From the IMG/VR virus record IMGVR_UViG_3300042402_002641, positions 124,001 through 188,000 of that record: DNA of 64,000 bases. One strand, written 5' to 3'. The notes below the pieces were generated by a model. The model was given only the letters and a program-made list of their open reading frames with translations, ran no database searches and was not told the origin of the DNA. The translations under genes and the position numbers were made by a program. Positions within the stretch are counted from its first letter, which is position 1, and the number at the start of each line of letters is the position of its first letter. Below, one piece after another: positions 1 through 64,000 of the stretch.

Positions 1-1282
1 TTCGGAACTTGCGTATGTGTCCTTTGCGTATAGGTTCGCTGAGAAACAGACCGTAGAAGTTTTCTTCGCCTATGTCGTTGATCACTATCAACGCAGCTTC
101 ACCGAGGCTGTTGTTTTCCACTGAATAATAGATCTGCGGTACACCGCCCTGTTCTTCTCCACGGTCGTGTATGTATCTCAGTATTTCCCGCATGTGTTTG
201 ACCTGCTGCTGCACTGGAGTCTGGTTATGATGCCATTCTGCTACCTGAGTCATCGTAGGCATTTCATAGACCTGTATAGCACCATAATCTCCACCAGTGC
301 CTAGGCTGGGATCTAGAGCCACTAGATAAGTGGCCTTGTAGTCTACGTCCTTGTACCAGCGTGTCTGTCCCATGGTCATCACAGGATCTGAGCCGGCGAG
401 CTCAACCAGTTTCACAGAGTTGATTAGGGTTTCATCAAAAATCAAGAATTCGCATTCAAACTCACGGCGGAAACGTTCTTCACCAATTTTAGATCTTTCT
501 TGGTTGGCCCAGGCATCATCTCGATCTGGATGCTCCGACCAATGAGCTGTATATGAAGCAAATCCGTTTTGTCCTACATCAGCTTCGTTACCAAACTCAT
601 CAAATTTTTTGTTAGCCTCGGCCCATATCAACGCAAACTGATCTTCGTCTGAGTTTGGGGTTGATGTGATTATACACTTACCGCCAGTGGCTAGTGTAGG
701 GCTTAATGCAGTCCAGAATTCTTTGGCCTTTTCGGGAGGTTGCACGAACGCAAACTCATCGCAGTAGATCAATGAAAGAGATTTACCACGACCAGTGTTT
801 TCTGTTGTAGTTGTGGCCTGTATCCTAGCACCGTTGTCATATTCAATGGTGTTTCTATTATATGAATACACACCTGCACGTATGAAGTCTGGTAGATTTT
901 CGTAGCCAAATCGATATCTATCCATGATGTCTTTGGCACCTTCATATTTGTGGGCAGCTATCAATACCTGACAGTCTGGTATGAACATGGTGTACCAAAG
1001 CAGATAGCCAGTAGCACAGGTGGTCTTGCCCATCTGGCGAGGCAGCATGGCTATACACTGTCTATTGGTGTGTATGCTTTTTATCAATCTTTCTTGATAT
1101 TCGTAGGGTTCGAAATTAATAGCGCCACGAGTTGGATGCTGTATCTTTAAAAAATTGGTGCAGAAATACAAAGGTCCTGTAACAGGATCCAAGCAGGCTT
1201 CAAGATGCTTGACCTCATCCATTGTGTATTTGGTCTGAGCGTGAGCCTTTTTAATCAGTACGCCGTCGAGTGATTTTCCCAT
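1..1282 (-). CDS. terL: Terminase large subunit (T4 gp17-like), C-terminus truncated by window edge; absent from the ORF track
   Basis: Manual translation from ATG 1282 (MGKSLDGVLIKKAH...): Walker A LPRQMGKTT, Walker B LIYCDEFAF, coupling motif IITSTP, nuclease-domain VALDPSLG; open to the window start. Confidence 0.95.
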   Translation of the reverse strand, partial: MGKSLDGVLIKKAHAQTKYTMDEVKHLEACLDPVTGPLYFCTNFLKIQHPTRGAINFEPYEYQERLIKSIHTNRQCIAMLPRQMGKTTCATGYLLWYTMFIPDCQVLIAAHKYEGAKDIMDRYRFGYENLPDFIRAGVYSYNRNTIEYDNGARIQATTTTENTGRGKSLSLIYCDEFAFVQPPEKAKEFWTALSPTLATGGKCIITSTPNSDEDQFALIWAEANKKFDEFGNEADVGQNGFASYTAHWSEHPDRDDAWANQERSKIGEERFRREFECEFLIFDETLINSVKLVELAGSDPVMTMGQTRWYKDVDYKATYLVALDPSLGTGGDYGAIQVYEMPTMTQVAEWHHNQTPVQQQVKHMREILRYIHDRGEEQGGVPQIYYSVENNSLGEAALIVINDIGEENFYGLFLSEPIRKGHIRKFR

Positions 1283-1287
1283 ATGTT

Positions 1288-1293
1288 TATTTA
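1288..1293 (-). promoter_or_regulatory. Late-promoter-like TAAATA 5 nt upstream of the terminase ATG
   Basis: Minus strand TAAATA-aacat-ATG; matches the core of the T4 late promoter TATAAATA and recurs across the window. Confidence 0.7.
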
Positions 1294-1296
1294 ATG

Positions 1297-1324
1297 AAAA
1301 AAATAGGCTCCGGAGAGCCTATTT
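1297..1324 (-). terminator. Rho-independent terminator
   Basis: AAATAGGCTC-4 nt loop-GAGCCTATTT stem followed by a T-tract on the minus strand, after the 1341-2042 gene. Confidence 0.8.
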
Positions 1325-1340
1325 GGATATGTAGATATAA

Positions 1341-2042
1341 TTAAGTTGTTGGCAGAGTGGTACCGTCTATAGCAGTCACTGTGACATCTGTGTGAGCTGC
1401 TTTTGGAGTAATGGGTGCTTTCACTGTCAATACTGCTTGTGTTTCAGCGCCTTGTGTTCCGTCATAGACTCTGTAACTCCTAGTGAATATGTCGCCTGCC
1501 CCAACTGCTGTACTAACATCGGTCACATAATCTTGATAGCCTTTGGTGATACCACGAACCACTAATTCTTCAATAGCCAACGCAGTTGTGCTGGTAGTAG
1601 TAGCTGAGCCTAATGTTTCGTGATCTGAATTTTTAGCAACACCACCTGTGGTTCTGCCTTCTGCGATCAAGAAATTTTGTACGTTGCCCAACACAAAGGC
1701 ATCTCTGTCATACTGCACGGTAAATGTTAGAGTAACTGTGACATCGTCTGCATTATCTAATGCGCTTGGGCCTGTAGATTCTAATTCTTCTATGTCTAAG
1801 ATTCTAAAATCACCACCACGACCTAGATTTTCTAAAATTCCTTGCCAGCGTAGATTGCCTCGCGCTCTGCGTTGACCGTTAGCTAATGTAGTGTTTTGTG
1901 TTGCAAATGCACTGCTGTCTCTGGTTTCTACACCGCCTGCATCTGTGTCAGCTGCTGTGCTGGAATATCCTGAGAGATCGATCACAACACGGTATAGGCC
2001 TGGTGTAAGTTGATTTTCGTTTTGTTGAAATCCTGATGCCAT
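1341..2042 (-). CDS. Hypothetical protein, Thr/Ala/Gly-rich, probably virion-associated
   Basis: 233-aa ORF coupled to the upstream gene (stop/start overlap at 2042); no family recognised. Confidence 0.75.
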   Translation of the reverse strand: MASGFQQNENQLTPGLYRVVIDLSGYSSTAADTDAGGVETRDSSAFATQNTTLANGQRRARGNLRWQGILENLGRGGDFRILDIEELESTGPSALDNADDVTVTLTFTVQYDRDAFVLGNVQNFLIAEGRTTGGVAKNSDHETLGSATTTSTTALAIEELVVRGITKGYQDYVTDVSTAVGAGDIFTRSYRVYDGTQGAETQAVLTVKAPITPKAAHTDVTVTAIDGTTLPTT

Positions 2043-2797
2043 TATTTCGCTCCTTTAGCTTCTGCCAACCGTTGCATGAGTTCTGCACGTATGCCGGCAC
2101 GTAGTTGTTCTTTGCTTTCATAAGCGCCAGCTGCCATAGGGTTGTCACCACGATATGGTTTGCCACTGAAACTTTTCTTTGGTCTGTTTAGATCATCACC
2201 TTTGTTCATCACATCGGCAACGGTCTTGTAGCCTGGCTCACTATCATCCACACTGTTGCCGAACGCTTCGTCTTTTTCTTTTTTCTCTGCGTCATGGTCA
2301 TCCATGTCGTGATCGCCGTCGTCATCTCGATCTAGAGTTTTGATCAAAGGCTTTTCGTCTGCATGATCTTTTTCATGTGCATCTAGATCTCCGCTGTCGT
2401 CATAGTCGCTGTCCATTTCTCCGCCTGGCATGTCATCATTGTCCGAGTCTAGATCAGGCAACATCTTTAACGGACCTTTGTCTAGATCTCCAAGACCACC
2501 TAGTGGAGGCATTCCCATAGGTTTGTCCATAGGCTCAATACTAATGCTTGGTGGCATCGTCGGTTTATCCATGCTGGGATTCACCTTGGTGACCAGTTTC
2601 ATCAATGACTCGATGTTGTCCATGCCTTGAGCATTTAGATTGATGCTCATTGTAGGTGGCGGTGTGTCTGGCTTTGGCGAAGTCATGCTCATTGGCGAAG
2701 ACATAGGCGGTGCCATTGGCGCATCCATGCCGCAACCTCCTTCATTGGTAGGTTGATCTAATTCACGCATGCGTGCCATTAATTGATTGAAATCCAT
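2042..2797 (-). CDS. Hypothetical low-complexity protein (Met/Pro-rich, then Asp-rich)
   Basis: 251-aa ORF, SD-like GGAG upstream, likely disordered. Confidence 0.75.
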   Translation of the reverse strand: MDFNQLMARMRELDQPTNEGGCGMDAPMAPPMSSPMSMTSPKPDTPPPTMSINLNAQGMDNIESLMKLVTKVNPSMDKPTMPPSISIEPMDKPMGMPPLGGLGDLDKGPLKMLPDLDSDNDDMPGGEMDSDYDDSGDLDAHEKDHADEKPLIKTLDRDDDGDHDMDDHDAEKKEKDEAFGNSVDDSEPGYKTVADVMNKGDDLNRPKKSFSGKPYRGDNPMAAGAYESKEQLRAGIRAELMQRLAEAKGAK

Positions 2798-2800
2798 GTA

Positions 2801-3367
2801 TTAACTCCCTAAGGCGCTTCGAGCACCTGCTTTGTCTTGTTTGCCCTTGGGCAGTTTGTATTCTACGTTGATGCCATCCTTCTTGCGATCTTTGGCAGCT
2901 TTGTTCAAATCTTTTAAGAAACTCTTGTTGAAATCATCACCAAAATAGTCTTTGTGTTTGATTTTTCCTGTGCCTTTTTCCATGTCCTGTTCATCTAACA
3001 GTGCATCTCCTGTAGGCTCATTGTCCATAAACAGCTGATCTATTTCTGTAGGTTCATTGCTACCACGCACACGGAAACAGTCTTCGGTGATGCCAGATCC
3101 TTTGATCATGTCAGTGATTTCCGGAGGAGTTACTGGGTATTCTGTAACCACTTCGAATACAGTGACTTCCATGTTGGACTTGCCAGGAAAATCTAACGGA
3201 AACTTTTGTATAGGTGTTGTGCTCATCTTTTCAAAGGTTACCACCTTGCAGCGTTCTAGCTTGGTCTTGAGACTTTCCTGAAAATTCTCAGGAATTTCGC
3301 CAGCAACCTTAACCTTGAAGCTGTAGATTTTTTTGTTTTCAGTGAGATATTCTTTAAAAGTTTTCAT
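2801..3367 (-). CDS. Hypothetical protein
   Basis: 188-aa ORF beginning MKTFKEYL, preceded by TAAATA-N5-ATG. Confidence 0.75.
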   Translation of the reverse strand: MKTFKEYLTENKKIYSFKVKVAGEIPENFQESLKTKLERCKVVTFEKMSTTPIQKFPLDFPGKSNMEVTVFEVVTEYPVTPPEITDMIKGSGITEDCFRVRGSNEPTEIDQLFMDNEPTGDALLDEQDMEKGTGKIKHKDYFGDDFNKSFLKDLNKAAKDRKKDGINVEYKLPKGKQDKAGARSALGS

Positions 3368-3375
3368 ACTTGTAT

Positions 3376-3852
3376 TTATGCTTTTCCGCTTAATTTTTTC
3401 AGTAGCTCATTGCGGTCTGTGATCACATATGCTGCACCGTTGATCACTCCGTCCTGTTCATTGCCTGCGTCATTGTCTATTTTCAGCTTCTTCAGTTGTA
3501 GATCTACGCTTTTGAGTTTTTTATCTATTTTGTTGGTTTTAGCAGTAATAGCATTGCCCATCATGCTGGCAGCTACTTCGAATATACGACCAGCATAACG
3601 AACTTCTACGTTCATGCCTAGGTCCATGAGATCATCATAGGCAGCTTCTGCTTTTTTTGCCAGTTCATCCAGTTCTCGATCATCCAGCTCATCTAATTCT
3701 TTGATCTGCGGCAGGCCTCTGGTGATTTCTGCTACTCTACGATAGCTGTCATCTAGACTCTGCACCTGTTCATGCGTAGGTGCTTCGACTGGCGCTTCCG
3801 CTAGAGATTCGGTGGTTTCGAGATTCAACAATTCTTCAAGTCTTTTGGTCAT
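3376..3852 (-). CDS. Putative terminase small subunit (T4 gp16-like)
   Basis: Helical 158 aa; RIFEVAASMM resembles gp16 RAYEVAG; C-terminal ITDRNELLKKL resembles VGSTAELQKLL; near terL. Confidence 0.65.
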   Translation of the reverse strand: MTKRLEELLNLETTESLAEAPVEAPTHEQVQSLDDSYRRVAEITRGLPQIKELDELDDRELDELAKKAEAAYDDLMDLGMNVEVRYAGRIFEVAASMMGNAITAKTNKIDKKLKSVDLQLKKLKIDNDAGNEQDGVINGAAYVITDRNELLKKLSGKA

Positions 3853-3859
3853 ATCGTAC

Positions 3860-4300
3860 TTATCTTCGTTTTGTGCCCTGATGGAAAATGTCTGTTTCGT
3901 TAATCACACGAAACTTGATGTTCTGTTGTTTGCACCAAGCATTAGCAGCTTCCCATTTGGCCATATTTTTTACATACTGCTGTTGATTGTATTGACTCTT
4001 ACCCACAGCTTCTCTGAAGGTGTGATTAGAAGGTTTTACCTCCACAACTTCTGCGTGTTTAGTACCGTTCTTATCTTGATATACAATAAAGAAATCTGGC
4101 ACATATATGGTACTGCGACCAGTTAATGGATCTCTATAAGGTATCTTGATGCTTTCGCTAGCCCAATTCTGTACGCCTGGATGTTCATCTAGCATTCTCA
4201 TGAACACAAACTCCCACGAGCTACGAGCCAATGGAGTTTTTAATCCCACATATTTGGCAGGATTTTTCATTTCAAATCGACCTTGTGCGAATTTGCCCAT
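3860..4300 (-). CDS. Head completion protein (T4 gp4-like, TnsA/PD-(D/E)xK nuclease fold)
   Basis: KNPAKYVG...RSSWE...WASE...IPY...YVPDF...EVKP...KWEAA...FRVINE parallels gp4. Confidence 0.85.
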   Translation of the reverse strand: MGKFAQGRFEMKNPAKYVGLKTPLARSSWEFVFMRMLDEHPGVQNWASESIKIPYRDPLTGRSTIYVPDFFIVYQDKNGTKHAEVVEVKPSNHTFREAVGKSQYNQQQYVKNMAKWEAANAWCKQQNIKFRVINETDIFHQGTKRR

Positions 4301-4665
4301 TATGCAGCTATGTTTCTAGTCTGATTAGGTTTAATATCTGCAGTTCTGAAACCTAAAAGGCTGGTAGGTACTCGATTGTTGTTTAGTATCTCACCCACTA
4401 ATTGGCTTAGGGTGTTTTTGTTCAATCCTGTAAGTGTGTCTAAGATCTGTGAAATGGGTGTAGAATCAATTTTTGCCTGTCGTAACAGAGTCATAGCCAC
4501 GGTAGCTGCTGCATCCGAATCAAAGCCTGCACCGGTAAAAAAACTCACAGCGGCCGTGACGTCGTTGGCTGCGAACTCTAGTGCAGCTTCGCCGTAGGTA
4601 TCAAAATACAGCTTGGTGCCTGCAGCACTATCTTGGATTTCAAATGAGGGTAGATTAGTTGCCAT
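4300..4665 (-). CDS. Hypothetical protein
   Basis: 121-aa ORF tightly packed in the operon. Confidence 0.7.
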   Translation of the reverse strand: MATNLPSFEIQDSAAGTKLYFDTYGEAALEFAANDVTAAVSFFTGAGFDSDAAATVAMTLLRQAKIDSTPISQILDTLTGLNKNTLSQLVGEILNNNRVPTSLLGFRTADIKPNQTRNIAA

Positions 4666-4666
4666 A

Positions 4667-5770
4667 TTACGCTACGTTTCCTGGATCAGAAGGAAAATCT
4701 CCTACTAATGGTCTTTGGGTCGCTGAGGTAGAAGGTGAACGATTAGCACTTTTAGGAAACACAGCTCCTACTACTCCACCTACGGTGCTGATAGCTGAGG
4801 AAATATTACCCGGATTGCTGAGTATATTAATAGCTTCAGATTTTAATTGGGCCGATGATAATGACTTGATATTTTTATAAGTGTTGATTGACGCTATCGC
4901 TGTGCTGAGAAATCCACCCGGACTGTCGAAGGCTGCGCCTGATCCTAGATTACCAAATATCTGTTCAAGGCCATCTAATACCCCACCTTCTCCGGTAAGT
5001 GTAGCAACACCACCGCCTGCTACTGATATAGGACTTGGTACTGAATCATAGTGCAGTGTTGCAAATCCTTTGGGACTATTATAGGCTACCTGACCTGCTG
5101 AATATTTCACTGATTCATACTCTAAAGTCATTGTGCTTTCTGCGAATTCGCTAGCAGAGTAATCCATGTTGCCATGGCTCCAAGTTTTAATTTTCGGATT
5201 AATCAATGTATAGCCCAGAAATCTTCTACGAGCCATGGTATAGATACTAACTGATTTGAAAAATCCAGCGGTAACGTCGTTGTCCATACCATATCGAAAA
5301 TTATCTTTTGGTGTATCAGCTGCACGATATTTGGTTTCAGAGTAAGCTGATTCTGGAAGTTGTCTATCGGCAATATAATATCCATAGTACACAGCCCACA
5401 TGGCACTGATAACTCCGGTAGCATCGTCATGCATGGTGATGTTTACTGGTTCGTAATTGAAATTTTTATAGATTATTTTTTTTCTATTGTACTGGTTTTT
5501 TACCACACTATCAAAATTATATTTGGGCAGTTCTGCAGTTTTTACAAGTAACCCAACTTCATCGTGATGTTTATTAGAAAATGCTGGAACTCGCATCACA
5601 TTTTTGTCTATCTCAAATCTTACATAGTAGTTGAACTTGGTGCGAGGAGCCAGCCGCATGTTGCCATCTATGAACAGCTTAGTGGCGTGACGCCAGTTTG
5701 CGCTCTGTCCTTTGGGAGTCAATAAGCCTTCGCCGACACCAGTGAGAAATCGTGTGAAATAGTTTGCCAT
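4667..5770 (-). CDS. Tail tube-like / tube-initiator protein (gp19/gp54-like fold)
   Basis: LLVKTAELPKYNF...NQYNRK...YEPVNITMHDD...FAESTMTLEYE resembles the gp19 family; directly follows the tube gene. Confidence 0.65.
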   Translation of the reverse strand: MANYFTRFLTGVGEGLLTPKGQSANWRHATKLFIDGNMRLAPRTKFNYYVRFEIDKNVMRVPAFSNKHHDEVGLLVKTAELPKYNFDSVVKNQYNRKKIIYKNFNYEPVNITMHDDATGVISAMWAVYYGYYIADRQLPESAYSETKYRAADTPKDNFRYGMDNDVTAGFFKSVSIYTMARRRFLGYTLINPKIKTWSHGNMDYSASEFAESTMTLEYESVKYSAGQVAYNSPKGFATLHYDSVPSPISVAGGGVATLTGEGGVLDGLEQIFGNLGSGAAFDSPGGFLSTAIASINTYKNIKSLSSAQLKSEAINILSNPGNISSAISTVGGVVGAVFPKSANRSPSTSATQRPLVGDFPSDPGNVA

Positions 5771-5787
5771 ACAAATATTTATGTCAC

Positions 5788-5815
5788 AAAAAAAGCTCGA
5801 AATAATCGAGCTTTT
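5788..5815 (-). terminator. Rho-independent terminator after the tail tube gene
   Basis: AAAAGCTCGA-AATAA-TCGAGCTTTT perfect stem with T-tract; TAAATA-N5-ATG follows immediately. Confidence 0.8.
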
Positions 5816-5831
5816 CTTGATACAGGGTTAA

Positions 5832-6482
5832 TTATCCCTGTGCTGTTGAAGCGCCTGTTACGGCTGCACCTAAAGTACGTCCTACTGCTGCACCAATACC
5901 ACCAATTGGGCTGGTAGCTGCTGCACCTGCTGCAAACTGTGATAGATTGTCGTAGGCGATAGTCAGTGCCACTGTCATGTGTTCATTGGTTGAATAGTTG
6001 GCATCGCCGTAGTCTGCGTTCTGCACGAAACATCCATAGAGTTCAAATGTTTCTAGAGTTTCTGGAACTAGTGTACCGTTACCACCGTCTAGGACTTCTA
6101 TGCGTGTGGTAAACTTGTAGTCAATACCTGAACGAGCGGATGCCTGTTCCATGAAATCATATTGTTTCTGGATCTGTTGTCCCACAAGTTTTTGTACTTG
6201 ACCGCTGGCATCATCACGTAAGGTCAATGTAATATTTTCCAGGGTGTATCTGCCAGCCAGTTTGACTTTGGAGTTATAGACATCTAGTGTCATTTCTTCA
6301 AATGACACTTTGGGTCTGGTCACGTCCTGTACCTGCTTGGTAAGTTCTGTGGCAGCGGCAACTCCAAAACCTAATAGTGTTACTCTAAAGCGATATTTTA
6401 ATTTAGGCATCAACAACACCTGGGTGCTGCCAGCTGCATTGGTTGTTGGGATACCTAAATTATTCAGTGATGTAATTGCCAT
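5832..6482 (-). CDS. Tail tube protein (T4 gp19-like)
   Basis: PKLKYRFRV...QDVTRPKVSFEE...ITLTLRDD...FELYGCF...MTVALTIAYD; directly downstream of the sheath. Confidence 0.9.
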   Translation of the reverse strand: MAITSLNNLGIPTTNAAGSTQVLLMPKLKYRFRVTLLGFGVAAATELTKQVQDVTRPKVSFEEMTLDVYNSKVKLAGRYTLENITLTLRDDASGQVQKLVGQQIQKQYDFMEQASARSGIDYKFTTRIEVLDGGNGTLVPETLETFELYGCFVQNADYGDANYSTNEHMTVALTIAYDNLSQFAAGAAATSPIGGIGAAVGRTLGAAVTGASTAQG

Positions 6483-6484
6483 TT

Positions 6485-9400
6485 TTAAATTTCTCCTGTG
6501 TTCTTGACACGTAACGGAATGTAAATGAACTCAATAGCCTTCACAGGTTCAATTGCAATATCAACATACAATTCGTTGCGATCTATCCTTGACGGTGTGT
6601 TGTTACTTTCGTCACAGACAACCGCAAAGTCGTAGAGTGCTCTTAGTCCTACTAGTTCTAACAACAGACTTTCTACAGCTTGTTTGATTTCATCACGTGT
6701 GATTTTGTCATTAGGTTCAAAGATATACGGACGAGCCAACTTGTTCAATTGACTACGTAGATATACCACTAAACGTGCTACGTTGATACGATCTAGTGCC
6801 GACGCATTTCTTGCACGAGTCTTTTGACCATGTGCCACTAATCCTATTCCGTTGAAGAATGGAATTGGATTAACTTTTAGATCATACAAAGTATCCCGCT
6901 GTCCTTCATTTAGCGCAACTGTTTGGAACTCGCCTGTGGCAGCATCAATATAACCCACTGCTGTGGCATTAGTGATTCCACCTCGACGTGTTCCTGCCGG
7001 AGCAAACCATGGGAAGCTGACATTGTCACTGAGTGTGATAGTCTTCAACATCATATGGCTGGCTGGAACTACTGCAGGTGACCCAGCGAGGTCAGTGGTA
7101 AATCCGTTTGGATAGTAAACTGCACAGTACTCATCATAAGTTACGATACCATCATCACCGTTGTCAGTGACTAGATTAGCATTGGTACCCCATGTGGTCA
7201 ATGATGTAGCATCTGAAGCCAAACGCAACGGAGTGTCGCCTACCACAAACGCAGTAACACCGCGATCTATATTTAGGTTCACTAGATTGCTTAACAGTTC
7301 TGGATAACCAGGAGCAGCTATAATATTGAAGTTACGACGTTCTTCGTCACGTATCTCTTGGCTAGTGTCAACCACACTCTTCAAGGCCTGTGTTACAACC
7401 TTGCGCTGTGCTTTGCGACCAAATGATCCCGAACCATCTTCATTGTTACCTGACGCTGTGGTCCAACGATCGGTCCAATATGTTTCCATGCTTTCACCGC
7501 TTTGGAATGCTGAACCTGCGAGAGTCGCTGTGCCAGTTCTTGGATTGTCAGCAGTGGTATCAATGTAACTGTTTTGATACTGTTTGACGTTGCCACCACT
7601 TCTGCGTAGGTTCCATAGCAACATACCTTTGGGATATAATGCAGGATCCGGAGCATCTGGATCTAAGAAGTTGTTGGTAATTAGATCTTCTATGGTGCTG
7701 GCCACTGTTGAAGTACCTGCGGTATTCCAACGTGCATCTGCAAACAACACACCTTCTTCTGTGGTTTGATCTGCTTTGTCTACCAATTCCCAACGCTGTG
7801 CAAGATCAGCTATGTCACTTAGATTAGTGTTGTATCTGTAAATGGTTGGATAATTTTCAAGGTCTGCTGTGCTGATCCAAATATCGCCGTTGGCTGTGAT
7901 GCCGCTCTTGTACGGATTTGAAGCTGCAACTATAGGCAGATAGCCATTTCTTAATGTTGCTGTAGCTGCCTCATAGTAAGGTGCTGTGGAATGACGATAT
8001 CCTACCCAGGTGTTGCCGTTGTGTACCATTAGATCTACTTCTGAAAAATTAGGATTGTACCATAACTGTCCGTCTTGTGGTTCGTTTAATGGTGCATCAC
8101 CAGAAGCAGCAAATCTCGGATCTGTGGCTGCTAGAGGCTTCCAACCAGATGCTAAGTATCCGCCTACTGCAGATTGTGCTGCGTAGAAGTTTTCTGTACC
8201 TGCCAAGGTATCTATGTTGTAGGCAGTGAACATATTAGCAACTGCAGTGCCAGAACTATCTGCTAGCCTAAAATCACCACCTAGTGTATGACTGATAACA
8301 ACTCTATTCGACGTGGCACTGACTTCTGTCACTGAAGCCACAATGTTTGTGAATCCTGCTGCGTTGATAGCTGCTGCTATAAGATCTGCATCTGCACTGG
8401 TACCTACAGCGGTAAATGAAATGTTTTTAGCTGTGTCTAGTGCCAGCGTGGTCTTTAATGATTCGCTGATAGTAAATGTTTTAGCACCTGCTGAAATCGT
8501 ACCGGCTTTGATAATGTTACTAGTAATGCTGGTAGCTGCGCCAACACCAATGTTTCTACGCCACAGTCTAAATGTCGCTGTGGTAGGAGTCGTATCAAAT
8601 CCTGATGTTTCCTTGGCATTAGCCTGTGTGAACAACGCATCTTCTGCAATGCCTGCGCCGCCGCCGCTGCGATCTAGATAATATAGAGCTGCTGCAGTGT
8701 CGTCATATATTGGTGCTTCGTAGCTGACCCACGATAGTGTAGCTGAACTCCAACGCTTGGCTCTCCAACGAGCACCATTGTTAGGTTCTGTGGTTTTGAT
8801 CCATACGCTGCCTGAGGCTGCGCCGCCAACAGTATCTGTGTTTTCACTACGTTTGTAGCTAGGTATAGATGTATGAGGCTGCTGTGCTAGACGTGGGCTT
8901 AGATATACGCCTGCTGTGATACCTAGTGCGCTGAGAGCCGTGGTTCCGTCCTCAAGTAAAACACGACCGTCTGGGCCTGATGAATCACTAGGAGTGCCAT
9001 CAGCTGCTGAACGACCATCGGAATAGATATACAATCTGCCACTAATAGCCTGTGCGGTAACGCCTTGAATATTTGCAGCATTGATAGCTGTAGCTATTGC
9101 ACCAGTTGTTCCTGAACCACTGATTAGACTATTGTTGACATAAAAATTGTAGCTGACTGAACCACTTACTGCTGTACCGCTAACCACTGGCCAGCTAGCC
9201 GACCATTCGTTAGAACCTACTAGTACCCATTCGCCTGCATCGACAGCAGTTCCACCACCGCCAATACCGCCGTTACCTGCTGATTTGTAATAGATCCTTG
9301 CATATTCTTCTTCTGCACCAAATGAAGTGTCACCTTCTACTGTGCGGAAAACCACAGCATAGTCGCCGATCTGACCTACCGCTGCTTTAGGCGCATTGCC

Positions 9401-9940
9401 ATCGATCTTCGATGGAAAGTCTGCGTCTGTTAATACTAGTGGAACTTTGTATGTGAATTTTTGTCCGCCTGCTACTGTGGCAGCAGCACCGTTCCATTCT
9501 TGAATACCCCAGGTTGTGGCCTGTGTATCAATCCACCACTGGCCGTTCGTGGGATTCGCTCCCGGGGCGTCAGTCTGTGCTTCTAGTTCATCTAGATCAA
9601 TATCTGCTCTTACAATAAAAGCAGCGTTGCTTACACCTAATAAACTGTAGGCTGTAAGCAGTCCGTATTCGTTGCGCTCTGAACCATGTACAGGAGTAGC
9701 ACTGGCTGTTTTCTCAAAGAATGGAACACCAAATGTTTCTGTTAGTTCTCGCTGGCTGGTTATCTTAAAGGCCTTGCCAGCATTGGCCGCTGTGGTACCT
9801 AATGCAGTGCCTGTGCCTGCACCATTGGTTTTATCTTGCGCTGTTGCTACTACGATAAGAGGTGTAGTACCAGGTTCTGCTGGTGTATAAAAACTCTCGT
9901 CGATTACCGTAACTTGTACGCCTGGTGATTGTAGTGCCAT
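6485..9940 (-). CDS. Tail sheath protein (T4 gp18-like), 1151 aa with large insertions
   Basis: N-term MALQSPGVQVTVIDESFY; C-term PWFAPAGTRRG, LYDLKVNPI, RINVARL, IEPVKAIEFIYI; AGGAG SD supports a start at 9940 rather than 9985. Confidence 0.95.
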   Translation of the reverse strand: MALQSPGVQVTVIDESFYTPAEPGTTPLIVVATAQDKTNGAGTGTALGTTAANAGKAFKITSQRELTETFGVPFFEKTASATPVHGSERNEYGLLTAYSLLGVSNAAFIVRADIDLDELEAQTDAPGANPTNGQWWIDTQATTWGIQEWNGAAATVAGGQKFTYKVPLVLTDADFPSKIDGNAPKAAVGQIGDYAVVFRTVEGDTSFGAEEEYARIYYKSAGNGGIGGGGTAVDAGEWVLVGSNEWSASWPVVSGTAVSGSVSYNFYVNNSLISGSGTTGAIATAINAANIQGVTAQAISGRLYIYSDGRSAADGTPSDSSGPDGRVLLEDGTTALSALGITAGVYLSPRLAQQPHTSIPSYKRSENTDTVGGAASGSVWIKTTEPNNGARWRAKRWSSATLSWVSYEAPIYDDTAAALYYLDRSGGGAGIAEDALFTQANAKETSGFDTTPTTATFRLWRRNIGVGAATSITSNIIKAGTISAGAKTFTISESLKTTLALDTAKNISFTAVGTSADADLIAAAINAAGFTNIVASVTEVSATSNRVVISHTLGGDFRLADSSGTAVANMFTAYNIDTLAGTENFYAAQSAVGGYLASGWKPLAATDPRFAASGDAPLNEPQDGQLWYNPNFSEVDLMVHNGNTWVGYRHSTAPYYEAATATLRNGYLPIVAASNPYKSGITANGDIWISTADLENYPTIYRYNTNLSDIADLAQRWELVDKADQTTEEGVLFADARWNTAGTSTVASTIEDLITNNFLDPDAPDPALYPKGMLLWNLRRSGGNVKQYQNSYIDTTADNPRTGTATLAGSAFQSGESMETYWTDRWTTASGNNEDGSGSFGRKAQRKVVTQALKSVVDTSQEIRDEERRNFNIIAAPGYPELLSNLVNLNIDRGVTAFVVGDTPLRLASDATSLTTWGTNANLVTDNGDDGIVTYDEYCAVYYPNGFTTDLAGSPAVVPASHMMLKTITLSDNVSFPWFAPAGTRRGGITNATAVGYIDAATGEFQTVALNEGQRDTLYDLKVNPIPFFNGIGLVAHGQKTRARNASALDRINVARLVVYLRSQLNKLARPYIFEPNDKITRDEIKQAVESLLLELVGLRALYDFAVVCDESNNTPSRIDRNELYVDIAIEPVKAIEFIYIPLRVKNTGEI

Positions 9941-10053
9941 CCCATTTTCTCCTGGTAATAGTTGCTCATAATATTTAGCCGCCAAGTGTAAAAATGGATG
10001 GTTAATATCAGGATAAAAGGGGTGGAAAAGGTATAGATACGTTAAATATCTTT

Positions 10054-10389
10054 ATGAGACCAATGTGTAAGTGTGGTGTAAGGCCATGTGCTGTGAACTA
10101 CAAGAAAAATTCCAAGACCTACTACAGAAGTCTTTGTGAAATATGCATGTCACACGGTGTATACACAGGAGTACCTCGATGGTTACGTAGCGGCTACAAG
10201 ATGAAATCGCAGTGTGAGAAATGCGGCTTTAGGTCACCGCACGTAGAAGTATTCAGGGTATTTCACATAGACAGCAATCTAGACAACTGCCGTCCTGCGA
10301 ATCTCAAAACCATATGTCTAAACTGTGCTGGCGTTCTGAGCAAAGAGGGAATTGCTTGGAGACAGGGAGATCTCGTTGCTGATTATTGA
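10054..10389 (+). CDS. Zn-finger / HNH-like protein
   Basis: Cys pairs (CKC, CEIC, CEKC, CLNC) and FHIDSNLDNCRPANLKTICLNC resembling the HNH core; TAAATA-N5-ATG upstream. Confidence 0.65.
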   Translation: MRPMCKCGVRPCAVNYKKNSKTYYRSLCEICMSHGVYTGVPRWLRSGYKMKSQCEKCGFRSPHVEVFRVFHIDSNLDNCRPANLKTICLNCAGVLSKEGIAWRQGDLVADY

Positions 10390-10989
10390 TCTCACTGTGT
10401 CGTAGAGCTCGTCTATGCTGTGATCGTTAATCAAAACATGATCAAATTCTGTGCCTACCCAAGCAGTTTCCGAAGCATGTATCTTACGCATTTTGAGATC
10501 CTGATGTGCCCAATTGTAGCCTTGATTAGCTGCCACAGCGGTATCATACCACTCAGGTAACTCACCACGTTGTACCCAGATAATTCTGCCACCTGCATTG
10601 CGTATGCTGGCAATTTCATTAGGAAAACGGCAGTCTGAAATCACCACATGATCCTGTGAATTGCGCAGTTTGTTTTCCAAGCTGGCAATCCATATGTCGT
10701 CATGAAATGCTTTGCGGCAAACCTCTGTGCCCCAGTATTGCAGCACCCACCGCGGAGTCAGCGTAGGCATATCCAAGCGTTTGGCCCACCATGGATCTAC
10801 CTGCTCTCGCCATTCACGAGCTGCTTTGGTACGACCTTCCAACATGGTCCGGTCCCAACCGAATACTGCTGCCACCGCATCTTTTAGTGTGCTGGCAAAT
10901 GATTCTCGTCTAAATTCGTGGAAATTAACCAGATAGTCTGCGACTGTGTCCTTGCCGCTGCCAATAAAACCACATACCCCTATAATCAT
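10318..10989 (-). CDS. Deoxynucleoside monophosphate kinase (T4 gp1-like)
   Basis: IIGVCGFIGSGKDT P-loop, PRWVLQYWGTE, VVISDCRFPNE, HASE. Confidence 0.92.
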   Translation of the reverse strand: MIIGVCGFIGSGKDTVADYLVNFHEFRRESFASTLKDAVAAVFGWDRTMLEGRTKAAREWREQVDPWWAKRLDMPTLTPRWVLQYWGTEVCRKAFHDDIWIASLENKLRNSQDHVVISDCRFPNEIASIRNAGGRIIWVQRGELPEWYDTAVAANQGYNWAHQDLKMRKIHASETAWVGTEFDHVLINDHSIDELYDTVRSIISNEISLSPSNSLFAQNASTV

Positions 10990-11009
10990 AAATGTCTCCT
11001 TACAAAGAC

Positions 11010-11038
11010 AGTATACTATAGATCGATCACAAGGTCAA
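11010..11038 (-). promoter_or_regulatory. Sigma70-type promoter for the dNMP kinase gene
   Basis: TTGACC-N17-TATACT, then SD AAGGAG and ATG at 10989. Confidence 0.75.
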
Positions 11039-11044
11039 GAGTTT

Positions 11045-11803
11045 TTAACCAATTATCCAAGAATAACCACTGCCGCCGGGCACTAGTTTCATTAGATCAT
11101 CCACTAGTTTTTCCATTTCTGCAGTAGCTTCAGTTTTCATAGCAGCACCGTTAAGGCCTGATCCGCCCTGTGGTCCTGCTATCTGTGCGAATTTTTCGCG
11201 AGCCTGTCCCAGCATCATCTTGCAGTTGGCCAAGGTATAGTCCTTGATCCACTGTCCGGAATATATGTCATCTATGATGGCAAAGTCAGGTTTGGTGTTA
11301 TATACCTGTATCATCACTGACTCTTCACCTCTGGGACGCTGATGTATGATTAATTTGTGGCTCTGCGGATGCCATGTGAAGTTTATAAAAGACCCAAACA
11401 TTTTACCTATCAATTCTTGATACTGTGAGAATAATTCATATGTGGCTAATCCGCCCATGTTTGTGGAACTCAAAAGATAGGTATTAGAGTAGGCCAAGTT
11501 AAAGGGTTCAAACACAGTACCGCCCGTGCCATTACCTGTTCTAGATCCTACTGAACGACGAAATATCTGTCGAACCTGTTGTATTTCTTTAGGTAGGATA
11601 TATTCGTTAACACTTTCAGTTAGTGTTAGAAAACAATAACTTTCCTCTACGGCGTTGTCGCTGCGCTGCCGAAATACCGCTAGGCTGCGGTTTAGGGCAG
11701 TTTCGTAGTGTATGGGGTCTAGTTCTATGTCGATCATGCCGTCGCCCAGCATAGCCTTACAGTAGTCGAAAACCTGTTGTTTTGCTTGATCAGTTGTGCT
11801 CAT
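11045..11803 (-). CDS. Neck protein (T4 gp13-like)
   Basis: Start reassigned to 11803 (TAAATA-N5-ATG); LGDGMIDIEL, KMMLGQAREKF..I.GPQGGSGLNG are typical of gp13. Confidence 0.85.
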   Translation of the reverse strand: MSTTDQAKQQVFDYCKAMLGDGMIDIELDPIHYETALNRSLAVFRQRSDNAVEESYCFLTLTESVNEYILPKEIQQVRQIFRRSVGSRTGNGTGGTVFEPFNLAYSNTYLLSSTNMGGLATYELFSQYQELIGKMFGSFINFTWHPQSHKLIIHQRPRGEESVMIQVYNTKPDFAIIDDIYSGQWIKDYTLANCKMMLGQAREKFAQIAGPQGGSGLNGAAMKTEATAEMEKLVDDLMKLVPGGSGYSWIIG

Positions 11804-11836
11804 ACTCTTATTTATTGCAGCGGTAAATATATGACT

Positions 11837-13228
11837 ATGCCAAGACTCAGTCTCTACCGGCCTCAAAAAGGCAATGATTACCGTTTTATAGATAACACCA
11901 TCTGGGAAATGTTCCAGGTTGGTGGCACGGATGTGCTGGTGCACAAATATCTTGGACCCGCTGCCGCTGTGCAGGGCAACACACCCTCAACACCTACATA
12001 TGCTGCCGACGATCCTTTTAACATACAAGATCTCTTGTTCTTAGAAAATCGTGATCGTAAATATGATCCAGACATTTATCTGCTTAGAGGTGTATATAGT
12101 CTTTCAGACATAGATTTCAATCTCAGCCAATTTGGACTGTTTCTACAGAATGACACTATTTTTATCACCTTCCACATCACAGACACTGTGGAAAAAATTG
12201 GTAGAAAAATCATGGCAGGTGATGTGATAGAACTGCCGCACCTCACTGACGAATATGCTCTAAACGATCTACAGTATGCGCTGAAAAGATTCTATGTCAT
12301 TGAAGAAGTTAGCAGAGCTGCCGAAGGATTTTCTGTCACCTGGTATCCACATCTGTATCGAGCCAAATGCAAACCATTGGTAGACAGCCAAGAATACAAA
12401 CAGATCTTAGATGGTATCGCCAACACAGATGCAGACAAGGGAACCTATAATGCAAATATCACATACTACTCCGGTGACATTGTTACTGGTGCTGATGGTA
12501 AGAAGTATGAAGTCGTTCAAGAAGTTACTGGAATAGCACCGCCTAATGTAACCTACTATGCAATAGCAGACACGCTGAAAGATATCATCTCAACCTACAA
12601 CAAAGAAATGCAGATCACTTCGGCTGTGTTAAATCAAGCAGAAGCAGACGCTCCTAAGAGTGGTTATGACACTAGCAAGTTCTATACCTTACAGAGAACA
12701 GACGACGGTACTGCTGAAATTGCATCAACAGATGCCACTGATGTTACTGTAGATGCTGCTACGCAGGCTACTGATGAGAATGGAAATCTTCTTTACGATA
12801 CGAACGGTGAGCCTGTTTACGTAGGACAGACTGCTAGTTCTGTATTGATGCCCGCAGACGGCGACGGATATAATGGATACCTCACTCGTGATGGTGTTCC
12901 TCCCAACGGTGCTCCGTTTACCGCAGGCATTGCATTTCCTATTAACCCCACTGTGGGACAGTTTGCACTCAGAACAGATTACTTGCCTAATAGACTATTC
13001 AGATTCGACGGATCTAGATGGCGCAAATTTGAGGACAATGTACGTATGACTATGAACAATCTCGGTGCTAGTGATGTGGGTGCAGGTGACACTTATGCTG
13101 GCAAAGATATTCGCCAGACACAAAAGGCCACATTCGTAAACAACACCACAGTAACTACTATAGATGGTCATGTGACTGAAGAAAAACAAAGCCTTACCAA
13201 GGCACTAAGACCACAGGCGGACGAATAA
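11837..13228 (+). CDS. Neck protein (T4 gp14-like) with inserted and extended domains
   Basis: MPRLSLYRP...LSQFGLFLQND...GDVIELP...YRAKCKP resembles gp14; start could be 11831 or 11837. Confidence 0.7.
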   Translation: MPRLSLYRPQKGNDYRFIDNTIWEMFQVGGTDVLVHKYLGPAAAVQGNTPSTPTYAADDPFNIQDLLFLENRDRKYDPDIYLLRGVYSLSDIDFNLSQFGLFLQNDTIFITFHITDTVEKIGRKIMAGDVIELPHLTDEYALNDLQYALKRFYVIEEVSRAAEGFSVTWYPHLYRAKCKPLVDSQEYKQILDGIANTDADKGTYNANITYYSGDIVTGADGKKYEVVQEVTGIAPPNVTYYAIADTLKDIISTYNKEMQITSAVLNQAEADAPKSGYDTSKFYTLQRTDDGTAEIASTDATDVTVDAATQATDENGNLLYDTNGEPVYVGQTASSVLMPADGDGYNGYLTRDGVPPNGAPFTAGIAFPINPTVGQFALRTDYLPNRLFRFDGSRWRKFEDNVRMTMNNLGASDVGAGDTYAGKDIRQTQKATFVNNTTVTTIDGHVTEEKQSLTKALRPQADE

Positions 13229-14766
13229 TGGATTTTTTCTATGACGGACAAATAAGACGCTATGTCACACAGTTTATGCGTGTGTTCATAGGCTTCAAAT
13301 ACAAGGCAGGCGATGGTGATGAGATCAGTGTTCCTGTGAGCTACGGCGACCAGACTCGCCAAGTAGCTGCCATAATCAAAGAAAATTCAGAAAATAAAAT
13401 GAGTTCAGTTCCCAAGATCAGCTGTTACATCAGTGCTCTAGAAATGGATACGTCGCGGCTCAGTGATCCTACATTTGTTTCTAAGGTGCATGTGAGGGAA
13501 CGCAGATTCACAGATGCTGCGGGAACTAGAGATTATCAGAATGTGCAGGGCGGCAACTATACCGTAGAAAGATTAGCACCAACTCCTTTCAAGATGACTA
13601 TGAAAGCAGATATATGGACTTCAAACACAGATCAAAAACTACAATTATTAGAACAGATCTTGGTGCTGTTTAATCCCAGTTTGGAACTGCAGACCACCGA
13701 CAACTATCTAGACTGGACCAGTCTAAGCACACTGTATCTTACCAGCACTAATTTTACCTCAAGAACTATTCCTGCTGGCGCAGAAAGTGAAATCGATGTC
13801 TGCTCCTTAGACTTTGAAATTCCAATCTATATCACTGCTCCTGCAAAAGTTAAAAAATTAGGTATTGTTCAAAGTGTAATTTCGAATGTGTTTATGGAAA
13901 GCGGTGACATAGTAGATTTAGAGAGTTTGGTGTACAATCGTGCCAAAGGTTCATTTACCACAACTTCTAACAGATATCGTGTTTTGCTGTTCAAATCCAA
14001 CACAGGTAATCTCACAGATAATCAATATGACCTAACTCTAGTAAATCCTGACTCGGCGGTGCTGTCATTAGGACTTGCTCAACAGGAATATAAAAATGGT
14101 GAACCTATAGAATGGGATCGAATCCTAGAAGTGCAGGGCGGATACGTTCCGGGTAGCGATGTGTTTTTCCTCAAAGAGGATGACACTGAAATCATTGGCA
14201 CGTTTGTGATCAATCCTCTAGACAGAACCGTGTTGGCCGTGACTCTGGATCCGGATACATATCCTGCTAACACAGACATAGCAAGTGCTATAGAAACTAG
14301 AGGCACAGTAGATGCTATCATCGATCCCTACAAGTACAATCCTCTAGAAGTTTATGGTAATCATGCTGGTATTCCTGTAGGTTTGAGATTTTTGATGTTA
14401 GATGATGTCAACAACAGTGCGAATCGTGGGGGATTCATCGAATACCCAAGCAATCCTGCAGACAGCACCAATGTGCCTTATCGCGGCCCGCAGGCATGGA
14501 GAGATCCTAGCAACGACGATTCGTCATGGGACAACCAGGACGGCACAGATCCTATTATAAAAGCAAATTCGATTATTGAATGGACTGGAGCTACCTGGTC
14601 TACAATATGGGATCCCGATGACAACAGTATCGAAGATCCTGATTTTGCAGCCACATATATCCAAAACATTCGTACAGGTATCAAATACAAATGGGACGGC
14701 ACTCAATGGCTCAAGGCATTTGAAGGTGAGTATGCACCAGGACGTTGGAACTTCAGGATGGTCTGA
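13228..14766 (+). CDS. Tail terminator / sheath stabiliser (T4 gp15-like) with C-terminal extension
   Basis: FFYDGQIRRYVTQF...VPVSYG...VPKIS...P.P.....ADIWT....QLLEQILVLFNP parallels gp15. Confidence 0.85.
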   Translation: MDFFYDGQIRRYVTQFMRVFIGFKYKAGDGDEISVPVSYGDQTRQVAAIIKENSENKMSSVPKISCYISALEMDTSRLSDPTFVSKVHVRERRFTDAAGTRDYQNVQGGNYTVERLAPTPFKMTMKADIWTSNTDQKLQLLEQILVLFNPSLELQTTDNYLDWTSLSTLYLTSTNFTSRTIPAGAESEIDVCSLDFEIPIYITAPAKVKKLGIVQSVISNVFMESGDIVDLESLVYNRAKGSFTTTSNRYRVLLFKSNTGNLTDNQYDLTLVNPDSAVLSLGLAQQEYKNGEPIEWDRILEVQGGYVPGSDVFFLKEDDTEIIGTFVINPLDRTVLAVTLDPDTYPANTDIASAIETRGTVDAIIDPYKYNPLEVYGNHAGIPVGLRFLMLDDVNNSANRGGFIEYPSNPADSTNVPYRGPQAWRDPSNDDSSWDNQDGTDPIIKANSIIEWTGATWSTIWDPDDNSIEDPDFAATYIQNIRTGIKYKWDGTQWLKAFEGEYAPGRWNFRMV

Positions 14767-14780
14767 CGCTAAGTACACAG

Positions 14781-15176
14781 ATGCAACAGCGTGCCGGACT
14801 GCTATTTTTAGCCAAAACCACAGGTAGAATCCTGTTGATTCTTGAGGATCAACGATGGACTGTACCCACTTTTGTGAGGTCAGGACCGTTGTTGGAAGAC
14901 AGTGCACCACTGTTCAAAAATTATGCCACGGGTAGGATACTGCCTATTGAGTTGTATCTATCAGAGGATCGAGGATTTGAATACGGTACATATGTGTGTG
15001 TGGTGGACCAAGAGTTTTTAAACTCTGCTGTTCGAACTGTGTGCTGGGCCGACCTCGATGATCTTCCTAAACAACTGCACCTGGGTTTGAAAACCACGCT
15101 GAACAATCAAGTGATTAGAATTAAAATTGAAACTATCATGGAGTTAGAAAATGTCAAGCCTACTACAGAAATCTAG
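14781..15176 (+). CDS. Nudix-fold-like protein lacking a recognisable Nudix box
   Basis: AGLLFLAKTTGRILL...W...IELYLSED..FEYGTYVCVVDQEF...W.DLDDLPKQLH.GL recalls phage Nudix proteins; TAAGTA-N5-ATG supports a start at 14781. Confidence 0.55.
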   Translation: MQQRAGLLFLAKTTGRILLILEDQRWTVPTFVRSGPLLEDSAPLFKNYATGRILPIELYLSEDRGFEYGTYVCVVDQEFLNSAVRTVCWADLDDLPKQLHLGLKTTLNNQVIRIKIETIMELENVKPTTEI

Positions 15177-15414
15177 TAGATTTCAACAAGACCACGAACG
15201 ATATCTGGCTAAGATTCAACAGATTCCGGAAGGTACATTCAAACAAGAAGTTACTGAACTACTGAACAAATTGGTCTTTGAAGTTAAAAAACTAGACAGT
15301 ATGCACATTGAAATGGTTATTACTAAACAAATGCCTTCCATTGGCTCGGACATGAGACAAAATATTTTGTCTATTAGACAAAAGTTGGACACTAAACTTA
15401 AAAATATAGGCTAG
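15151..15414 (+). CDS. Hypothetical helical protein
   Basis: 87-aa ORF overlapping the upstream stop. Confidence 0.65.
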   Translation: MSSLLQKSSRFQQDHERYLAKIQQIPEGTFKQEVTELLNKLVFEVKKLDSMHIEMVITKQMPSIGSDMRQNILSIRQKLDTKLKNIG

Positions 15415-15425
15415 AACTATCTCAA

Positions 15426-17270
15426 TTAGAGAGCGACAAAGTTCTTGACAGTTATAGTTCCCACCATGCCTAGATGGGATTGACACTGATATCTGTAACC
15501 GCCTGATATGGAAGACGGAATTTTCCAATACAGCGTTCCGCTGGTTTTGGCCTGGGCCGCTGAACCTGTGCTAACTGCGCCAGTAGTGCTCACATGCACT
15601 AGTCCAGTATCGTAGTTTACTCCAGTGCCGTCTTGTATCAAGAATGGGTGACCGGAGGCTCCGGCTAAATTAAATGCAATAGTAGTGCCATTGATAGCGT
15701 ATATAGTAGGATCATCTGCGGTTCCATACTGATCGAATCTATAGGCCGATGTACCATTGGCAGTTACATCCAACATGGTGATGGCTGGAAGATATATTCG
15801 ATCTATGGTCAGGGATGCGGAAACTGCATCTGTAAGGTCATCAAATGCACTAGCACCTCCTGATGCTGTGCTGGTGATGGTGATAGTGTCCGTGCCTGCA
15901 ACTGTGGTTATCGATATGCCGGTGCCAGCTACTAGCGTAAGAGTGTCAGTGGCTGAATCAGCCACAACTGAAGTTTGTCCAGCCACTGCTATGGTGCTAA
16001 AACTATCAGATGAGACGCCGCCGCCAGTTGAATTGATAGTAATAGTGTCTGTACCAGCATCGGTGGTGATGGTAATATTAGTTCCTGCTACCAAGGTCAA
16101 CGTGTCTGTGGCAGAATCTGCCACAACATTCGATTGCCCCGCCACTGCGATTGTAGCAAAACTGTCTGCAGCTGGCGCAGCCCATGTGTTGTCTCCCCTC
16201 AGGAACGTGGTCACATTCCTAGTACCAGCAGTGCCTAGTCTCAGCACCGGAACAGTACCCGAATCTAAATTTGTAGCATTTAGTGCAGTAATATTGGCGC
16301 CACTGCCGCTGAACGATGTGGCAGTGAGTAATCCGACATCTGATATGGTTGCTGAACTGTTTTGTATAATAGTACCTGTAGTGCCATCATAGCGTATGAT
16401 AGCGTTGTCTACATACCCGCCGCCAGCACTAAGTACATCGCCAGTTCCTGCTCCTGATGCGCCGGCTGGTCCTGGGGGTCCTGGGGGTCCTTGTGTGCCG
16501 GTAGAAGAAGTACTTTGTCTAGAACCATCTGCAAAGACTATTTCATTTCCTACTACCACATCCGAATCAAAGGCCACCGTGGGGATGAATGTAATTGCAG
16601 AACTGTCATCGCTGTCTATGACTGTGCCTGCAAAGGTCACTGAGCCTGTGTTTGCTACCGATGAGATTGTGTAAACATCAGCAGTCGAATCATTACTTGA
16701 GATAATAGATATACCCGATCCTTCTACCAGCGTAACAGAATTAGGAACTATGGATTCACTGGCAACTGGCACCCAGGCACTTGCGTGTGCGTAATACAGT
16801 TTCCCTGTGTCATGTGCGTGAGCTATCATCCCATGATAGTCCACCGCAGATACTTCTGAAACTAAATCCGCCAATGTGTCCCAATGAAATCGTATTCGAT
16901 TTTTCTGTCCACTGACTTCAATTATTCCTGTAAGATTTAATGTACTGGTGTTAGCATCCCATGCTAAATTTGTGAGATCGTTGACCTGAGATCCTGCAGC
17001 GGGATAATAGGCTAATCTTCCAGCAACTCCTGCCTGCACTCCCCCACTGAATCCGGCTGCGTTTGCCTTGGCTAAGAAAGCTGCATTAGTAACATTTGCA
17101 AAATCGCTCCTAGCAAGAGCAACACCTCCTTTTGTGATTCCATCAAAAATTCTAAGAGTCTTGGTTTGTTTGTCATAGGCGATATCGCCATTTGACGCAG
17201 TTTGTCGATCAAGATACGCAGTTTCTTTAGGATCTACCCTGAGGGTTTTAAAAAAGTTAGAGTTTGACAT
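15426..17270 (-). CDS. Tail fibre/whisker-like protein: Mtd_N-like N-terminus, short collagen stretch, tandem beta repeats, C-terminal cupredoxin-like domain
   Basis: GDIAYDKQTKTLRIFDGITKGG; GPPGPPGPAG; two ADSATDTLTLVAGT repeats; GHPF...YQCQSHLGMVG. Confidence 0.75.
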   Translation of the reverse strand: MSNSNFFKTLRVDPKETAYLDRQTASNGDIAYDKQTKTLRIFDGITKGGVALARSDFANVTNAAFLAKANAAGFSGGVQAGVAGRLAYYPAAGSQVNDLTNLAWDANTSTLNLTGIIEVSGQKNRIRFHWDTLADLVSEVSAVDYHGMIAHAHDTGKLYYAHASAWVPVASESIVPNSVTLVEGSGISIISSNDSTADVYTISSVANTGSVTFAGTVIDSDDSSAITFIPTVAFDSDVVVGNEIVFADGSRQSTSSTGTQGPPGPPGPAGASGAGTGDVLSAGGGYVDNAIIRYDGTTGTIIQNSSATISDVGLLTATSFSGSGANITALNATNLDSGTVPVLRLGTAGTRNVTTFLRGDNTWAAPAADSFATIAVAGQSNVVADSATDTLTLVAGTNITITTDAGTDTITINSTGGGVSSDSFSTIAVAGQTSVVADSATDTLTLVAGTGISITTVAGTDTITITSTASGGASAFDDLTDAVSASLTIDRIYLPAITMLDVTANGTSAYRFDQYGTADDPTIYAINGTTIAFNLAGASGHPFLIQDGTGVNYDTGLVHVSTTGAVSTGSAAQAKTSGTLYWKIPSSISGGYRYQCQSHLGMVGTITVKNFVAL

Positions 17271-17362
17271 AGGTATAGTATTTATGCTCTAGTTTAAACA
17301 AGTTTCCAGAAATTTAAGTTGATTCGTTCGCTGCTGCTAAGTAGTTTAAAATAGAGGTTATT

Positions 17363-17941
17363 ATGGGTCGATACAGTGATTATATGCGTGACATTTGGGC
17401 TATTCAGGCCAACAGAAAAGTCTTAGGAATTACGTTGTTTGGAGTATTTTTTGATAATTCCAAACCGTTCACTCCTGGTGATCAGCTTCAACTAGCAGAT
17501 GGTGTAGAAACTGCTGTGCAACTATTGTCTCAAAAAGGATATGATTTATTGATTATTTCCGGACAGCCATCAAAGAAAACCAAAAATTTATCTATACAGG
17601 ATTTTGAAAACATATTGTCTGCTACCAGAGAAGGTGTAGAACGATTAGGAGGCAGAATAAAAAATGCATACTACGCACCCGGAACAGATAAAAATGATCC
17701 GTATGTTAAGCCCAATGCAGGCATGTTCGAAAAAGCACAAAATGAAGGTATGGTAGATTGGTCTAAATCTTATTACGTTGGGTTCGAAGCTAACGATATA
17801 AAGGCCGCAGTAAAAGTAAAGGCCTTACCAGTGCTTATAAAACCTGCCAACAGTGAAGTAAATGTAAAGGCCTTGGCGTTGACACATCACCTTAAAATTC
17901 AAGAATTTCCTAGCCTGTTGGAATTTGCTCAAAGCCTTTAA
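17363..17941 (+). CDS. GmhB/HisB-like HAD-fold protein, catalytic aspartates missing
   Basis: L.DGV..AV..L...GY.L.IISGQ...YYAP...KPNAGMF...SYYVG...DIKAA aligns by eye to GmhB. Confidence 0.7.
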   Translation: MGRYSDYMRDIWAIQANRKVLGITLFGVFFDNSKPFTPGDQLQLADGVETAVQLLSQKGYDLLIISGQPSKKTKNLSIQDFENILSATREGVERLGGRIKNAYYAPGTDKNDPYVKPNAGMFEKAQNEGMVDWSKSYYVGFEANDIKAAVKVKALPVLIKPANSEVNVKALALTHHLKIQEFPSLLEFAQSL

Positions 17942-17982
17942 TCATTATAATTGATTAAGAATAGTATCTAATACCGAAAGTA

Positions 17983-18636
17983 TTATGGTCTATTAAGAGT
18001 CACATCTAATCCGGTACAGCTTACTTCGTCGGGGTCAAGACTCAACGGCGATGTGTAGAAAGAATTAAACGCCAAACTTTTTCTAATCTTTTCACCCTCA
18101 TTTGGAGTTACCCAATGGTGCAACCAGCTCGGAAATATAACAAGGTCGTATTGTTTAGGAGTTATAAAAATTTGAGGAGTATTGAAAAAATTAATCTCAC
18201 CTCTGTGTTGTATAGTACCCTTTTGACGATTGTCTTCAAGAACTACATCGCCAGTAACACCTTCAGGAATACTTAGATAGAAAGTTCCGCTTAATACGGT
18301 GTTGTAATGATTATGCATATGATGCCCAGTGCCAGGTGGATTAAAATTCACCCAGCTTTGAGTAATTGCTAACGTATTATCATAAACACCGAAAATATCT
18401 TTAGCATATTGATTTAAATGCTGCTCTATGACCTGTGTGAGTTTAGAATTTTTGTATTTTTTAGTCAATACAAGTTTATCCGGAGTCATCCAGTTTCCAG
18501 CTTTGTTAGCAATTAAATCTTTAGAAGAGAAATACTCTTTATTGTATTCCCCGATCATTTCCTCGATTTCGTTAACGTCAATTAACTCTTCTAAGTTTAC
18601 CTGAATGTAGGTAAGTGGAAAAATGTGATTATACAA
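17983..18636 (-). CDS. 2OG-Fe(II) oxygenase (TIGR02466-like)
   Basis: SWVN...HMHNH...LSGTFYL...IFPSWLHH.V...RKSLAFN. Confidence 0.85.
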   Translation of the reverse strand: MYNHIFPLTYIQVNLEELIDVNEIEEMIGEYNKEYFSSKDLIANKAGNWMTPDKLVLTKKYKNSKLTQVIEQHLNQYAKDIFGVYDNTLAITQSWVNFNPPGTGHHMHNHYNTVLSGTFYLSIPEGVTGDVVLEDNRQKGTIQHRGEINFFNTPQIFITPKQYDLVIFPSWLHHWVTPNEGEKIRKSLAFNSFYTSPLSLDPDEVSCTGLDVTLNRP

Positions 18637-18637
18637 G

Positions 18638-20332
18638 TTATTCCTTGGTTAATAGTTTACCAATTTCAGGCAACCACAAATACTTCATGTCTGATCGCTT
18701 TAAGGTATCTAGTGCTTCTACGAGTTTTTCAACTAGTGGATCCCCTGCAAGATTGAAACTGGTATTGAATAAAATTGGAACTCCTTTAATTTTATCAAAT
18801 TCTGAAATCAATTCGTAGTAGTGTTTATTTTGTTCGGCAGTTACTGTTTGAACTCTGCATGTTCCGTCAACGTGTGTAATTGCTGGAATTAAATCTCTCT
18901 TGTTTTCCAACACATCAACTGCGTACATCATAAAAGGTGTCTCGTCTTTTGTTCTTAGATCGAACCATTCGCCGGCTTTTTCTGCAAGACAGGAACCAGC
19001 AAACGGCCTAAACCATTCACGTTTTTTAATAATGTTAACAATATCTTTTCCGTCTTTGACAGTTGGGTCAAATAATATGCTTCTATTTCCCAGTGCTCTA
19101 GGACCAGCTTCACTTCGTCCTTGAAATAACGTGACTATGTTACCTTCAGCAATTAATTTTGCTACATCAGCAGCACTTGTGTCCACTACGGTAAAGCCAC
19201 TGAAATCTGCATTTTCATAATCAGCTGATCTATCGGGACCTAGATATAAACTTGTTAAAGGTGTTTTGGTTGTATTTTCTGATATCAGTCTGTAAATGTA
19301 TTGACAGGCCCCCATAACATTGCCGCCGTCGTGGCTCACTGGTTCGTGATAAAATTCAATGTTTGGAAATTCTTTTAAAAGTTCGTAATTTGCTACACAA
19401 TTAAGCCAATAGCCTCCAGCCATGACAATTTTTTTCATGCCGGTAAGTTCTATGGTTTTTCTTATTAAATCAAATACTCGTTGCTCGGAAGATTTTTGTA
19501 CAGCATAGGCAAGATCTTTTCTATAATCTCCAACTAGTTCAGGATCATCGTGCCAAGATATATTTCCATTAAGTGCTGTTAGTTCGGCATCAAGATCGCA
19601 CCTTACGTGATTTCCCGCTGGAAAATTAGGCTTGATAAAACTTCTATTATTAAATCTACCATCGTGGATTTTTATGTTTGGATTAGGCTTCCCGTAAGGA
19701 GCCAGTCCCATAGTTTTACCTGCCTCAATGGCGTGGAATCCTAAAAATTGTGTAACAGCTTCATAACTTTTTACTATACCGTGCATGTCAGAGATTTCAA
19801 TATCTATACTGTCATTTTCTTTCAATGTAAAACTATCAATTAAATTAGTGCCATAATTTTTATAGTGGCACTGGAATTCTGCAGGATAATTTAGAGTCCA
19901 AATCGACTCGACCTCCCATGTTTGGTGCATGAGTTCTTCACTTAGTCTACACCCGCTGCCTGCACCATCAATGATTAGTCCTGCTGCTTCATCAAATCCG
20001 CTGTTATAAAAAGCAGTGAAAGCATGTGTGAGATGATGATCATCACCTAATTTAATTGTTTCAACCTTTACATTGGGTTGCATTTTCCTAATAAAACAGG
20101 TGTAAGCATCCTCGCCAGTCCACGGAACTTGACCAAATGCGTTTCTTGTACCGCAGATGACAAGATAATCTATATGATCTGTATAATCGTAGGCCAGTAA
20201 CATGCCTGCAAACGGGTTGCCATCATATTTGAGTCTTGATAATCTATCTTCCTCGATATAGAAAATTAATTCGGTATCTTTATACAGAGCCGTAGCACCG
20301 TTGTGTCCAACATTTATACCCAACATCCACAT
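18638..20332 (-). CDS. Carbamoyltransferase (NodU/CmcH/TobZ family)
   Basis: Kae1-like HHLTHA, GKTMGLAPYG, LNCVAN; YrdC-like GRSEAGPRALGNRS, REWFRPFA, HVDGTCRVQTV, NTSFN. Confidence 0.93.
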   Translation of the reverse strand: MWMLGINVGHNGATALYKDTELIFYIEEDRLSRLKYDGNPFAGMLLAYDYTDHIDYLVICGTRNAFGQVPWTGEDAYTCFIRKMQPNVKVETIKLGDDHHLTHAFTAFYNSGFDEAAGLIIDGAGSGCRLSEELMHQTWEVESIWTLNYPAEFQCHYKNYGTNLIDSFTLKENDSIDIEISDMHGIVKSYEAVTQFLGFHAIEAGKTMGLAPYGKPNPNIKIHDGRFNNRSFIKPNFPAGNHVRCDLDAELTALNGNISWHDDPELVGDYRKDLAYAVQKSSEQRVFDLIRKTIELTGMKKIVMAGGYWLNCVANYELLKEFPNIEFYHEPVSHDGGNVMGACQYIYRLISENTTKTPLTSLYLGPDRSADYENADFSGFTVVDTSAADVAKLIAEGNIVTLFQGRSEAGPRALGNRSILFDPTVKDGKDIVNIIKKREWFRPFAGSCLAEKAGEWFDLRTKDETPFMMYAVDVLENKRDLIPAITHVDGTCRVQTVTAEQNKHYYELISEFDKIKGVPILFNTSFNLAGDPLVEKLVEALDTLKRSDMKYLWLPEIGKLLTKE

Positions 20333-20335
20333 AAT

Positions 20336-21265
20336 TTATCCTTTGTCTAGAGTTTTTTTCATATGTTTTTTTATTCCAGCAATTATATCTTTCAATTCGT
20401 CTTTTGAAAAATTCATCAACATATCATTTAATCTGTCAGCTTCTTCTGATCCAAAACCTGCAATTCTTATCGGACTATACACCCGTTTAGCATCTTTCTT
20501 TTCCACAATATTAAAATGTTCTGGGTACGTGGTGTTTATAGGAAAAGTGGATCCGCAGATCACAGTACCTGGTTTATTAAATGAATAAGCAATATGCTGT
20601 CCGACGCTGTCACACCCGATAAAATAATCAGCTGCTTCAATAACTGCTGCCCAAACACGCAAAGGCATCTGTTCGTTTGGTTGGAAAATAGGTAAATTTA
20701 CCACTTCCAATTTATGTTCGCCCATGTAAACAATATTGTATTCTTTGCTTAATTCAGCTATTAGATCCATGAAAGTTGTTTGTTCAATACTTCTTGAACT
20801 GCCATCATATACAATACCAGAAGACATCGAACTACTCCGTCCAAACGGTTGTATTACTATCGTTTTTTCTTTTTGATGTTGTTTTCTTACTTGAGTTAGC
20901 ACGTCTACTGCTACCATTTCCTCGTGCTTACTTAACACAATCAATGGTTTTTTGTTAATCGACGTTCTTTCGCCTAGAATTTCAAACCAAAAACTCTGTT
21001 GTAGGCTGCTTTTTTGATTGTAATATTCGTGATCTCTATATGGCTCGGTCGACATACAGATATTATCCTTGATCAAAGAATCAAATAATCCTTTGTGATT
21101 AACATCCCATGCTTTATTCTGTAGTGTAGGGTGTCCAAGATAAAACTCCATTCCGCCCTCACACACTATGCCTGCGAGCTCTCCACGCTTTTCACTTTCC
21201 TCGAGCGCAGGGATACTTGCTATCACTCTTCCTGCGCCGCCGTTTATAAAAAATATTTTTTTCAT
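20336..21265 (-). CDS. Glycosyltransferase family 9-like (heptosyltransferase-like)
   Basis: IVIQPFG; AVIEAADYFIGCDSVGQHIAYSFNKPGTVICGST resembles the GT9 DSG..H.A.A...P motif. Confidence 0.7.
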   Translation of the reverse strand: MKKIFFINGGAGRVIASIPALEESEKRGELAGIVCEGGMEFYLGHPTLQNKAWDVNHKGLFDSLIKDNICMSTEPYRDHEYYNQKSSLQQSFWFEILGERTSINKKPLIVLSKHEEMVAVDVLTQVRKQHQKEKTIVIQPFGRSSSMSSGIVYDGSSRSIEQTTFMDLIAELSKEYNIVYMGEHKLEVVNLPIFQPNEQMPLRVWAAVIEAADYFIGCDSVGQHIAYSFNKPGTVICGSTFPINTTYPEHFNIVEKKDAKRVYSPIRIAGFGSEEADRLNDMLMNFSKDELKDIIAGIKKHMKKTLDKG

Positions 21266-21302
21266 GTCATCCCTTATCGTGCCAAGTATTTATATGCTAG
21301 TA

Positions 21303-22079
21303 TTATACCATTAATTTTTTTTCATTGATATATTGTATTAAAATATCGGCATACTCTCTGTGCACCTGGTGATGAAAATGGTTTTTTTGTCGGATTAGAT
21401 GTGGATATTTTTTAGTTCCCCACGAATAGAAACTTTCTCCCCAATCAAAACATACCGTTGGATCAATACTAAAATCAATCGATTGGTTAGTTGTCAGACA
21501 GCAATTAACAAATAGATGTTTGAATCCTTTCATTTTAAGATAATTGTGAAGAGCAATTACCAAGGCTGAGAGTTGTTGTATCTGCAGTTGATCATCCCAA
21601 AAATACATAGCACAAAATTCTGTTATCTGATCAGATAGGTTAATGTGTTTAGTATAGTTATTTTTACTCACTACTATATCGTGAGATTGATTTGGATTAA
21701 TAAAGAAGGTTCCAAAATCATGATACTCCTGATCATGTTGATGTACCGAAATTGTGTTTTGCTGCTTTAATAAATGTTGAAACAGAGGTTGTGCAACTAT
21801 TTCTTTTCTGAATAATGATGTCCATCCGACTAACACAAATATGTCTTCTGCTCTAGACGTTTTTAAAAATTCTTCTAGATCAAAAATAGTCCTACGGAAA
21901 ATAAATTCATTTGTAGCTGCATTGTAAGCATTGTTGGTATAGTCAAGATCAAACGCTGTCGCGATATGATTTGCAAATGAATATTTTTTATTGTCAGGAT
22001 GCCTGCTGTCGTCTTCAATGGCTTCCATTCCAAACACAAATGAATCACCGTTGGCATACAATCTTTTTGGTTGTGTCAT
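21303..22079 (-). CDS. SGNH/GDSL-like hypothetical protein
   Basis: LYANGDSFVFG block-I-like motif, N.A..AATN block, C-terminal NHF. Confidence 0.55.
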   Translation of the reverse strand: MTQPKRLYANGDSFVFGMEAIEDDSRHPDNKKYSFANHIATAFDLDYTNNAYNAATNEFIFRRTIFDLEEFLKTSRAEDIFVLVGWTSLFRKEIVAQPLFQHLLKQQNTISVHQHDQEYHDFGTFFINPNQSHDIVVSKNNYTKHINLSDQITEFCAMYFWDDQLQIQQLSALVIALHNYLKMKGFKHLFVNCCLTTNQSIDFSIDPTVCFDWGESFYSWGTKKYPHLIRQKNHFHHQVHREYADILIQYINEKKLMV

Positions 22080-22654
22080 GAAAAATCTATGTTAAGAACC
22101 GCTCTCACACTTGATTTTGTAGGCGGCTGCCCTGAGTGATATTGGTCGCCTGAAAATAAAACATAGCGTCCTTGTTTTGGTTCAATAGATTGAACTATAT
22201 TCCATTTTGTAGATTGTTTTTCAAATAGAAAGGTATTACCGTCGCTGTCGAAAGGGTAATATATCAAAACATTGTGCATGATATCTAAATCCACATGCGG
22301 TGTTAAATAATTTGTCTCGGGATAACTGTCTGTTTTTTCTTGTAGATTCAATTTCATTCTATGAATATTTTTGCAGGTGAACTTTGTTATCATCAGAAAC
22401 TTTCGTAAAACATGCGATAGTTCGTAAGAAAATCGATTACAAACTTCATTGTTTTCTATTATCATGGCAGACAATTGTGGATATTCTTGACAATTTTTAT
22501 CTTGGTTGTCTTCTTGTAATTCCGGTCCTACAGAATAATCACACGACAGGTATTTTAATTTTTTTGAATTAATTATATCTTGAATCGCTATTTGTTCTTC
22601 AACAGTAAGTATGTCGTCATAAATGTTACAATAATCAGTTTTTTGTACTTTCAT
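22076..22654 (-). CDS. 2OG-Fe(II) oxygenase
   Basis: PHVD...VLIYY...GNTFLF...EPKQGR.VLF.G..YHSG...VRAVLN. Confidence 0.8.
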   Translation of the reverse strand: MKVQKTDYCNIYDDILTVEEQIAIQDIINSKKLKYLSCDYSVGPELQEDNQDKNCQEYPQLSAMIIENNEVCNRFSYELSHVLRKFLMITKFTCKNIHRMKLNLQEKTDSYPETNYLTPHVDLDIMHNVLIYYPFDSDGNTFLFEKQSTKWNIVQSIEPKQGRYVLFSGDQYHSGQPPTKSSVRAVLNIDFS

Positions 22655-23652
22655 AATGGTATTTCCGATATCAACTTAAAAGATCTATATCTATCATCAA
22701 AATTGTGAGTCCATGTATTAATTACTATTTCATCAATCTCAAATTTATTAGTCAACTGCTTTATTTTATCACCTACTGTTTCTTTGGTACCTATAATTGC
22801 TTTAGATTTCCATAGATTGATTTGCTTCAATTCATCCTGTGTATAAATGTTTTCGGTCAAAATGCTAGGATCTTGTAATGGTTTTCTTTCTCCTTTTAAA
22901 AATCCTATACGCCAATGATATCGAGACCGTGCAATAAATTCTGCTCTTTCTTCAGTTTCTGCTGCCAGTGCCCATACACAAATATTTGCACATGGTTGTT
23001 GATATCTTTCGCTGGGTACAAAGTTTTCTCTATAGACATCTAGTGCTTGTGCTAGATGTTCCCCGTCATTAAAAAAGTGTGCGTATGAATATGGTAATCC
23101 GCGTTCAGCTGCAATTCTCGCACCGTCTATTCCGAACCCCATGATCCATATGTCTGGACTTGTATGCCCCATAGGATTGGCCGAAACAAGCCCATGGCCG
23201 TGAATGCTTTCTTTGGGCAAATCTCTACCTTCGGTCCAATGTAATAGTTCATCTATTTTTTCTTCATAATTTTCATTAGGCATTAAATTAGGATTCAGTG
23301 CTCTCGATGCTAATCCGTCCGCACCTAACCCTCGTCCTATTCCAAGATCAACTCTGCCCGGAGCAATAGATTCAATAACTGAAAATTGTTCGGCTACCTT
23401 ATAAGGACTATAATACTGTAATAACACAGCAGCACTGCCAACCTTGATTTTTTTTGTTACAGAAGCGATTGCAGCTACTAATATTTCAGGAGCAGTGCCT
23501 GCTACTGAATTGCTGTTATGGTGCTCTGATACCCAATATCGATGATATCCCCATTGTTCAGATTTTTGAGCGAGCTCTATTGTTTCGTTTATTGCCGCAC
23601 TCTGCGGCATAATATCGTTTACTGTAGATTGATCGAGAATAGAAATTTTCAT
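22651..23652 (-). CDS. Luciferase-like (LLM) flavin-dependent monooxygenase, YhbW/MsnO8-like
   Basis: GYHRYWVSEHH, IKVGSAAVLL..YSPYKVAEQF...PGRVDLGIGRG, LPYSYAHFFN, DEIVI. Confidence 0.92.
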   Translation of the reverse strand: MKISILDQSTVNDIMPQSAAINETIELAQKSEQWGYHRYWVSEHHNSNSVAGTAPEILVAAIASVTKKIKVGSAAVLLQYYSPYKVAEQFSVIESIAPGRVDLGIGRGLGADGLASRALNPNLMPNENYEEKIDELLHWTEGRDLPKESIHGHGLVSANPMGHTSPDIWIMGFGIDGARIAAERGLPYSYAHFFNDGEHLAQALDVYRENFVPSERYQQPCANICVWALAAETEERAEFIARSRYHWRIGFLKGERKPLQDPSILTENIYTQDELKQINLWKSKAIIGTKETVGDKIKQLTNKFEIDEIVINTWTHNFDDRYRSFKLISEIPL

Positions 23653-23656
23653 AATA

Positions 23657-25252
23657 TCAGTTTTTTTCAGCGTAGATGTTATCTCTTAAAAATTCATAAC
23701 TGGTAGGCAATGTTTTTATAAAATTCTCTGTATACAGTTTATGCTTTTCGTAATTCATTTTTGCATCTTCTAAAATTTTTAAATTTGTTCTATGAAACTT
23801 ATAATATGCCTGCACCATTTCTGGTGTAGACATAGATTTAATACCCATGCCTGCTGTAATAAATGTAGCACCCTGCATATCACTCGGATACGTGTTGCTT
23901 AAATTTAAATTTGCCAATAAGGTTCCATACCCTCCATGCCGCAATACATATTCATCAAATAATTTAGGTTGATATTCGTTGATTTGTGTGCACCATTTCC
24001 AATAAGGTGTGTCTGTTCGTCTTGATAGGCCGTAGTGCATTGATACAAAATCTCTAAAACCTAGCAAAATTATTTCAACCGCATAATTAAATCCATTTAT
24101 CTCTGTATTTGTAACGTATCCGCATCTACGATTCAATACATCAACTAATCTAATTAAGTTTTCATGTGTAGTTAACAATCCCGTAGATTCTAACGGTTCA
24201 ATAAATCCATATGAAAGTCCGATGCCTACTACATTTTTTACCCATGCTTTTTTCTTATATCCGTGTTTAATGTCCACACTACGCATAACAGATTCGTCGA
24301 CTCGATCCTGTCCAAATTTTTTCACTAGATGATTTTTAAACTCTAATTTTGCTTCTTCTTTTGAAACAAATTTGCTAGAGTAAACATAACCGGTGCCTAT
24401 CCTAGACCATAATGGCGTATTCCAAACCCACCCATTGTTCAACGCAGTGCAATCAGTCACGTTGGTGATTTCACTGGACTTATCAGAATATTCTATCGGG
24501 CATGCCCATGCAGAATCGTTGGCCAACTGATCACTGAACGATATAAAATCTTCACCCATCCATTGCTCTAGCAACAGAGATTTAAACCCGGTGCAGTCAA
24601 TCCATAGATCTGATTTGAGAATTTGACCGTCTACACATTTAATTTGTTCAATATTTCCCTCGGCATCTTTAATACAGCTTTCTATTTCATTGTGTATCAG
24701 TTCTACTCCATGCTTGAGAGCAATATTATTTTTCAACCATTGCCCGAACGCTGTAGCGTCCATATGATAGGCAGTATCATAATTAAAATCAAAATGTCTC
24801 AGGCGTGATTGTTTATTTTTAGTTTGCCTATTGTGTTTTGCCAATAATGTGTTACTGGTATTATAAAATTCTGCGAACGAATCGGGCGGAAACGATTCAG
24901 GATATAAACATGATAATTCTGACCATGAGTTTAATCCATTGTGTTTGTCTTCAAGATCAAATCCTCCAAACGGATATTCAAAATAAGTGCCGTCGTTGTC
25001 TCTAAAATTTGTAAAGCGTATACTATTTTTATATGTAGCCTGACAGTCCTTCATCCACATTTCATCAGTTACACCTAACATGTTAAACCATCGATTAATT
25101 TGTCCAAGAGTTGATTCGCCTACTCCGATAGTTGCATAATTTTTGGATTCAACAATAGTAATTTTCAAATGTCTGCAGAGTTTGGCCAGTGTGGCTGCTG
25201 CCATCCAACCGGAGCTACCCCCGCCTACAATCGTTACATGTTTGATTTCCAT
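23657..25252 (-). CDS. Flavin-dependent halogenase (tryptophan halogenase PrnA/RebH family)
   Basis: IVGGGSSGW, TIGVGEST, ATYK (catalytic Lys), AYH.DA, GWVWNTPL, FIEPLESTG; start at 25252 after AAGGA. Confidence 0.9.
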   Translation of the reverse strand: MEIKHVTIVGGGSSGWMAAATLAKLCRHLKITIVESKNYATIGVGESTLGQINRWFNMLGVTDEMWMKDCQATYKNSIRFTNFRDNDGTYFEYPFGGFDLEDKHNGLNSWSELSCLYPESFPPDSFAEFYNTSNTLLAKHNRQTKNKQSRLRHFDFNYDTAYHMDATAFGQWLKNNIALKHGVELIHNEIESCIKDAEGNIEQIKCVDGQILKSDLWIDCTGFKSLLLEQWMGEDFISFSDQLANDSAWACPIEYSDKSSEITNVTDCTALNNGWVWNTPLWSRIGTGYVYSSKFVSKEEAKLEFKNHLVKKFGQDRVDESVMRSVDIKHGYKKKAWVKNVVGIGLSYGFIEPLESTGLLTTHENLIRLVDVLNRRCGYVTNTEINGFNYAVEIILLGFRDFVSMHYGLSRRTDTPYWKWCTQINEYQPKLFDEYVLRHGGYGTLLANLNLSNTYPSDMQGATFITAGMGIKSMSTPEMVQAYYKFHRTNLKILEDAKMNYEKHKLYTENFIKTLPTSYEFLRDNIYAEKN

Positions 25253-25262
25253 TTGTGTGTCC

Positions 25263-25826
25263 TTATATATTAAACGAAAATGCCTTGCGTGGCTCATCGT
25301 TTGATTTTTGAAATACTTCGTGCTCTACCCAGTTGTCCCACATTAGCAATAACCCTGTTCTAGGAGGAATAATAACTTGGCTCTGTAATTGGTTAGTGTC
25401 AAATTTTGTGAAGGGCCTTGGATCGTGTATGACCAAAGGCGGAACGTCCTGCCCTGCATCTAAATAAAATGTTCCGCTAAACGTACATTCTTGATGTGCA
25501 TGTTTTCTTAAAAATGCATGCTTGTGCATTGAACTAAAAAATCCATAGGGTTTAAACATTGACTTTTCATACTCAACACCCTTGGTTTCTATTAGAGGCT
25601 TTGCATAATTTTCTAACAGATAGTCAAAAAACTCTAATACTTCTAATTCCGAATTCACTAATACATTAAACTTTTCGTTGGCCAAGGTCGATGGATAGTT
25701 TTCTGTACCTAGTAATCCGCTGTCTGTTAAGCTGGTATACTTGTTACAAAGAGGCAACAACTTTTCTGCAAACTCTACGTTAACATCTGATAATACTCGT
25801 GTAGGAAAAAAATTGTTTATCTTCAT
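25263..25826 (-). CDS. 2OG-Fe(II) oxygenase (TIGR02466-like)
   Basis: KHAH...FSGTFYL...DPRP...GLLLMWDNWVEHEV...RKAFSFN; ATGA overlap gives the start at 25826. Confidence 0.85.
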   Translation of the reverse strand: MKINNFFPTRVLSDVNVEFAEKLLPLCNKYTSLTDSGLLGTENYPSTLANEKFNVLVNSELEVLEFFDYLLENYAKPLIETKGVEYEKSMFKPYGFFSSMHKHAFLRKHAHQECTFSGTFYLDAGQDVPPLVIHDPRPFTKFDTNQLQSQVIIPPRTGLLLMWDNWVEHEVFQKSNDEPRKAFSFNI

Positions 25827-26416
25827 ACTATTACTGGCAAACATCCTATATTAACTCCTGGCGCTATATTCGTCTCTAAATCTAGTCCAAGAGTAACTCG
25901 TTTTTCAGAATAGTCTTTTAGATTTTTTACATAGTGTTTTCTTCTTCCTGGTCCTAGATAAATCTGCCCTACTTTGTTGACTATTTTGTATCTTACTATA
26001 TCGTATTCATCAACAAAAACTGTTTCGGTGAATCTGGGTTCTATAGCAACATATCCGTGTGCCATGACTTCGTGATCGTGCAATTTTAGAACTTCTGTAT
26101 GATCATGATAATTTAACCAATTTCGCATCCACAGATTAAATGTAGGGACATTATATTTTTTACAATATAACGATATACATTCATTTAGATCTTTGTAAAT
26201 TTGAAAATATGCAGGACTACCCGATGCATAAACAAATGCATTATATTTTTTGTATAGCCATGTAACATTGGGTGTCTCAGATTCTAGTCTATGTTGCAGT
26301 GTTTTTGCTATTATGTCTGTTTGATATAAAATTGAATCTATGTTATCTTCTATATACTTTGATTTAAAAAGCATATATGTAAAATCTTCATTGTTTTCCA
26401 AAAGTTCAATAGCCAT
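25823..26416 (-). CDS. Probable 2OG-Fe(II) oxygenase-like protein
   Basis: NWLN...LHDH...HGYV...G.IYL.PG..KHYV...KRVTLGLD. Confidence 0.65.
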   Translation of the reverse strand: MAIELLENNEDFTYMLFKSKYIEDNIDSILYQTDIIAKTLQHRLESETPNVTWLYKKYNAFVYASGSPAYFQIYKDLNECISLYCKKYNVPTFNLWMRNWLNYHDHTEVLKLHDHEVMAHGYVAIEPRFTETVFVDEYDIVRYKIVNKVGQIYLGPGRRKHYVKNLKDYSEKRVTLGLDLETNIAPGVNIGCLPVIV

Positions 26417-27122
26417 TTTTCAATGTATTCATGTATTGTGTCGCATATACCATCGCAGTGTGTTTTCCATAATGATGCCCGTCTCTTGCTTTATCAACAA
26501 CATCTATGTTTGGAAAAAATAAAATACGATCTTCATCTAACTTATCGTATATGATATAGTTATTATCTATTTTGTTAAATTCGGGAATAAATGAATGTAC
26601 GATTCTAGTATTTGCTTTATTAGACTCAACTGCCATGATATTCTTAAAAAAATTTCCAATGTCGTCAGAATCGTGTGGATCATGATGCATTAATCTTTGT
26701 TCGTCTGACAACAGTTGGTTGTTATTTTCACGACGATGCAAATAACTCCATTGTATAAAAATAGTCTTTGGTGCTGCGTTTTTTAAAATATAGCAGACCT
26801 TTCTGGAAATCCAATCATTGCTGGCTCCGTTTAAACTAATATTAATAATATTGTCTTTGGTTAATGTTGATAATTGTTGATGCCAGGTATGTTCAAATGG
26901 TTGTCCTAGTCCTACTGTAAAACTATCACCTACACACCAAATAGCATTATTGATATCGTTGGGCCATTCATTATCTCGAAAACCTCGGCTGTTAAAAAAA
27001 TAATATATTCTGTAAGGATAATTGGCAAAATATTCTTTATCTAGACATTGTTCATAGCTGTCTATTCCTAATTCTATTAGGCATTGATTAGCTGAAGTTG
27101 TCAAGAGCAGATCATTCAACAT
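26406..27122 (-). CDS. SGNH/GDSL-like hypothetical protein
   Basis: WCVGDSFTVGLG, NISLNGASN, C-terminal D..H (RDGHH). Confidence 0.6.
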   Translation of the reverse strand: MLNDLLLTTSANQCLIELGIDSYEQCLDKEYFANYPYRIYYFFNSRGFRDNEWPNDINNAIWCVGDSFTVGLGQPFEHTWHQQLSTLTKDNIINISLNGASNDWISRKVCYILKNAAPKTIFIQWSYLHRRENNNQLLSDEQRLMHHDPHDSDDIGNFFKNIMAVESNKANTRIVHSFIPEFNKIDNNYIIYDKLDEDRILFFPNIDVVDKARDGHHYGKHTAMVYATQYMNTLKNGY

Positions 27123-27124
27123 TG

Positions 27125-28270
27125 CTAATTGCTCGATGTGAAGTTGCTGTACCAGTCTTTGACTTCGCTAAATGCTTCTTGTGCAAGATTCTGCATATCT
27201 ACACACTGGTCTTCTTTTTGATTTTTCTTACACCACTTGTTAAATACTTCAACACATTCCGAAAAGTTTTTAATCAACAGTGCCTTTTCTGCTAGGGTCT
27301 GTAATTTAATAGGCATCTTAGAAGTAATAATTCTATCTGTTTCTAGACTATCGATCTTATAGTAAACGTCGGAATATTTTTCAATATTATTTCTAAGAAA
27401 GTTCTGATTTTCTAAACTTAACGAACTTCTTGTTAGCAATGCCGGCAGTGGTGTGTGATTGTTCAGTAGTTCGTCTTGTGTCGGTGACGGCAATGCTGCT
27501 AATTGGTTTTCTGAGTTTGCCAACAAAGGAACTTTATTCGAAAGTCCGCTCATATCACTGATCAGATAGTGGCAACTATTCCATTCTTTCCACGAAATTC
27601 CAAATACATCTTTCCATGATTTAGCAGTTTCTCCTGGTGGAAAAATGTTTAGTCTAGAAACAAACTGATCAATGTTTGGCATGTCTTTTTCATAATTGAA
27701 ATAGCTACTAACATTAAAATGGTCTGACACCCATTTCAAGTATTCAACATATCTATCAAGATAGTTTGTCATGGCTTCGGGGTCAACATGTATTCCACGT
27801 TTATATACATCGCTGAATACGTGTATTTTTTCTTCGTGTGTAAACACATTAAGATGCTTTGATTCGTTTACAATGCACCAACTAATGCCGTGTTCAAATA
27901 AATTTTTACGTCTAGCACTTATAATATAAAAATTTTCATTTAGATATTTGTAAAAACTTAATTTGTCAGTTAAATTGTCTTCTCTGTTGTTCAAATGATA
28001 CAGAGCTAATCTACTGGTTTTATAATGATCTGCATTTTTTAGATTATCTACAATCTCTGATAACGGCTGCCAATATCCCCATTGAGATTTTTCTGGCTTT
28101 CCCAGGACCTGCATTTGCAATTTTTCATTGTAGTAACTGATTATGCCATTTGTCAGTTCATGCAGATTGATAACAGGTTTACCATAATCGTAGGCCTGCA
28201 TGATAATTGTTAAATATCTTTGAAGAAAAGTAGATCCTACTCGATCTGGTGTTAAAATAAGTATGTTCAT
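27125..28270 (-). CDS. Sulfotransferase-like protein (P-loop PAPS-binding type)
   Basis: ILILTPDRVGSTFL resembles the 5'-PSB loop; RRKNLFEHGISW resembles the 3'-PB motif of Stf0-like enzymes. Confidence 0.55.
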   Translation of the reverse strand: MNILILTPDRVGSTFLQRYLTIIMQAYDYGKPVINLHELTNGIISYYNEKLQMQVLGKPEKSQWGYWQPLSEIVDNLKNADHYKTSRLALYHLNNREDNLTDKLSFYKYLNENFYIISARRKNLFEHGISWCIVNESKHLNVFTHEEKIHVFSDVYKRGIHVDPEAMTNYLDRYVEYLKWVSDHFNVSSYFNYEKDMPNIDQFVSRLNIFPPGETAKSWKDVFGISWKEWNSCHYLISDMSGLSNKVPLLANSENQLAALPSPTQDELLNNHTPLPALLTRSSLSLENQNFLRNNIEKYSDVYYKIDSLETDRIITSKMPIKLQTLAEKALLIKNFSECVEVFNKWCKKNQKEDQCVDMQNLAQEAFSEVKDWYSNFTSSN

Positions 28271-29046
28271 AGTTTTGGTTGCAGTGCTCTATATTGAAAA
28301 ATGTAACCTGTAAGGTCATTGCGTAAATTTTCTTCTAGTGATATTTCTAAAAACTTACATATTTCTGCTAACAAATAGTCAGCTGGATCGTTTATGTATT
28401 CATTATAAAAAATTTCTAGAATTCTTTTATCAAATTCGGGAGAGTTTTCAACAGTCTTATTCAATTTTGTAATAAATTTTGATGTCCATTCGAATTCGTC
28501 AAAATGATCTTTTAAATTTTGTATTTTAACTTTGGCGTTTTTAATTTCTGTCTCAGATAACCCGTTGTCTCTGCAAAAAGTTTCGAAATTTATTTCTGTT
28601 GTTGACAAAATTTTGAACAAGTAGTTAAATCTGCAAAGTTTTTTTTGATCGTCTGTAATATTAATTTGTACACATTTTGAATTTGGAAAAGCTTCTAAAA
28701 ATATATTAATATTTCTACAATGAATTGATATTACCTGGGGTACTGAATCTTTGGCTAACGGTGAGATCAACAAATTATCACGAAGATATGCTAAACGTTG
28801 TTGTTGAGAAAAATTTTCGTAATTGTTATCTTCAATAATGTCGGTGCCTTCCTTGCTGCCTAGAAAATCTTTATAGAAATTGTTTATGTATTGTATGGCT
28901 CTATTGCTATGTCCGGATCCCCTGTTATCAAATTCAAATGATTCACTTTGATCATAGGCAAAATATATGAGAGAAGCTAAAAACCAGCCTCCGGCTCCGA
29001 TTGGATAATGAACAAACACTATAGGAGCATCTTTTAGATATTTCAT
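28267..29046 (-). CDS. Hypothetical protein, possible sulfotransferase-like fold
   Basis: VFVHYPIGAGGWFL Gly-loop near the N-terminus; TAAATA-N5-ATG gives the start at 29046. Confidence 0.5.
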   Translation of the reverse strand: MKYLKDAPIVFVHYPIGAGGWFLASLIYFAYDQSESFEFDNRGSGHSNRAIQYINNFYKDFLGSKEGTDIIEDNNYENFSQQQRLAYLRDNLLISPLAKDSVPQVISIHCRNINIFLEAFPNSKCVQINITDDQKKLCRFNYLFKILSTTEINFETFCRDNGLSETEIKNAKVKIQNLKDHFDEFEWTSKFITKLNKTVENSPEFDKRILEIFYNEYINDPADYLLAEICKFLEISLEENLRNDLTGYIFQYRALQPKL

Positions 29047-29051
29047 GCTTG

Positions 29052-29097
29052 TATTTACTTTCATAAATTAACCATGCAATTTTAAATTATGTAAATA
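29052..29097. promoter_or_regulatory. Back-to-back divergent TAAATA promoters
   Basis: GTATTTAC (29051-29058) and GTAAATAC (29091-29098); each TAAATA lies exactly 5 nt from its ATG (29046 minus, 29103 plus). Confidence 0.75.
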
Positions 29098-29102
29098 CTC
29101 GT

Positions 29103-29657
29103 ATGATCTCACACATACAGATTTATGAAAATGCAGTACCTGCAACGTTTTGTGAACATTTAATAGGTTTATTTGATAAAAATGCAAAAGACATCATACA
29201 TGCACCTGCTTGGATGGATCATATCGGTATGTATGCCACTCCAGCAAAATATCCAGGGCAGGCAATGTCGTATGATTGGAAAAATGAAGTCAAAATTTTA
29301 GATGGTATTCTAGCTCCGATTATTGAAGATTATCGGAATAGAGTAGATGTTCTAAGTATGCTTCCAAAGAAATGTGGCCAGGAAGCGTATAGAATTAAAC
29401 GTTACAGAAAAAACGAACAAGAATTCAGGCTTCACGTCGATTGTTCTACCTATACCAACAGCAGTAGATTTTTGGCTGTTTTAATTTATCTTAATGATTC
29501 GGAAGCGGGCACTGAATTTCCCTTACAGGACATATCTATAACTGCCAAGCAGGGCAGCATCGTGGTTTTTCCTCCTTGTTGGCCATGGCCGCATCGAGGA
29601 TTGCGCCCCTCAATCGCAGATAAGTTTATTGTAAGCACCTATTACACCTACATCTAA
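29103..29657 (+). CDS. 2OG-Fe(II) oxygenase, prolyl-4-hydroxylase-like
   Basis: LHVD...RFLAVLIYLND...GTEF...KQGSIVVFP..W.WPHRG. Confidence 0.88.
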   Translation: MISHIQIYENAVPATFCEHLIGLFDKNAKDIIHAPAWMDHIGMYATPAKYPGQAMSYDWKNEVKILDGILAPIIEDYRNRVDVLSMLPKKCGQEAYRIKRYRKNEQEFRLHVDCSTYTNSSRFLAVLIYLNDSEAGTEFPLQDISITAKQGSIVVFPPCWPWPHRGLRPSIADKFIVSTYYTYI

Positions 29658-29660
29658 TAT

Positions 29661-30284
29661 ATGAAACGAATACTTAATTTATTTTCAGTTCCGATATTAG
29701 AAACAATTATAACAGATGTTGACAATCTCAACAAGGATTTGATAAGTTCAATTGACGCACTGTTTGCGTTAGATGATTCAAAAAGAATTTTGAGTCACAT
29801 GTGGAAAAATAATTTACAAACCAATGTAAAAAGCGAACTAGGCTACAGTTCATTCAATCAACATGACATCCTACAGCGTACAGAGTTTGACAGTTTATTT
29901 AATTTACTTACTCCTACAATAAATGGTTTTTTCACACAATTAAATTTTCCTGGCACTTGGCAGTGGGAAAATGCTTGGTGCAATGTTTATCCGCTTGATG
30001 CTTACGTGCCGTTACACGATCATAGAGGTGTTCATTGGAGCGGAGTATACTACGTGCAGGCTGAAACCGCGTGTGGAGATCTTTTATTGGTAGATCCTAA
30101 AGAATATGCATTGGCGAATGAACCTGATAATACCTTATATCGTGGTAATAAGATAACCAATTTTGTTCCGCAGCCTGGAAAATTGATTATGTTTCCCGGA
30201 TATTTAAAACATGAGTCAGAACCTAATCAATCCGATAAGGATCGAATTATAATTAGTTTCAATATAAATTGCCATGCAGACTAA
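29661..30284 (+). CDS. 2OG-Fe(II) oxygenase (TIGR02466-like)
   Basis: AWCN...LHDH...WSGVYYV...DP...PGKLIMFPGYLKHES...RIIISFN. Confidence 0.88.
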   Translation: MKRILNLFSVPILETIITDVDNLNKDLISSIDALFALDDSKRILSHMWKNNLQTNVKSELGYSSFNQHDILQRTEFDSLFNLLTPTINGFFTQLNFPGTWQWENAWCNVYPLDAYVPLHDHRGVHWSGVYYVQAETACGDLLLVDPKEYALANEPDNTLYRGNKITNFVPQPGKLIMFPGYLKHESEPNQSDKDRIIISFNINCHAD

Positions 30285-30858
30285 CGACATACACTTCTTT
30301 ACTGACAATCCGTATCTCCTTGTCACTAAAATAAATATCGTAGAAACACAAAGAAGACGGATGATCGATTGTGTACTATCTCAAAAAGATATAGCCAAGT
30401 ATCACGGAGGTTACACTTTTGAAATTATGGATCCGTATAATGACTTTGCAGAATTGTATAATATCTTCGTAGAATTAGCAAGACAGGTCTTTGAGAATTT
30501 TAGATTTAGTGTAAAACAAAAGAATTGGTGTTGGGCAAATGTATATAACTCCAGTAACAACAAGACTAATATGCATAACCATGTCAATACTTCAACTATC
30601 AATGGTGTGTTTTATCTGCATGTTCCAACTTTACCCGACGGCGAAGGTGGTCTTCAAATTACTAACAACGGTGTTGTTGATACATTTTATCCCGAAACTG
30701 GTGACTTATTGATTATGCCGTCGTGGATGCTGCATCAACCATGTGATCATAGTTCGGAAGAATATCGTATTTCAATTAACATGGAAATTAACACAATAGA
30801 ATCTGTAGATAATTTATATCTGTTAGATAAAATTCATAAAAACTGTACTCATGCATGA
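30274..30858 (+). CDS. 2OG-Fe(II) oxygenase
   Basis: WAN...MHNH...INGVFYL...GDLLIMPSWMLHQP...RISIN. Confidence 0.82.
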   Translation: MQTNDIHFFTDNPYLLVTKINIVETQRRRMIDCVLSQKDIAKYHGGYTFEIMDPYNDFAELYNIFVELARQVFENFRFSVKQKNWCWANVYNSSNNKTNMHNHVNTSTINGVFYLHVPTLPDGEGGLQITNNGVVDTFYPETGDLLIMPSWMLHQPCDHSSEEYRISINMEINTIESVDNLYLLDKIHKNCTHA

Positions 30859-31342
30859 TTCCTACAGTGTAATTTCAAAATCCTTTTTGACCTCGGATCA
30901 GTGTGACGAAATTATTGCTAACCATGATTGCAATTTAGAGCATGTAGAACAATCAATAAACCGCAAAGTTAATATTAAAGAAATTGATTTGTGTAGTGTT
31001 CCCAATCTAGTTGAGTTACTCAATGATGCCAACAATAAAATATTTCGCATGGACACCAATGGAGAAACTGAATGTTATTTTGCTCGGTATGATCCTGGCA
31101 ATCACTATGATAAATTGCACATTGATAGTCTGTCTGCAGAAATTACAAGAAAAATTTCCTTTAGTATCTTTCTAAATGATGATTTTGAAGGCGGTAATTT
31201 TGAAATGCTAGGTGAAAGTCTTGATATAAGAAAAGGAAAACTTTGTGTTTTCCCTTCCTTTTTACCTCACAGGGTAACCGCAGTTACTGCCGGCACCAGG
31301 TACGTTATTTTTGGATTCTTGTTAGGCCCCAGACTGAAATAA
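30851..31342 (+). CDS. 2OG-Fe(II) oxygenase (PKHD/P4H-like)
   Basis: LHID...RKISFSIFLNDDFEGGNFE...FPSFLPHRVTAVTAGTRY. Confidence 0.88.
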   Translation: MHDSYSVISKSFLTSDQCDEIIANHDCNLEHVEQSINRKVNIKEIDLCSVPNLVELLNDANNKIFRMDTNGETECYFARYDPGNHYDKLHIDSLSAEITRKISFSIFLNDDFEGGNFEMLGESLDIRKGKLCVFPSFLPHRVTAVTAGTRYVIFGFLLGPRLK

Positions 31343-31822
31343 CGGTGTAAAGAATGCTGTTCTAACTATCGCTTCCTCTCCCTCGAGTGTTTTAGTACTA
31401 CTACCACCAGGTCCTGTTGCTTTTAGACTCACATCAAGGGCTAGATCAGTTTGCCCTTTCTCGAGATTCAACACCACTTCTTCAGTAGTGTGTTTAACAC
31501 CATCAACAGTCCATTCGACACTCGTTACTGTTCCGGATATTCTCGATGTCAAAGTAATTTGATCGTGAGTTCTTGTTTGCTTGTGATCAATGTCTATATT
31601 TACAGAAGGTGGCCCTTCTGTTGGAATTGGATTCTCAGCCGCATGCTCTGTAGCCCATTGTCCTCCAGAGATCCATGTACCGTTTTTTAGTTTCCATCCT
31701 ACATGCACTCCTTCGTTGGGAATATCCATCCATTCAGCCAAAAGATCTGGATGGAACCTAGTTGCAGGATCATCATCACATATTTCAACTATTTCATTGT
31801 TTACAACTCTTGCCCATGTCAT
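31322..31822 (-). CDS. Hypothetical protein with possible C-terminal PKD/Ig-like domain
   Basis: SVEWTVDG...V.L.ATGPGGS.TKT is PKD-like; follows the Cys-rich pair. Confidence 0.6.
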   Translation of the reverse strand: MTWARVVNNEIVEICDDDPATRFHPDLLAEWMDIPNEGVHVGWKLKNGTWISGGQWATEHAAENPIPTEGPPSVNIDIDHKQTRTHDQITLTSRISGTVTSVEWTVDGVKHTTEEVVLNLEKGQTDLALDVSLKATGPGGSSTKTLEGEEAIVRTAFFTPLFQSGA

Positions 31823-31837
31823 AATATTTTCCTTTTA

Positions 31838-33496
31838 TTAAGCGTCTTTCCAGTATAAAATTGCCATCCCAGTCCCAGCTGGACTAGCTAGATAATCCAG
31901 TATGCATGGTGGAAATGCCAGTGCTGGGTTAGCTGTTGATCCGTTACAGCAGTCAAATGCTCCGCCATAGCAGATGCACAAAATATAGCTTCTATTTATT
32001 CCCGATCCGCCACCTTTACCAGCTTTTGACGATAGATGGCAAACTCCAACACCGCCTGCACCCCCTAGTGTTCCTGCACAGCTGATAATGAATGGAAATA
32101 ATGCATCCATCATTCTTTCTGCACAACAGACTTTGTTGGTGGTTCCTAGACAGCATACCAGTTCCCAATTTATGCTACCACATGCATTTGTTGCAGAACC
32201 CGCTACGCAACACTGCATGCCATAACTGCATAAATCGCAACAGTTAAACACAACACCACCAGTGCCTGCACCTTCGCCTGCGATTCTAGATGGTTTGTGG
32301 TTGTATGGATTAGCTGTAGCCCATCCACAAGAACCCCAATCATTGTTACCTACGTTAATATTTCTTCCTGCTGATCCACTACCAGCCATGTCGTGTATGT
32401 CGTGCCATGGATAGAATTTAGGGCTTAGTCCGGGTTCAGTAATACATGATCTAGGATGAATTGTTGATCCCCAAGGACTGTGATGTTGATAACCCCATAT
32501 CCAATAATCTTCTCGTCCTTCATTGTTCATCTTGCCGCCCCATCCTCCGGGGCCAGAACGATAACGTCCTGATTCGCAGCAGCCTTCGTAGTTCTGGCAG
32601 GTGCAGTATTCAATACACTGCCATTTAGAGCCGCCGCCGCCGCCGGCGTGTGCAGGATAAGATGATCTTGGAACCACAGATCCCGCATAATTACAGTTAC
32701 CCTTTACACATATACAGGCACAGATTGGATCTCTCACAGCGCAGCGGTTTATGTATCCGATTCCGCCACCACCTCCTGCTGAAGGTCCGTATCCTTGTCC
32801 GTAATTGTCCATGTTGTTGAAAGCGCATTGGCCAGCACCTCCAGTGGACCAAATCCATGATCCTGCACTGCCGCCGCCAGCATATCTAGCAACACAACAA
32901 ACACCAGAATCGTGTGCTGGGTCAAGCTGTCTTGCGCTAATTCCGCTCCATACCACACAATATCCGCAACAATTCTGTGCATAGGTGTAGATGCAGGCTC
33001 CGCAATAATGGCTGGCTCCGCCACCACAGTAATTTCTATTGTAACCGCCAGCACCGCCAGTGCTGTTCCAATCTCCGCCACTGGCACTACCGCCTGTACA
33101 GGCCGCTGCGCCGCCTCCTGTTACTAGAATGCCGCCTGGGGTATATGTTACTGCAGTATTTCCTTCTTGTCTTCCGACTGTGATTTGAACTGAATTGCCC
33201 GGAACCACGGTAAAATATTTTTCGGCATACCCACCTCCGCCACCTGCGGTGCCGCAACATTGAGGATTACAGGGTTTTGTTTTGCCGCCACCACCGACTG
33301 CGATGGCTCTCATACAGGTAACACCAGTCGGCACTGTAAATGTGTATGAGCCAGGTGTGTCAATTACTACTTTATTCTGCCAACATTCGTTGGCATCATA
33401 ACTGTATCTGTGAGTGCTTACATTATAACAAGTAGTCGCTACATTTGCTATGCAAGTACTTGGTTGTGATGCACCGGTGCTTATATAACGTCCCAT
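31838..33496 (-). CDS. Gly/Cys-rich putative fibre-tip adhesin, paralog A
   Basis: 552 aa, about 46 Cys by manual count, many GGxG motifs; DTPGSYTFTVP and AI.YW ends typical of glycine-rich tail domains. Confidence 0.7.
   Translation of the reverse strand: MGRYISTGASQPSTCIANVATTCYNVSTHRYSYDANECWQNKVVIDTPGSYTFTVPTGVTCMRAIAVGGGGKTKPCNPQCCGTAGGGGGYAEKYFTVVPGNSVQITVGRQEGNTAVTYTPGGILVTGGGAAACTGGSASGGDWNSTGGAGGYNRNYCGGGASHYCGACIYTYAQNCCGYCVVWSGISARQLDPAHDSGVCCVARYAGGGSAGSWIWSTGGAGQCAFNNMDNYGQGYGPSAGGGGGIGYINRCAVRDPICACICVKGNCNYAGSVVPRSSYPAHAGGGGGSKWQCIEYCTCQNYEGCCESGRYRSGPGGWGGKMNNEGREDYWIWGYQHHSPWGSTIHPRSCITEPGLSPKFYPWHDIHDMAGSGSAGRNINVGNNDWGSCGWATANPYNHKPSRIAGEGAGTGGVVFNCCDLCSYGMQCCVAGSATNACGSINWELVCCLGTTNKVCCAERMMDALFPFIISCAGTLGGAGGVGVCHLSSKAGKGGGSGINRSYILCICYGGAFDCCNGSTANPALAFPPCILDYLASPAGTGMAILYWKDA
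31895..31983. repeat. 89-bp perfect direct repeat, copy 1
   Basis: Base-by-base identical to 33556-33644. Confidence 0.97.
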
Positions 33497-33498
33497 GC

Positions 33499-35091
33499 TT
33501 AATAGTCCCTGTAATAAATTATTGCATAGCCTGAACCAGCATTACTGACCAAATTATCCAGTATGCATGGTGGAAATGCCAGTGCTGGGTTAGCTGTTGA
33601 TCCGTTACAGCAGTCAAATGCTCCGCCATAGCAGATGCACAAAAACTGACATTTAGCTTCGCCGCCACCACCACCGTAGCCTGCTTTTGAAGTCATGGAA
33701 CAAATTCCTACTCCTCCTGATCCGCCCAGTATTCCTGCGCATGTTATAAAGTTAGGAAACAAAGAATCTACCATTTTATAGGCCTGATCGGTCTGACCGC
33801 AAAGGCCAAGTTGACATATTTTCAGCCAATTTATTAGAGGGCCACCTGAATTATTGTTGGCTCCCATGCCCCATCCTTGCTGTTGTGCATCACAACAATA
33901 GTGCATGATGCCTCCAGTGCCCGACCCTTCTCCTGCATTCGCTGGACGAATACCCCATGATGTACCCATACAACTAAAACGCTGATGCCATTCAGCCACG
34001 TGGCCGGGTGATCCAGACCCTTTGATCTCTTGTATATCCCACCATGGTTCTCTAACTGGATCGCTGTATCCGCAGCGCACCTTCCATTGTGAGCAACAAC
34101 GAACTCCAAATGGCCAAGCGCAGTAGGCGCTCCAGCCCCATTCAAAGGTCCATCCTTCACTTTCATTTTGATCTGAACCGCCTGGACCTCCTGCGCCTCC
34201 AAGCCAAATACCGTTGATACATTGTCCTTGCCATGAACGGCAGCAGGCCGAAGGATTTATCTGTGTTCCGCCGCCGCCTTGGGCAGAACCTGGATGTGGC
34301 AAGCGAGGATGATCATGATCACTGTGCCCGTTGTTGTTGAATATGCAATTGCAGGTGCAACAATTGTAATGCCAATAAGTCGGCGCTTGGCCGCCGATAC
34401 CAGCGCCACCCGCAGCCACTCCAGAATGCAGATATCCGCAGACACAGCTGGCCGAACCACCACAAATATTCACTGGGCTTCCTGCACTGCCGCCACCGTT
34501 AACTATGGTATTACAGCAATCTGTGCCACCGTTTGAACTGTTCAAACATGTATAAACAACACAATATCCGCAACAGCTGGCAAAACAAAGATACTTGCAG
34601 CTGCCACACCAGTGGCTGACTGAGCCGGCGCATTGATTACAACCCCAGCCTCCGTATCCTCCCCTACTGTTCCAATCGCCTCCACTTCCGACTCCAGGAA
34701 TACACCCACTTGCTCCAGTAGCCGAATGAACTGCAACTGCGTTACAGGTTATGCTAGATGTTCCTTCTTGTCTACCAACGGTTATACCTATTGTAGCGCC
34801 AGGTGTCACGGTGAAGTATTTTTCACTTAGACCTCCGCCTGATCCTGCTGCAGAACAACAGGCGCCTATTGATATACATTTAGGTTTTCCGCCGCCGCCG
34901 ATCACTATTGTTCGAGCACAAACTATGCCTGAAGGAACGGTAAAGGTATATGTTCCTGGACGATCGTAGACCACCTTGTATGGCCAACACTGTTTTCCGT
35001 CATAGTATCCTTTTCCCCCTGTGACCTTAAAGGCAGAGGTTTTTTCTAAAACAGGATTTTCTGTTACTACTATTGGTACAAAACGTCCCAT
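33499..35091 (-). CDS. Gly/Cys-rich putative fibre-tip adhesin, paralog B
   Basis: 530 aa, about 45 Cys, collinear with paralog A. Confidence 0.7.
   Translation of the reverse strand: MGRFVPIVVTENPVLEKTSAFKVTGGKGYYDGKQCWPYKVVYDRPGTYTFTVPSGIVCARTIVIGGGGKPKCISIGACCSAAGSGGGLSEKYFTVTPGATIGITVGRQEGTSSITCNAVAVHSATGASGCIPGVGSGGDWNSRGGYGGWGCNQCAGSVSHWCGSCKYLCFASCCGYCVVYTCLNSSNGGTDCCNTIVNGGGSAGSPVNICGGSASCVCGYLHSGVAAGGAGIGGQAPTYWHYNCCTCNCIFNNNGHSDHDHPRLPHPGSAQGGGGTQINPSACCRSWQGQCINGIWLGGAGGPGGSDQNESEGWTFEWGWSAYCAWPFGVRCCSQWKVRCGYSDPVREPWWDIQEIKGSGSPGHVAEWHQRFSCMGTSWGIRPANAGEGSGTGGIMHYCCDAQQQGWGMGANNNSGGPLINWLKICQLGLCGQTDQAYKMVDSLFPNFITCAGILGGSGGVGICSMTSKAGYGGGGGEAKCQFLCICYGGAFDCCNGSTANPALAFPPCILDNLVSNAGSGYAIIYYRDY
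33556..33644. repeat. 89-bp perfect direct repeat, copy 2
   Basis: Identical to 31895-31983; encodes (L)CICYGGAFDCCNGSTANPALAFPPCILD. Confidence 0.97.
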
Positions 35092-35103
35092 ATTATTATC
35101 CTA

Positions 35104-35427
35104 TCATGCTGTAGATGTTTCAATGCCATATGCTATGGCATTAACTGATGTTGCGCTGGAATAAACTACTAACAATTTGCCCGCTTGCATCACTATTCCT
35201 GTTCTTTCAAGCACAGAATTTGCTCCTAAAGAAACTCCGTATTCTAAATATTCTGCGTTTGTAGGCGTCGAAGCAGACGCCACTGCAAGTCTCACTGTTA
35301 CTGCCGTTGCACCTCGATTTACAATAGAGACTGTGACTACTGCGAATGTTGTTGCAGGAACAGTATAGATTGTAGTATTAGTAGTTGCGGCTAAGTCCGA
35401 GGGTGTTCCTAAGATACCTGTTGCCAT
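35104..35427 (-). CDS. Small beta-rich virion protein
   Basis: 107 aa, AGGAG SD; similar pattern to 48878-49210 and 52098-52499. Confidence 0.7.
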   Translation of the reverse strand: MATGILGTPSDLAATTNTTIYTVPATTFAVVTVSIVNRGATAVTVRLAVASASTPTNAEYLEYGVSLGANSVLERTGIVMQAGKLLVVYSSATSVNAIAYGIETSTA

Positions 35428-35448
35428 AATTTATTCTCCATGATATAT

Positions 35449-38400
35449 TTAGTTCAAAAAGTAATTGAATGCCAAAGGAAGGCCAGTTACGCCGCCTCTA
35501 AACTCAAAAGTCGCTAACATTTGGATAGCAGCACCTGTAGTCGTTGTAATCTGATTGCTATTAATTACAATAGAACCAGCAGTTACTTGGTTTACGTTTA
35601 GACTTGCGCCTCCGCCACCAATTTGACTGGCAATAAATGCTTTTATCGCTTTCTGTGTGGGCACTACATTGTCTGAATCAGCAGTAAAAAACGGATCGGT
35701 AGAGAATTCGTTAATTGTAGCTGAAGATCCGCCTAATGTAACATTTCCTAGATTAAGTTCCTGAAGTCCGGAAATATTAAATGCATCTGCATTCAATGTT
35801 GCAATACCTGTGCTCTGCTCAATGTTGAACAGGTCTCCTACTCGGAAATTGCCGTCTTGGTCAGTTGATGTAAAGAATACTCGTCCTCCATTACCGTCTA
35901 CAGTTTCGTTAGCGGGTATTGCTTCCTGTAATGGCGTGCCAGGATAGTTTGTTTCTACAAAATTTCCTGTGCCTATACTTAAAAAATCGTGTCCTGTAAG
36001 TCTGACCTGACTATAACGTAGTCTAGTGGACACTGTTACTGCATCTTGCGGTGCCTCTGATATTGTCAACACTGGGCTAATTTGCAGAAATGCTGTATGA
36101 GATCCTGGGTTTTGTCCTAAAAATGTGATCACATTTACCAATTTGAATGTTCTGTCTGGCAGATGCCCAAACACAACATTGGCGCCTGGAGTGGGTCTTG
36201 CTGTAAGCTGTCTTACTGCTACAAAACCGCCAGATTGAAATAAATTTGAATATCCATCTCCTGCAGTGACTTCTGCACCGCTGGTGACATATGTAGCACC
36301 TCTATCTACAAAACTTGGATTTGCTAGCACTCCTGATCCTAGTCTTACAGATACTGGTGCTTCAAAGGTGTTGTTAGGATCAGTAAATGTTATAGACGGT
36401 TCGGTGGTATAACCAGATCCAGGCTCTGTGATATTGATCTGGAATATCTTGTTTGATGCTACCAACGCACGAGCTCTAGCAGTGGCTCCGGTTCTAATGT
36501 ATGTGGCCACTTGACCTGTGCTAGCGCCAACACCTACAAATTGACCATAACGATCTCTGTTACCAAAAGTGATAGCTGAGAATCCGCTGGCCGCTGCACT
36601 GGTCGTTCTTGTGGTCCATGTTACGCCGTCTGGAGAAGTTGCTGCTGCTGTGGTTGTACTTACAGCAAGGAATACTCCTTGACCGTATGTGACCTTGGTC
36701 CATTGTGCTGTTGCTGGCAGTGTGCTGGCAGTCCAAGTAATACCATCTAGACTGTAAGCAGCTATAGTGCCGCTGGTGTTGGAAACAGCAACAAACCTAT
36801 TATTACCGTAGGCTATGCTGTTCCAGTTTGAGCTAGAAGGCAATGTGCTTGCAGTCCAGGTTCCTGTAACACCTGTTGTGGTCGCATAGTTTGTGACATT
36901 GGTTCCGCTTTTAATGGCTACAAATCTGTTTTTACCGTATGCAATAGCTGTGAAACCAGTGGTGGTCAGTGTACCTGTTTGATCCCAATTTTCGCCATCG
37001 TTGCTGATTCTCACTGTAGTGACATCGCTGCTGATTGCTACAAATTTCTGTGAGTTAAACCCTCCAAATACCACATCGACCCATGTAGCAGAAGTTCCCA
37101 TATTAGCTGCTGTCCATGTGATACCATCTTCGCTGTATGCGGCTGTGGTGTTAGCGGCAACACCAGCTACTGCTACAAATTTGCTGACTTTGCCTACTGT
37201 GGACCCATCGTCGAATAGGCCAGCGGTCATCGCTGACCAGTCAGCAGCACTAGGCATCAGACTAGGTCTTGTAGTCCAGCTAACTCCATCTTCGGAGGTC
37301 GCGCCCACTGTAGATCCTTGACGCAGAGCCACATATCTGCCGCCGATACCGTAACCGCTGTGATCAAAATCTATAATAGCACCAGTCGCAGCATTGACCG
37401 CTGTGATGGTTATCACTAGGTCGTTGGCTGTGCTTAATCCGCCTAAACTAGTACCTAGTATGGTTATGGTCTGTAATCTCACATAACCTGTGCCAGCTGT
37501 CTGTAAAGAAGGTGTGTATTTCCATCCGTTGCGTATCACGGTAAAGTTTGCCCCAACACCGGCACCGCTGTAGGTGCCTGTTAATGATGTGTATACCGCA
37601 GCAGTTTCACCGTATTTCACTGCACTCCAGGTGCCTGAAGTTGGTAGTGTAGCTGCTGTGGATGTATAACCAGGTGCTGAGAATGTTACTCTAGGTTCAA
37701 TGATATAGGTGGTCGAAGCATCTGGAGCTACAATGGCTGTGCCTGCAACAAGATGATCAAAACCTGTTGTACCATCAGATTCTTTTATTAATCCTGCTAT
37801 CTTGGTACCTGAATTGTATGTGTTGATGATACCAAACTGTCCAACACCTGCACCACCGGTTAACACTAGTTTCATGCCTATATAAGCAGTGCTAGATTCC
37901 CCGTCTGTGGCAGCAATAGTCACTGAATTTGATGTTCCGCCCTGCGCAGTATTGGAATTAGTAATATATCCGAATCCGCCAAAATTGCCCACAGATTCTG
38001 GAGCATTCGTGCTATCGTCAACAAGATCTAACAAACGAGCTTCAAACACAGCATCATCACGGAATTCATCTGCTTGTACAGAACCTCCTGTACCGCCACC
38101 TGTTATCACATAAGATACTTCGGTGTAGTCAATACCAGCATTTAGAAATTCAAACTGAGTCAATGCAGATCCGTCAGTAACAATGTTATCGATCACAGCC
38201 TTAAATTTAAGACGATTATCAACTACTCCGGTATCTGGAGTTTCTGTAGGGTCAACTCCTTCTGCTACAGCCCCAAAATCTCCGTATGAGCAGTTGCCGT
38301 TGGTTCCACGAATTCTACCACCGTTTTCCGCTAGGTAGCCCACGTGAGCATAATATGTAAACACAGAAACTAGCTCAGCACGGCCGTTGTTAGTGATCCA

Positions 38401-41400
38401 AGCACCGATACCGTCGCTTAGAACCTGCGTAAAGTCGTTGGAAACTATAGAATCGTTGCCTCCGTTATGCAATGCGCCGTCGATCTTTTGGCCAACGCAA
38501 GCTGTACCTAATGTGGTTACGCCTTGTACGTATGGTGAACGGGTGTTAATCCAGGTGCGATAATCCTCTGGACCCCAACCTGGATCCAGTGATGCATACG
38601 CACCTGCAGAAACTCTTGAAGTTCCGAATTCATTAGGTGCAAGTAGATCACCTGTGAGTCCTTGCAGAGTTTGATCTCTTAGACCTGTGCCGTCTCTGAG
38701 ATAATACATGTCTTCTTCTAGACTTCCTGTTACACTGTTAGCATAGTACCTAGCAGCGTATCTTGATTTGTAATTGCCTGGATATTTCAAATCATACTTT
38801 AGTGCATCAATATAGGTGCCAACATCTCGTAGGCACGATGCACTATTGTAATACAATGCTACTGTCATAGATCCTGAGGCATCGGATGCGATGTCTAGTG
38901 CTGTGTTTGAATCTCTTGTTGTAGCGATTTTAAAGGTTGTTGAGCTTACAACGTTCTGTATGTAATATGTTGTACCTGCACTAATACCGCCAAACGTTGT
39001 TCCTGTAAATCTCACTGCTGCATTACGCTGCATCCAAGCAGTGCTGGTGCAGGTAAACACGTCTGTGGCCGCGGTGGCATTTGTTACTGTAGTTGTATAC
39101 GTTGAGTCTATGTAGGCATCGATCTCTGCAACTATGTAGTCTCTGTTTCTTTCTAATTGCAGAACTGCGTAATCGACCATCCTGTTGCCAGAGGCACAAC
39201 GACTACCTTCATTAGTAGCGCCATAAATGATATCATCTAACAGAGTCATTAGGGTTTCAATGCGAGCCTGTGCAGTGGTATCTCCGCCTACATTGGCCTT
39301 GGCTAGACCTTTGACGTAAGTGAATGCTGCTCTAGTGGCTGCTTTCTGTCCTAGACTATACACGTCTGATGAGCTGGCTCTTAGATAGGCCAATGCAGCG
39401 TTTCTAGTTTGTCCGTTGGCGTTAAACATAAAATCGTAGCCCACTGCATCTAATATGATCTTAGCATCGCGTTCACATTTTGCAGAATTGTAGACTAATG
39501 TGGGGAAGTTAGCAGCAATATACGCAGTCATCGCTGATACAATAGTACTGACCTGTGCATTTAATGTGGTAAACGCAGTGATCAATGCGGTGGTAGAACT
39601 TACACCGTTGGTGGCAATCGGACGATCCTCATAGGTCATTACCAAGGTTAAACCGGAACCGTTAGTAAATCCTGTTGCCGCTGAACCTGCATATGATGTT
39701 GACACTTTGAAATCTGTACCAGTTAACCCTGAAGCGATCACATAATAGCGTGTGCCTGCAGTTAGACCATTCTGTGTTTCAATAGGAACCACTAGATCTC
39801 CTGCTTGTAGGCTGTGACCAGCGGTGACAAAAGTATCTGTACCAGTGATTGAAGTCACTGTGACTATAGGAGGAGTAGCTGCTGTAGAGTCACCTGCCAA
39901 CAGATTAGTGATATTGTCAATGTTAGCGCCGATGAATGAGCTGGCTGCGGAACCTCCTGTGAGATTAGTTGCGTCAGTGAATTGTGTAGCAGCATTACCT
40001 GCGGATTTGGTCACTGTGGTGTTGGCAGCGATCTGCTGCATCACAGTTTTTAATCTGCCATAAGATGCCACAGTAGCGGCAACTTCTGATGCATCTATTT
40101 CTAATCCTGTAGTGCCATCAAAATAGGCTAATCCTGCATTGAGGGTCTGTGTAAAACCACCATAGGTCAAGTCATAGATCATTGCATCAACTATAAAGCC
40201 TGTGTCTCGTTTGCATATGGTTCTAGAATATTGCACTGAAGGATAGTTTGCCGTGATATAAGCAATAATTTCAGCCTTGATAAATTCTTTGTTTTCTTTT
40301 ATTAGTGTTCTAGCGGCACCGTAGCCTGTGAGATAAGCACCGTTGTATCCTGTAGGGTCTGTATTTGATACCATGTGTGTGGTACTGATACGATAATCGA
40401 TCTGATGCTGTATTACTCTTACCAGTTGTGTAATATCTGCCTGTTCATCTGCGCTGGCATACGGAAATGCTACACTCTGTGTAGCGGTGTTTCCTGAACT
40501 TTCCGTCACGTTCTGGCCAAAAATAATTTGGCTGACCACTGTTTCCATTCTTGACAGCGCACCAACAGAATAGTATGAATCTGCCAGATTGGTCAAGCTG
40601 CCTGCAGGACCAGCATTTGTTGATCGAAGTTCAGCTCCTATAACACAGGTCTGCTCCGGAACAATGATCGGCAGTGTTTCTCTATACTGGCCAGTAGCTA
40701 TGCGGATAAGATTGTTAGGGCTTACGCGAGCTGGAACACTGGCTAATGCTGCTGCAATCTGTGGGGCAGTAACCGCTGCTGCGCGAGCAGTGATAGCATT
40801 AGTTATCACTTCAACTAATTCAGCCGCTGTGGTGTAAGATCCTGATTCAGCATGGAGGTCGGCATTGAAATACTGCGCTACGGTAGCTGTTGAATTGTCA
40901 CCGTTTAGAGTTTGATAGTTTACTGCTGGTGCTGACTGTGCCAGAACATTCTCAACTAAAGTGACCATATAGTTATAGGCAGCTATAGATTCGTCTGATT
41001 CTGCAGCAAGTCCTGGATAAGCTTCGGTTTCTTCTGCGCTGAGTCCGCCTATGAGAGCATTGGCTGCACCTCTAGTTTTAACGTTACCACCATGTCTCAA
41101 ATCATAGATCAGTGCATCAACAACAAATCCTACATCTCTTTCACATTTGAAATCATCGTAGACGAACGCTGATGTAAACGGTGCGATGTTGTTGGTGATT
41201 TGATTTTGTATGAACTCAGTGGTTTCACGCTGTATAAACACGCGATTTAGTTCTAGTAGATATGTGGCATCGGGATTTCTTGGACCTCGTTCTACCTGTT
41301 CGCAGGCATATCGAATAGTCTTCCAAGGCTTGTCCCATGTTTTTCCGTATGTTGGTCCAGGAAGGTCGGTTCCGTCTGTACTAACAAAATATTCATGATC

Positions 41401-42984
41401 GATTTGATTAAGAGAAGCCCACTCGGGTATCGTCCCAGTAGATCTTAATATTTGTCCTTCATAGCCGATAGGCAGTCTTGTAGGACCACTAGGACTGTAG
41501 TATACTAAATCACCTACTGTGGTTAAAACAGAAACTTCCGATCCAACACTTAATAAACTCCAATAGATTCCTGTAGTATCTTGGTCAGGTCTAGAATTTG
41601 GCTGACCGCCGCCGGCTGATCCTACTGTAGATCCGTCATCACCTTCTGACCTATGTGCCAGCAAACAGATATATGTGTTAGATTCAAATCTAACAGCATC
41701 ACCTTGTAGATAATCTACATCATCAGTCCAGGTGCCTTGCCAGCTAATACCAGAATTCAATCTAGTCCAGTATGAGGCATTTGGTGGTTCTGCTGAAACT
41801 GTAGCGGTCATTGAACCAGTAGCATCGCCTGTGATATCAAATGTTGAGCCACCAGATGTAGTTGAAATTGTTATGTTACCTGCGGCCACAGTCTTAACAA
41901 AATATCTAGCAGTGGTAAACACGTTGCCAAATGTTGTGCCGGTGAATCTCACTGTCATACCTACTGCGATACCTGTTGTAGAAGCTATAGTGAAGGTGTC
42001 TGTGCTAGCGGTGACTGCTGTAACTGTGACTACTGTAGATGGTGAGTTAGCTGTGGCAAGATAGGTATATCCTCCTAGTCTGACCACTTCACCGATCTTG
42101 TATGATGTTGCGTTCGTCCAGTCTGATTGAAATTTCAGTCCTTCAGTGAACAGATCCCAATTAGAAGCGGTAATTGCAGGGTTAGCCGCGGCAGATGCGG
42201 CAGTGTGTACAGTTTTAGCTATGTATTGATTACCACCGTAGCCAACTATATCTCCTGGTTGATACAGTGTAGCTGAACTCCATGTGCTTTCATATGCTAC
42301 ACCTTCGACAAATTGTGCCCAGCGACCTGCAGTACTGTCTGTTAAGAATGCACCGGCCGCGGTATGTTGTATGATACAGATCCAAAGTCCTGCACCTTCT
42401 TTTACGACGTCATTGATTTTGTATCTGGTTCCAGCAACCCAAGTAGTTTTGTATTCTACTCCTTGGTTAAAACTATCCCATTTAGCTTGATCTGCCTCCA
42501 GTCCCGATGCAGTTGTGGATGCAGATGTATGATGAGTATTACACACATAGGTGTAGCCACCATATCTAACTAGATCATTTACCTTGTAACGAGTAGATAC
42601 GTTCCAGTCGGTTTTCCAATCAAATCCTTCTGCATACACAGTCCATTTAGCTTGATCAGCTTCAAGGCCCGATGCAGTAGTAGCAGCGGATGTGTGACTG
42701 TCGTTACAGATATATAACAATCCGCCATATTTGACCACATCGTTGAGTTTGTAGAATGTACCAACAGTCCAATCTCCGGTCCATGCCTGACCGTCGCTCA
42801 TTTGGTTCCATTTGGTAGGACTATATTCAAGGTCTGTGTTGAAATCTGCAGCAGAGGTATGTCCTACCGCGCAGATATAGGTGCGCCCACCATATCTTAT
42901 TACATCATCTATGTAATAAACTGTGGCGGCACTCCAGTTGCCTTTCCATACAAATCTAATTCTACCTAGTTTAAATTCTGCCAT
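35449..42984 (-). CDS. Giant tail-fibre/virion protein, 2511 aa
   Basis: 7 N-terminal CBM5/12-like repeats, CxRD helical repeats, beta-helix-like region, W..IAYG..RFVA propeller-like repeats, conserved RLTGHDFL/STDQDGNFR C-terminus. Confidence 0.85.
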   Translation of the reverse strand: MAEFKLGRIRFVWKGNWSAATVYYIDDVIRYGGRTYICAVGHTSAADFNTDLEYSPTKWNQMSDGQAWTGDWTVGTFYKLNDVVKYGGLLYICNDSHTSAATTASGLEADQAKWTVYAEGFDWKTDWNVSTRYKVNDLVRYGGYTYVCNTHHTSASTTASGLEADQAKWDSFNQGVEYKTTWVAGTRYKINDVVKEGAGLWICIIQHTAAGAFLTDSTAGRWAQFVEGVAYESTWSSATLYQPGDIVGYGGNQYIAKTVHTAASAAANPAITASNWDLFTEGLKFQSDWTNATSYKIGEVVRLGGYTYLATANSPSTVVTVTAVTASTDTFTIASTTGIAVGMTVRFTGTTFGNVFTTARYFVKTVAAGNITISTTSGGSTFDITGDATGSMTATVSAEPPNASYWTRLNSGISWQGTWTDDVDYLQGDAVRFESNTYICLLAHRSEGDDGSTVGSAGGGQPNSRPDQDTTGIYWSLLSVGSEVSVLTTVGDLVYYSPSGPTRLPIGYEGQILRSTGTIPEWASLNQIDHEYFVSTDGTDLPGPTYGKTWDKPWKTIRYACEQVERGPRNPDATYLLELNRVFIQRETTEFIQNQITNNIAPFTSAFVYDDFKCERDVGFVVDALIYDLRHGGNVKTRGAANALIGGLSAEETEAYPGLAAESDESIAAYNYMVTLVENVLAQSAPAVNYQTLNGDNSTATVAQYFNADLHAESGSYTTAAELVEVITNAITARAAAVTAPQIAAALASVPARVSPNNLIRIATGQYRETLPIIVPEQTCVIGAELRSTNAGPAGSLTNLADSYYSVGALSRMETVVSQIIFGQNVTESSGNTATQSVAFPYASADEQADITQLVRVIQHQIDYRISTTHMVSNTDPTGYNGAYLTGYGAARTLIKENKEFIKAEIIAYITANYPSVQYSRTICKRDTGFIVDAMIYDLTYGGFTQTLNAGLAYFDGTTGLEIDASEVAATVASYGRLKTVMQQIAANTTVTKSAGNAATQFTDATNLTGGSAASSFIGANIDNITNLLAGDSTAATPPIVTVTSITGTDTFVTAGHSLQAGDLVVPIETQNGLTAGTRYYVIASGLTGTDFKVSTSYAGSAATGFTNGSGLTLVMTYEDRPIATNGVSSTTALITAFTTLNAQVSTIVSAMTAYIAANFPTLVYNSAKCERDAKIILDAVGYDFMFNANGQTRNAALAYLRASSSDVYSLGQKAATRAAFTYVKGLAKANVGGDTTAQARIETLMTLLDDIIYGATNEGSRCASGNRMVDYAVLQLERNRDYIVAEIDAYIDSTYTTTVTNATAATDVFTCTSTAWMQRNAAVRFTGTTFGGISAGTTYYIQNVVSSTTFKIATTRDSNTALDIASDASGSMTVALYYNSASCLRDVGTYIDALKYDLKYPGNYKSRYAARYYANSVTGSLEEDMYYLRDGTGLRDQTLQGLTGDLLAPNEFGTSRVSAGAYASLDPGWGPEDYRTWINTRSPYVQGVTTLGTACVGQKIDGALHNGGNDSIVSNDFTQVLSDGIGAWITNNGRAELVSVFTYYAHVGYLAENGGRIRGTNGNCSYGDFGAVAEGVDPTETPDTGVVDNRLKFKAVIDNIVTDGSALTQFEFLNAGIDYTEVSYVITGGGTGGSVQADEFRDDAVFEARLLDLVDDSTNAPESVGNFGGFGYITNSNTAQGGTSNSVTIAATDGESSTAYIGMKLVLTGGAGVGQFGIINTYNSGTKIAGLIKESDGTTGFDHLVAGTAIVAPDASTTYIIEPRVTFSAPGYTSTAATLPTSGTWSAVKYGETAAVYTSLTGTYSGAGVGANFTVIRNGWKYTPSLQTAGTGYVRLQTITILGTSLGGLSTANDLVITITAVNAATGAIIDFDHSGYGIGGRYVALRQGSTVGATSEDGVSWTTRPSLMPSAADWSAMTAGLFDDGSTVGKVSKFVAVAGVAANTTAAYSEDGITWTAANMGTSATWVDVVFGGFNSQKFVAISSDVTTVRISNDGENWDQTGTLTTTGFTAIAYGKNRFVAIKSGTNVTNYATTTGVTGTWTASTLPSSSNWNSIAYGNNRFVAVSNTSGTIAAYSLDGITWTASTLPATAQWTKVTYGQGVFLAVSTTTAAATSPDGVTWTTRTTSAAASGFSAITFGNRDRYGQFVGVGASTGQVATYIRTGATARARALVASNKIFQINITEPGSGYTTEPSITFTDPNNTFEAPVSVRLGSGVLANPSFVDRGATYVTSGAEVTAGDGYSNLFQSGGFVAVRQLTARPTPGANVVFGHLPDRTFKLVNVITFLGQNPGSHTAFLQISPVLTISEAPQDAVTVSTRLRYSQVRLTGHDFLSIGTGNFVETNYPGTPLQEAIPANETVDGNGGRVFFTSTDQDGNFRVGDLFNIEQSTGIATLNADAFNISGLQELNLGNVTLGGSSATINEFSTDPFFTADSDNVVPTQKAIKAFIASQIGGGGASLNVNQVTAGSIVINSNQITTTTGAAIQMLATFEFRGGVTGLPLAFNYFLN

Positions 42985-43002
42985 TTTCTACTCCGTTATT
43001 AT

Positions 43003-46000
43003 TTATCTGAATGATCTATGAAACATCGATTGTGCTAACATTGTTCCTCTAATTCCTACTGTGGGTCCAACAAAGTCTGTACGTACTGGGAATATATTGC
43101 TTTGATTCGCAGTGGTGTCGATAAGATTTGGACCTACTAGTATAGTTCCTGCTATAAAACTTGTAACAGCTATTTCGCTACCGCCAACAGATAGTCTATA
43201 GGCCAGATAGGATTTGATTGCTTTCTGGGTCGGTACTACGTTATTTGAATCTTCTGTAAACAATGGATCAGTAGAAAATTCACGTACGACTGCTCCAGAT
43301 CCGCCTACACGTATTCCCCCAAGACGTAATTCACTTAATCCATTTAGATCAAAAAAGTCCGCAGAAATAGTAACAACACCTGTGGCCTGTTCTACAGCGA
43401 ATAATTCGCCTGCACGGAAGTTACCGCTTTGATCGGTAGATGTATAAAATACTCTACCACGATTTGCTTCCACTACTTCGTTTTCTGGTGCAGGAGTATA
43501 GAATCCACTGTATAATTCTGGGTAATTGGTTTCTTCGAAATTTCCTGTACCTATGTCTAAGAAATCGTGTCCAGTAACACGACACTGACTTATGTCTGTT
43601 CTAATAACTATTGATGTGTCGTGTTGTACAAAATCACGTGATTTAAATTCTGGACTGATTCTAATTTGTGCAGACAATCCTAAAGGTGTATCGTCAAGAG
43701 GTGTAATAGCAACCAACGTGTAAAAATCTGGAAGATTACCTATTGTTAGACTAGATCCAGGGCCCGGATACTGTGTTAGGCCGTTCAAAACACAGAATTT
43801 TCCTACCGGTATTACATCGGCATAGCCGTCTCCGGTGATTGTCACAGTTGTGCTGGTAGTTCTATATCCCAGTCCTCTGTTAATCCAACTTGGTTGTGCT
43901 AGAACTCCGTCGCCGGTTCTACATTCTACAGCAGGATCAGAAGAATTATTGGGATCTATGATTGTTAGAGTTGGTGATTCAATATATCCAGAACCAGGAT
44001 CCCATATTTTTACAGTACGGATTATGCCGCTACTCAGTGTCAGACGCCCTAATGCTGTGGCACCGGTTTGTATTTTATTGATATAATTAGAGTTATCAAC
44101 AGTGATCCACATTGGTGTTTTCTTGCCTACCGTTGAATCTCGCGAATCAATGTACGGATTACCAAATGCCAAGTTCTGCCATAGTTTACTGTTGGCCAAT
44201 TGCCTTGAAGTCCAAACTACTCCGTCATAACTGGTAGCGGCAAAATTAGTCTCAAAGGCACTGGCATCGTTTCCTATGTTTCGGCCACCGGTGTCACCTA
44301 TGGCAAAAAATACTCCTTGTCCATATTTGATTTTTTTCCAATAGTGTGCGGTTGATCCATCTTGTGTGGGCATCGTAGCAGGTAACCAATCAACGCCATC
44401 AAAGCTGTATGCAACTTCGCCTGTACTTGATAATGCCACAAATCTATTATTACCGTAACTGATACTGGTCCAATCTTTAGCAGACGAATCACCAATCACA
44501 TCCATGATATGTCCAGCCCACGACCATGTATTTGCTATAGAATTATAGGTTCCTACTGCAACAGTATTGCCGCTGTTTGCTAATACAACAAACGTGTTTT
44601 TACCATACGCAATATCGATCCATTCGTTGAGGGTGGAGTCGCCAAATGTAGGCAGTGCCACTGTGGTCCAACTTGTGCCGTTCAAACTATAAGCGGCAGA
44701 GTTAGAATTTGTGGCTATAGCAAGAAATACACCGCCACCGTAGATGGCACTATTCCAAGATCTAGATGCCGGCATGGATCTAGTGGTCCATGTAAATCCA
44801 TCCGGGGAGCTGGCTGCCACCGCACTGCCTGTGCGTATGGCCACAAATATATGATTACCCAATGCGGGATATGTAACTCTGCCTGCTGCAAGACATTGCC
44901 AATTTCCCGAGCTCGGCATGTTAAACCCAACCCAAGTTGTTCCGTCGTCACTATACATAGCGACATTGGTGCCGGAAGCCACAGCTATGAATTTGCCGCC
45001 TGCTCCAAAACTTTCATTTCCTGTATTTACAATCTGTTCTGCTACTGATAACACAGAGTTTGTGCTGTCATCGCTTACGTCAAGTACTTTCATTACTATG
45101 TCGTTGCCTGGAGTATCGCCACCGAGTAAATTTCCAGGAATAGTTAATAGTTGATTAACAGCATATCCTGCTCCTCCGTCATTCAGCGTGATGGTGTAGG
45201 TTCTACCATTTTTCACCACATTGAATGAGGCGTAGGCCGGAGTAACTTCAATCACAGTACCAGTTCCTGCTGTGGTGGTAGCTATATCTGTAAACGATTC
45301 AGTTGTTTCACCATAAATTATGTTGGTCCAAGATGCACTCTCTGGGCCAATAATCTGCGTGGCCGAATAAGGCGGTGCTGAAAACACCGGTCTTGGTTCT
45401 ATTCTATATACCGTATTAGTTAATAAGGGTACTGTTGCCGGTTTTCCTGATACCACATGATCCCAACCGATTGTGCCATCTGATTCTTTATAAATCGTAG
45501 CGATCTTAGTAATATTATCGTAGGCTCCTATATATCCGTATTGACCCGTTCCAGCACCGCTGGTTATGATAATTCTCATACCATTATACTGTGTAAATGT
45601 GTTTTGATCGTTTGAAGCCAATGTGATAGTGGTGGCATCTCCTCCTTGCGCATTGTTTCCTGTGGTAACAAAACCTCCCCCGCCTATTGATTGCGGTCCA
45701 GTGGTATTTTTATCTATAATTCTAGCTTCAAAAACAGCATCGTCTCTGAAATCTTCAAATATCACACTTGCATTAACACCGGCACCCTGAACACTGCCTT
45801 GTGCAGTGGTATAGTTTTCACCACAGTGAGAAAATTCAATATTCTGTATTTCGTCTACGAAATCTCCGGCAAATGCTGCAGCGACCGTTGCTTGTCCGCT
45901 GCGATTATCTATCACAGCAGTTCGCGGTATTTCGTCGACATTAACACCATCTGAAATCACGCCATACGATCCGTATGAACTGTTTCCGTTAGTGGCACGT

Positions 46001-48489
46001 ATTTTTCCGCCAGATTTTGCTAGATATCCTATGTGGCAATAGTATGAGAACACCGACACCAGTTCTGCTCGGCCGTTATTTTGAACCCAAGCACCGATTC
46101 CGTCACTTAGCACCTGAGTGAAATCGTTACTTACCATTGAACGATTTCCTCCGTTATGCAATGCGCCATCTATTTTTTGTCCGACACATCCAGTACCAAT
46201 AGTGGTAACACCCTGTATGTAGGGAGATCTAGTAGAAATCCAAGTTGTTGTGTCGTTTGGTCCCCAGCCCGGATCTAAACTTACATAAGTGCCACCCAAG
46301 GGCAATTGATACAGATCAAAAGCAAGGGGAGGACTTAATTCTGCCTCTATTCCAGTCAATGTACAGTTTCTTAACCCTGTGGCATTTCGCATGTAAAACA
46401 TGTTTACATTCGTGGTACAACCAAGCACACTGTTTACATAGTATTCAGCAGCTCTCAGTGTTTTGTAATTTCCTGTATATCTTAGATCATATTTTATCGA
46501 ATTCAAATATTCTTTTAAAAATACATCGAGTAATGTAAAATTGAAATTATATGAAGGATAAGAAAGTGCTAGATATGAACGAGCTTCTGCAAGTATAAAA
46601 TTGGTATTAGCTGTAAGAATTGTGCGAAGGTTTTCGATTTCTGCTGATAGGTTTGCGGTGTTTGTACCAACAAGGATTGGCGGAGTACCAGAAGAATTAA
46701 CATTGAAATTTATTGTAGATATAATATTTGTGAATAAATTTTCAACCACACTTGTAGCATTCACTGGTACAGCTAGAGTGAGCACCACGGGATTTTCTGT
46801 ATTATTACCGCTCTTTGAAGGAGTCACGGCATTTCCAGATATTAGATCATCTATCATGCTGCGTATTCTAGCTAATATTTCAATATGATAGACCGCATCT
46901 TGAGTTGGTAATACCGATGGTGATGCATTAATTCTGGTGGTGCGTAATTCTGCACCTAACACAACTGTGTTTGCTGGCACAATAATAGGACCAATTTCAT
47001 CGAACTGACCTGCTGTGACTTCAACTGTGGTGGTTCCGGAATATCCGTCGTTTACCTGTTCGCAGGCATACCTGATTGTGCGCCACGGTGTATCTATACT
47101 GTATCCTTGAAGCGGATTTTCTATTGTATCTATGCCATGTACCGAAACAAAAACAGTTCTGTTGAGGCTGCCCGAAGTTTCATAAGACAAAGATCCAGTT
47201 GAGCTTGCTGTTAATAACTTATTAGCATCACCGATACTCCTTGCTGTAACTCCAAATGTACTGTTATCACCTTTATTGCTGTTAACTAGATCAAATGTGA
47301 GCAAATCTCCGACACTGCTTAATCCTACTTCTGATCCTGCCTGTAACAACAAATCCCAATAATTAAATCCGCTACCGTTATCTCCTGGAAAATTTTCTCC
47401 AGAAGCAATATGTTCAACAGTACATTTATAAGCACTACCTAGATATACAATGACATCATTTATGCTATAAGAAGTTGTCTGCGTCCATGGTCCTCTAACA
47501 TTCTGTGCTGAAGTTAATAGTTCCCAATTGCTCGAATCTAAATAATCTAGGCTGCTTCCGTCGTTGACCGTGTCAGCTATAGCGATATATGTATTGCCTC
47601 CGCGACGTACTACATCCCCAGTTTTATAATCTTGGTCAGCACTCCATGTGCCTTGAAATCTAATTCCTTTACTAATTACAGCCCACTGAGTGCTGCCATC
47701 TGGATTCTCATTGTAGTTGTTGACCGTTGCATAGTAAAGATAGCCGCCATGCCGTACAATGTCGCCGATGGCAAAATAATCATTACTTGACCAACTGCTG
47801 GCGTAGTTGAATCCTGGAAATTCAGTTATAAAATTTGAATTCGTGATGACACTTTGAGCTTCGTGTCCCACGATACAGCGTAAAACGCTGCCGCCATATT
47901 TGACAAGATCATTTTCTCTATATCTGGTTCCGTTTACCCAGGTTCCGACATATTCTATACCTTCATGAACTATTTGCCAATTACCTGTCGAACTGTCGTC
48001 TGCTTCTAATCCGATTAGGACGCTTTCGCTGACGTGTTCATACCTACAACGATACACTCTACCATTGTACTTGACTACATCGCCTGGACCATAAAGAGTA
48101 TCAGGTTGCCAAGCAGTTCTCCAATTATCTGCAGATAGATAAACAGCCCAATTTGCTGCATTATCATCGAATATTCCTACAGATGTATGACTAGTCACAC
48201 ACAGATAGATAATTCCGCCGTATAGTGAAAGGTCTCCAGGATTATATAGTGTAGACGCTGTCCAGATGCCTCTCCAGGCATAACCGTCTGTCATCTTGAG
48301 CCAAGCTGGTCTTGGATCTACTCCTACTAGGAACGCCTGATCAGCAGCAAATGTTGAAGCGGTGTGTTGTCTTTGGCAAATCCATGTGCTGCCGCCATAT
48401 CTAATTACATCATCGCGATTGTATGCCGTACCGTTGCCCCACGTATTACGCCATGTGTATCTAATTCTACTGATCTTAAATTCTGCCAT
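43003..48489 (-). CDS. Giant tail-fibre/virion protein, 1828 aa, paralog of 35449-42984
   Basis: Same architecture; shared MAEFK start, GQKIDGALHNGG, NDFTQVLSDGIGAW, EFSTDP.FT.DS.NVVPTQKAIK. Confidence 0.85.
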   Translation of the reverse strand: MAEFKISRIRYTWRNTWGNGTAYNRDDVIRYGGSTWICQRQHTASTFAADQAFLVGVDPRPAWLKMTDGYAWRGIWTASTLYNPGDLSLYGGIIYLCVTSHTSVGIFDDNAANWAVYLSADNWRTAWQPDTLYGPGDVVKYNGRVYRCRYEHVSESVLIGLEADDSSTGNWQIVHEGIEYVGTWVNGTRYRENDLVKYGGSVLRCIVGHEAQSVITNSNFITEFPGFNYASSWSSNDYFAIGDIVRHGGYLYYATVNNYNENPDGSTQWAVISKGIRFQGTWSADQDYKTGDVVRRGGNTYIAIADTVNDGSSLDYLDSSNWELLTSAQNVRGPWTQTTSYSINDVIVYLGSAYKCTVEHIASGENFPGDNGSGFNYWDLLLQAGSEVGLSSVGDLLTFDLVNSNKGDNSTFGVTARSIGDANKLLTASSTGSLSYETSGSLNRTVFVSVHGIDTIENPLQGYSIDTPWRTIRYACEQVNDGYSGTTTVEVTAGQFDEIGPIIVPANTVVLGAELRTTRINASPSVLPTQDAVYHIEILARIRSMIDDLISGNAVTPSKSGNNTENPVVLTLAVPVNATSVVENLFTNIISTINFNVNSSGTPPILVGTNTANLSAEIENLRTILTANTNFILAEARSYLALSYPSYNFNFTLLDVFLKEYLNSIKYDLRYTGNYKTLRAAEYYVNSVLGCTTNVNMFYMRNATGLRNCTLTGIEAELSPPLAFDLYQLPLGGTYVSLDPGWGPNDTTTWISTRSPYIQGVTTIGTGCVGQKIDGALHNGGNRSMVSNDFTQVLSDGIGAWVQNNGRAELVSVFSYYCHIGYLAKSGGKIRATNGNSSYGSYGVISDGVNVDEIPRTAVIDNRSGQATVAAAFAGDFVDEIQNIEFSHCGENYTTAQGSVQGAGVNASVIFEDFRDDAVFEARIIDKNTTGPQSIGGGGFVTTGNNAQGGDATTITLASNDQNTFTQYNGMRIIITSGAGTGQYGYIGAYDNITKIATIYKESDGTIGWDHVVSGKPATVPLLTNTVYRIEPRPVFSAPPYSATQIIGPESASWTNIIYGETTESFTDIATTTAGTGTVIEVTPAYASFNVVKNGRTYTITLNDGGAGYAVNQLLTIPGNLLGGDTPGNDIVMKVLDVSDDSTNSVLSVAEQIVNTGNESFGAGGKFIAVASGTNVAMYSDDGTTWVGFNMPSSGNWQCLAAGRVTYPALGNHIFVAIRTGSAVAASSPDGFTWTTRSMPASRSWNSAIYGGGVFLAIATNSNSAAYSLNGTSWTTVALPTFGDSTLNEWIDIAYGKNTFVVLANSGNTVAVGTYNSIANTWSWAGHIMDVIGDSSAKDWTSISYGNNRFVALSSTGEVAYSFDGVDWLPATMPTQDGSTAHYWKKIKYGQGVFFAIGDTGGRNIGNDASAFETNFAATSYDGVVWTSRQLANSKLWQNLAFGNPYIDSRDSTVGKKTPMWITVDNSNYINKIQTGATALGRLTLSSGIIRTVKIWDPGSGYIESPTLTIIDPNNSSDPAVECRTGDGVLAQPSWINRGLGYRTTSTTVTITGDGYADVIPVGKFCVLNGLTQYPGPGSSLTIGNLPDFYTLVAITPLDDTPLGLSAQIRISPEFKSRDFVQHDTSIVIRTDISQCRVTGHDFLDIGTGNFEETNYPELYSGFYTPAPENEVVEANRGRVFYTSTDQSGNFRAGELFAVEQATGVVTISADFFDLNGLSELRLGGIRVGGSGAVVREFSTDPLFTEDSNNVVPTQKAIKSYLAYRLSVGGSEIAVTSFIAGTILVGPNLIDTTANQSNIFPVRTDFVGPTVGIRGTMLAQSMFHRSFR

Positions 48490-48502
48490 AATTTATTCCG
48501 TT

Positions 48503-48868
48503 TTAACTTGAATGTCCAGTGGGATAGATATAACCTTGATTGATACGTTGGGTTAGTCTACCTTCATTATCGATGTAGTAAAGCATGTTTCTATTGTCCC
48601 ATCTTTGCTGAACCCATACAAGGTTCTCAAATGCTAATTCATGATCTGCTTCAATTCCATCAAGAAAATCTACACCTGGTTCGAAGTCCTCGAAATTTTC
48701 TTCGGGCGCTCCTGGCAGATTTAATTCGATGGAATCTTTGTCTTTGAGTTGGTCGCTGCGTAGCAGAAATAATTCCCCGTCGGAATTTCTGCGCAGAGCA
48801 TACCAGTATCGAGGTGAATCTCCTAGTGCTTCGTCTGGACTTGTTCCTAGATAATATGTGCTTGGCAT
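48503..48868 (-). CDS. Hypothetical protein
   Basis: 121-aa ORF with AAGGA SD, in operon. Confidence 0.7.
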   Translation of the reverse strand: MPSTYYLGTSPDEALGDSPRYWYALRRNSDGELFLLRSDQLKDKDSIELNLPGAPEENFEDFEPGVDFLDGIEADHELAFENLVWVQQRWDNRNMLYYIDNEGRLTQRINQGYIYPTGHSS

Positions 48869-48877
48869 AATTATTCC

Positions 48878-49210
48878 TTATGATATCTCAACGTAACTTA
48901 CGGTAGCGTCAACACTGTCTGCTGTATCACTGACCATCCGCAGTTCTGTTTCTGCGGGGAGAATTAATTTTTCACCTTGTGTGATCACTTTCACAGATGT
49001 ATTTGGTGGAATTGTAAGACCTTTTATATAGTATACCACAGTGGTATCTACACCTACTATCTGAACGTCTACTACTACAGTGTCGTACTCCGTAACATTA
49101 GCTAGGTTACAGCCTATAACTGTGGCTCGGACTCCTGCACCAATCTCTACCACATCTGTGGGACTAGTGCCTATTTGTGTTACCAGAGCGTGTTTGAATA
49201 CTGTTGGCAT
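48878..49210 (-). CDS. Small beta-rich virion protein
   Basis: 110 aa, CNLAN motif, paralog-like to 35104 and 52098. Confidence 0.7.
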   Translation of the reverse strand: MPTVFKHALVTQIGTSPTDVVEIGAGVRATVIGCNLANVTEYDTVVVDVQIVGVDTTVVYYIKGLTIPPNTSVKVITQGEKLILPAETELRMVSDTADSVDATVSYVEIS

Positions 49211-49214
49211 ATGT

Positions 49215-50267
49215 TTATCCTAGTGTCAATGCTAATTGTGCTGCAATGTCGTTGGCTTCTGCGACAGAAACGGCTCCTGATGAACCTGCGGGACTTGCCC
49301 AGTCTGTGCCATCCCATATTTCTAAAGCCAGCGAATCTGAATTAAATCTTGTCATACCTAGTACAGCATAAGCAGTTGGTCTATTAGCATCTACACCTAC
49401 CGGAGGCACAAATCCGTTAGTGCCCTGTATCTTAAAATAACCAATGCCTGTCTGAACAATCTGCGACACAGCATCGGAGACCACATTAGTGATCACATTG
49501 TCTACTATGCGAAAATTTCCAAGCCTTACGCCGCCAACACCGTTGCCATCAATATAAAGATCTTGTCCTGTAGTAGTGGTAATTTCGTTATCGCGGAACA
49601 TCAAATTGCCCACATCTAATGCAGGCACAGAAATAGTATCTGTGAACAGATTTACAGAGTAAATGGCTCTCCAACGATAAGTGGCAGAACCTAGATCATA
49701 GGTATTGTCTGTTTCTGGAACGAGGTCGCTGCGGATGCTGGCATTGATAATGATATTATCTGTGAGCGCATCACCAATCTGTATGTTGCCGCCTATGACC
49801 ACGTTGCCTGTAGCGGAAATGTTGCCGGTGACTCCTAGATTACCGGTGATGTTAGTATTAGCAATTATATTAACTGTGCCCGACCCGTTAGGATCTAGTT
49901 CTATACTACTGTTGCTCACAGTGGTAGATATTGTATTGCCTTGTAACTGCAGATCATCTATCTGCAGTCTTGAATGATATACCGTGGCTTCACCTGCGGC
50001 AGCTGCAAAATTAATAGTATTTGAATCACTGGTGATAGTATTACCAGTGAAGTGTAGATCGCCTACATTTAGTTGTGTGTCTACAGTGAGATTGGTTGAT
50101 CGAGTATGACCGTTGACATCAAGGTCTGTGCTAGGGGCTGCTGTTTTTATCCCGATTCGAGAGTTAACAACATCCAAATAGAGTAAGTCTGTCTCGAAAG
50201 CTAAATTCTCGCCCGCACGGAGCAAGTTAGATTTCAAGAGCTGACCGGAAATACGACCAATAGCCAT
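49215..50267 (-). CDS. Tail/baseplate fibre-like protein, paralog 1
   Basis: GRISG...NLLRAG..LAFETDLLYLDV...RIGIK; C-terminal P.G....RP...G.TRFNSD...EIWDG..W. Confidence 0.75.
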   Translation of the reverse strand: MAIGRISGQLLKSNLLRAGENLAFETDLLYLDVVNSRIGIKTAAPSTDLDVNGHTRSTNLTVDTQLNVGDLHFTGNTITSDSNTINFAAAAGEATVYHSRLQIDDLQLQGNTISTTVSNSSIELDPNGSGTVNIIANTNITGNLGVTGNISATGNVVIGGNIQIGDALTDNIIINASIRSDLVPETDNTYDLGSATYRWRAIYSVNLFTDTISVPALDVGNLMFRDNEITTTTGQDLYIDGNGVGGVRLGNFRIVDNVITNVVSDAVSQIVQTGIGYFKIQGTNGFVPPVGVDANRPTAYAVLGMTRFNSDSLALEIWDGTDWASPAGSSGAVSVAEANDIAAQLALTLG

Positions 50268-50391
50268 TAGCTCTCCAAAATAACCCGGTGTTTCACCGTT
50301 AACCTCATTTGCAGCCTATTCGGCTCTTTGCGGGTTTACCACAGTCGGATCCTGCAGTAATTTGGTCAACTACTGCAATTAAAAGTATTTA
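50268..50391 (-). promoter_or_regulatory. TAAATA promoter plus ~110-nt structured 5' leader
   Basis: Four short hairpins between TAAATA (50391-50386) and SD GGAGAG; the longest intergenic gap in the window. Confidence 0.55.
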
Positions 50392-50404
50392 TCCATTTTG
50401 GAAA

Positions 50405-51499
50405 TTACCCCAGCATTAGGGTATAGGCGTGACCGAGATCTTCCATGATTTCTACCGTAACCTCGATACCACCACCTGTGCTTACAGCCCATACTGTGCC
50501 GTCATAGCATTCGAGATATCCCTCATCTGTGTTCCAGCGAGTTTCACCTACTTCGGGGCTTGCTCGACGTTGAGAGCTGTCTCCAGCCGGTATTACCATA
50601 CCGTTAGTACCTGCAAACTGATAGTAACCTATGCCTGTGCCTACTATAGTGAGTGCAGTGTTGCTGAGGTTAGTGATGTTATTGATCTGCCACTGAATAT
50701 TTTCGATATCTGTGATACCGGTGTTGGGATTTAGAAACACATCTTCATTTGATTGTATGGCAGATATCTTGTTTATGTTTCCGTTTAAGGTCAGTTGACT
50801 GCTAACTGTGACGAAGGGAGACACCAGGCCACTTCCAGGCCACGCTCCTGTAGAAATTCCTTGCCATTGGGGAGCATGTAGTTCTGTCCAACGGCGAGGA
50901 CTAGAATCACCAGCATCTGCACCCAAGGCATAGGTAGCATCATCTCCCGGAATAATACTCTGTGTAAAATCTGGGGATATTGTTACTGTATCTATAGGAC
51001 TATCGCCAACTATTACTGTGCCTAGACTGGTCAGATTACCTGGCAAAGTGATATTGCCTGTGACGGCTAGATCACCAACGATATCTGTGTTGGCTCGAAG
51101 TTCTACTGTGCCTGAACCGTTGGGGTCTAGAACTATGTTTGAGTTTGATATGCTAGATATCTGATTACCATCAACGACCAAATTATTTGTGATAACTCTG
51201 TCATGAAAGATTTCCCCACCGCCGTTGATAAAAACGTCTATGCCGCCTACACTGGTGGAAAAAGTGTTAGGAGCATTAATACGCAGATTACCCAGCGCAG
51301 CCTGTGTAGTTACCGTGAGTTCGTTGGTGAATATGTTGCCATTTACATCTAGATCATAGATAGGAGTAGAATCTTTAATACCGATTCTATTGTTGGTAAC
51401 GTCTAGATAAAGTAGATCAGTTTCAAACGCAAGATCAACTCCTGCACGTAGTAGGTTGTCTGTGAGTACCGGTCCACTTATGCGTCCTAGTTGACTCAT
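50405..51499 (-). CDS. Tail/baseplate fibre-like protein, paralog 2
   Basis: Collinear with 49215-50267. Confidence 0.75.
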   Translation of the reverse strand: MSQLGRISGPVLTDNLLRAGVDLAFETDLLYLDVTNNRIGIKDSTPIYDLDVNGNIFTNELTVTTQAALGNLRINAPNTFSTSVGGIDVFINGGGEIFHDRVITNNLVVDGNQISSISNSNIVLDPNGSGTVELRANTDIVGDLAVTGNITLPGNLTSLGTVIVGDSPIDTVTISPDFTQSIIPGDDATYALGADAGDSSPRRWTELHAPQWQGISTGAWPGSGLVSPFVTVSSQLTLNGNINKISAIQSNEDVFLNPNTGITDIENIQWQINNITNLSNTALTIVGTGIGYYQFAGTNGMVIPAGDSSQRRASPEVGETRWNTDEGYLECYDGTVWAVSTGGGIEVTVEIMEDLGHAYTLMLG

Positions 51500-51501
51500 G
51501 A

Positions 51502-52101
51502 TTAATTGGCGTATCCGTAGTATACAGTTACGTAAACTGGATTACCACCTCCTCCTGATGCTGGCACTGCTGATGCGAATTTGATATACCAGCCGTCTGC
51601 ATATGGTGCATTTGGTCCTGCCAAACTTCCACCAACACTTTGTAACACATTAAAATTTCCGCCAGTGTGTGTTGGCCCGCCACCTATTTGAAATACGTTT
51701 TCAATTAATACGATAATATTATCATCGCTGGCTGAATATGCTGTTACATATGCTGCTGTAGAATTCAACGGTCCAAACACTGTTTCTGTTCCATCACCTG
51801 GTCCTAGAGTTTGTTTAACAATTGCTGAAGCCACAGGACTAGCTACTATTACCCAATTGCCTCCTACATATGCTTCAATAGATGATAATGATGTGTTATA
51901 ACGAATAGTTCCGTTGGCATCTGTTGGTTGGCGAACACTGCTTAATTGTGGGCGTTGTGCTGTAGTTCCTTTAGGCAGCATCATTCCGCCTTTGGCATTT
52001 ACTACTACTCGATTGCCTGGACCTACTCCGTCAGGATAGGCAATCAATGTGCGATCATTGATACTGAATTTTGAAATACCTTTGGTCTTTAAGAACTTCA
52101 T
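51502..52101 (-). CDS. Virion structural protein
   Basis: LPKGTTAQRP...GTIRYNT...EAYVGGNW motif common in phage fibres; ATGA overlap gives the start at 52101. Confidence 0.7.
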   Translation of the reverse strand: MKFLKTKGISKFSINDRTLIAYPDGVGPGNRVVVNAKGGMMLPKGTTAQRPQLSSVRQPTDANGTIRYNTSLSSIEAYVGGNWVIVASPVASAIVKQTLGPGDGTETVFGPLNSTAAYVTAYSASDDNIIVLIENVFQIGGGPTHTGGNFNVLQSVGGSLAGPNAPYADGWYIKFASAVPASGGGGNPVYVTVYYGYAN

Positions 52102-52499
52102 ACTGCTAGTGCGCTCACTGTTACACTCAGTCTTGCTGCGGCAGATGTGCCAACCCACAGTTCATCACCGTTGTCAAACACCAATCTTTCTTCCGAGAAA
52201 AACACAGTTTCTCCTGCCGGTACTGTAAGATTGCTTACAATTAAATTACCACTGCCTGCGGTCTTGCCGCTGCGCACCACATAGATGTTCACAGTGACTG
52301 CGTTGGTTGTTTCATCAGCAGCACTAGGTGCAGCAGTATTACATAGTGCTATTGTTGTAATTGCATTTTGTCTACCTGTGACAGCGCCTCCGATAGGACC
52401 ACCTGTGGTTGAACTGGTAAACACCTTAACCGGCACGGTAACACTGGTTGAATCTATTAATAAAATTGTGTTTTCCGGATTTTCATAATTTCGTATCAT
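52098..52499 (-). CDS. Small beta-rich virion protein
   Basis: 133 aa, IALCN...LTVPAGET motif. Confidence 0.7.
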   Translation of the reverse strand: MIRNYENPENTILLIDSTSVTVPVKVFTSSTTGGPIGGAVTGRQNAITTIALCNTAAPSAADETTNAVTVNIYVVRSGKTAGSGNLIVSNLTVPAGETVFFSEERLVFDNGDELWVGTSAAARLSVTVSALAV

Positions 52500-52508
52500 A
52501 TTTGTCTC

Positions 52509-53570
52509 TTAAAATAACATGCTGAATACCAGGGCACGGTTTTTGCTAATTAACTCTCCATTCTGCTTTGCTGCTTCAGCTGAATCATTGACAAACCATA
52601 CACCTGATGTACCTGTACCGGGAGTATCACCGTAGAGCAGTATGTTGTCTGAGACATAGGTAGGTACCACACCTGTCTTCTCTAGCTGTATGGCATAGTT
52701 AGTCTGTAATTTACCTGTGCCCTGTGTTCTCACATAGACGTTGAGGTTAGTAATACCGTTCTTGGTGGTAATTTCATTGCTGTCTATGCCACCGCCAATT
52801 TCAAGATCTGAAATTTCTAAACGATTGTTATAGAACTGACCCACTAGTGTGTTGTCGACAATCACAGAAACAGCGCTTTCTCCGCTGGTCGAATAACCTG
52901 TTACTGTGTTGAAATATTGTAAAGATCCCGCAGTTGCGGCTAGATTGGGAGTTATTTCTTTGTCTGTGATTATGACTCTAGTGTCTTGGCTCTGCGGCGC
53001 TACGATCTGGAATGTGGGATTGTTTAGAATCGCGTCATCTACGTATTTTTTGTTTGGCAACACATCGTCGACACTGCCTGGGACCGCAGCTTCTCTGGCA
53101 AGTATCTGTGCTTCGTAGGTTGTTGTGCCAAAAACTTTGACTAAACCTGTACCTGTGCCTATCAATGTAAGATCACCATCGTCTGTGGTCGGATTAGTAT
53201 AGATCCTACGCAATCGCAGATTGCTTTCATCGTAGTTAAATGGACCTGGAGCGGAATTGTTTGCTATTAACCAGGTATCGGCTGTTTCGTCATACAATAG
53301 ACTGGCATTTGATAACGATCCTCTCTCAACCTCCAGACCAGAATAAACTAGTGTGATTCCAGCTCCAGTTTCACCATCATTGATTCTTATAATATTGTCT
53401 GTAATATTGAGATTGGCAGCAGCCACATTTAAGGTTTGTCCCTCAACAACAAGATCTCCAGTGATTCTTACTGACCCGCCGGAAGCAGCAGGACCAGTGT
53501 CAAGTGTTATCTTGGCACCTTCTGCTGTTTTTATATTATAGTCACCGTTGACTTTGAAAAACTGTCCCAT
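52509..53570 (-). CDS. Virion structural protein (baseplate/fibre-associated)
   Basis: LVVEGQT...LNITDNIIRINDGETGAG..L..SG.EVERG motif seen in T4-like structural proteins. Confidence 0.7.
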   Translation of the reverse strand: MGQFFKVNGDYNIKTAEGAKITLDTGPAASGGSVRITGDLVVEGQTLNVAAANLNITDNIIRINDGETGAGITLVYSGLEVERGSLSNASLLYDETADTWLIANNSAPGPFNYDESNLRLRRIYTNPTTDDGDLTLIGTGTGLVKVFGTTTYEAQILAREAAVPGSVDDVLPNKKYVDDAILNNPTFQIVAPQSQDTRVIITDKEITPNLAATAGSLQYFNTVTGYSTSGESAVSVIVDNTLVGQFYNNRLEISDLEIGGGIDSNEITTKNGITNLNVYVRTQGTGKLQTNYAIQLEKTGVVPTYVSDNILLYGDTPGTGTSGVWFVNDSAEAAKQNGELISKNRALVFSMLF

Positions 53571-53583
53571 TTACGATCCTATA

Positions 53584-53985
53584 TTAGGGAGTTGTTAATG
53601 AAATTACACTGGTAGACGAGTCGTTGACAACTGACCACTTGTATCTGTTACCGTTAAAATCTACTACGATTTTATTGAATAATTTAGCTAGTCTAATACC
53701 GGTACCGTTAGCAGTATAGCCCATGATGCTCATTTCATTAGCATCGAGTGAACCGTCGGCTTTGTCTACCAGTTGACAGACTCCTACATTACCTTCTGCT
53801 CCAGTATCACCAGCTAATTTATTTGTTCCGTCTTTAGTATCGTTAACTAAAAACCTCTTTGGTGATCGTTGACGCAGTATTTGTCCTTGTACAGATTCTG
53901 CATTTGATCCTACTTGGCAGTTTACTGTGATGTTAGTACCATCATCTAATAAACCAAAAAATCTCTTGTTTAGTGGACGTCCCAT
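53584..53985 (-). CDS. Hypothetical protein
   Basis: 133 aa, MGRPLNKRFFG, strong AAGGAG SD. Confidence 0.75.
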   Translation of the reverse strand: MGRPLNKRFFGLLDDGTNITVNCQVGSNAESVQGQILRQRSPKRFLVNDTKDGTNKLAGDTGAEGNVGVCQLVDKADGSLDANEMSIMGYTANGTGIRLAKLFNKIVVDFNGNRYKWSVVNDSSTSVISLTTP

Positions 53986-54054
53986 TTGTTTCTCCTTGTG
54001 TTTGACGTTCTAGGTCTACGCGGTGGGTACCGCATAATTACTTAGATACTTTAT

Positions 54055-54324
54055 TTATCCGCGGCTCAGCAGACTCATCAGTTCCATTTTTTCCACTGTG
54101 GCAACGATTCGGTTGATTTCATCTAGTTCTCGCTGTGCCTTTTCTAAATGGCTGCGACTATGTGTTTGTCTATAGCGTATGCCAGCGTTGCTGAACTCTA
54201 CGATGTGCTGTTCTACCATACGTTCAATTTGTTGAACATCGTGAGCAAACATAGGAAATCGCATGCGCCATTGATTGATGTGTCTGCGCAGTTGGGGGAA
54301 ATCTTGGTCACTGGTTACCTGCAT
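54055..54324 (-). CDS. Hypothetical protein
   Basis: Start reassigned to 54324 (TAAATA-N5-ATG after the capsid terminator). Confidence 0.65.
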   Translation of the reverse strand: MQVTSDQDFPQLRRHINQWRMRFPMFAHDVQQIERMVEQHIVEFSNAGIRYRQTHSRSHLEKAQRELDEINRIVATVEKMELMSLLSRG

Positions 54325-54340
54325 CAAGGTATTTACGCCA

Positions 54341-54367
54341 AACAAAAAGGCTCCGAAGAGCCTTTTT
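54341..54367 (-). terminator. Rho-independent terminator after the major capsid gene
   Basis: AAAAAGGCTC-TTCG-GAGCCTTTTT then GTTT on the minus strand. Confidence 0.88.
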
Positions 54368-54391
54368 GAAGTTTGCAAAACGTTCGGCGTA

Positions 54392-55561
54392 TTAAGCGAA
54401 ACGTAGATTTGCGCTTGTTACAGCAACAGTTGCCAAGTAGTCCGCAGCATTACCAAGAGATGATGCTGTGTTTGTTAGCTCAACATAACCATAACGTGTC
54501 ATGAATGATACGACTGGTTCGAAAGTTGCTGGATCAAGAACAACACCGCTGCTCATCAATGGAATGTATGGGCAATAGAATGCTGCTGCGTCTGACTCAG
54601 AACCGCCTTTGTAACCAACAAGAACGTTGTCGTTCTCAGCGTATGTGTTAACATACACTTTCATTGCACTGTTCAATGTACCAACAAACTTGGTGTTTGT
54701 AGGTGCTTCGAATGTACCTTCTGTTGTACGAGCAAATGCGCTGGTAGTAGCAGATTGTAGTAGTGTCAATGTAGTTGGGGAAACAACAGCCCAGTTACCT
54801 GCACCACGACGTGTACGCTGAGCGATCAAGTTAGCAGCACGGTTGATTTGAACAGCTAGAGCAGCGTGTTCGTCACCAACGAATGTTGCTGTACCAGATA
54901 CAGCAGCTTGGTCATAGGTCAATACAGTAGAGCTCAATGAAGCAAGGCTACGTAGAACTTCTTGATCGATCTCAGCTGTGATCTCTTGTGCAAGAGCAGC
55001 CATGATTTCTGCTTCGATGTCAATGCCTTGTTGAGCTTGTGCATCTTGAGCAGCTTCAAATGTCCAACGAGCTGATAGCTTACGTGTTTTAGCTTCAACT
55101 GTTTGTTTCAAGATTTGAATGCTTAGTTTGTTACCAGCAACACCTTCTAGTGCAGCGGTACTAGCTGGCTTACCTGGAGATGCTCCAGAATAGCCTTCAG
55201 CAATCTTGAATGGGCTTAGTGCCTCTTCACCGGCTGTAGTAGATCCGCCTGCGCCGCCGCTGAATGTATCAGAGTAGCGAACACGTAGAGTGTGGATCTG
55301 TCCAACTGGGCCAGTTAGTGGCTGTACGCCAACTAGTTCATTAGCGATGACCGTAGGCATCACACGTCTGATCACTGGAAGGATCACACGATTTAGGGTT
55401 GCAACGTTACCGGCGGATGTAGCTCCAGCAGTAGCACTCTCTGACAAATACTTGCGGGTATTTTCTAGAGTAGTTGCCATTACTGAACGCTTGTTACCTT
55501 GAAGACCTTCTAACAGTGCCTCTTTGGTTTCCGACCAGCGTGACTCGAGTAATTGTGACAT
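54392..55561 (-). CDS. Major capsid protein (T4 gp23-like)
   Basis: PVIRRVMP..IANELVGVQP.TGP, VEAKTRKLSARWTFE.AQD, EITAEID, FYCPYIPL, FMTRYG. Confidence 0.97.
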   Translation of the reverse strand: MSQLLESRWSETKEALLEGLQGNKRSVMATTLENTRKYLSESATAGATSAGNVATLNRVILPVIRRVMPTVIANELVGVQPLTGPVGQIHTLRVRYSDTFSGGAGGSTTAGEEALSPFKIAEGYSGASPGKPASTAALEGVAGNKLSIQILKQTVEAKTRKLSARWTFEAAQDAQAQQGIDIEAEIMAALAQEITAEIDQEVLRSLASLSSTVLTYDQAAVSGTATFVGDEHAALAVQINRAANLIAQRTRRGAGNWAVVSPTTLTLLQSATTSAFARTTEGTFEAPTNTKFVGTLNSAMKVYVNTYAENDNVLVGYKGGSESDAAAFYCPYIPLMSSGVVLDPATFEPVVSFMTRYGYVELTNTASSLGNAADYLATVAVTSANLRFA

Positions 55562-55572
55562 TATAGTTCTCC

Positions 55573-56667
55573 TTAAACTTTTAGTCCCGCAAGCCTGCGG
55601 ATGTCAAATATTTCAGCGGTTTTTTCTTCACTGCTGAATTGTTGTGCCTGTGCTTTGTCGCCTGTGATTTCTTTGCCTTCAGATAGTACTTTCTTCGCCG
55701 GGGTAGCACCGTTCATCACTGAACTGATATACTTGTCGAAAGCTGTACGTAGCTTTTCTGTCTGTACTGATTCTAGTAGACTGCTCATTACTTCACGCTT
55801 GTCACCGGTCAATGGGCCTAGCAATTCGCTCATAACTTCTTTGCGTTGGCTGCTTTCTTTGATGATGCGTAGTTCACGATTTCTATTTTCTACTAGTGAT
55901 TGTGTATCTGCAACAACTCGTGCTGCTTCTTCTAATTCTGCTTCTTTGACTGCAACTACTTTGAGAAGTTTTGCGGTTTCAGATTTTTCATTTAGATGAC
56001 TTGCAGCATATTCGCTGGCAAAGCTTTCAAAAATTCTGCGACCAAAGTCATTTCTACGAGCAGCTTCGATGTCTTCACGTAGCTGAGTCATTTCAGAACG
56101 CAGTCCTTTTGCGACTGTTTCTTCAATGATTTTAGCGGAACGTGCTACAAAATCTTTCTTGATCTGTTCAAATTTAGCCTTGCTTTCGCGAACCAATTTT
56201 ACTTTGGTTTCGGCCAAATCTTTCTTATCAGTGTGGAATTCTGCGATTTCTTTCGCTAGTGCATCCACGATAAAAGATTCTAATTTTTCAACATTACCAG
56301 CTACTGCTTTGCGATCTTCGTGTAGTTCTGCAAGTTCTTTCTTGAGATTCTGAAGCACAAATGATTCCATTGCTTTGGCATCGTCCTTCATTTTCTTTGC
56401 GTACTTGGCACGAGCTTCAATTAGTCCTTGGCGGTCTTCTGCAAGCTCGCCTAGTTCTGATTGCAGGCGATCTGTTAGCATAGCTTCAACAGCTTCTACC
56501 ATAGCGCCTTTGTCGTGTTCATATTTCTGTGCAAATTCTTCACGTAGTGTAGCAGTGACTTCATCACGGTTTTCTTGAATTCTGCTATTCCAAGCGGATT
56601 CAATTTCCGATTTGATTTCCTCGGAAATCACATTGTTTTCGAACAACTGTTTTACGATATCTAACAT
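55573..56667 (-). CDS. Prohead core scaffold protein (gp22-like)
   Basis: Long Glu/Lys coiled coil between protease and capsid genes. Confidence 0.85.
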   Translation of the reverse strand: MLDIVKQLFENNVISEEIKSEIESAWNSRIQENRDEVTATLREEFAQKYEHDKGAMVEAVEAMLTDRLQSELGELAEDRQGLIEARAKYAKKMKDDAKAMESFVLQNLKKELAELHEDRKAVAGNVEKLESFIVDALAKEIAEFHTDKKDLAETKVKLVRESKAKFEQIKKDFVARSAKIIEETVAKGLRSEMTQLREDIEAARRNDFGRRIFESFASEYAASHLNEKSETAKLLKVVAVKEAELEEAARVVADTQSLVENRNRELRIIKESSQRKEVMSELLGPLTGDKREVMSSLLESVQTEKLRTAFDKYISSVMNGATPAKKVLSEGKEITGDKAQAQQFSSEEKTAEIFDIRRLAGLKV

Positions 56668-56680
56668 GTGATTCTCCTTG

Positions 56681-57313
56681 TTATTTGAGATTTGAAATTA
56701 TTCGTTTCAAACTCTCTGCTAGGTATTTTTGTGCCTTAGGGTCGCCTTGAACTTGCTGTGCTATTTGATAGGCCTGATAACCGCCTGTGTTATTCATTAG
56801 GTGTTCATATACTGGTGTAGGATAAGCGCCGGGTGCGCTGGGCTGTGCTACAACATCTACAGTAATAATTTCAAATCCTTGTACTTTACCTTCGCCGTCA
56901 ACTTCTCCACTACCTCTGGAACTGACGCCTAGTTTAACTCCCGACTCCAACATGGTCTGAATCAACTGACCCATGGGAGTTGGAAGTATTTTAAGTTTTC
57001 CGTAGCCGTTAGGACCATCCATCCACATCTTGGTAATCATATGACTAACACGATCTAGATTGATTTTCAAATCCTGTGGGTGATCAACTTCCCCCAGCAC
57101 AGAGTAGCCACCAGCGATCTGCTCGTTGAGCGTTTTGACAGCCTTGCCAATTTCTTGAGAAGAATAAACACGTTGGTTTGCATTGCGGATGTCTCCCTGA
57201 ATGCAAATACCGTTTAAATGCAGCGACTTTTTACCGTCGCTGCCTTCTTCGCTCTCCAAGACAATCTTAGCCTGATCGTAACTCAAATGTTCTGCTAGCG
57301 TAAGTTTCTTCAC
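56681..57313 (-). CDS. Prohead protease (T4 gp21-like)
   Basis: GICIQGDIRNANQRVY, LGEVDHP, RVSH.I, GVSSRGSG, DVVAQPSAPGA. Confidence 0.95.
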   Translation of the reverse strand: MKKLTLAEHLSYDQAKIVLESEEGSDGKKSLHLNGICIQGDIRNANQRVYSSQEIGKAVKTLNEQIAGGYSVLGEVDHPQDLKINLDRVSHMITKMWMDGPNGYGKLKILPTPMGQLIQTMLESGVKLGVSSRGSGEVDGEGKVQGFEIITVDVVAQPSAPGAYPTPVYEHLMNNTGGYQAYQIAQQVQGDPKAQKYLAESLKRIISNLK

Positions 57314-57325
57314 CGTCCGATCCTA

Positions 57326-58171
57326 TTATCTACGACCACGGAAAAGGCTTTGCTTGTTGTCAGCTGATTCTTTCGCACCAGCTTTCTCAGCACCATGTCC
57401 GGGTTCTTTCTTAGAGAAAGCACCGCCTGCTTTGCCGCCTGGGACATTGATGTTACCAGCATTATCTTCAGTTGGCTTACCTTTTAACAGTCCGGAACCT
57501 TTGAGTTCGCCTGTTTCTGAACCAGGTGCGCCATTTTTGCCGCTGAGAATGTTAGCAGTTGTCCCGCCCATGTCATTCTTGCCAGCTACGATTGATTTAG
57601 TGTTGACACCGTTGTCGCCCATTTTTGCAGGAGCAACTTTCTCAACATACTCACGCACGGTTTCAAGATCGAAATCATCTTTCATTTTGTCGCCCATGCC
57701 GCCCATGTCGTCACCGCCCATGTCGTCACCGCCCATGTCGCCCATGTCACCACCACCTTTGAGTTCATCAAATTTGGCCTGTAGTTCATCAACAATGCTG
57801 TCTAGGTCTTGGAATAGTTCTTCTTCGGACTTTTCTTCCATGTCGTCGTCACCCATTTCTAGATCACCTTCTAGGTCATCTGTGGGGTCACCACCCATCA
57901 TATCTGGATCTTCGTCATCAGCTTCGATAGCGATGTCTTCAAATTCTTCGTCTACTTTTTCGTCTTCTGCATCATCATCTTTTGCAGCTTCTTCTACATC
58001 CTCGTCATCTTCATCTTTTTCTTCTTCTTCAGCGATTTCGCTGTCGATCAAAGATTCGTAGATTTCACGGGATTGTTGTACCACATACTCGTGGAATAAT
58101 TCTTCAGCTTTCGCTTGATCGTCGTTTACGAGATGCTCAAGCATCTGTTGCAACAATTTTTTGTCTGCCAT
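57326..58171 (-). CDS. Acidic prohead core protein (gp67/gp68-like position)
   Basis: Very Asp/Glu-rich with GGDDM repeats; lies between portal and protease. Confidence 0.65.
   Translation of the reverse strand: MADKKLLQQMLEHLVNDDQAKAEELFHEYVVQQSREIYESLIDSEIAEEEEKDEDDEDVEEAAKDDDAEDEKVDEEFEDIAIEADDEDPDMMGGDPTDDLEGDLEMGDDDMEEKSEEELFQDLDSIVDELQAKFDELKGGGDMGDMGGDDMGGDDMGGMGDKMKDDFDLETVREYVEKVAPAKMGDNGVNTKSIVAGKNDMGGTTANILSGKNGAPGSETGELKGSGLLKGKPTEDNAGNINVPGGKAGGAFSKKEPGHGAEKAGAKESADNKQSLFRGRR
57690..57757. repeat. Tandem 15-bp-unit repeat encoding GGDDM/GDM
   Basis: gcccatgtcgtcacc repeated with degenerate flanks. Confidence 0.8.
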
Positions 58172-58234
58172 GTTATGTTCTCCTTTATATAGTCAAGGCT
58201 GTAAGTTATTTAACACTAAGATTATAAACCAGGG

Positions 58235-58882
58235 TTAAATGGTAGTTTTTTGATTGATTTGATCGGAATATATAGTGCCCGGAAACGTTCTATCAAAATC
58301 CTCAAATGTGATGTGACTGAGGTTTGACAGGGTTGGGCCTAGTTTGTCTGGTATAAATGCGCCGGGATCTGCCACTCTGAAGAATTTCACGTGTCTAAAT
58401 TCTTTGATGGTTTTTTCAGTTTGGCTCAGCCAATTGCCAAAATAAGTGGCGCTGTCTGAGCTTTTTTTATAGTTGTGAGTGTCGGCATACACATTGTTGA
58501 ATTTGCCATTGTCGCCTTGATAGTCAAATCCAAATATGTAGATATCTTTGTGACCCTGCGTGGCTGCGAACCATAAAGCTGTGGGTCCTGAACTCCAGCC
58601 TTTGTGAGGTGAAAAGAAATTGATATTATGTTTGGTGCTGATACCTTTGTTGGGATTAGTCCAGACCTGATGCTTTTTGTGATAGCCTGCACCTATGATT
58701 TCATTGACCATTTTTACATCTACAGCTATCAAATAGTGCGGAGAATATTCTCTGTACTGTGCGTTACAGCCATAGACTATGCCGCGGTCCATTGCACTGA
58801 GATGATTTAATTTCAGTCTACTGGTGCCGTTGCCTATAACGAATGCAGGATTATTCTGCAGGTGCTTCTGCTGGGGTTGCAT
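58235..58882 (-). CDS. DUF115/Maf-like (MptE-like, GT29/42-type fold) protein
   Basis: AFVIGNGTSR, YGCNA, YLIAVD, GWSSGPTAL..A...G.K.IYIFGFDY. Confidence 0.6.
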   Translation of the reverse strand: MQPQQKHLQNNPAFVIGNGTSRLKLNHLSAMDRGIVYGCNAQYREYSPHYLIAVDVKMVNEIIGAGYHKKHQVWTNPNKGISTKHNINFFSPHKGWSSGPTALWFAATQGHKDIYIFGFDYQGDNGKFNNVYADTHNYKKSSDSATYFGNWLSQTEKTIKEFRHVKFFRVADPGAFIPDKLGPTLSNLSHITFEDFDRTFPGTIYSDQINQKTTI

Positions 58883-59093
58883 ACATTTGTCTAATAAATC
58901 CCAGTTCTGACTCTGATTCTACTTGATGTGCTTCCGCCTGCAGTCTCAGTTGATTGATCTGCCGTAGGGTCAAACGTATTTTTCTAGTATCACTTTTCTT
59001 CACAACTGATGAATCTCTGCCAGCATCGTATCTACGATCATTGGCAAAGTCGTTGTTTTTTTCGTTAAAATAAAAAAATTCGTTTAGAAGCAT
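58851..59093 (-). CDS. Hypothetical 80-aa protein
   Basis: Start reassigned to MLLNEF at 59093 (TAAATA-N4-ATG). Confidence 0.7.
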   Translation of the reverse strand: MLLNEFFYFNEKNNDFANDRRYDAGRDSSVVKKSDTRKIRLTLRQINQLRLQAEAHQVESESELGFIRQMYATPAEAPAE

Positions 59094-59103
59094 AATGTAT
59101 TTA

Positions 59104-60810
59104 TTATTGAACTGGAGCTTCTGCAGGTGCTGCTTCTGCACCTTCTGCACCTGCTTCTGCGGCAGCTGCCATATCTGCAGGTGCTTCTGCGGTCTGTGCT
59201 GCCGCGTCTGCGGCCATTCCGCCAGCTGAGACACCTACATTTCTCAACTGACTCTGTGCATCAAGATCTGGTTTTAATGTCGTTCCGTTTTCTTCTCTCC
59301 ATAGCTTTTCGTTTTCTTTGATTTCTTCTTCTGATAAACCTAGGAACCGTTTCATTGCAAATCTTTTGCTGAGATGTGGAATAGCTATGACCTGGCTGAA
59401 TGTTGCGGCTCTAGCTGTGTCAAGTTCTGATTGACGATAAGCAGCGAAGTTCTGTGGTGAGTTGAATTTCAATTCAAACAAACCGTTGTCTATGTTGATG
59501 CCCTGTGCGTTTAGCCACAGTTTGAATTCTAGATCAAAAGTTTCTACGATCATTGACTGTAGGCGTTTACAGTATTCGTTGAATCTCAGTTCTTGAATAT
59601 AGGCCGTACCAACCTTGCCATCTGCCATGGTGTTGGGCTGTTCATCTATGGCCGTAGGAAGATATGAACTAGGTATGCGTAAAGCCCTAAACAATTTGTT
59701 AGTAAAATAACGTAGATCGGTTATCTCACCTAGATTAGTACCGCCGGGCAGTGTTTCGACTTTAGATCCTCGACCTTCTGCGGTCTGTGGGAAGAAGTAG
59801 TCTTCGTTGACGCTTAATGGATTGTATGAAGCGTCTATGACATTAGCGCCACCTCCTGTGGATGAAGGAATACGGCGCTGTTGGATTTCGTTTTTCACAC
59901 GCTCAACAAAGCTCATGGCCATGTGTGCTGGCATGTTGCCTACGTCTACATAAAAAATTCTGCGTTCAGGCGCACGTTGGATGCGATAGATGATGATAGC
60001 GTCTTCAAGCAGTTCTTTCTGCTTGTAGACTTTGAACACTGATTCTAGTATTGAATTGCCAAAAGGATAGTTGTTGTCTAGTCCTTCGCTCATACTGATA
60101 TGCACCACATGCTTGGCATCTATGGTAACTTCATTGGTCTGGTTGCTGAATCTAGTGCCAGGAGGTTGTGCTGCTGCGCCAACCATACCGCGGCCAAAGC
60201 CACCACCTGTGGTATATGAACTAGTGCCGCTGGGTGCTGTGTTTGTGGTACCATGCGGAGTCACAGCCACCATGTCTTTGAAGTTGAAGTTGATATCACG
60301 GATCACGTACTGTTCAGGTATCTTGCCTTCGGATTCGTTGACTATGATCTTAGTAACCTTGGCAGCATCTACAAACAACCATTTTTTAGTTTCGGGGTCT
60401 CTCACAAAGAAACAGTCGCCATACTTGAGTGCGTTGCGGAAAATACGGAATATACGAGTTTCAAACTGCTGCTGTTTGCTCCATTTCTGCAGACTATCTT
60501 TCAACAGTTTTACTTCAGTGGCAGTAGGGTTACCTTTGAAAAATGTATTAAACGGTGTGCGATTTTCTTTTTCTTTTTGTGTGCAGAACTCTGTGAGGAT
60601 ATCTAGAGCAGCATTAACTTCTGAATCCATGTCCATGGTATCATACTGCATGTAGCGTTCCACACGATTGGGCGCACCTGCGTAGACATCTGGCAGGAAA
60701 CTAGAGTAATTGGCACGAGCCGGACCAGGGCGGCCGCGGCCACTGATTGGACTCATAGAGCCACCTGAGTTGTCAATTTTTACAGGGGTAAAGTGTCTTT
60801 TCCAGCTCAT
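59104..60810 (-). CDS. Portal protein (T4 gp20-like)
   Basis: EDAIIIYRIQRAPERRIFYVDVGNMP, EDYFFP...GRGSKVETLPGG, YF..KL.RAL.IP.S. Confidence 0.97.
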   Translation of the reverse strand: MSWKRHFTPVKIDNSGGSMSPISGRGRPGPARANYSSFLPDVYAGAPNRVERYMQYDTMDMDSEVNAALDILTEFCTQKEKENRTPFNTFFKGNPTATEVKLLKDSLQKWSKQQQFETRIFRIFRNALKYGDCFFVRDPETKKWLFVDAAKVTKIIVNESEGKIPEQYVIRDINFNFKDMVAVTPHGTTNTAPSGTSSYTTGGGFGRGMVGAAAQPPGTRFSNQTNEVTIDAKHVVHISMSEGLDNNYPFGNSILESVFKVYKQKELLEDAIIIYRIQRAPERRIFYVDVGNMPAHMAMSFVERVKNEIQQRRIPSSTGGGANVIDASYNPLSVNEDYFFPQTAEGRGSKVETLPGGTNLGEITDLRYFTNKLFRALRIPSSYLPTAIDEQPNTMADGKVGTAYIQELRFNEYCKRLQSMIVETFDLEFKLWLNAQGINIDNGLFELKFNSPQNFAAYRQSELDTARAATFSQVIAIPHLSKRFAMKRFLGLSEEEIKENEKLWREENGTTLKPDLDAQSQLRNVGVSAGGMAADAAAQTAEAPADMAAAAEAGAEGAEAAPAEAPVQ

Positions 60811-63803
60811 GCTTTATATAAATTTCCGTTTAGGTTCTTGGCAGCTTCGTAGGTAGCATAGGTGTTAGTTGTAGTTTTGGCTGTTAAATCTAATAATTTT
60901 ACCATATGTGTATTTAACTGCGCCATTAGGGATTCTAAAGATTCTGGTTTTTTCGCAGCATCTTCTTTCTTTTTGGCTTCATCTTCTTCGGCTTTTTTCT
61001 TGGCTGCTGCATCATCTTCCGCTTTCTTTTTGGCCGCTGCATCATCAGCTGTTTTCTTTGCTGCATCAGCTTCAATTGTTTTTCTTGTAGCATCTGCACT
61101 ACTAGATGCAGCAGGTGGAGCAGTGCCGCTGCGTTGTTTAGCTAACGCTAATGCTTCTTCTAGAGCTTTTAATTTAGCTTCAGCAGCTTCAATTTTTTCA
61201 GCAGCAGCTTTCTTTTCTGCACCGGTTTTGGCTGCTGCTAGTTCTGCGTCTGCTAGTTCTTTGTCTTTGGTAATTTCGCCTTTCTTGACACCTATCTCAA
61301 CTGCTCCACCTTCCTTGGCGCTGAATTGTTTTAATAATGCTTCTGGACCAGAGGCATAGTCTATAGACATTTCAGCTGCTTTGGCTGCGGCTTCTCGTCC
61401 AGCTAATTCTTTTTGTGCGATTTTTTTATTAGCTTCTGCAAACAAACTTCTTTCTTTGATTGTTTTTTGATTTTGATTTACTTCAGCAAGTTTTGCAGCT
61501 ACTTTTGCATCTTTTTCTGCTTTCGCTGTTGTAAGCGCCGCGTCTACTACCGTGTCACGTTGTTCTTTTCTAGCAGCTCTTTCTTTTTCTCGTTCTTCAT
61601 AAACGTCTTTGCTAATACCACCCAAAGCATTAGGCAGTTTCACACGTATGCTGTCTACTAATCCAACAAATCCATCTACAACTCCTTCCATTAGTGATTT
61701 AATACCTGCTACACTGAAATACTTTCTAAAGGTCTGCCATGCTTCTGATACCACAGTGCCTAGAGTCTTAAACATATCTACCACAAACTGTGACTTCAGT
61801 ACAGTTTCATTGAACCATTTGTACATGTCAGTAACTACACCTACCACTGCGCCTATGATGGCTCCAAGTATCTTAAATGCTTCTCCTATTACAGACCCCA
61901 CTTCAATGATAGTCTGTTTGAGCCAATCAAAACCGCCCCCCAGTTCATTCGTGGTACCCCAAATATCAGTTAGTGCTGTCCAAAGTTCACTGAATGGCTG
62001 CATGAGATCCTGTACAGCTTCAAATAATCCACCGAATGCTATTTCTAATCCTGCTACCACACTGTTCACAATACCGAATAAGAAATTAAATGCTTCATCA
62101 ACAACGTCAATTACACCTTTGAAATCTTCAAATTTCATGCTGACGCCTTCTAGGGCCTTGCCAATTCTTTCTACCACAGGCCCAAAAATCAGTTGCAGTC
62201 CTAGACTGATCTTTTCAAACAGAGCAGATACCACTGCCAGCACTGGTGGAAATACTTTCTGGAAAATATCTACGATAGGACGTATGCCTGCATCTAGAGC
62301 TTTTAATGCTGGTACAAGCACTGCATTAGCAATATCTGCTACCAGGCCAACAGCACTGATTAATAGATCTAAAAACCCGCTGTTGGCCAATATGCCTGTA
62401 AAAGTATTACTAAGACCAGATAACACTTCTTTCATTTTGTTCATTTTTTCATTGAACTTGTCTGTATTGGCCGCGGCTTTTTTTTGTTCTTCTGTGCCTT
62501 CTTTGAGTGCGTTGGCATTTATCTGTTGAGTAGCCGAAAGTTTGTTTACGGTTCCAGCAAGGTCTGCACTAGCAGCGCCTGCGCTCTTTATGCTCTGTAA
62601 TTGTTTTCCGCCTTCTGACTTCATGAGATTGTTTAATGCGTTACGTTCTTCTAAGGTCACTGCCTCACCACGCTGCATTTTTTGATTCATTCTCTGTAGC
62701 ATGGCCGCACTCTGAGGCATCATGGCCATGAGCTTTTGATTTTCTTCTGTGGTTGCTGTACCAGTGGCCATGATGTCTTTGGCAAAATCTTGTAGACCAT
62801 CCGGAAGTCCGGTTGTGACTGCAAGAAAACTTTTTCTCACGCCATCACCTAACCCAGACATTGACGCTTGGAACTGCGCATCTTTGGCCATCGCAGCCAT
62901 TTGATTTTCTACTTCTTGGCGACTTTTACCTGTGGCTTTGGCCAGCAGATCTAATTCTTTCATATAGCTTCTAGCACCTTGTGCTAGTTCTGCATTAGAT
63001 TTTTTGCCCTGCAGTCCCTGCAGTTTCATTAGATTACCATAACTGGCCAATCCTTGATTTATTTCTGCTGTGCTAAATCCCAATGCGTATAAGTCGCTGC
63101 TAGTAGATCTCAACTGTTTAGAAACCTTGGCAAAGTTAGCAGCACCGCCTTCTGTGGTAGTTCCAAACGCTCCCATAGCTTGACCATTTTTTGCAATCAA
63201 CGAACCAAATTCTTGTAGATTCATTCCGGCAGTAGTAGCTGCTGCTGAAAACTGACTGATACTACCCCCAAAACTAGATCCAGCGGCTGTAGCAGCACCA
63301 TAGGCAGCTAACATTCTGTCAGCGGCTCCTGCTACCATGGTGAATATTTTTCCTATCACAGGAAGACCGCTGAATATACTAGCAGCGTCTGAAGCATCGT
63401 CTCCCATGCGAGCTAGTGCGTCAGCAGCAGATAATCCTTTTTCAGCAAGGTCTATACCTTGTTTTACAACACCAAATAATGCGCCTGTGGCTAATCCAGC
63501 TCCGCTGGCTATTTTTCCAAGACCTCCGGCTACTACACCTGCAGCTTTACCGACTCCAAATAGTGCTGATCCTGCTGCAGAACCAGCTTTTCCGAATATG
63601 CCACCACCTCCTGCACCACCACCTCCTGCACCACCACCTCCTGCACCACCACCTCCTGCGCCACCACCACCTCCTGCGCCACCACCACCTCCACCGCGGC
63701 CACCTTTCATTACGGCCAGCAGTTCTCGAAGCGTGGATTCAGAAGCGGCATTTTTGGCTTCTACTTGTCCAATTCCTGGAATGTCGATCATTACTGCGGC
63801 CAT
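60807..63803 (-). CDS. Tape-measure-like protein
   Basis: 998 aa, Ala/Gly-rich helical, amphipathic middle, Lys/Ala/Glu-rich C-terminus; next to a baseplate hub gene. Confidence 0.65.
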   Translation of the reverse strand: MAAVMIDIPGIGQVEAKNAASESTLRELLAVMKGGRGGGGGGAGGGGGAGGGGAGGGGAGGGGAGGGGIFGKAGSAAGSALFGVGKAAGVVAGGLGKIASGAGLATGALFGVVKQGIDLAEKGLSAADALARMGDDASDAASIFSGLPVIGKIFTMVAGAADRMLAAYGAATAAGSSFGGSISQFSAAATTAGMNLQEFGSLIAKNGQAMGAFGTTTEGGAANFAKVSKQLRSTSSDLYALGFSTAEINQGLASYGNLMKLQGLQGKKSNAELAQGARSYMKELDLLAKATGKSRQEVENQMAAMAKDAQFQASMSGLGDGVRKSFLAVTTGLPDGLQDFAKDIMATGTATTEENQKLMAMMPQSAAMLQRMNQKMQRGEAVTLEERNALNNLMKSEGGKQLQSIKSAGAASADLAGTVNKLSATQQINANALKEGTEEQKKAAANTDKFNEKMNKMKEVLSGLSNTFTGILANSGFLDLLISAVGLVADIANAVLVPALKALDAGIRPIVDIFQKVFPPVLAVVSALFEKISLGLQLIFGPVVERIGKALEGVSMKFEDFKGVIDVVDEAFNFLFGIVNSVVAGLEIAFGGLFEAVQDLMQPFSELWTALTDIWGTTNELGGGFDWLKQTIIEVGSVIGEAFKILGAIIGAVVGVVTDMYKWFNETVLKSQFVVDMFKTLGTVVSEAWQTFRKYFSVAGIKSLMEGVVDGFVGLVDSIRVKLPNALGGISKDVYEEREKERAARKEQRDTVVDAALTTAKAEKDAKVAAKLAEVNQNQKTIKERSLFAEANKKIAQKELAGREAAAKAAEMSIDYASGPEALLKQFSAKEGGAVEIGVKKGEITKDKELADAELAAAKTGAEKKAAAEKIEAAEAKLKALEEALALAKQRSGTAPPAASSSADATRKTIEADAAKKTADDAAAKKKAEDDAAAKKKAEEDEAKKKEDAAKKPESLESLMAQLNTHMVKLLDLTAKTTTNTYATYEAAKNLNGNLYKA
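63601..63700. repeat. Tandem 15/18-bp repeat encoding GGGAG poly-Gly
   Basis: ccaccacctcctgca x3, ccaccacctcctgcg, then 18-bp variants. Confidence 0.9.
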
Positions 63804-63872
63804 GGCTTATTTTTTTCCTGGTAAAATACGCATATAAATACTTGTGAGCATTATATATTTACCGGAGATAAA

Positions 63873-64000
63873 ATGAACGAAATTCCTAACACGATGCAGC
63901 AAAAAAAGAATCCCCTGGCTGGGTTTTTTAGACAGCCTAAGATCTATGTGTCTTTGCCATCAAAAGGTAAATTCTATTCCCAAGGCGCACTAGATCGCAG
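63873..64000 (+). CDS. Baseplate hub assembly protein (gp26-like), partial
   Basis: MNEIPNTMQQKKNPLAGFFRQPKIYVSLPSKGKFY after a GGAG SD; runs off the window. Confidence 0.65.
   Translation, partial: MNEIPNTMQQKKNPLAGFFRQPKIYVSLPSKGKFYSQGALDR

What the first reader, a model, noticed from the sequence alone, without database searches (positions are those of the whole stretch)
1282..59103. TAARTA-N5-ATG: probable leaderless late mRNAs
Seen: TAAATA or TAAGTA lies exactly 5 nt upstream of an ATG with no SD at starts 1282, 3367, 5770, 10054, 11803, 14781, 29046, 29103 and 54324, and 4 nt upstream at 3852 and 59093. Other genes have the motif further upstream with a clear SD (9940, 17363, 21265, 50267, 58171). 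Established: T4 gp55 late promoters (TATAAATA) initiate a few nt downstream of the motif. Inference: transcription starts at or next to the AUG, so many late genes, terminase included, would be translated leaderless. This may reflect host lineage or a phage translation strategy.
Basis: partly seen in the sequence, partly recalled or inferred. Interest (0 to 1): 0.6.

Follow-up and report, generated by a model that had tools for sequence, protein, structure and literature searches.

The report
Promoters fused to start codons
In this uncultured aquatic jumbo phage and its many relatives, about forty genes have a promoter box placed so that transcription should begin on the A of the ATG, which predicts messenger RNAs with no ribosome-binding leader; this is a design T4 and PA5oct do not show, and no transcript ends have been mapped to confirm it.

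Summary
In the 280-kb phage record that holds the window, TAAATA lying 5 nt before an ATG is the strongest hexamer-and-position signal upstream of gene starts: 18 seen against 0.23 expected, stronger than the Shine-Dalgarno motif. TAAATA as a whole is depleted in the genome. Anchoring on protein alignments rather than on the motif, relatives down to about 40-60% identity keep TAAATA 4-5 nt before the same start codons. This holds for terminase, tail tube, the 80-aa gene after the portal and others, while the spacer letters vary.

The genome encodes a gp55-like late sigma factor. In T4 numbering the box ends at -6, so a 5-nt spacer puts the A of ATG at +1.

A second class, outside the window, follows the same logic. 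Perfect TTGACA-N17-TATAAT promoters lie 6 nt before an ATG, which again puts the A at +1.

T4 and PA5oct show no such spacing peak. I found no gp33 or gp45 homologue.

No direct transcription-start data exist. Only metatranscriptome contigs were available, and they cannot show RNA ends.

It is a new variant of known kinds: T4-type late promoters and leaderless mRNAs.

The parts
1280..1293 (-). TAAATA (1288-1293), 5-nt spacer, ATG (1282-1280) of the large terminase gene. This is the predicted leaderless late promoter and start.
   Evidence: Eleven of 12 unique orthologous upstream contexts keep TAAATA at 4-5 nt.
1301..1324 (-). Intrinsic-terminator hairpin and T-run directly upstream of the terminase promoter box.
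   Evidence: Listed by the terminator scan. The stem changes by paired substitutions in relatives.
3365..3378 (-). TAAATA-N5-ATG of a 188-aa gene. The TAA of the box is also the stop codon of the upstream gene (3376-3852).
   Evidence: Eleven of 13 orthologous contexts have the 5-nt spacing.
3850..3862 (-). TAAGTA-N4-ATG of a 158-aa gene, a variant box.
   Evidence: TAAGTA at 4-5 nt in 12 of 13 orthologous contexts.
5768..5781 (-). TAAATA-N5-ATG of the tail tube gene.
   Evidence: All 22 distinct upstream sequences from relatives with 55-100% protein identity keep the terminator, GTGRCATAAATA and a 4-5-nt spacer before the ATG.
5788..5815 (-). Hairpin and run of seven T (terminator) directly upstream of the tube promoter box.
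   Evidence: The sequence shows it directly. Fold energy is -21.6 kcal/mol for the 45 nt upstream. Compensatory stem changes appear in relatives.
9972..9977 (-). TAAATA 31 nt upstream of the sheath start (9940), with an AGGAG SD. This is a leadered late promoter, divergent from the one at 10043.
   Evidence: Both box and SD are conserved in relatives.
10043..10056 (+). TAAATA-N5-ATG of a conserved 111-aa ORF.
   Evidence: Ten of 10 orthologous contexts have TAAATA at 4-5 nt.
11801..11814 (-). TAAATA-N5-ATG of a 252-aa gene. This ATG is the real start, not the longest-ORF GTG at 11944.
   Evidence: relatives' proteins align from this ATG; 11 of 11.
11824..11839 (+). TAAATA-N7-ATG of the virion structural protein (start 11837). 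This predicts a 2-nt leader with no SD. It is divergent from and interleaved with the 11803 promoter.
   Evidence: spacing of 7 nt in 7 contexts, 8 nt in 2, 5 nt in 1.
14770..14783 (+). TAAGTA-N5-ATG just after the TGA stop of the sheath-stabiliser-like gene.
   Evidence: TAAGTA or TAATTA at 4-5 nt in 10 of 10 orthologous contexts.
17268..17284 (-). TAAATA-N8-ATG of the 614-aa baseplate-wedge-like gene. This predicts a 3-nt leader.
29044..29105 (.). Symmetric divergent pair, CAT-N5-TATTTA-N34-TAAATA-N5-ATG, serving the starts at 29046(-) and 29103(+) in a low-GC island.
   Evidence: No orthologues were found in the relatives tested.
54322..54367 (-). Terminator hairpin, T-run, TAAATA (54330-54335), N5 and the ATG of an 89-aa gene.
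   Evidence: In 13 of 14 orthologous contexts that anchor on an ATG, the box lies 4-8 nt before it.
59091..59103 (-). TAAATA-N4-ATG of an 80-aa ORF directly after the portal stop codon.
   Evidence: Of 68 unique orthologous contexts, 31 have a 4-nt spacer, 34 have 5 nt and 3 have 6-7 nt. These include relatives binned in MAGs from marine samples.
58207..58212 (-). TAAATA 35 nt upstream of start 58171, with an AAGGAG SD. This is a leadered late promoter.
   Evidence: It is conserved in more than 20 relatives.
43000..43005 (-). TAAATA 15 nt upstream of start 42984 (the 2511-aa gene). The predicted transcript would begin at or next to the GGAG of the SD.
35446..35451 (-). TAAATA 18 nt upstream of start 35427. 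This predicts a short leader containing GGAG.
63835..63861 (.). Overlapping divergent TAAATA boxes: 63835-63840 (+) for start 63873 and 63856-63861 (-) for start 63803. Both are leadered.

Best explanation
TAAATA is the -10-type box of this phage's late promoters. It is read by host RNA polymerase carrying the phage's gp55-like sigma factor.

At about 23 genes in the genome the box lies 4-5 nt before the ATG. Twelve further copies outside the window match this; within the window the exact-box set is terminase, tail tube, the small gene after the portal, and the genes starting at 3367, 10054, 11803, 29046, 29103 and 54324, plus two TAAGTA variants at 3852 and 14781. With that spacing, transcription should begin on, or within a nucleotide of, the A of the start codon.

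The resulting mRNAs would have no 5' leader and no Shine-Dalgarno sequence. They would be translated by direct recognition of the 5'-terminal AUG, while downstream genes in the same units use ordinary AAGGAG sites.

The same architecture is used with host-sigma-70-type promoters (TTGACA-N17-TATAAT-N6-ATG) at early or middle genes elsewhere in the genome. This makes it a genome-wide and clade-wide expression design, not a quirk of late genes.

Shown here: the motif, its spacing, its enrichment, its conservation, the sigma gene, the absence of SD and the ATG-only rule. Inferred: the exact transcription start, that these 5'-AUG RNAs are the translated species, and which sigma reads which box.
For: 1. 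Statistics. TAAATA at offset 5 is the top hexamer-and-offset signal before candidate starts (18 against 0.23 expected). TAAATA-N5-ATG occurs 20 times against 4.8 +/- 2.1 in Markov simulations, while TAAATA overall is depleted. 68 of the 158 copies lie in the roughly 8% of the genome that is intergenic.

2. Geometry. The T4 box spans -13 to -6, so N5 gives +1 = A. For sigma-70 the -10 hexamer spans -12 to -7 (textbook knowledge), so N6 gives +1 = A. The two classes peak at exactly those different spacings, 5 and 6. Position -1 is T or C in 15 of 19 sites, and +1 is A.

3. Bimodality. Late boxes lie either 4-5 nt from the start (23 genes) or about 15-36 nt from it, mostly with an SD, and only two of the called genes have a box at 6-14 nt. 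Consensus sigma-70 promoters are at 5-6 nt (14) or about 19-36 nt with an SD. In relatives, of 134 distinct consensus promoters, 37 are at 6-7 nt and only one lies between 8 and 19 nt.

4. Conservation, anchored on proteins rather than on the motif. The box lies at 4-5 nt in 11 of 12 terminase contexts, 12 of 12 tube, 10 of 10 for the 10054 gene, 11 of 11 for the 11803 gene and 65 of 68 for the gene after the portal. The spacer letters and the terminator stems change. Portal-identity ~60% relatives from marine-sample MAGs also keep the arrangement.

5. Context. Three sites follow intrinsic terminators directly. Five divergent promoter pairs occur in the window.

6. Sigma factor. A gp55-like gene matches phrog_12791 at E 1e-81 and phrog_234 at E 3e-25. 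Its only meaningful solved-structure match is T4 gp55, entry 7d7c.

7. Start codon. After TAAATA-N5, the triplets opening long frames are ATG 18, GTG 1 and TTG 0. Among genes with a strong SD, 17 of 97 start with GTG or TTG.

8. Coding from the ATG. Coding-type synonymous changes begin right at the ATG in the tube orthologues.

9. Method precedent. A -10-like box about 10 bp before the start codon is the accepted computational signature of leaderless genes (PMC3160421).
Against: - No transcription start has been observed. The RNA-library data were assembled contigs. Some of them run across the predicted starts, to 5786 past 5770 and to 1312 past 1282, as read-through RNA or contaminating DNA would.
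- gp33 and gp45 homologues were not found, so the T4 activation mechanism may not apply. The record is only about 79% complete.
- Only 2 of the 18 N5 boxes that open long ORFs carry the full T4 octamer TATAAATA.
- At six sites the TAA of the box is the stop codon of the upstream gene, and at three more the stop lies within 3-7 nt. There, read-through mRNA with re-initiation could also serve.
- Expected leaderless-mRNA features are weak. A at +4 is 58% against 42% in SD genes (p = 0.13), and the 5' ends are only marginally less structured (p = 0.04).
- The host is unknown, so its ability to translate leaderless mRNA is unknown.
Confidence: 0.7

Rival explanations
1. TAAATA is a late promoter box, but its closeness to the ATG reflects genome compaction. 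The proteins are made mainly from longer read-through polycistronic transcripts, through coupling or re-initiation at the junction. The 5'-AUG transcripts are minor or poorly translated.
For: Six of 26 sites use the box's TAA as the upstream gene's stop codon, and three more have the stop within 3-7 nt. RNA-library contigs cross 5770, 3367 and 1282. Leaderless translation is reported as rare in one relative's host: 55 of 2187 primary and secondary transcription starts in P. aeruginosa PAO1 (PMC8244752).
Against: Seventeen of 26 sites are not at a stop junction. Three sit directly behind strong terminators, which would block read-through. Divergent pairs have no upstream gene on the same strand. 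Compaction does not explain a spacing fixed at 4-5 nt for this box and 6 nt for TATAAT, the near-empty gap between about 8 and 14 nt, or the ATG-only rule. PA5oct and T4 are equally compact but show no such peak.
Confidence: 0.15
2. TAAATA-N5-AUG acts at the RNA level as a translation-initiation signal on leadered mRNAs. It would be an A/U-rich enhancer bound by protein S1, or a site favoured by ribosomes carrying the phage's own bS21. It would not be a promoter.
For: The phage encodes a bS21 homologue that is conserved across the clade. bS21 sits beside the anti-SD region and influences the choice between leadered and leaderless mRNA (PMC10491246). A/U-rich signals before start codons are known in SD-poor bacteria (PMC3160421).
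Against: The same hexamer also occurs 15-36 nt upstream of SD-led late genes, where it cannot be a ribosome site, and it is conserved there too. A gp55-like sigma is present and the box matches the T4 and CBB late boxes. The parallel TTGACA-N17-TATAAT-N6-ATG class is unambiguously promoter-shaped. PA5oct also has a bS21-like gene but lacks the spacing peak.
Confidence: 0.08
3. The pattern is a chance or compositional effect of an AT-rich hexamer containing a stop codon lying near gene starts.
For: TAA-containing words are expected near gene ends. TAAGTA alone is not enriched genome-wide.
Against: The excess over Markov expectation is about 7 SD for N5. The unbiased hexamer-and-offset scan gives p about 4e-28. 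The TAA is out of frame with the downstream ATG at spacings of 4 and 5. Conservation is near-perfect across diverged relatives. T4 (35% GC) and PA5oct (33% GC) are more AT-rich and lack the peak.
Confidence: 0.02

Closest known systems
T4 late promoters (TATAAATA) read by gp55 with gp33 and the gp45 clamp
   Same: An A/T box at the -10 position with no -35 element, placed before structural and packaging genes on either strand. A gp55-family sigma factor is encoded.
   Different: In T4 the box lies about 13-32 nt before the ATG, peaking at 28, and is followed by an SD leader. No T4 octamer lies 5 nt before a long ORF. Here the core is the hexamer TAAATA, usually with R before it. It sits 4-5 nt from the ATG at about a third of the genes that have a box within 64 nt. 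No gp33 or gp45 homologue was detected. The sigma is about 100 residues longer than gp55 because of an insertion.
Predicted ATAAATA late motif of the Rak2-like jumbo phages CBB and GAP32
   Same: These are the nearest cultured relatives after PA5oct (portal about 48% identical). They have a gp55-like sigma, no gp33 or gp45, and ATAAATA before structural genes (PMC5259590).
   Different: That paper reports no fixed short spacing to the ATG and does not mention leaderless mRNAs. The closest isolate I tested, PA5oct, has no 4-5-nt peak.
Thermus phage phiYS40, whose middle and late transcripts are leaderless
   Same: A large myovirus that produces most of its later mRNAs without leaders (PMC3594737).
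   Different: Its host phylum, Deinococcus-Thermus, uses leaderless mRNA routinely. Its promoters are host-type rather than gp55-type. Its early mRNAs are leadered (my recollection of Sevostyanova et al. 2007, which I could not read), whereas here both classes include leaderless genes.
Bacterial and lambda leaderless genes with a -10 box abutting the ORF (lambda cI from PRM; Actinobacteria; Deinococcus-Thermus)
   Same: A TATAAT-like box about 6-7 nt before an AUG, no SD, and a requirement for AUG (PMC3160421, PMC12340547, PMC10491246). The phage's TTGACA-N17-TATAAT-N6-ATG class is of exactly this kind.
   Different: Here an alternative, phage-encoded gp55-type sigma appears to be used in the same way, with the spacing shifted by one nucleotide as its box geometry predicts.

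Membership tests
T4-type late transcription (gp55 system) | A gp55-family sigma factor is encoded by the phage | tested here: met
   A 284-aa ORF at genome 195667-196521(-), outside the window, matches phrog_12791 at E 1e-81 and phrog_234 (the T4 gp55 family) at E 3e-25. BLASTP against T4 gp55 gives 29% identity over 93 residues. The only meaningful PDB match is gp55, entry 7d7c.
T4-type late transcription (gp55 system) | The 8-bp box TATAAATA at -13 to -6 | tested here: not met
   Only the 6-bp core TAAATA is fixed. Position -12 is A or G in 15 of 19 sites and position -13 is not conserved. The full octamer occurs 14 times in the genome, and at only 2 of the 18 N5 sites that open long ORFs. 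It is a shortened variant, like ATAAATA in CBB.
T4-type late transcription (gp55 system) | No -35 element; the box lies before late (structural and packaging) genes on both strands | tested here: met
   No conserved column upstream of -12. The boxes lie before terminase, tube, sheath, portal-adjacent and baseplate genes on both strands. Sigma-70-like promoters are not enriched in window 1-12000.
T4-type late transcription (gp55 system) | Co-activator gp33 and sliding clamp gp45 | tested here: not met
   The record has no match to phrog_254 (gp33) at E <= 10 or to phrog_223 (gp45) at E <= 1. The record is about 79% complete, and distant analogues could have been missed.
T4-type late transcription (gp55 system) | Transcription starts 6 nt after the last A of the box | not testable with these tools
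   Only assembled contigs from RNA libraries were available, and they cannot show RNA ends.
Leaderless mRNA | A -10-type box ending 5-7 nt before the start codon | tested here: met
   TAAATA at 4-5 nt (23 called genes) and TATAAT or TATACT at 5-7 nt with a -35 element (17 called genes).
Leaderless mRNA | No Shine-Dalgarno sequence | tested here: met
   None of the 23 late-class starts has an SD-like word of 4 nt or more at a 3-11-nt spacing. The sequence between box and ATG is only 4-5 nt long.
Leaderless mRNA | The start codon must be AUG | tested here: met
   After TAAATA-N5, the triplets opening long frames are ATG 18, GTG 1, TTG 0. Among genes with a strong SD, 17 of 97 use GTG or TTG.
Leaderless mRNA | The 5' end of the primary transcript coincides with the A of AUG, and the protein begins there | not testable with these tools
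   No raw 5'-end data. Indirect support only: relatives' proteins align from residue 1, and synonymous changes begin at codon 2.

The most novel reading that the evidence does not exclude
A large, uncultured marine and freshwater clade of jumbo phages, sister to the PA5oct, Rak2 and Atu_ph07 group, has evolved an expression architecture free of 5' UTRs. Both host-sigma-70 and phage gp55-type promoters are fused to start codons. The clade-conserved phage bS21, or another phage factor, would retune ribosomes of a probably proteobacterial host so that abundant structural proteins such as the tail tube can be made from leaderless mRNAs.
Probability: 0.15. Interest if true: 0.8.

Novelty: new variant of a known kind. 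Interest (0 to 1): 0.62.

Why it matters
- If the starts are where the geometry predicts, this is to my knowledge the first case of gp55-type late promoters used to make leaderless mRNAs. My searches of the open literature found no paper linking the two.
- It affects major virion and packaging genes across hundreds of environmental phage contigs.
- It gives a simple rule for correcting start-codon calls in this clade. For example, 11803, 11837 and 59093 differ from the longest-ORF calls.
- It offers a one-nucleotide-resolution comparison of how two sigma types position +1.
- It raises a testable question: how does a host that also uses canonical SD sites translate a highly expressed leaderless tail tube mRNA, and does the phage-encoded ribosomal protein bS21 play a part?

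Tried and rejected
- RNA evidence. Only freshwater and riverine metatranscriptome contigs held small shares of the stretch. When laid on 1000-6900 they were fragmentary and cannot show starts. This is inconclusive, not negative.
- Host identification. Portal relatives turn up in MAGs binned to many unrelated phyla (Crocinitomicaceae, Polynucleobacter, Neomarinimicrobiota and others), which looks like mis-binning. No host could be assigned.
- Hints on the host. The phage bS21 is closest to solved bS21 chains that I recognise from memory as gammaproteobacterial, and much weaker to the entry I believe is Flavobacterium johnsoniae. The promoters are canonical TTGACA/TATAAT, and SD use argues against Bacteroidota. 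These are leads only.
- A strict link between bS21 and the leaderless design. Rejected as a strict correlation, because PA5oct has a bS21-like stretch but no spacing peak.
- Phage-encoded IF3, IF1 or a second sigma-70-family factor. None was found.
- Leaderless-specific downstream features. A at +4 and weak 5' structure show only slight, mostly non-significant trends.
- Stop-codon overlap as the general cause. Rejected, because it applies to 6 of 26 sites.
- The motif-selected conservation profile is circular for the box columns. I rely instead on the protein-anchored tallies.
- One script timed out and one printed an over-long stretch through an indexing slip. Neither affects the results.

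Full report
**What the window is.** The 64-kb window is bases 124001-188000 of a 280,019-bp linear IMG/VR virus record with 41.8% GC, estimated by CheckV to be about 79% complete. It carries the structural and packaging module of a jumbo myovirus. This includes the large terminase (start 1282, minus strand, running off the window), tail tube (4667-5770), sheath (6485-9940), a sheath-stabiliser-like gene, a baseplate-wedge gene, the portal (59104-60810) and two giant ORFs. The nearest cultured relatives are PA5oct-like Pseudomonas phages, Sinorhizobium phage Phosso, Atu_ph07 and the Rak2/CBB group, with the portal about 48-51% identical. Hundreds of closer relatives exist as environmental contigs.

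**Checking the observation.**
- TAAATA with a 5-nt spacer: 1282, 3367, 5770, 10054, 11803 (minus strand), 29046, 29103, 54324.
- TAAGTA with a 5-nt spacer: 14781.
- TAAGTA with a 4-nt spacer: 3852.
- TAAATA with a 4-nt spacer: 59093.

Four of the five 'leadered' examples hold (9940, 17363, 21265, 58171). For 50267 I found no TAARTA within 90 nt.

**Enrichment.** Genome-wide, the distance from TAAATA to the next ATG peaks sharply: 20 cases at 5 nt and 10 at 4 nt, against about 1-5 at other distances. Of these, 18 and 7 open ORFs of at least 60 aa. Order-2 Markov simulations expect 4.8 +/- 2.1 and 3.9 +/- 1.8, while TAAATA overall is depleted, 158 against 234 +/- 14. I also made my own gene calls (335 genes) and scanned all hexamers at all offsets before 817 candidate ATG starts. 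TAAATA at offset 5 was the single strongest signal (18 against 0.23 expected, p about 4e-28), ahead of AAGGAG. 68 of the 158 copies lie in the roughly 8% of the genome that is intergenic. TAAGTA is not enriched genome-wide.

**Conservation.** I anchored on protein alignments that start at residue 1, not on the motif.
- All 22 distinct tail-tube upstream sequences (protein identity 55-100%) read: terminator hairpin, T-run, GTGRCATAAATA, a 4-5-nt spacer, ATG. The stems show compensatory changes and the spacers vary.
- The same holds for terminase (11 of 12 unique contexts), the 3367 gene (11 of 13), the 10054 ORF (10 of 10), the 11803 gene (11 of 11) and the gene just downstream of terminase (10 of 11).
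- For the 54324 gene, 13 of 14 ATG-anchored contexts have the box at 4-8 nt. For the 80-aa ORF after the portal, 65 of 68 have it at 4-5 nt and the other three at 6-7 nt.
- The two TAAGTA sites keep TAAGTA (or TAATTA) at 4-5 nt in 12 of 13 and 10 of 10 contexts.
- Relatives found in MAGs from marine samples, with portals about 60% identical, keep TAAATA-N5-ATG after the portal.
- Leadered boxes, such as those before the sheath and the 58171 gene, are also conserved together with their SD.

**Contrast with other phages.** In T4 the octamer lies 13-32 nt before the ATG, peaking at 28, and never 5 nt before a long ORF. PA5oct has no peak either, and there the gene after the portal is simply coupled to it through an overlapping stop and start. 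Two relatives of the window's own clade (G001, G002) show the same sharp peak at 5 nt. The trait is therefore specific to this aquatic clade.

**What reads the box.** The genome encodes a 284-aa gp55-like sigma factor, outside the window at genome 195667-196521 on the minus strand. It matches phrog_12791 at E 1e-81 and the T4 gp55 family phrog_234 at E 3e-25, and its only meaningful solved-structure match is T4 gp55, entry 7d7c. I found no homologues of gp33 or gp45, as was reported for phage CBB, which also has a predicted ATAAATA late motif (PMC5259590). No other sigma-70-family domain is encoded.

**Geometry.** The T4 late-transcription review numbers the first T of the box as -13 (PMC2988020). 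The final A is therefore -6, and a 5-nt spacer makes the next base +1, which is the A of ATG. Position -1 is a pyrimidine in 15 of 19 sites. This matches the usual pyrimidine(-1)/purine(+1) preference, which I state from general knowledge.

**A second class with the same logic.** This class lies outside the window. Perfect TTGACA-N17-TATAAT (or TATACT) promoters sit 5-6 nt before an ATG at about 14-17 genes, mostly in an early-looking region at genome 65-89 kb. Other copies of the same promoter sit 19-36 nt upstream with an AAGGAGCGA-type SD, and almost none lie in between. In relatives, 37 of 134 distinct perfect-consensus promoters lie 6-7 nt before an ATG, and only one lies at 8-19 nt. A sigma-70 -10 hexamer spans -12 to -7 (textbook knowledge), so a 6-nt spacer again makes the A of ATG +1. 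The one-nucleotide difference between the two preferred spacings is what the two box positions predict. I regard this as the best internal evidence that the constraint is on the transcription start.

**Features of the predicted mRNAs.** No SD is possible or present at these starts. The triplet after TAAATA-N5 that opens a long frame is ATG 18 times, GTG once and TTG never. Among genes with a strong SD, 17 of 97 use GTG or TTG. A -10-like box about 10 bp before the start codon is the accepted computational signature of leaderless genes (PMC3160421). The trends for A at +4 and for an unstructured 5' end are weak.

**Limits.** No transcription start was observed. The only RNA data were assembled contigs from freshwater and riverine metatranscriptomes. 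They hold small shares of the region, some cross the predicted starts, and they cannot show RNA ends or exclude DNA. At six of 26 sites the TAA of the box is also the upstream gene's stop codon, so read-through and re-initiation could contribute there. The host is unknown.

**Related known systems and novelty.** Leaderless phage mRNAs are known: lambda cI, and most middle and late transcripts of Thermus phage phiYS40 (PMC3594737). T4-type late boxes are known, and have been predicted in Rak2-like jumbo phages. My searches of the open literature found no paper that links a TATAAATA-type or gp55 promoter with leaderless mRNAs. The PA5oct and phage-bS21 papers do not mention it. I therefore class this as a new variant of known kinds, well supported by sequence statistics and comparative data but awaiting 5'-end mapping.

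**Translation factors.** The phage encodes a ribosomal protein bS21 (PF01165, E 4e-19; genome 15418-15657, minus strand). It is conserved, with neighbouring genes shared with this genome, in 80 clade loci. bS21 lies beside the anti-SD region, and its absence favours leaderless mRNA in E. coli (PMC10491246). However, PA5oct also has a bS21-like stretch without the leaderless signature, so any link is speculative. No IF3 or IF1 homologue was found.

Noticed in passing
genome G000:C1 65000-89000 and scattered sites (e.g. 15379-, 47440+, 69144+, 69934+, 70549+, 71528+, 73595+, 82148+, 249056-, 262793-); outside the window: Perfect sigma-70 consensus promoters, often TTGACA-N17-TATAAT-ACACAC-ATG, lie 5-6 nt before an ATG. 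Sister copies of the same promoter carry 20-35-nt leaders with an AAGGAGCGA SD. The distribution is bimodal and is conserved in relatives.
   Followed up: yes
genome G000:C1:15418-15657 (-); loci L187, L238-L317: A phage-encoded ribosomal protein bS21 of 79 aa, conserved with neighbouring genes shared with this genome across 80 clade contigs. Its best solved-structure matches are chains I recognise from memory as gammaproteobacterial bS21. PA5oct has a weaker bS21-like stretch at 170958-171104.
   Followed up: partly
window 20000-32000: A low-GC island (about 35% against about 43%) beside a Nol-like carbamoyltransferase gene (18638-20332, minus strand). Many of its genes lack an SD. The genes at 29046(-) and 29103(+) had no orthologues in the relatives tested, yet they carry a perfectly symmetric divergent TAAATA-N5-ATG pair.
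   Followed up: partly
window 10010-10042 (+) and orthologous places in L020-L052: A conserved purine tract, AAAAGGGG-n-G-n-AAAAGG, lies just upstream of the TAAATA box of the 111-aa ORF at 10054. It sits between the two divergent late promoters (sheath and 10054). Its function is unknown.
   Followed up: no
window 35449-42984 and 43003-48489 (-); genome ORF ending at 219873 (+): Giant ORFs of 2511 and 1828 aa in the window, and an open frame of about 4600 codons elsewhere in the genome. The 2511-aa gene has TAAATA 15 nt before its ATG, so the predicted transcript would begin at its GGAG.
   Followed up: no
locus L047 (relative G002) about 13650-17700: In this relative an ORF of about 800 aa with no match to this genome lies where the terminase start is expected. 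The following 541-aa ORF matches terminase only from residue 87, starting at its own residue 416. Both ORFs are preceded by TAAATA-N5-ATG. This may be an insertion of a mobile element or intein-like sequence.
   Followed up: no
window 11801-11839, 9972-10048, 17279-17343, 63835-63861: Late promoter boxes often come as closely spaced or interleaved divergent pairs serving genes on opposite strands.
   Followed up: partly
genome G000:C1:69473-69646 (+): Two tRNA genes, Met-CAT and Arg-TCT, lie inside the early promoter-rich region. The window itself has none.
   Followed up: no
loci L170-L185 (genome contigs): Portal relatives of this phage clade sit in MAGs assigned to many unrelated phyla, and two of those contigs are 153 kb and 335 kb long. 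These are most likely phage contigs mis-binned into bacterial MAGs.
   Followed up: no

What the first reader, a model, noticed from the sequence alone, without database searches (positions are those of the whole stretch)
17363..31342. 14-kb multi-enzyme tailoring island inside the tail-fibre module: candidate virion-decoration system
Seen: about 17 contiguous modifying-enzyme genes: ~8 2OG-Fe(II) oxygenases, carbamoyltransferase, GT9-like GT, flavin halogenase, LLM monooxygenase, 2 sulfotransferase-like, 2 SGNH-like and an inactive-looking GmhB. They are visibly AT-richer than the structural genes (line 28381 is 16/60 GC). The island sits between a collagen/cupredoxin fibre gene and the Cys/Gly-rich pair, and is driven by TAARTA motifs (17338, 21287, 29052, 29092) like those of structural genes. 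Established: 2OG oxygenases and PrnA-like genes are common singly in aquatic T4-like phages, and some phages glycosylate virion proteins. Inference: late expression, fibre-module location and no scaffold synthase suggest the substrate is a virion protein or attached glycan, receiving hydroxyl, carbamoyl, sulfate, acyl and halide groups. The whole set resembles a Nod-factor/O-antigen-like tailoring pathway.
Basis: partly seen in the sequence, partly recalled or inferred. Interest (0 to 1): 0.88.

Follow-up and report, generated by a model that had tools for sequence, protein, structure and literature searches.

The report
Enzyme island in cyanophage tail-fibre cluster
An uncultured T4-like cyanophage carries 17 late-expressed modifying-enzyme genes inside its tail-fibre region; this kind of island is already known in relatives, its target is still untested, and neighbouring cysteine/glycine-rich fibre-module proteins are the leading candidate.

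Summary
Window 17363-31342 contains 17 tightly packed enzyme genes. GC is 35.3% against 44.1% for the rest of the window. All 17 are under strong purifying selection (dN/dS 0.02-0.23).

The enzymes are:
- eight dioxygenase-like proteins
- a NodU/TobZ-type O-carbamoyltransferase
- a GT9-like glycosyltransferase
- a VirX1-type halogenase
- an MsnO8-family LLM oxidoreductase
- two sulfotransferase-fold proteins
- two GDS-motif SGNH-like proteins
- a GmhB-like HAD protein that lacks the catalytic aspartates

T4-type late-promoter motifs precede each sub-operon and are conserved in diverged relatives.

The island is not a new kind of thing. It lies in the known hypervariable "host recognition cluster" of cyanomyoviruses. 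It joins the Syn9-type dioxygenase/halogenase array with the P-SSM2-type GT9-like/carbamoyltransferase "LPS" module.

Three points are new:
- the sulfotransferase-fold families are absent from all deposited phage genomes
- an eight-gene core order is conserved among uncultured relatives
- GT9-like plus carbamoyltransferase nearly always sits downstream of Cys/Gly-rich fibre-module paralogs

Virion decoration is the best single reading (about 0.4) but is unproven. Host envelope-glycan remodelling and small-molecule tailoring remain open.

The parts
17363..17941 (+). HAD-IIIA / GmhB-like protein lacking the catalytic aspartates (probable pseudo-phosphatase). It is always found convergent to the carbamoyltransferase in this lineage.
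   Evidence: NCBIfam GmhB model 59 bits (cut-off 178); HAD-IIIA 47.9 bits (cut-off 44.6). The sequence reads ITLFGVFFDN and VGFEAND where DxD and GDxxxD are expected. dN/dS is 0.02-0.03. Homologs follow the carbamoyltransferase gene in L016 and L025-L027.
17337..17344 (+). CTAAGTAG motif 18 nt upstream of the HAD-like gene; a possible variant of the late promoter.
   Evidence: Relatives carry CTAAATTA or ATAAATTA at the same distance, followed by a GAGG Shine-Dalgarno sequence. Weaker than the other three sites.
17983..18636 (-). 2OG-Fe(II) oxygenase (PF13759). This copy varies among relatives: absent in L005 and only 81% identical in L007.
   Evidence: Pfam 78.5 bits. The best solved relatives are uncharacterised structural-genomics proteins 3BVC and 2RG4. 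Turnover among relatives.
18638..20332 (-). O-carbamoyltransferase (NodU/NolO/TobZ family).
   Evidence: Pfam Carbam_trans_C 204 bits plus Carbam_trans_N 72.7 bits. phrog_1601. PDB relatives NovN, GdmN and TobZ at E 1e-54 to 1e-42.
20336..21265 (-). GT9-like (heptosyltransferase-like) glycosyltransferase, T4-GC302 / phrog_8954 family.
   Evidence: phrog_8954 at E 3e-100. Weak GT9 and heptosyltransferase I/II/III hits on the GCDSVGQHIA motif region. More than 3663 homologs, many 72-89% identical. Always adjacent to the carbamoyltransferase in cyanophage-type loci.
21287..21294 (-). TATAAATA, a T4-type late promoter for the GT9-like / carbamoyltransferase / 2OG sub-operon.
   Evidence: Perfect match 21 nt upstream of the ATG. 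Conserved in L005, L007, L006, L016, L019 and L025-L027 while the spacer has diverged.
21303..22079 (-). DUF6071 / SGNH-like protein (GDSF motif).
   Evidence: Pfam DUF6071 23.8 bits (cut-off 27). GDSF at residues 11-14. Always lies upstream of the GT9-like gene in this lineage.
22076..22654 (-). 2OG-Fe(II) oxygenase (P4H-like, PF13640), paired with the LLM gene.
   Evidence: Pfam 26.9 bits (cut-off 27). HVD...H...R can be read in the sequence. Also adjacent to an LLM gene in L016.
22651..23652 (-). Luciferase-like monooxygenase, MsnO8 / 'group 1' family.
   Evidence: TIGR03558 342.5 bits (cut-off 167). No PHROG hit. No cyanophage hit among deposited phage records. Absent from L019 and L025-L027.
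23657..25297 (-). Flavin-dependent halogenase of the VirX1 type.
   Evidence: Pfam Trp_halogenase 343 bits. VirX1 (6QGM) at E 1e-169 over the full length. GGGSSG, WVWNTP, the Lys in ATYKNSIRF and the Glu in FIEPLES are all present.
25263..25844 (-). 2OG-Fe(II) oxygenase (PF13759). Absent in L005.
   Evidence: Pfam 52.3 bits. Presence and absence among relatives.
25823..26416 (-). Divergent dioxygenase-like protein (Syn9 gp47 / S-CREM1_74 family, phrog_2696), partner of the halogenase.
   Evidence: phrog_2696 at E 7e-32. hhalign against the 2OG_5 paralogs: probability 73%, E 3e-5, with invariant H113, H115, H161 and R173. Lies directly upstream of the halogenase in L006 and L019.
26406..27122 (-). 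SGNH/GDSL-like protein (GDSF ... DGHH).
   Evidence: NCBIfam GDSL_LA_2490 at E 2e-4. Motifs read from the sequence. Weak similarity to the protein at 21303. Stays paired with the sulfotransferase-fold gene even in distant phage types.
27125..28270 (-). Sulfotransferase-fold protein (Stf0-like) of a large uncharacterised phage family.
   Evidence: More than 1118 homologs, none with a Pfam domain. AlphaFold2 pLDDT 88. Foldseek top hits are Stf0 (E 5e-4, probability 1.0) and other sulfotransferases. TPDRVGS is invariant. No hit in 50,697 phage records. Distant homologs lie near APS kinase and a Sulfotransfer_3 gene.
28267..29046 (-). Second sulfotransferase-fold protein. The start is revised to the second ATG.
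   Evidence: AlphaFold2 pLDDT 92.8. The top 50 Foldseek hits are almost all PAPS sulfotransferases (CurM ST, TPST1/2, SULTs, Teg12, StaL). Homologs are 259-262 aa. No hit in deposited phages.
29051..29058 (-). GTAAATAC late-promoter-like motif 4 nt before the ATG at 29046; it heads the nine-gene minus-strand operon.
   Evidence: Same geometry as at structural genes 3379(-), 5782(-) and 11815(-). P about 2e-7 for eight such cases. Conserved in L019 and L025.
29091..29098 (+). GTAAATAC late-promoter-like motif 4 nt before the ATG at 29103; it heads the four-gene plus-strand dioxygenase operon.
   Evidence: Conserved as ATAAATAG-N4-ATG in L019 and ATAAGTAT-N4-ATG in L025.
29103..31342 (+). Four tandem 2OG-Fe(II) oxygenases (29103-29657 PF13640; 29661-30284 PF13759; 30274-30858 PF13759; 30851-31342 PF13640).
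   Evidence: Pfam 37.5, 72.5, 38.4 and 47.4 bits. The copy at 30274 is absent in L007. dN/dS is 0.05-0.10.
31322..35091 (-). Context and candidate substrates: a 166-aa protein and two paralogous Cys/Gly-rich proteins (552 and 530 aa; 8% Cys, 18-19% Gly).
   Evidence: Composition. phrog_4474 and phrog_863 ('tail fiber assembly'). Cys/Gly-rich paralogs lie upstream of GT9-like/carbamoyltransferase in 10 of 10 and 7 of 8 loci, and in 0 of 4 loci that lack that pair.
35449..48489 (-). Context: two giant fibre genes (2511 aa with five CBM_5_12 repeats; 1828 aa tail fibre).
   Evidence: Pfam. phrog_9851 tail fibre at E 8e-154.
15426..17270 (-). Context: fibre / baseplate-connector protein on the other flank, with its own ATAAATAC promoter.
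   Evidence: phrog_677. Promoter motif at 17279-17285. Six GXY triplets and a Cys-x2-His-x2-Met motif. The distal part is swapped in L004, L005 and L007.

Best explanation
This is the enzyme-rich part of the 'host recognition cluster' of an uncultured T4-like cyanomyovirus. The cluster is the hypervariable block of tail-fibre genes between the baseplate/fibre genes and the gp13-gp15 neck and sheath genes.

Shown:
- There are 17 real genes, and they are under strong selective constraint.
- All 17 proteins are predicted to be soluble.
- The genes are arranged in three or four sub-operons, each preceded by a T4-type late-promoter motif.
- The genes fall into conserved modules:
  (A) DUF6071/SGNH + GT9-like glycosyltransferase + O-carbamoyltransferase + catalytically dead GmhB-like HAD
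  (B) gp47-like dioxygenase + VirX1-type halogenase
  (C) two sulfotransferase-fold proteins + SGNH
  (D) LLM + 2OG oxygenase
  (E) loose 2OG oxygenases that are gained and lost singly

Inferred:
- The enzymes are made late, in the cytoplasm, at the same time as the fibre proteins.
- Module A transfers a heptose-type sugar from a nucleotide sugar to an acceptor and O-carbamoylates it.
- The SGNH proteins add or remove an acyl group.
- Modules B to E hydroxylate, halogenate and sulfate the same or a neighbouring target.
- The most likely acceptor is a phage structural protein encoded next door. The best candidates are the Cys/Gly-rich paralogs that accompany GT9-like/carbamoyltransferase in nearly every locus examined. 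The finished fibre tips would then carry a small tailored glycan or modified side chains that affect folding, stability or receptor binding.
For: - Real and constrained: dN/dS is 0.02-0.23 for every gene against relatives that are 93-97% identical in nucleotide sequence.
- Late promoters: a perfect TATAAATA upstream of the GT9-like gene is conserved in seven relatives with diverged spacers. NTAAATAN-N4-ATG occurs at both divergent island operon starts, exactly as at structural genes, with P about 2e-7. Sigma-70-like sites are not enriched.
- No transmembrane segment or signal peptide is predicted.
- Conserved order: ST-like, ST-like, SGNH, gp47-like, halogenase, DUF6071, GT9-like, carbamoyltransferase in L019, which is 45-83% identical in protein sequence. 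The subset DUF6071, GT9-like, carbamoyltransferase, HAD recurs in L016 and L025-L027.
- Fibre genes lie on both sides of the GT9-like/carbamoyltransferase pair in S-CAM1, S-CAM3 and P-SSM2, and between the fibres and gp13 in S-SSM7.
- Those marine phages add a PfkB kinase, a cytidylyltransferase-like protein, an intact small HAD, a cupin and an epimerase. Together these would make up a nucleotide-heptose pathway.
- Cys/Gly-rich paralogs lie upstream on the same strand in 10 of 10 loci with enough sequence, and in 7 of 8 further environmental loci. They are absent from 4 of 4 loci that lack GT9-like/carbamoyltransferase.
- A distant GT9-like homolog in N4-like Vibrio phages sits between a tail-fibre gene and a tail gene, with no LPS genes nearby.
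- Precedent in the literature: bacterial operons that combine 2OG oxygenases and sulfotransferases with tail-collar or collagen-like proteins, where those proteins were predicted to be the substrates (PMC2938197).
Against: - No modified virion protein has been observed in any cyanophage. A literature search found none.
- Synteny among T4-like cyanophages is largely inherited, so the co-occurrence counts are not independent events.
- The adjacent fibre gene swaps its distal part while the island stays put.
- The sulfotransferase-fold/SGNH pair occurs in a different phage type beside lysis-like genes, APS kinase and TctC, not beside fibres.
- Relatives carry TctA/TctC transporter genes inside the island, which points to small-molecule traffic.
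- GT9 membership of the window protein is below threshold, and profile searches found no solved heptosyltransferase.
- The window holds no source of nucleotide-heptose or PAPS.
- Collagen-like sequence is too short to need many hydroxylases.
- Known GT9 enzymes mostly act on lipid A-core, which would fit a host target.
Confidence: 0.4

Rival explanations
1. Late remodelling of a host envelope glycan (LPS core, O-chain or exopolysaccharide). The GT9-like enzyme and the carbamoyltransferase act on a lipid-linked host glycan at the inner face of the membrane, and other enzymes tailor it further. The phage receptor on infected cells and debris is thereby masked. This blocks superinfection or stops progeny being lost to dead cells. 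The genes travel with the fibre genes because receptor and receptor-binder co-evolve.
For: - This is the published reading for these clusters: the P-SSM2, S-SM2 and S-SSM7 'LPS genes' (PMC3037559) and the glycosyltransferases of the host recognition cluster (PMC7029224).
- The only HMM hits of the GT family are to LPS heptosyltransferases I, II and III.
- Marine relatives carry a nucleotide-heptose pathway next door.
- NodU/TobZ-type enzymes carbamoylate sugar hydroxyls.
- Late timing suits protection of progeny.
Against: - No island protein has a membrane segment or signal peptide.
- No flippase, polymerase or ligase gene is present.
- This reading does not explain the strict pairing with Cys/Gly-rich fibre-module proteins.
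- It does not explain the lone GT9-like gene between the tail genes of N4-like vibriophages.
- It gives no obvious role to eight dioxygenases and a halogenase.
- A change made late in a lytic cycle has little time to reach the outer membrane.
Confidence: 0.25
2. Tailoring of a small molecule or short peptide. The halogenase, dioxygenases, LLM, sulfotransferases and carbamoyltransferase would modify a host metabolite or imported compound into a halogenated, hydroxylated and sulfated product, for example an allelochemical, a signal or a cofactor analogue.
For: - Iyer et al. proposed organohalogen or peptide secondary metabolism for the Syn9 array. They also found bacterial neighbourhoods that combine the same dioxygenase families with halogenases, TonB receptors, sulfotransferases and NRPS (PMC2938197).
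- VirX1 halogenates diverse small aromatic compounds (PMC6875430 as cited in PMC10452541).
- All solved relatives of the carbamoyltransferase act on antibiotics.
- MsnO8-family LLMs are natural-product enzymes.
- TctA/TctC transporter genes and APS kinase occur in relatives' islands.
Against: - No scaffold synthase or precursor-peptide gene is present, and there is no intergenic room for one.
- Late-promoter control and the position inside the fibre module are unusual for metabolic genes.
- A lytic phage gains little from a metabolite made minutes before lysis.
- The pairing with Cys/Gly-rich proteins is left unexplained.
Confidence: 0.17
3. There is no common substrate. The locus is a hyperplastic landing pad where unrelated auxiliary genes pile up. 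Individual 2OG oxygenases would serve other ends, such as drawing down 2-oxoglutarate or tuning NtcA, hydroxylating host translation factors, or repairing alkylated DNA. The late motifs would simply come with the neighbourhood.
For: - Single 2OG genes come and go among phages that are 93-97% identical in nucleotide sequence (17983, 25263, 30274).
- LLM + 2OG is an insertion relative to L019.
- The region is known to be hypervariable (PMC7029224).
- 2OG drawdown and DNA-repair roles have been proposed (PMC3037559).
- S-SCSM1 scatters 24 such genes across its genome (PMC9602691).
Against: - The eight-gene core keeps its order at 45-83% protein identity.
- The pairs GT9-like/carbamoyltransferase, ST-like/SGNH and halogenase/gp47-like persist across distant lineages.
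- Every gene has a low dN/dS, which rules out 'stuffer DNA'.
- PF13759 and PF13640 are not the AlkB or TET/JBP families.
- DNA modification would be expected early, near the replication genes.
Confidence: 0.18

Closest known systems
Syn9-type tandem dioxygenase + tryptophan-halogenase array of cyanomyoviruses (Syn9 gp41-gp54; S-CREM1 ORF69-80)
   Same: - A VirX1-type halogenase (50-55% identical) with a run of PF13759/PF13640 dioxygenases and a gp47-like protein.
- The array lies directly downstream of the tail-fibre genes and a roughly 165-aa protein.
- It was described as 'remarkable' and 'unprecedented' by Iyer et al. 2010 (PMC2938197).
   Different: - The window has no JmjC/MINA-type member (gp49-like) and no TPR fusion.
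- Its dioxygenases are split into two divergent operons and mixed with a glycosyltransferase, a carbamoyltransferase, sulfotransferase-fold proteins, SGNH proteins and an LLM. Syn9 and S-CREM1 lack all of these.
P-SSM2 / S-SSM7 / S-CAM1 / S-CAM3 'LPS' module (T4-GC302 hypothetical + T4-GC303 Nol-like carbamoyltransferase + heptose genes)
   Same: - The same GT9-like and carbamoyltransferase pair (39-51% identical).
- The same position inside the fibre module.
- The same upstream Cys/Gly-rich paralogs.
   Different: - The window lacks the PfkB kinase, cytidylyltransferase-like protein, small intact HAD, cupin and epimerase.
- It has instead a catalytically dead GmhB-like HAD and a DUF6071 SGNH protein.
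Host recognition cluster (HRC) of pelagi- and cyanomyophages (Zaragoza-Solas et al. 2020, PMC7029224)
   Same: A large non-syntenic island within the structural region that carries fibre genes together with LPS-type and other auxiliary genes. It is bounded by the gp13-gp15 side of the neck and sheath module.
   Different: The HRC is a description of a region, not a mechanism. The enzyme set here (halogenase, sulfotransferase-fold proteins, LLM, eight dioxygenases) was not part of that description.
Nod-factor tailoring enzymes of rhizobia (NodU/NolO carbamoyl, NodH sulfate, NodL acetyl)
   Same: The same chemistry on offer: carbamoyl, sulfate and acyl groups placed on a sugar hydroxyl. The carbamoyltransferase is a true family member.
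   Different: - There are no NodA, NodB or NodC homologs to build the backbone.
- The sulfotransferase-fold proteins are not NodH-like by sequence.
- The acyl enzymes are SGNH proteins, not NodL-type.
- The resemblance is functional only.
Bacterial operons combining 2OG oxygenases and sulfotransferases with phage tail-collar or collagen-like proteins (Iyer et al. 2010, PMC2938197)
   Same: Dioxygenases and sulfotransferases encoded next to a fibre-like structural protein that is predicted to be hydroxylated and then sulfated.
   Different: - Those operons use beta-hydroxylase and PhyH families and often include PAPS synthetase.
- Here the families are PF13759 and PF13640.
- No PAPS genes are in the window.
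- No tail-collar domain was detected.
VirX1 (Syn10 flavin-dependent halogenase, PDB 6QGM)
   Same: A full-length match at E 1e-169 with about 50% identity, and all catalytic motifs present.
   Different: The natural substrate of VirX1 is itself unknown. The window enzyme is a distinct orthologue whose closest cultured relative is in S-CREM1 (55% identical).

Membership tests
Cyanomyovirus host recognition cluster / hyperplastic fibre-module island | Lies within the structural region between the tail-fibre genes and the gp13-gp15 neck and sheath genes | tested here: met
   Fibres at 35449-48489; a gp15-like gene at 13228-14766; the sheath gene at 6485-9985. Same layout in L025-L027 and S-SSM7.
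Cyanomyovirus host recognition cluster / hyperplastic fibre-module island | Gene content differs among close relatives while the flanks are conserved | tested here: met
   Three 2OG genes are present or absent among phages 93-97% identical in nucleotide sequence. The LLM, halogenase and ST-like genes are present or absent among more distant relatives.
Syn9-type dioxygenase/halogenase array | Tandem 2OG-Fe(II) dioxygenases of several families plus a tryptophan-halogenase-type enzyme | tested here: met
Syn9-type dioxygenase/halogenase array | A JmjC/MINA-clade member (gp49-like) within the array | tested here: not met
   No JmjC or Cupin_4/8 hit in any of the 17 proteins.
P-SSM2-type 'LPS' module | T4-GC302 (GT9-like) adjacent to T4-GC303 (Nol-like carbamoyltransferase) | tested here: met
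P-SSM2-type 'LPS' module | Adjacent nucleotide-heptose synthesis genes (kinase, nucleotidyltransferase, phosphatase, epimerase) | tested here: not met
   None in the window island. Only a GmhB-like HAD without catalytic aspartates. The rest of the 280-kb genome could not be read.
Glycosyltransferase family 9 (heptosyltransferases) | Pfam PF01075 at or above the gathering score | tested here: inconclusive
   Window protein 16.6 bits against a cut-off of 22. Homologs: Vibrio phage 25.4, S-CAM1 22.0, S-CAM3 17.4, P-SSM2 15.4, all on model positions 172-225.
Glycosyltransferase family 9 (heptosyltransferases) | C-terminal nucleotide-sugar motif (D-S-G-x-x-H-hydrophobic-A) and GT-B fold | tested here: inconclusive
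   The motif GCDSVGQHIA is invariant in six diverse members. The consensus it is compared with is recalled from memory. Profile searches against PDB sequences found no heptosyltransferase.
Glycosyltransferase family 9 (heptosyltransferases) | Uses ADP-heptose as donor | not testable with these tools
   Supported only by context: heptose-pathway genes next door in marine relatives and a GmhB-like partner here.
NodU/TobZ O-carbamoyltransferases | N-terminal Kae1/ASKHA-like domain plus C-terminal YrdC-like domain, both Pfam domains above threshold | tested here: met
   72.7 and 204 bits. TobZ, NovN and GdmN at E 1e-42 to 1e-54.
Flavin-dependent (tryptophan-type) halogenases | GxGxxG, WxWxIP-type motif, catalytic Lys and Glu | tested here: met
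   GGGSSG, WVWNTP (Thr in place of Ile), K in ATYKNSIRF and E in FIEPLES. Pfam 343 bits. The motif definitions are recalled from the PrnA/RebH literature.
PAPS-dependent sulfotransferases | Sulfotransferase fold | tested here: met
   Foldseek on confident models. For 27125, the top six hits are sulfotransferases (best E 5e-4). For 28267, the top 50 hits are almost all sulfotransferases (best E 3e-4). TM scores are only 0.3-0.5.
PAPS-dependent sulfotransferases | Sequence membership (Pfam Sulfotransfer_1/2/3) and the 5'-PSB and 3'-PB motifs | tested here: inconclusive
   No Pfam or NCBIfam hit. An invariant TPDRVGS in the 27125 family resembles the 5'-PSB loop. The 28267 family has an invariant YPxGAGGWF instead. 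A profile against PDB gives SULT1C2 only at E 0.11.
PAPS-dependent sulfotransferases | A PAPS supply | tested here: not met
   No APS kinase or sulfate adenylyltransferase in the window. APS-kinase-like genes do neighbour distant homologs in L020 and L021. Supply from the host is possible but untested.
SGNH/GDSL hydrolases | Block I GDS(L/F) serine and block V DxxH | tested here: inconclusive
   The protein at 26406 has GDSF and DGHH. The protein at 21303 has GDSF but only NHFH near the C-terminus. HMM hits are below threshold.
HAD-IIIA GmhB (heptose 1,7-bisphosphate phosphatase) | Catalytic DxD nucleophile / general acid and the motif IV aspartates | tested here: not met
   ITLFGVFFDN and VGFEAND in the window protein, and the same in the L016 homolog. 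Score 59 bits against a cut-off of 178. The fold-level HAD-IIIA model is passed (47.9 against 44.6).
LLM class oxidoreductases, MsnO8 / group 1 | NCBIfam TIGR03558 above cut-off | tested here: met
   342.5 bits against 166.95.
Nod-factor / O-antigen biosynthetic pathway | Backbone synthase (NodC-type) or the Wzx/Wzy/WaaL machinery | tested here: not met
   None among the 17 proteins.
T4-type late promoter | TATAAATA-like element immediately upstream of late genes, conserved in position | tested here: met
   The consensus itself comes from established T4 and cyanomyovirus knowledge. Transcription was not measured.

The most novel reading that the evidence does not exclude
T4-like cyanophages, and N4-like vibriophages through the lone GT9-like gene, glycosylate their own receptor-binding fibre proteins in the cytoplasm with a heptose-type sugar. 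In this lineage the sugar is then carbamoylated, acylated and sulfated, and the protein is hydroxylated or halogenated. The Cys/Gly-rich paralogs would be the dedicated acceptors. This would be a multi-step, virus-encoded decoration pathway for host-recognition organelles. It would also give the first natural role to the hundreds of orphan 2OG oxygenases and VirX1-type halogenases in marine phage genomes.
Probability: 0.3. Interest if true: 0.85.

Novelty: new variant of a known kind. Interest (0 to 1): 0.55.

Why it matters
Dioxygenase, halogenase and 'LPS' genes are among the most common unexplained genes in ocean and lake cyanophages. Their purpose has been debated for twenty years. Proposals include stuffer DNA, control of 2-oxoglutarate, DNA repair, antibiotics and host surface change.

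This locus brings the two known module types together with newly recognised sulfotransferase-fold families. It shows that they are late-promoter-driven, tightly constrained and kept in a fixed order. It also points to one concrete candidate substrate, the Cys/Gly-rich fibre-module proteins, and that candidate can be tested in phages already in culture (S-CAM1, S-CAM3, P-SSM2, S-SSM7).

If fibres are chemically decorated, host-range prediction from fibre sequence alone would be incomplete.

Tried and rejected
- Megablast of the island and of window bases 1-20000 against 50,697 phage records found nothing. The phage is distant from all deposited genomes, so the comparison had to be done at the protein level.
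- Sequence searches against the PDB for the GT9-like protein (single sequence and six-member profile), for both sulfotransferase-fold families (single sequences and profiles) and for the C-terminus of the flanking fibre gave nothing significant.
- Rfam at gathering thresholds over the whole window found nothing.
- The sigma-70 and terminator scan showed no enrichment.
- The Syn9 infection transcriptome (Doron et al. 2016), which would give the expression class of gp41-gp54, is not held in the library. Expression timing therefore rests on promoter motifs alone.
- Prolyl hydroxylation of collagen as the job of the P4H-like oxygenases was rejected. There are only six GXY triplets here and in relatives.
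- Homology between the dead GmhB-like HAD and the small intact HAD (T4-GC306) of marine relatives was rejected.
- A search for cellular homologs of the GT9-like family in 185,579 species genomes returned only MAG contigs from unrelated taxa. These carry carbamoyltransferase, Cys/Gly-rich and giant ORFs, so they are almost certainly mis-binned phage DNA. No bacterial context is available.
- 'Stuffer DNA' was rejected on dN/dS.
- DNA hypermodification is judged unlikely. The promoter motifs are late, the 2OG families are neither AlkB nor TET/JBP, and the genes are not near the replication genes.

Full report
**What is there.** The window comes from a 280-kb IMG/VR contig (IMGVR_UViG_3300042402_002641). 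No deposited phage genome matches it at the DNA level. Its proteins place it among the T4-like cyanomyoviruses: the halogenase is 55% identical to that of Synechococcus phage S-CREM1 and 50% to those of Syn9 and Syn10. Positions 17363-31342 hold 17 ORFs with gaps of 41 nt or less. The flanks are structural genes. On one side lie the sheath gene, a gp15-like gene and a fibre/baseplate-connector protein. On the other lie a 166-aa protein, two Cys/Gly-rich paralogs, a 2511-aa fibre with CBM5/12 repeats and an 1828-aa tail fibre.

**Checking the inventory.**
- Seven ORFs are 2OG-Fe(II) oxygenases by Pfam (PF13759 or PF13640), one of them just under threshold.
- An eighth, at 25823, belongs to the Syn9 gp47 family. 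It aligns with the PF13759 paralogs at the profile level, sharing HxH...H...R.
- The carbamoyltransferase is unambiguous. Its solved relatives all O-carbamoylate hydroxyl groups of natural products.
- The halogenase is a full-length VirX1 relative with intact motifs.
- The LLM passes the MsnO8-family cut-off two-fold.
- The 'GT9-like' call is weak for the window protein (16.6 bits). The family as a whole, however, hits only heptosyltransferase models, always at the nucleotide-sugar motif, and two members reach the Pfam cut-off.
- The two 'sulfotransferase-like' proteins have no HMM hit. Alignments of their metagenomic homologs gave confident AlphaFold models (pLDDT 88 and 93). The structural neighbours of those models are sulfotransferases almost without exception, although TM scores are low.
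- Two proteins carry the GDSF serine motif of SGNH hydrolases, with weak DUF6071 and GDSL hits.
- The HAD-IIIA/GmhB-like protein has hydrophobic residues where the catalytic aspartates should be. A 58%-identical homolog shows the same replacements. Even so, it evolves under the strongest constraint of all (dN/dS 0.02-0.03).
- The drop in GC is real: 35.3% against 44.1%. It is significant at synonymous positions, though most of it comes from amino-acid composition.

**Expression signals.** ATAAATA occurs only 12 times in the window, fewer than the 18 expected by chance. Almost every copy sits just upstream of a gene start on the same strand.

A sharper pattern emerged. NTAAATAN followed by exactly four bases and an ATG heads eight long ORFs (expected 0.6; P about 2e-7). 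Five of these head structural or flanking genes outside the island. Two are the divergent starts of the island's nine-gene minus-strand operon and its four-gene plus-strand operon. This places the start of the first minus-strand gene at 29046, which fits the 259-262 aa length of its homologs. The same geometry is kept in relatives L019 and L025.

A perfect TATAAATA lies 21 nt upstream of the GT9-like gene. It is conserved in seven relatives whose spacers have diverged. The fourth site (17337, CTAAGTAG) is weaker, but relatives carry a conserved CTAAATTA at the same position. Sigma-70-like sites are not enriched.

That TATAAATA is the late promoter of T4-type phages is established knowledge, not something measured here. 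The one transcriptome paper that could confirm the timing in Syn9 is not held in the library.

**Relatives and modules.** Three contigs share the island at 93-97% nucleotide identity but differ by single dioxygenase genes. The gene at 17983 is absent or only 81% identical, 25263 is absent, and 30274 is absent. Every shared gene has a dN/dS of 0.02-0.23, so the island is not filler.

A 90-kb contig (L019, 45-83% protein identity) keeps the following order. First come the CBM fibre, the Cys/Gly pair and the 166-aa protein. Next are three convergent dioxygenases. Then follow ST-like, ST-like, SGNH, gp47-like, halogenase, DUF6071, GT9-like and carbamoyltransferase. The LLM + 2OG pair and the gene at 25263 are therefore insertions in the window lineage.

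Other relatives (L016, L025-L027) keep DUF6071, GT9-like, carbamoyltransferase and a convergent HAD-like gene, but lack the halogenase.

The 27125 family has more than 1100 metagenomic homologs and none in 50,697 deposited phage records. At 48% identity it turns up in a different phage type. There it is again paired with an SGNH gene, but it sits beside an APS-kinase-like gene, a Sulfotransfer_3-like gene and TctC, not beside fibres.

**Link to known cyanophage clusters.** In Syn9 and S-CREM1, halogenase(s) and eight to ten dioxygenases directly follow the fibre genes. Iyer et al. (PMC2938197) singled out this array and proposed organohalogen or peptide metabolism for it.

In P-SSM2, S-SSM7, S-CAM1 and S-CAM3 the GT9-like/carbamoyltransferase pair sits inside the fibre module. 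It is followed by a PfkB kinase, a cytidylyltransferase-like protein, a small HAD with an intact DxDGT motif, a cupin and an epimerase. That is a plausible nucleotide-heptose pathway. These are the 'LPS genes' of Sullivan et al. (PMC3037559), who left open whether they function at all. The region as a whole corresponds to the 'host recognition cluster' of Zaragoza-Solas et al. (PMC7029224), who favoured modification of the host O-chain. The island is therefore a new combination within a known kind of region.

**What the neighbourhood says about the target.** The GT9-like gene is adjacent to a carbamoyltransferase in every cyanophage-type locus examined. Two or three Cys/Gly-rich paralogs (8-12% Cys, 14-21% Gly) lie upstream on the same strand in:
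- 10 of 10 loci with enough sequence
- 7 of 8 further environmental loci
- none of the four loci that lack the pair

. These counts are not phylogenetically independent.

An independent data point comes from N4-like Vibrio phages. Their distant GT9-like homolog, the one with the best GT9 score, lies alone between a tail-fibre gene and a tail gene.

None of the 17 proteins has a predicted membrane segment or signal peptide, so the chemistry happens in the cytoplasm.

Against a tight link to fibres, the distal part of the neighbouring fibre gene is replaced in three near-identical phages without matching change in the island. The only difference is the dioxygenase nearest to that fibre gene. Collagen-like sequence is negligible.

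I take self-decoration of fibre-module proteins as the most likely single mechanism (0.4). On this reading a heptose-type glycosyl transfer and O-carbamoylation form the conserved core, and sulfation, halogenation, hydroxylation and acyl handling are lineage-specific additions.

The other readings remain open:
- late remodelling of a host envelope glycan (0.25)
- small-molecule or peptide tailoring (0.17)
- a mosaic of unrelated auxiliary genes with no common substrate (0.18)

The hypothesis can be tested directly in cultured phages that carry the core module.

Noticed in passing
window 1294(-), 3379(-), 5782(-), 10042(+), 11815(-), 29058(-), 29091(+), 54336(-): The late-promoter-like NTAAATAN sits exactly 4 nt before the ATG of eight long ORFs (expected 0.6). 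If transcription starts at the T4-typical distance, these late mRNAs would be leaderless or nearly so. The motif at 11815 also suggests that the ORF listed as 11045-11944 (GTG start) really begins at the ATG near 11803.
   Followed up: partly
window 15426-15830 (-), C-terminus of the 614-aa fibre/baseplate-connector protein; L016 12272-14380: A conserved GHPF ... Y-x-C-x2-H-x2-M pattern resembling a type-1 copper (cupredoxin) site. The L016 homolog carries two such domains. There is no Pfam or PDB sequence hit, so this rests on the motif alone.
   Followed up: partly
L016 5638-8719; L019 19146-20117; L020 14739-15722; L021 14746-15723: Relatives' islands encode parts of a tripartite tricarboxylate transporter (a full TctA in L016; TctC-like binding proteins elsewhere). 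In L020 and L021 there are also APS-kinase-like genes. Phage-borne uptake and PAPS-supply genes next to dioxygenases and sulfotransferase-like genes are unexplained.
   Followed up: no
L018 16030-16374, L017 22702-23037, L022 15924-16244, L023 15910-16233: The gene annotated 'phosphoheptose isomerase' in P-SSM2, S-SSM7, S-CAM3 and S-CAM1 is a HAD-type protein of about 110 aa with an intact DxDGT motif, not a SIS-type isomerase. The adjacent 'cysteine dioxygenase' is a small cupin with a weak lyxose-isomerase hit and may be the real isomerase.
   Followed up: partly
window 17363-17941 (+): A HAD-fold protein without catalytic aspartates has the lowest dN/dS in the island (0.02-0.03), and its position after the carbamoyltransferase is conserved. 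It is probably a non-catalytic binding or scaffolding partner.
   Followed up: partly
window 31838-35091 (-): Two paralogous proteins with 45-46 cysteines each and 18-19% glycine. They share an N-terminal 'TPGSYTFTVP.GV...GGGG' glycine-rich-domain-like start and a nearly identical C-terminal 40 residues. Shorter proteins of similar composition occur in marine cyanophages, but BLAST detects no similarity to them.
   Followed up: partly
window 15426-17270 (-) versus L004, L005, L007: Only the N-terminal 69-75 residues of this fibre protein are conserved among phages whose neighbouring genes are 93-97% identical. The distal part is replaced, and in L005 by a much longer protein. The nearest dioxygenase (17983) changes along with it: absent in L005 and 81% identical in L007.
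   Followed up: partly
L028-L038 (genome contigs): All 'cellular' hits to the GT9-like family are MAG contigs assigned to unrelated taxa (Neomarinimicrobiota, Methanobacteriota, Flavobacteriales and others). They carry the carbamoyltransferase, Cys/Gly-rich ORFs and giant ORFs, so they look like cyanophage DNA mis-binned into MAGs.
   Followed up: partly
whole window / contig of origin: The source contig is 280 kb, longer than any cultured cyanomyovirus among the hits (the largest is about 252 kb). Whether it is one genome or an assembly concatemer was not checked.
   Followed up: no
window 63576-63701 (-): A run of about 40 residues, almost entirely Gly/Ala, near the N-terminus of the 998-aa ORF at 60807-63803.
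   Followed up: no

What the first reader, a model, noticed from the sequence alone, without database searches (positions are those of the whole stretch)
31895..33644. Perfect 89-bp repeat shared by otherwise diverged adhesin paralogs
Seen: 31895-31983 and 33556-33644 are identical, synonymous sites included. Other conserved peptides of the two genes (YTFTVP, EKYFTV, TVGRQEG, SGGDWNS) differ at synonymous positions. Both copies are in the same frame near the C-termini, 1661 bp apart. Inference: recent gene conversion or a recombination anchor. Crossover would delete one gene-equivalent and give an in-frame chimera, or amplify the array, providing a route for adhesin swapping or copy-number change.
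Basis: partly seen in the sequence, partly recalled or inferred. Interest (0 to 1): 0.68.

Follow-up and report, generated by a model that had tools for sequence, protein, structure and literature searches.

The report
Gene-conversion tract in phage fibre paralogs
Two old, neighbouring tail-fibre-type genes of a large lake-water phage share one perfectly identical 89-base patch because one copy recently overwrote the other there; the same patch was homogenised independently in distant relatives, which is an ordinary mechanism acting at a recurring spot.

Summary
Window 31895-31983 and 33556-33644 are identical over exactly 89 nt, in the same codon phase. They lie near the 3' ends of two minus-strand tandem genes: A (31838-33496, 552 aa) and B (33499-35091, 530 aa).

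Outside the tract the genes are 41% identical in protein and about 53% in DNA, with saturated dS (about 2.2). Inside it, dS is 0 over 29 codons. No codon shuffle out of 20,000 gave a run longer than 42.

The window is part of a 280-kb IMG/VR phage record from lake water. A and B sit at the end of the tail-fibre module. Their fold resembles the cyanophage Pam3 fibre (TNF-like plus glycine-rich domain; Z 11.1).

The B-A pair is present in all 29 related contigs, and A and B are reciprocally monophyletic. In the closest relatives (about 90% DNA identity) the A and B tracts differ from each other and from the window, so the identity is a lineage-specific gene conversion.

A distant relative (L020) has an independent 74-nt identical tract at the same place. 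The 13-15-aa core encoded by the tract is identical between A and B in 4 of 20 genomes, against 4 of 380 cross-genome pairs.

Independent sequencing runs show the repeat is not an assembly artefact. I found no evidence for deletion, amplification or chimeric genes. This is a known mechanism in an uncharacterised protein family.

The parts
31895..31983 (-). 89-nt identical tract, copy in paralog A (codons about 505-534: LCICYGGAFDCCNGSTANPALAFPPCILD)
   Evidence: Exact identity to 33556-33644 with no extension on either side. dS is 0.
33556..33644 (-). 89-nt identical tract, copy in paralog B (codons about 483-512). Probably the recipient over most of its length.
   Evidence: In the comparison with ortholog L004 this is the most diverged 60-nt window of gene B (68% against a mean of 90%), whereas no 60-nt window over the A tract falls below the 78% cut-off of the same scan; over the tract itself A is 85% identical to its L007 ortholog and B 79%. 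The 5' half carries A-type diagnostic bases.
31922..31945 (-). Variable loop inside the tract (NGSTANPA) in A. The same loop in B is at 33583-33606.
   Evidence: This is the only part of the tract that varies much between genomes. It sits between near-invariant blocks coding C[IV]C[YWH]GG and LAFPPCxLD.
31838..33496 (-). Paralog A, 552 aa. Gly- and Cys-rich protein with a TNF-like plus glycine-rich fold.
   Evidence: ORF and translation. AlphaFold model with pLDDT 85.7 and pTM 0.88. Pam3 fibre match Z 11.1, rmsd 2.6 over 160 residues. More than 100 homologue clusters.
33499..35091 (-). Paralog B, 530 aa. Lies upstream of A in the same operon, with a 2-nt gap.
   Evidence: 41% identity to A. 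B forms a clade separate from A with 100% support.
35104..35427 (-). 107-aa small fibre-like protein upstream of B
   Evidence: phrog_11338 'tail fiber protein', E 1.8e-10. Syntenic in L003 and L004.
35449..42984 (-). 2511-aa giant fibre protein with five CBM_5_12 modules
   Evidence: Pfam PF02839, E 1.5e-29. Strongly mosaic against L004.
43003..48489 (-). 1828-aa tail fibre protein
   Evidence: phrog_9851 'tail fiber protein', E 7.8e-154.
31322..31822 (-). Conserved 166-aa gene immediately downstream of A. It has an N-terminal small domain and a PKD/Ig-like beta-sandwich. Its role is unknown.
   Evidence: Present after A in every full locus except the L021/L049 lineage, where A is truncated. 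Model pLDDT 87. PKD/FN3-like matches with Z 8-10 over residues 70-157 only.

Best explanation
The 89-bp repeat is the footprint of a recent, short, non-reciprocal homologous recombination (gene conversion) between two anciently duplicated tandem genes of a freshwater jumbo phage. [quoted passage not shown] The tract covers one short variable loop. Its ends lie in two codon blocks (LCICYGG and LAFPPCILD) that are nearly invariant in both paralogs. I infer that these blocks supply the homology where exchange starts and resolves. The 5' half of the tract is A-type and the B copy changed most, so transfer was mainly from A to B. The loop itself is new relative to the closest relatives, so it arose or was imported first and was then copied. 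The same segment has been homogenised independently in other lineages, and loop variants are shared between paralogs and between phages. The segment therefore behaves as an exchangeable cassette, as in the motif-bounded shuffling known from T-even gp38 adhesins. Shown: identity, boundaries, lineage specificity, recurrence, and that the repeat is real. Inferred: the recombination mechanism, the direction of transfer, and any role of the loop in binding.
For: The tract is exactly 89 nt, while the flanks are 53-68% identical. dS is 0 in the tract and 2.2-3.0 outside it. No codon shuffle out of 20,000 reached it. In relatives L003 and L004 (ortholog dS 0.31-0.38) the A and B tracts differ from each other, indels included, and both differ from the window. 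In L007 the A and B copies already share an exact 22-nt block that starts at the same base as the window's tract (posA 1514 / posB 1448), which shows the tract edge lies in pre-existing homology. On the pre-tract sequence A and B are reciprocally monophyletic with congruent subtrees in 29 genomes, indicating one old duplication. There is an independent event in L020: that genome is only 43% identical to A in protein and belongs to another clade, yet it has a 74-nt exact run at the same place, which is absent in its sisters L019 and L043. Within-genome A/B similarity of the tract core is 0.68 against 0.57 between genomes (permutation p 3.5e-4), while the 30 aa just upstream show no such effect (p 0.77). 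Perfect core matches occur in 4 of 20 genomes against 4 of 380 cross-genome pairs (Fisher p 2.8e-4), in four different clades. The repeat is not an artefact. In runs X1 and X18 it forms its own 89-nt unitig at about twice the flanking depth, and contigs reach 30 nt into it from both sides of both copies. A strain in X18 that is 1-2% diverged carries the identical 89-mer. An independent IMG/VR assembly (L005/L061) has the same B copy.
Against: The donor is not cleanly resolved. Of the diagnostic sites, the 5' ones are A-type but two 3' sites are B-type, and the loop matches neither relative. The history may therefore involve more than one event or an outside source. No donor with this loop sequence was found in IMG/VR. 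Only two lineages have nucleotide-level identity. In the other lineages the signal is weak: codon identity in the loop core is 56% against 45% in the two tract flanks (46% in the rest of the gene), p 0.026. The relatedness of some genomes inflates the permutation tests.
Confidence: 0.85

Rival explanations
1. Selection, not just recombination opportunity, keeps the loops of A and B matched. Both proteins would use this C-terminal segment on the same partner (a shared receptor, a shared docking site on the fibre, or each other), so conversions covering the loop are favoured and retained.
For: Loop matching within genomes is far above cross-genome expectation and is confined to this segment. In L059 and L018 the tract is identical or nearly identical in protein between A and B while synonymous sites have diverged (73-76% DNA identity). 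In L059 the match includes a rare Cys-to-Ser change shared by both copies. In L018 and L044 DNA identity peaks at the loop itself rather than in the conserved flanks.
Against: Roughly half of the genomes have unmatched loops, so matching is not required. The commonest loop variant (NGSGPA) is frequent in both paralogs, which raises chance matches. The C-terminal region is the most similar part of the two genes, so neutral conversion is expected there anyway. No structural or binding data place the loop at an interface.
Confidence: 0.25
2. The repeat is a working recombination anchor. Crossovers between the copies regularly delete the 1661-bp unit, giving a B-body/A-tail chimera, or amplify it, giving copy-number or adhesin switching in the population.
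For: The geometry allows it: direct repeats in the same codon phase, giving a predicted in-frame 530-aa chimera.
Against: All 29 full related loci, and the partial ones, carry exactly one B followed by one A. A and B clades are clean with 100% support. In run X1 the unitig between the repeats has the same depth as the outer flanks (12.8 against 12 and 12.6), so a deleted form is not abundant there (depth per contig is a weak measure). An 89-bp repeat is short for frequent crossover.
Confidence: 0.05
3. The identity reflects a functional nucleotide element (an RNA structure or protein-binding site) conserved in both genes, or a diversity-generating retroelement template/variable-region pair.
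For: Perfect identity extends to synonymous sites, and the position near the C-terminus of a candidate receptor-binding protein resembles the placement of retroelement targets.
Against: Relatives with 90% DNA identity have different sequences here, including indels. The RNA fold z-score is -0.33. The 280-kb record has no reverse transcriptase (the record is about 79% complete). The copies are identical rather than differing at adenines, and both are coding.
Confidence: 0.02
4. Assembly artefact: a chimeric or collapsed metagenome assembly created the identical stretch.
For: The window comes from a metagenome-assembled viral contig.
Against: Contigs from four runs cover both copies and both flanks. 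The 89-mer is a separate node at about double depth in two of the runs. A separate IMG/VR contig has the same B copy. The repeat is shorter than typical reads. An analogous tract occurs in an unrelated 356-kb contig.
Confidence: 0.02

Closest known systems
Motif-bounded recombination in T-even phage gp38 adhesins. Hypervariable segments lie between conserved glycine-rich motifs (Trojet et al. 2011, PMC3157838, citing Tetart et al. 1996 and 1998).
   Same: [quoted passage not shown] Here the tract ends in the LCICYGG and LAFPPCILD codon blocks. Variants are shared across phages like a common pool.
   Different: The exchange here is between two paralogs inside one genome, not only between co-infecting phages. 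The proteins are not gp38 homologues by sequence. The exchanged segment lies between the last two beta-strands near the C-terminus, not in the glycine lattice. A role of the loop in host range is untested.
Cyanophage Pam3 tail fibre gp24, with TNF-like plus glycine-rich domains (PDB 7YPX; PMC9608196). Related folds occur in the Bxb1 tail tip and in the ALK/LTK ligand-binding domain.
   Same: This is the best structural match of paralog A: Z 11.1, rmsd 2.6 A, 160 residues, 28% identity, spanning model residues 36-552, and Foldseek E 8e-4. Some homologues reach Pfam PF21722 Gly_rich_2. The genes sit in a fibre module.
   Different: A and B are twice as long, with a large Cys-rich insertion (about 46 Cys) and no long N-terminal helix. 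P0001 and P0002 themselves do not reach the Pfam threshold. The downstream gene does not resemble the Pam3 chaperone gp25 in the part that could be matched.
Concerted evolution of tandem paralogs by short-tract gene conversion (general phenomenon; from established knowledge)
   Same: There is a sharp island of zero divergence in otherwise saturated paralogs. It is lineage-specific and recurs at the region of highest similarity.
   Different: Nothing essential differs. The particular points here are the phage setting and the repeated targeting of one loop.

Membership tests
Interparalog gene-conversion tract | Abrupt island of near-zero divergence, synonymous sites included, within diverged paralogs | tested here: met
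   89 of 89 nt identical, dS 0 against 2.2-3.0 outside, and 0 of 20,000 shuffles reached it.
Interparalog gene-conversion tract | The duplication predates the tract, and sister lineages lack it (phylogenetic incongruence) | tested here: met
   The A and B clades have 100% support in 29 genomes. The A and B tracts of L003 and L004 differ from each other.
Interparalog gene-conversion tract | Both copies exist in the real DNA and are not an assembly product | tested here: met
   Independent runs and assemblies show them. Only k-mer contigs were available, no long reads.
Interparalog gene-conversion tract | Identifiable donor and recipient | tested here: inconclusive
   The 5' half is A-type and the B copy is more altered. 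However, two 3' sites are B-type and the loop matches neither relative.
TNF-like + glycine-rich fibre proteins (Pam3 gp24-like; Pfam PF21722 Gly_rich_2) | Sequence match to PF21722 above the curated cut-off | tested here: not met
   P0001 and P0002 give no hit even at E 10. Homologue P0028 scores 25.4 against a cut-off of 24.3, and P0069 scores 21.4, below it.
TNF-like + glycine-rich fibre proteins (Pam3 gp24-like; Pfam PF21722 Gly_rich_2) | Fold: beta-sandwich whose strands extend into a glycine-rich lattice | tested here: met
   The confident model matches 7ypx_A at Z 11.1, 9d93_Qa at Z 9.7 and ALK at Z 8.7. BFVD hits are named glycine-rich domain proteins.
TNF-like + glycine-rich fibre proteins (Pam3 gp24-like; Pfam PF21722 Gly_rich_2) | Virion fibre component that binds the host receptor | not testable with these tools
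   Only the context supports this: the portal, major head protein and giant fibre genes lie upstream in the same orientation.
T-even gp38-type adhesin cassette exchange | Homology to gp38 | tested here: not met
   No PHROG or Pfam gp38 match. There is only a weak structural hit to a cyanophage protein named Gp38.
T-even gp38-type adhesin cassette exchange | Variable segments flanked by conserved motifs, with exchange end points in the motifs | tested here: met
Diversity-generating retroelement | Reverse transcriptase nearby, and template and variable repeats differing at adenines | tested here: not met
   No RVT_1 in the 280-kb record. The copies are identical, and orthologous differences include indels.
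Site-specific tail-fibre switch (Gin/Cin/shufflon type) | Inverted repeats plus a recombinase | tested here: not met
   The repeats are direct, and the window has no inverted 25-mer. No recombinase was seen among the neighbours scanned.

The most novel reading that the evidence does not exclude
The two paralogs are functionally coupled through this C-terminal loop. The phage would need A and B to present the same loop, because they bind one receptor, dock on one site of the giant fibre, or co-assemble. Recurrent conversion would then be the means by which a new loop variant is installed in both genes at once. This would be a built-in way of keeping a two-component receptor-binding device in step while it changes specificity.
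Probability: 0.2. Interest if true: 0.55.

Novelty: new member of a known kind. Interest (0 to 1): 0.35.

Why it matters
The tract is a clean, dated natural example of short-tract gene conversion inside a phage genome. It occurs in an uncharacterised but widespread family of Gly/Cys-rich fibre-type proteins of freshwater jumbo phages, with more than 100 protein clusters and always as a tandem pair. The recurrence at one loop marks that loop as a candidate specificity or interface element, and it gives a concrete target for mutagenesis or structural work. It does not reveal a new mechanism. Recombination between conserved motifs of fibre and adhesin genes is well known.

Tried and rejected
- **Reference phages:** no DNA or protein match in INPHARED, so no annotated relative is available.
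- **Sequence families:** A and B have no Pfam family, and a profile search against PDB sequences found nothing.
- **Retroelement:** rejected. There is no reverse transcriptase, the copies are identical, and orthologous differences include indels.
- **RNA element:** rejected. The fold z-score is -0.33.
- **Outside donor:** a 35-nt exact pattern from the loop, searched against IMG/VR, found only the near-identical contig L005/L061.
- **Reads:** every run offered was held as Logan contigs. Any crossover product would reuse the same 31-mers, so deletion or duplication could not be tested. Two 'skip' joints near 31879-32037 have short sides (42 nt) and probably come from other related phages.
- **Downstream gene as chaperone:** I tested whether the conserved 166-aa gene is a Pam3-gp25/Tfa-like chaperone. 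Only a generic PKD/Ig-like sandwich was matched, so the idea is not supported and not excluded.
- **Crossover chimeras:** I screened homologues for a B body with an A tail using N- and C-terminal motifs. The apparent discordances were misclassifications by my N-terminal motif rule, and no clear chimera was found.
- **Loop variability:** the loop is not the most variable part of the protein. Several internal segments vary more, so 'hypervariable' would overstate it.
- **Complex prediction:** not run. A plus B exceeds the size limit, the relevant domain is built from both ends of the chain, and the report does not claim binding.
- **The search of protein representatives:** the large representative-protein search was not needed.
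Full report
**Observation**

Window 31895-31983 and 33556-33644 are identical over exactly 89 nt, and identity stops at both ends. This is the only long non-tandem exact repeat in the window, and the 280-kb record holds just these two copies.

The genes are on the minus strand. Paralog A is 31838-33496 (552 aa, P0001). Paralog B is 33499-35091 (530 aa, P0002), upstream of A with a 2-nt gap. The tract lies in codon phase 1 in both genes, 57 nt (18 codons plus the stop codon) before each gene's 3' end, with a spacing of 1661 bp.

**More than chance**

- A and B are 41% identical in protein and 53% in DNA.
- Where the residue is the same, only about 45% of codons are identical, against 29 of 29 in the tract.
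- NG86 dS is 2.19 outside the tract, about 3.0 in the C-terminal flanks and 0 inside.
- Shuffling codon columns 20,000 times never gave a run above 31. Confined to the conserved last 120 codons, the maximum was 42.

**Context**

The window is G000:C1:124001-188000 of an IMG/VR virus record of 280 kb, estimated 79% complete. Runs that hold it are lake-water metagenomes.

Upstream in the same orientation lie:
- the portal gene (59104-60810)
- the major head protein gene (54392-55561)
- an 1828-aa tail fibre protein gene (43003-48489)
- a 2511-aa protein gene with five CBM_5_12 modules (35449-42984)
- a 107-aa fibre-like protein gene (35104-35427)

A and B close this module. A conserved 166-aa gene follows, and then four convergent 2OG-Fe(II) oxygenase genes.

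**What the proteins are**

A and B have no Pfam family of their own. They belong to a family of more than 100 protein clusters of about 530-560 aa, all from metagenomes and unnamed. A few of these reach PF21722 Gly_rich_2.

An AlphaFold model of A built on 93 homologues is confident (pLDDT 85.7, pTM 0.88). Its best structural matches are:
- the cyanophage Pam3 fibre: VIA Z 11.1, rmsd 2.6 A, 160 residues, 28% identity, model range 36-552
- the mycobacteriophage Bxb1 tail tip: Z 9.7
- the ALK/LTK TNF-like plus glycine-rich domain: Z 7-9

BFVD matches are mostly 'glycine-rich domain-containing' phage proteins. In Pam3 this module is the receptor-recognising end of the fibre (PMC9608196).

A and B are about twice as long as the Pam3 protein and carry about 46 Cys and 100 Gly each. 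'Adhesin' is therefore a fair working label that rests on fold and position, not on a test.

In the model the tract comprises a strand (504-508), a short helix, the loop, and a helix (530-537), just before the final strand (544-549). All of these are at high confidence.

**Comparative evidence**

Scans of IMG/VR and of JGI metagenomes gave 29 distinct loci with both genes complete. Every locus with room has B followed by A.

On the sequence before the tract, A and B are reciprocally monophyletic (100% support) with matching subtrees. The duplication is therefore old and both copies are kept (this is the quick tree, because the careful search did not finish).

The closest relatives, L003 and L004, have about 90% DNA identity and ortholog dS of 0.31-0.38. 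Their A and B tracts differ from each other, including a 3-nt indel in the loop, and both differ from the window. L005, essentially the same phage from another sample, has the window's B tract. The identity is thus specific to the window's lineage.

**Boundaries and direction**

The tract starts at the same base as a 22-nt block that is already identical between A and B in L007. It ends at the end of the conserved LAFPPCILD codons. Part of the 89 nt was therefore identical before the event, and the newly copied part may be as short as about 45 nt.

Against L004, the tract is the most diverged 60-nt window of gene B (68% against a 90% mean). No 60-nt window over the A tract falls below the 78% cut-off of that scan; over the tract itself A is 85% identical to its L007 ortholog and B 79%. 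The 5' diagnostic bases are A-type. Transfer from A to B is therefore the likelier direction.

Two 3' sites are B-type, and the loop (NGSTANPA) matches neither relative. A similar loop type occurs in L026 A, L039 B and P0073. No exact outside donor was found.

**Recurrence**

L020 comes from a 356-kb contig in a different clade and is 43% identical to A in protein. It has a 74-nt exact A/B run at the same position (0 of 20,000 shuffles), and its sisters L019 and L043 lack it.

Across 20 dereplicated genomes:
- The tract core (13-15 aa) of A resembles the B of the same genome more than the B of other genomes: 0.68 against 0.57, permutation p 3.5e-4.
- The 30 residues just upstream show no such effect (p 0.77).
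- Perfect core matches occur in 4 of 20 genomes (window, L018, L020, L059; four clades) against 4 of 380 cross-genome pairs (p 2.8e-4).

In L018, L044 and L059 the proteins match but synonymous sites have partly or fully diverged. In L018 and L044 DNA identity peaks on the loop itself. Excluding the window and L020, codon identity in the core is 56% against 45% in the two tract flanks and 46% in the rest of the gene (p 0.026 against the flanks).

Loop variants form a limited set that occurs in both paralogs and in many phages. The loop is a small variable island in the most conserved part of the protein, not its most variable region.

**Reads**

Only Logan contigs were on offer.

In X1 and X18 the 89-mer is a separate unitig at about twice the flanking depth. 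Contigs from each flank run exactly 30 nt into it, which is the signature of a true two-copy repeat in a 31-mer graph. The X18 strain differs by 34 sites in A and 19 in B, yet has the identical 89-mer.

This rules out an assembly chimera. It cannot reveal crossover products, because those would reuse the same words.

**Mechanism and rivals**

The best-supported reading is short-tract gene conversion bounded by conserved motif codons, recurring in this family. It is analogous to exchange between conserved motifs in T-even gp38 adhesins (PMC3157838).

- Selection for matched loops is possible but unproven. About half of the genomes are unmatched.
- A standing deletion or amplification switch has no support.
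- A retroelement (no reverse transcriptase), an RNA element and an artefact are rejected.

**Verdict**

The mechanism is ordinary. The recurrence at one loop, in an uncharacterised fibre-protein pair that is always kept as a tandem, is the part worth following up.

Noticed in passing
window 29103-31342 (+) and 23657-25297 (-): Four consecutive 2OG-Fe(II) oxygenase genes (PF13640/PF13759) lie convergent with the fibre operon and are syntenic in L003 and L004. A tryptophan-halogenase-like gene lies nearby. They might modify the Gly/Cys/Pro-rich fibre proteins, but this is pure speculation.
   Followed up: partly
window 31322-31822 (-): A conserved gene follows paralog A in every full locus except the L021/L049 lineage (166-282 aa; N-terminus MxWAK(I/V)VN.E). 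The model shows a small N-terminal domain and a PKD/Ig-like sandwich. I could not confirm it as a fibre chaperone.
   Followed up: yes
L011/L012/L058, A nt 1198-1226 and B nt 1144-1172: A 29-nt exact A/B run lies at the PDNAGEGAG motif (codon-shuffle p about 5e-4). It is a possible second small conversion site in another lineage.
   Followed up: partly
L021 and L049, paralog A: Paralog A is truncated to 393 aa, with the remainder readable in another frame. This is a frameshift or an assembly error in one lineage.
   Followed up: no
window 57699-57740 and 63601-63695: In-frame 15-nt tandem repeats (2.8 and 6.1 copies) lie inside ORFs 57326-58171 and 60807-63803 of the head module. There are further 21-30-nt repeats at 60949-61059.
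   Followed up: partly
window 35449-42984 (-): The giant fibre gene is strongly mosaic against L004, with many 60-nt windows at 53-75% identity in a 90% background. This is typical module exchange.
   Followed up: partly
paralogs A and B, whole length: Each protein has about 46 cysteines, many of them invariant (CxC, CC, CCGYC). This suggests dense disulfide bonding or metal binding in a virion protein. No known fold was matched for the middle 250 residues.
   Followed up: no
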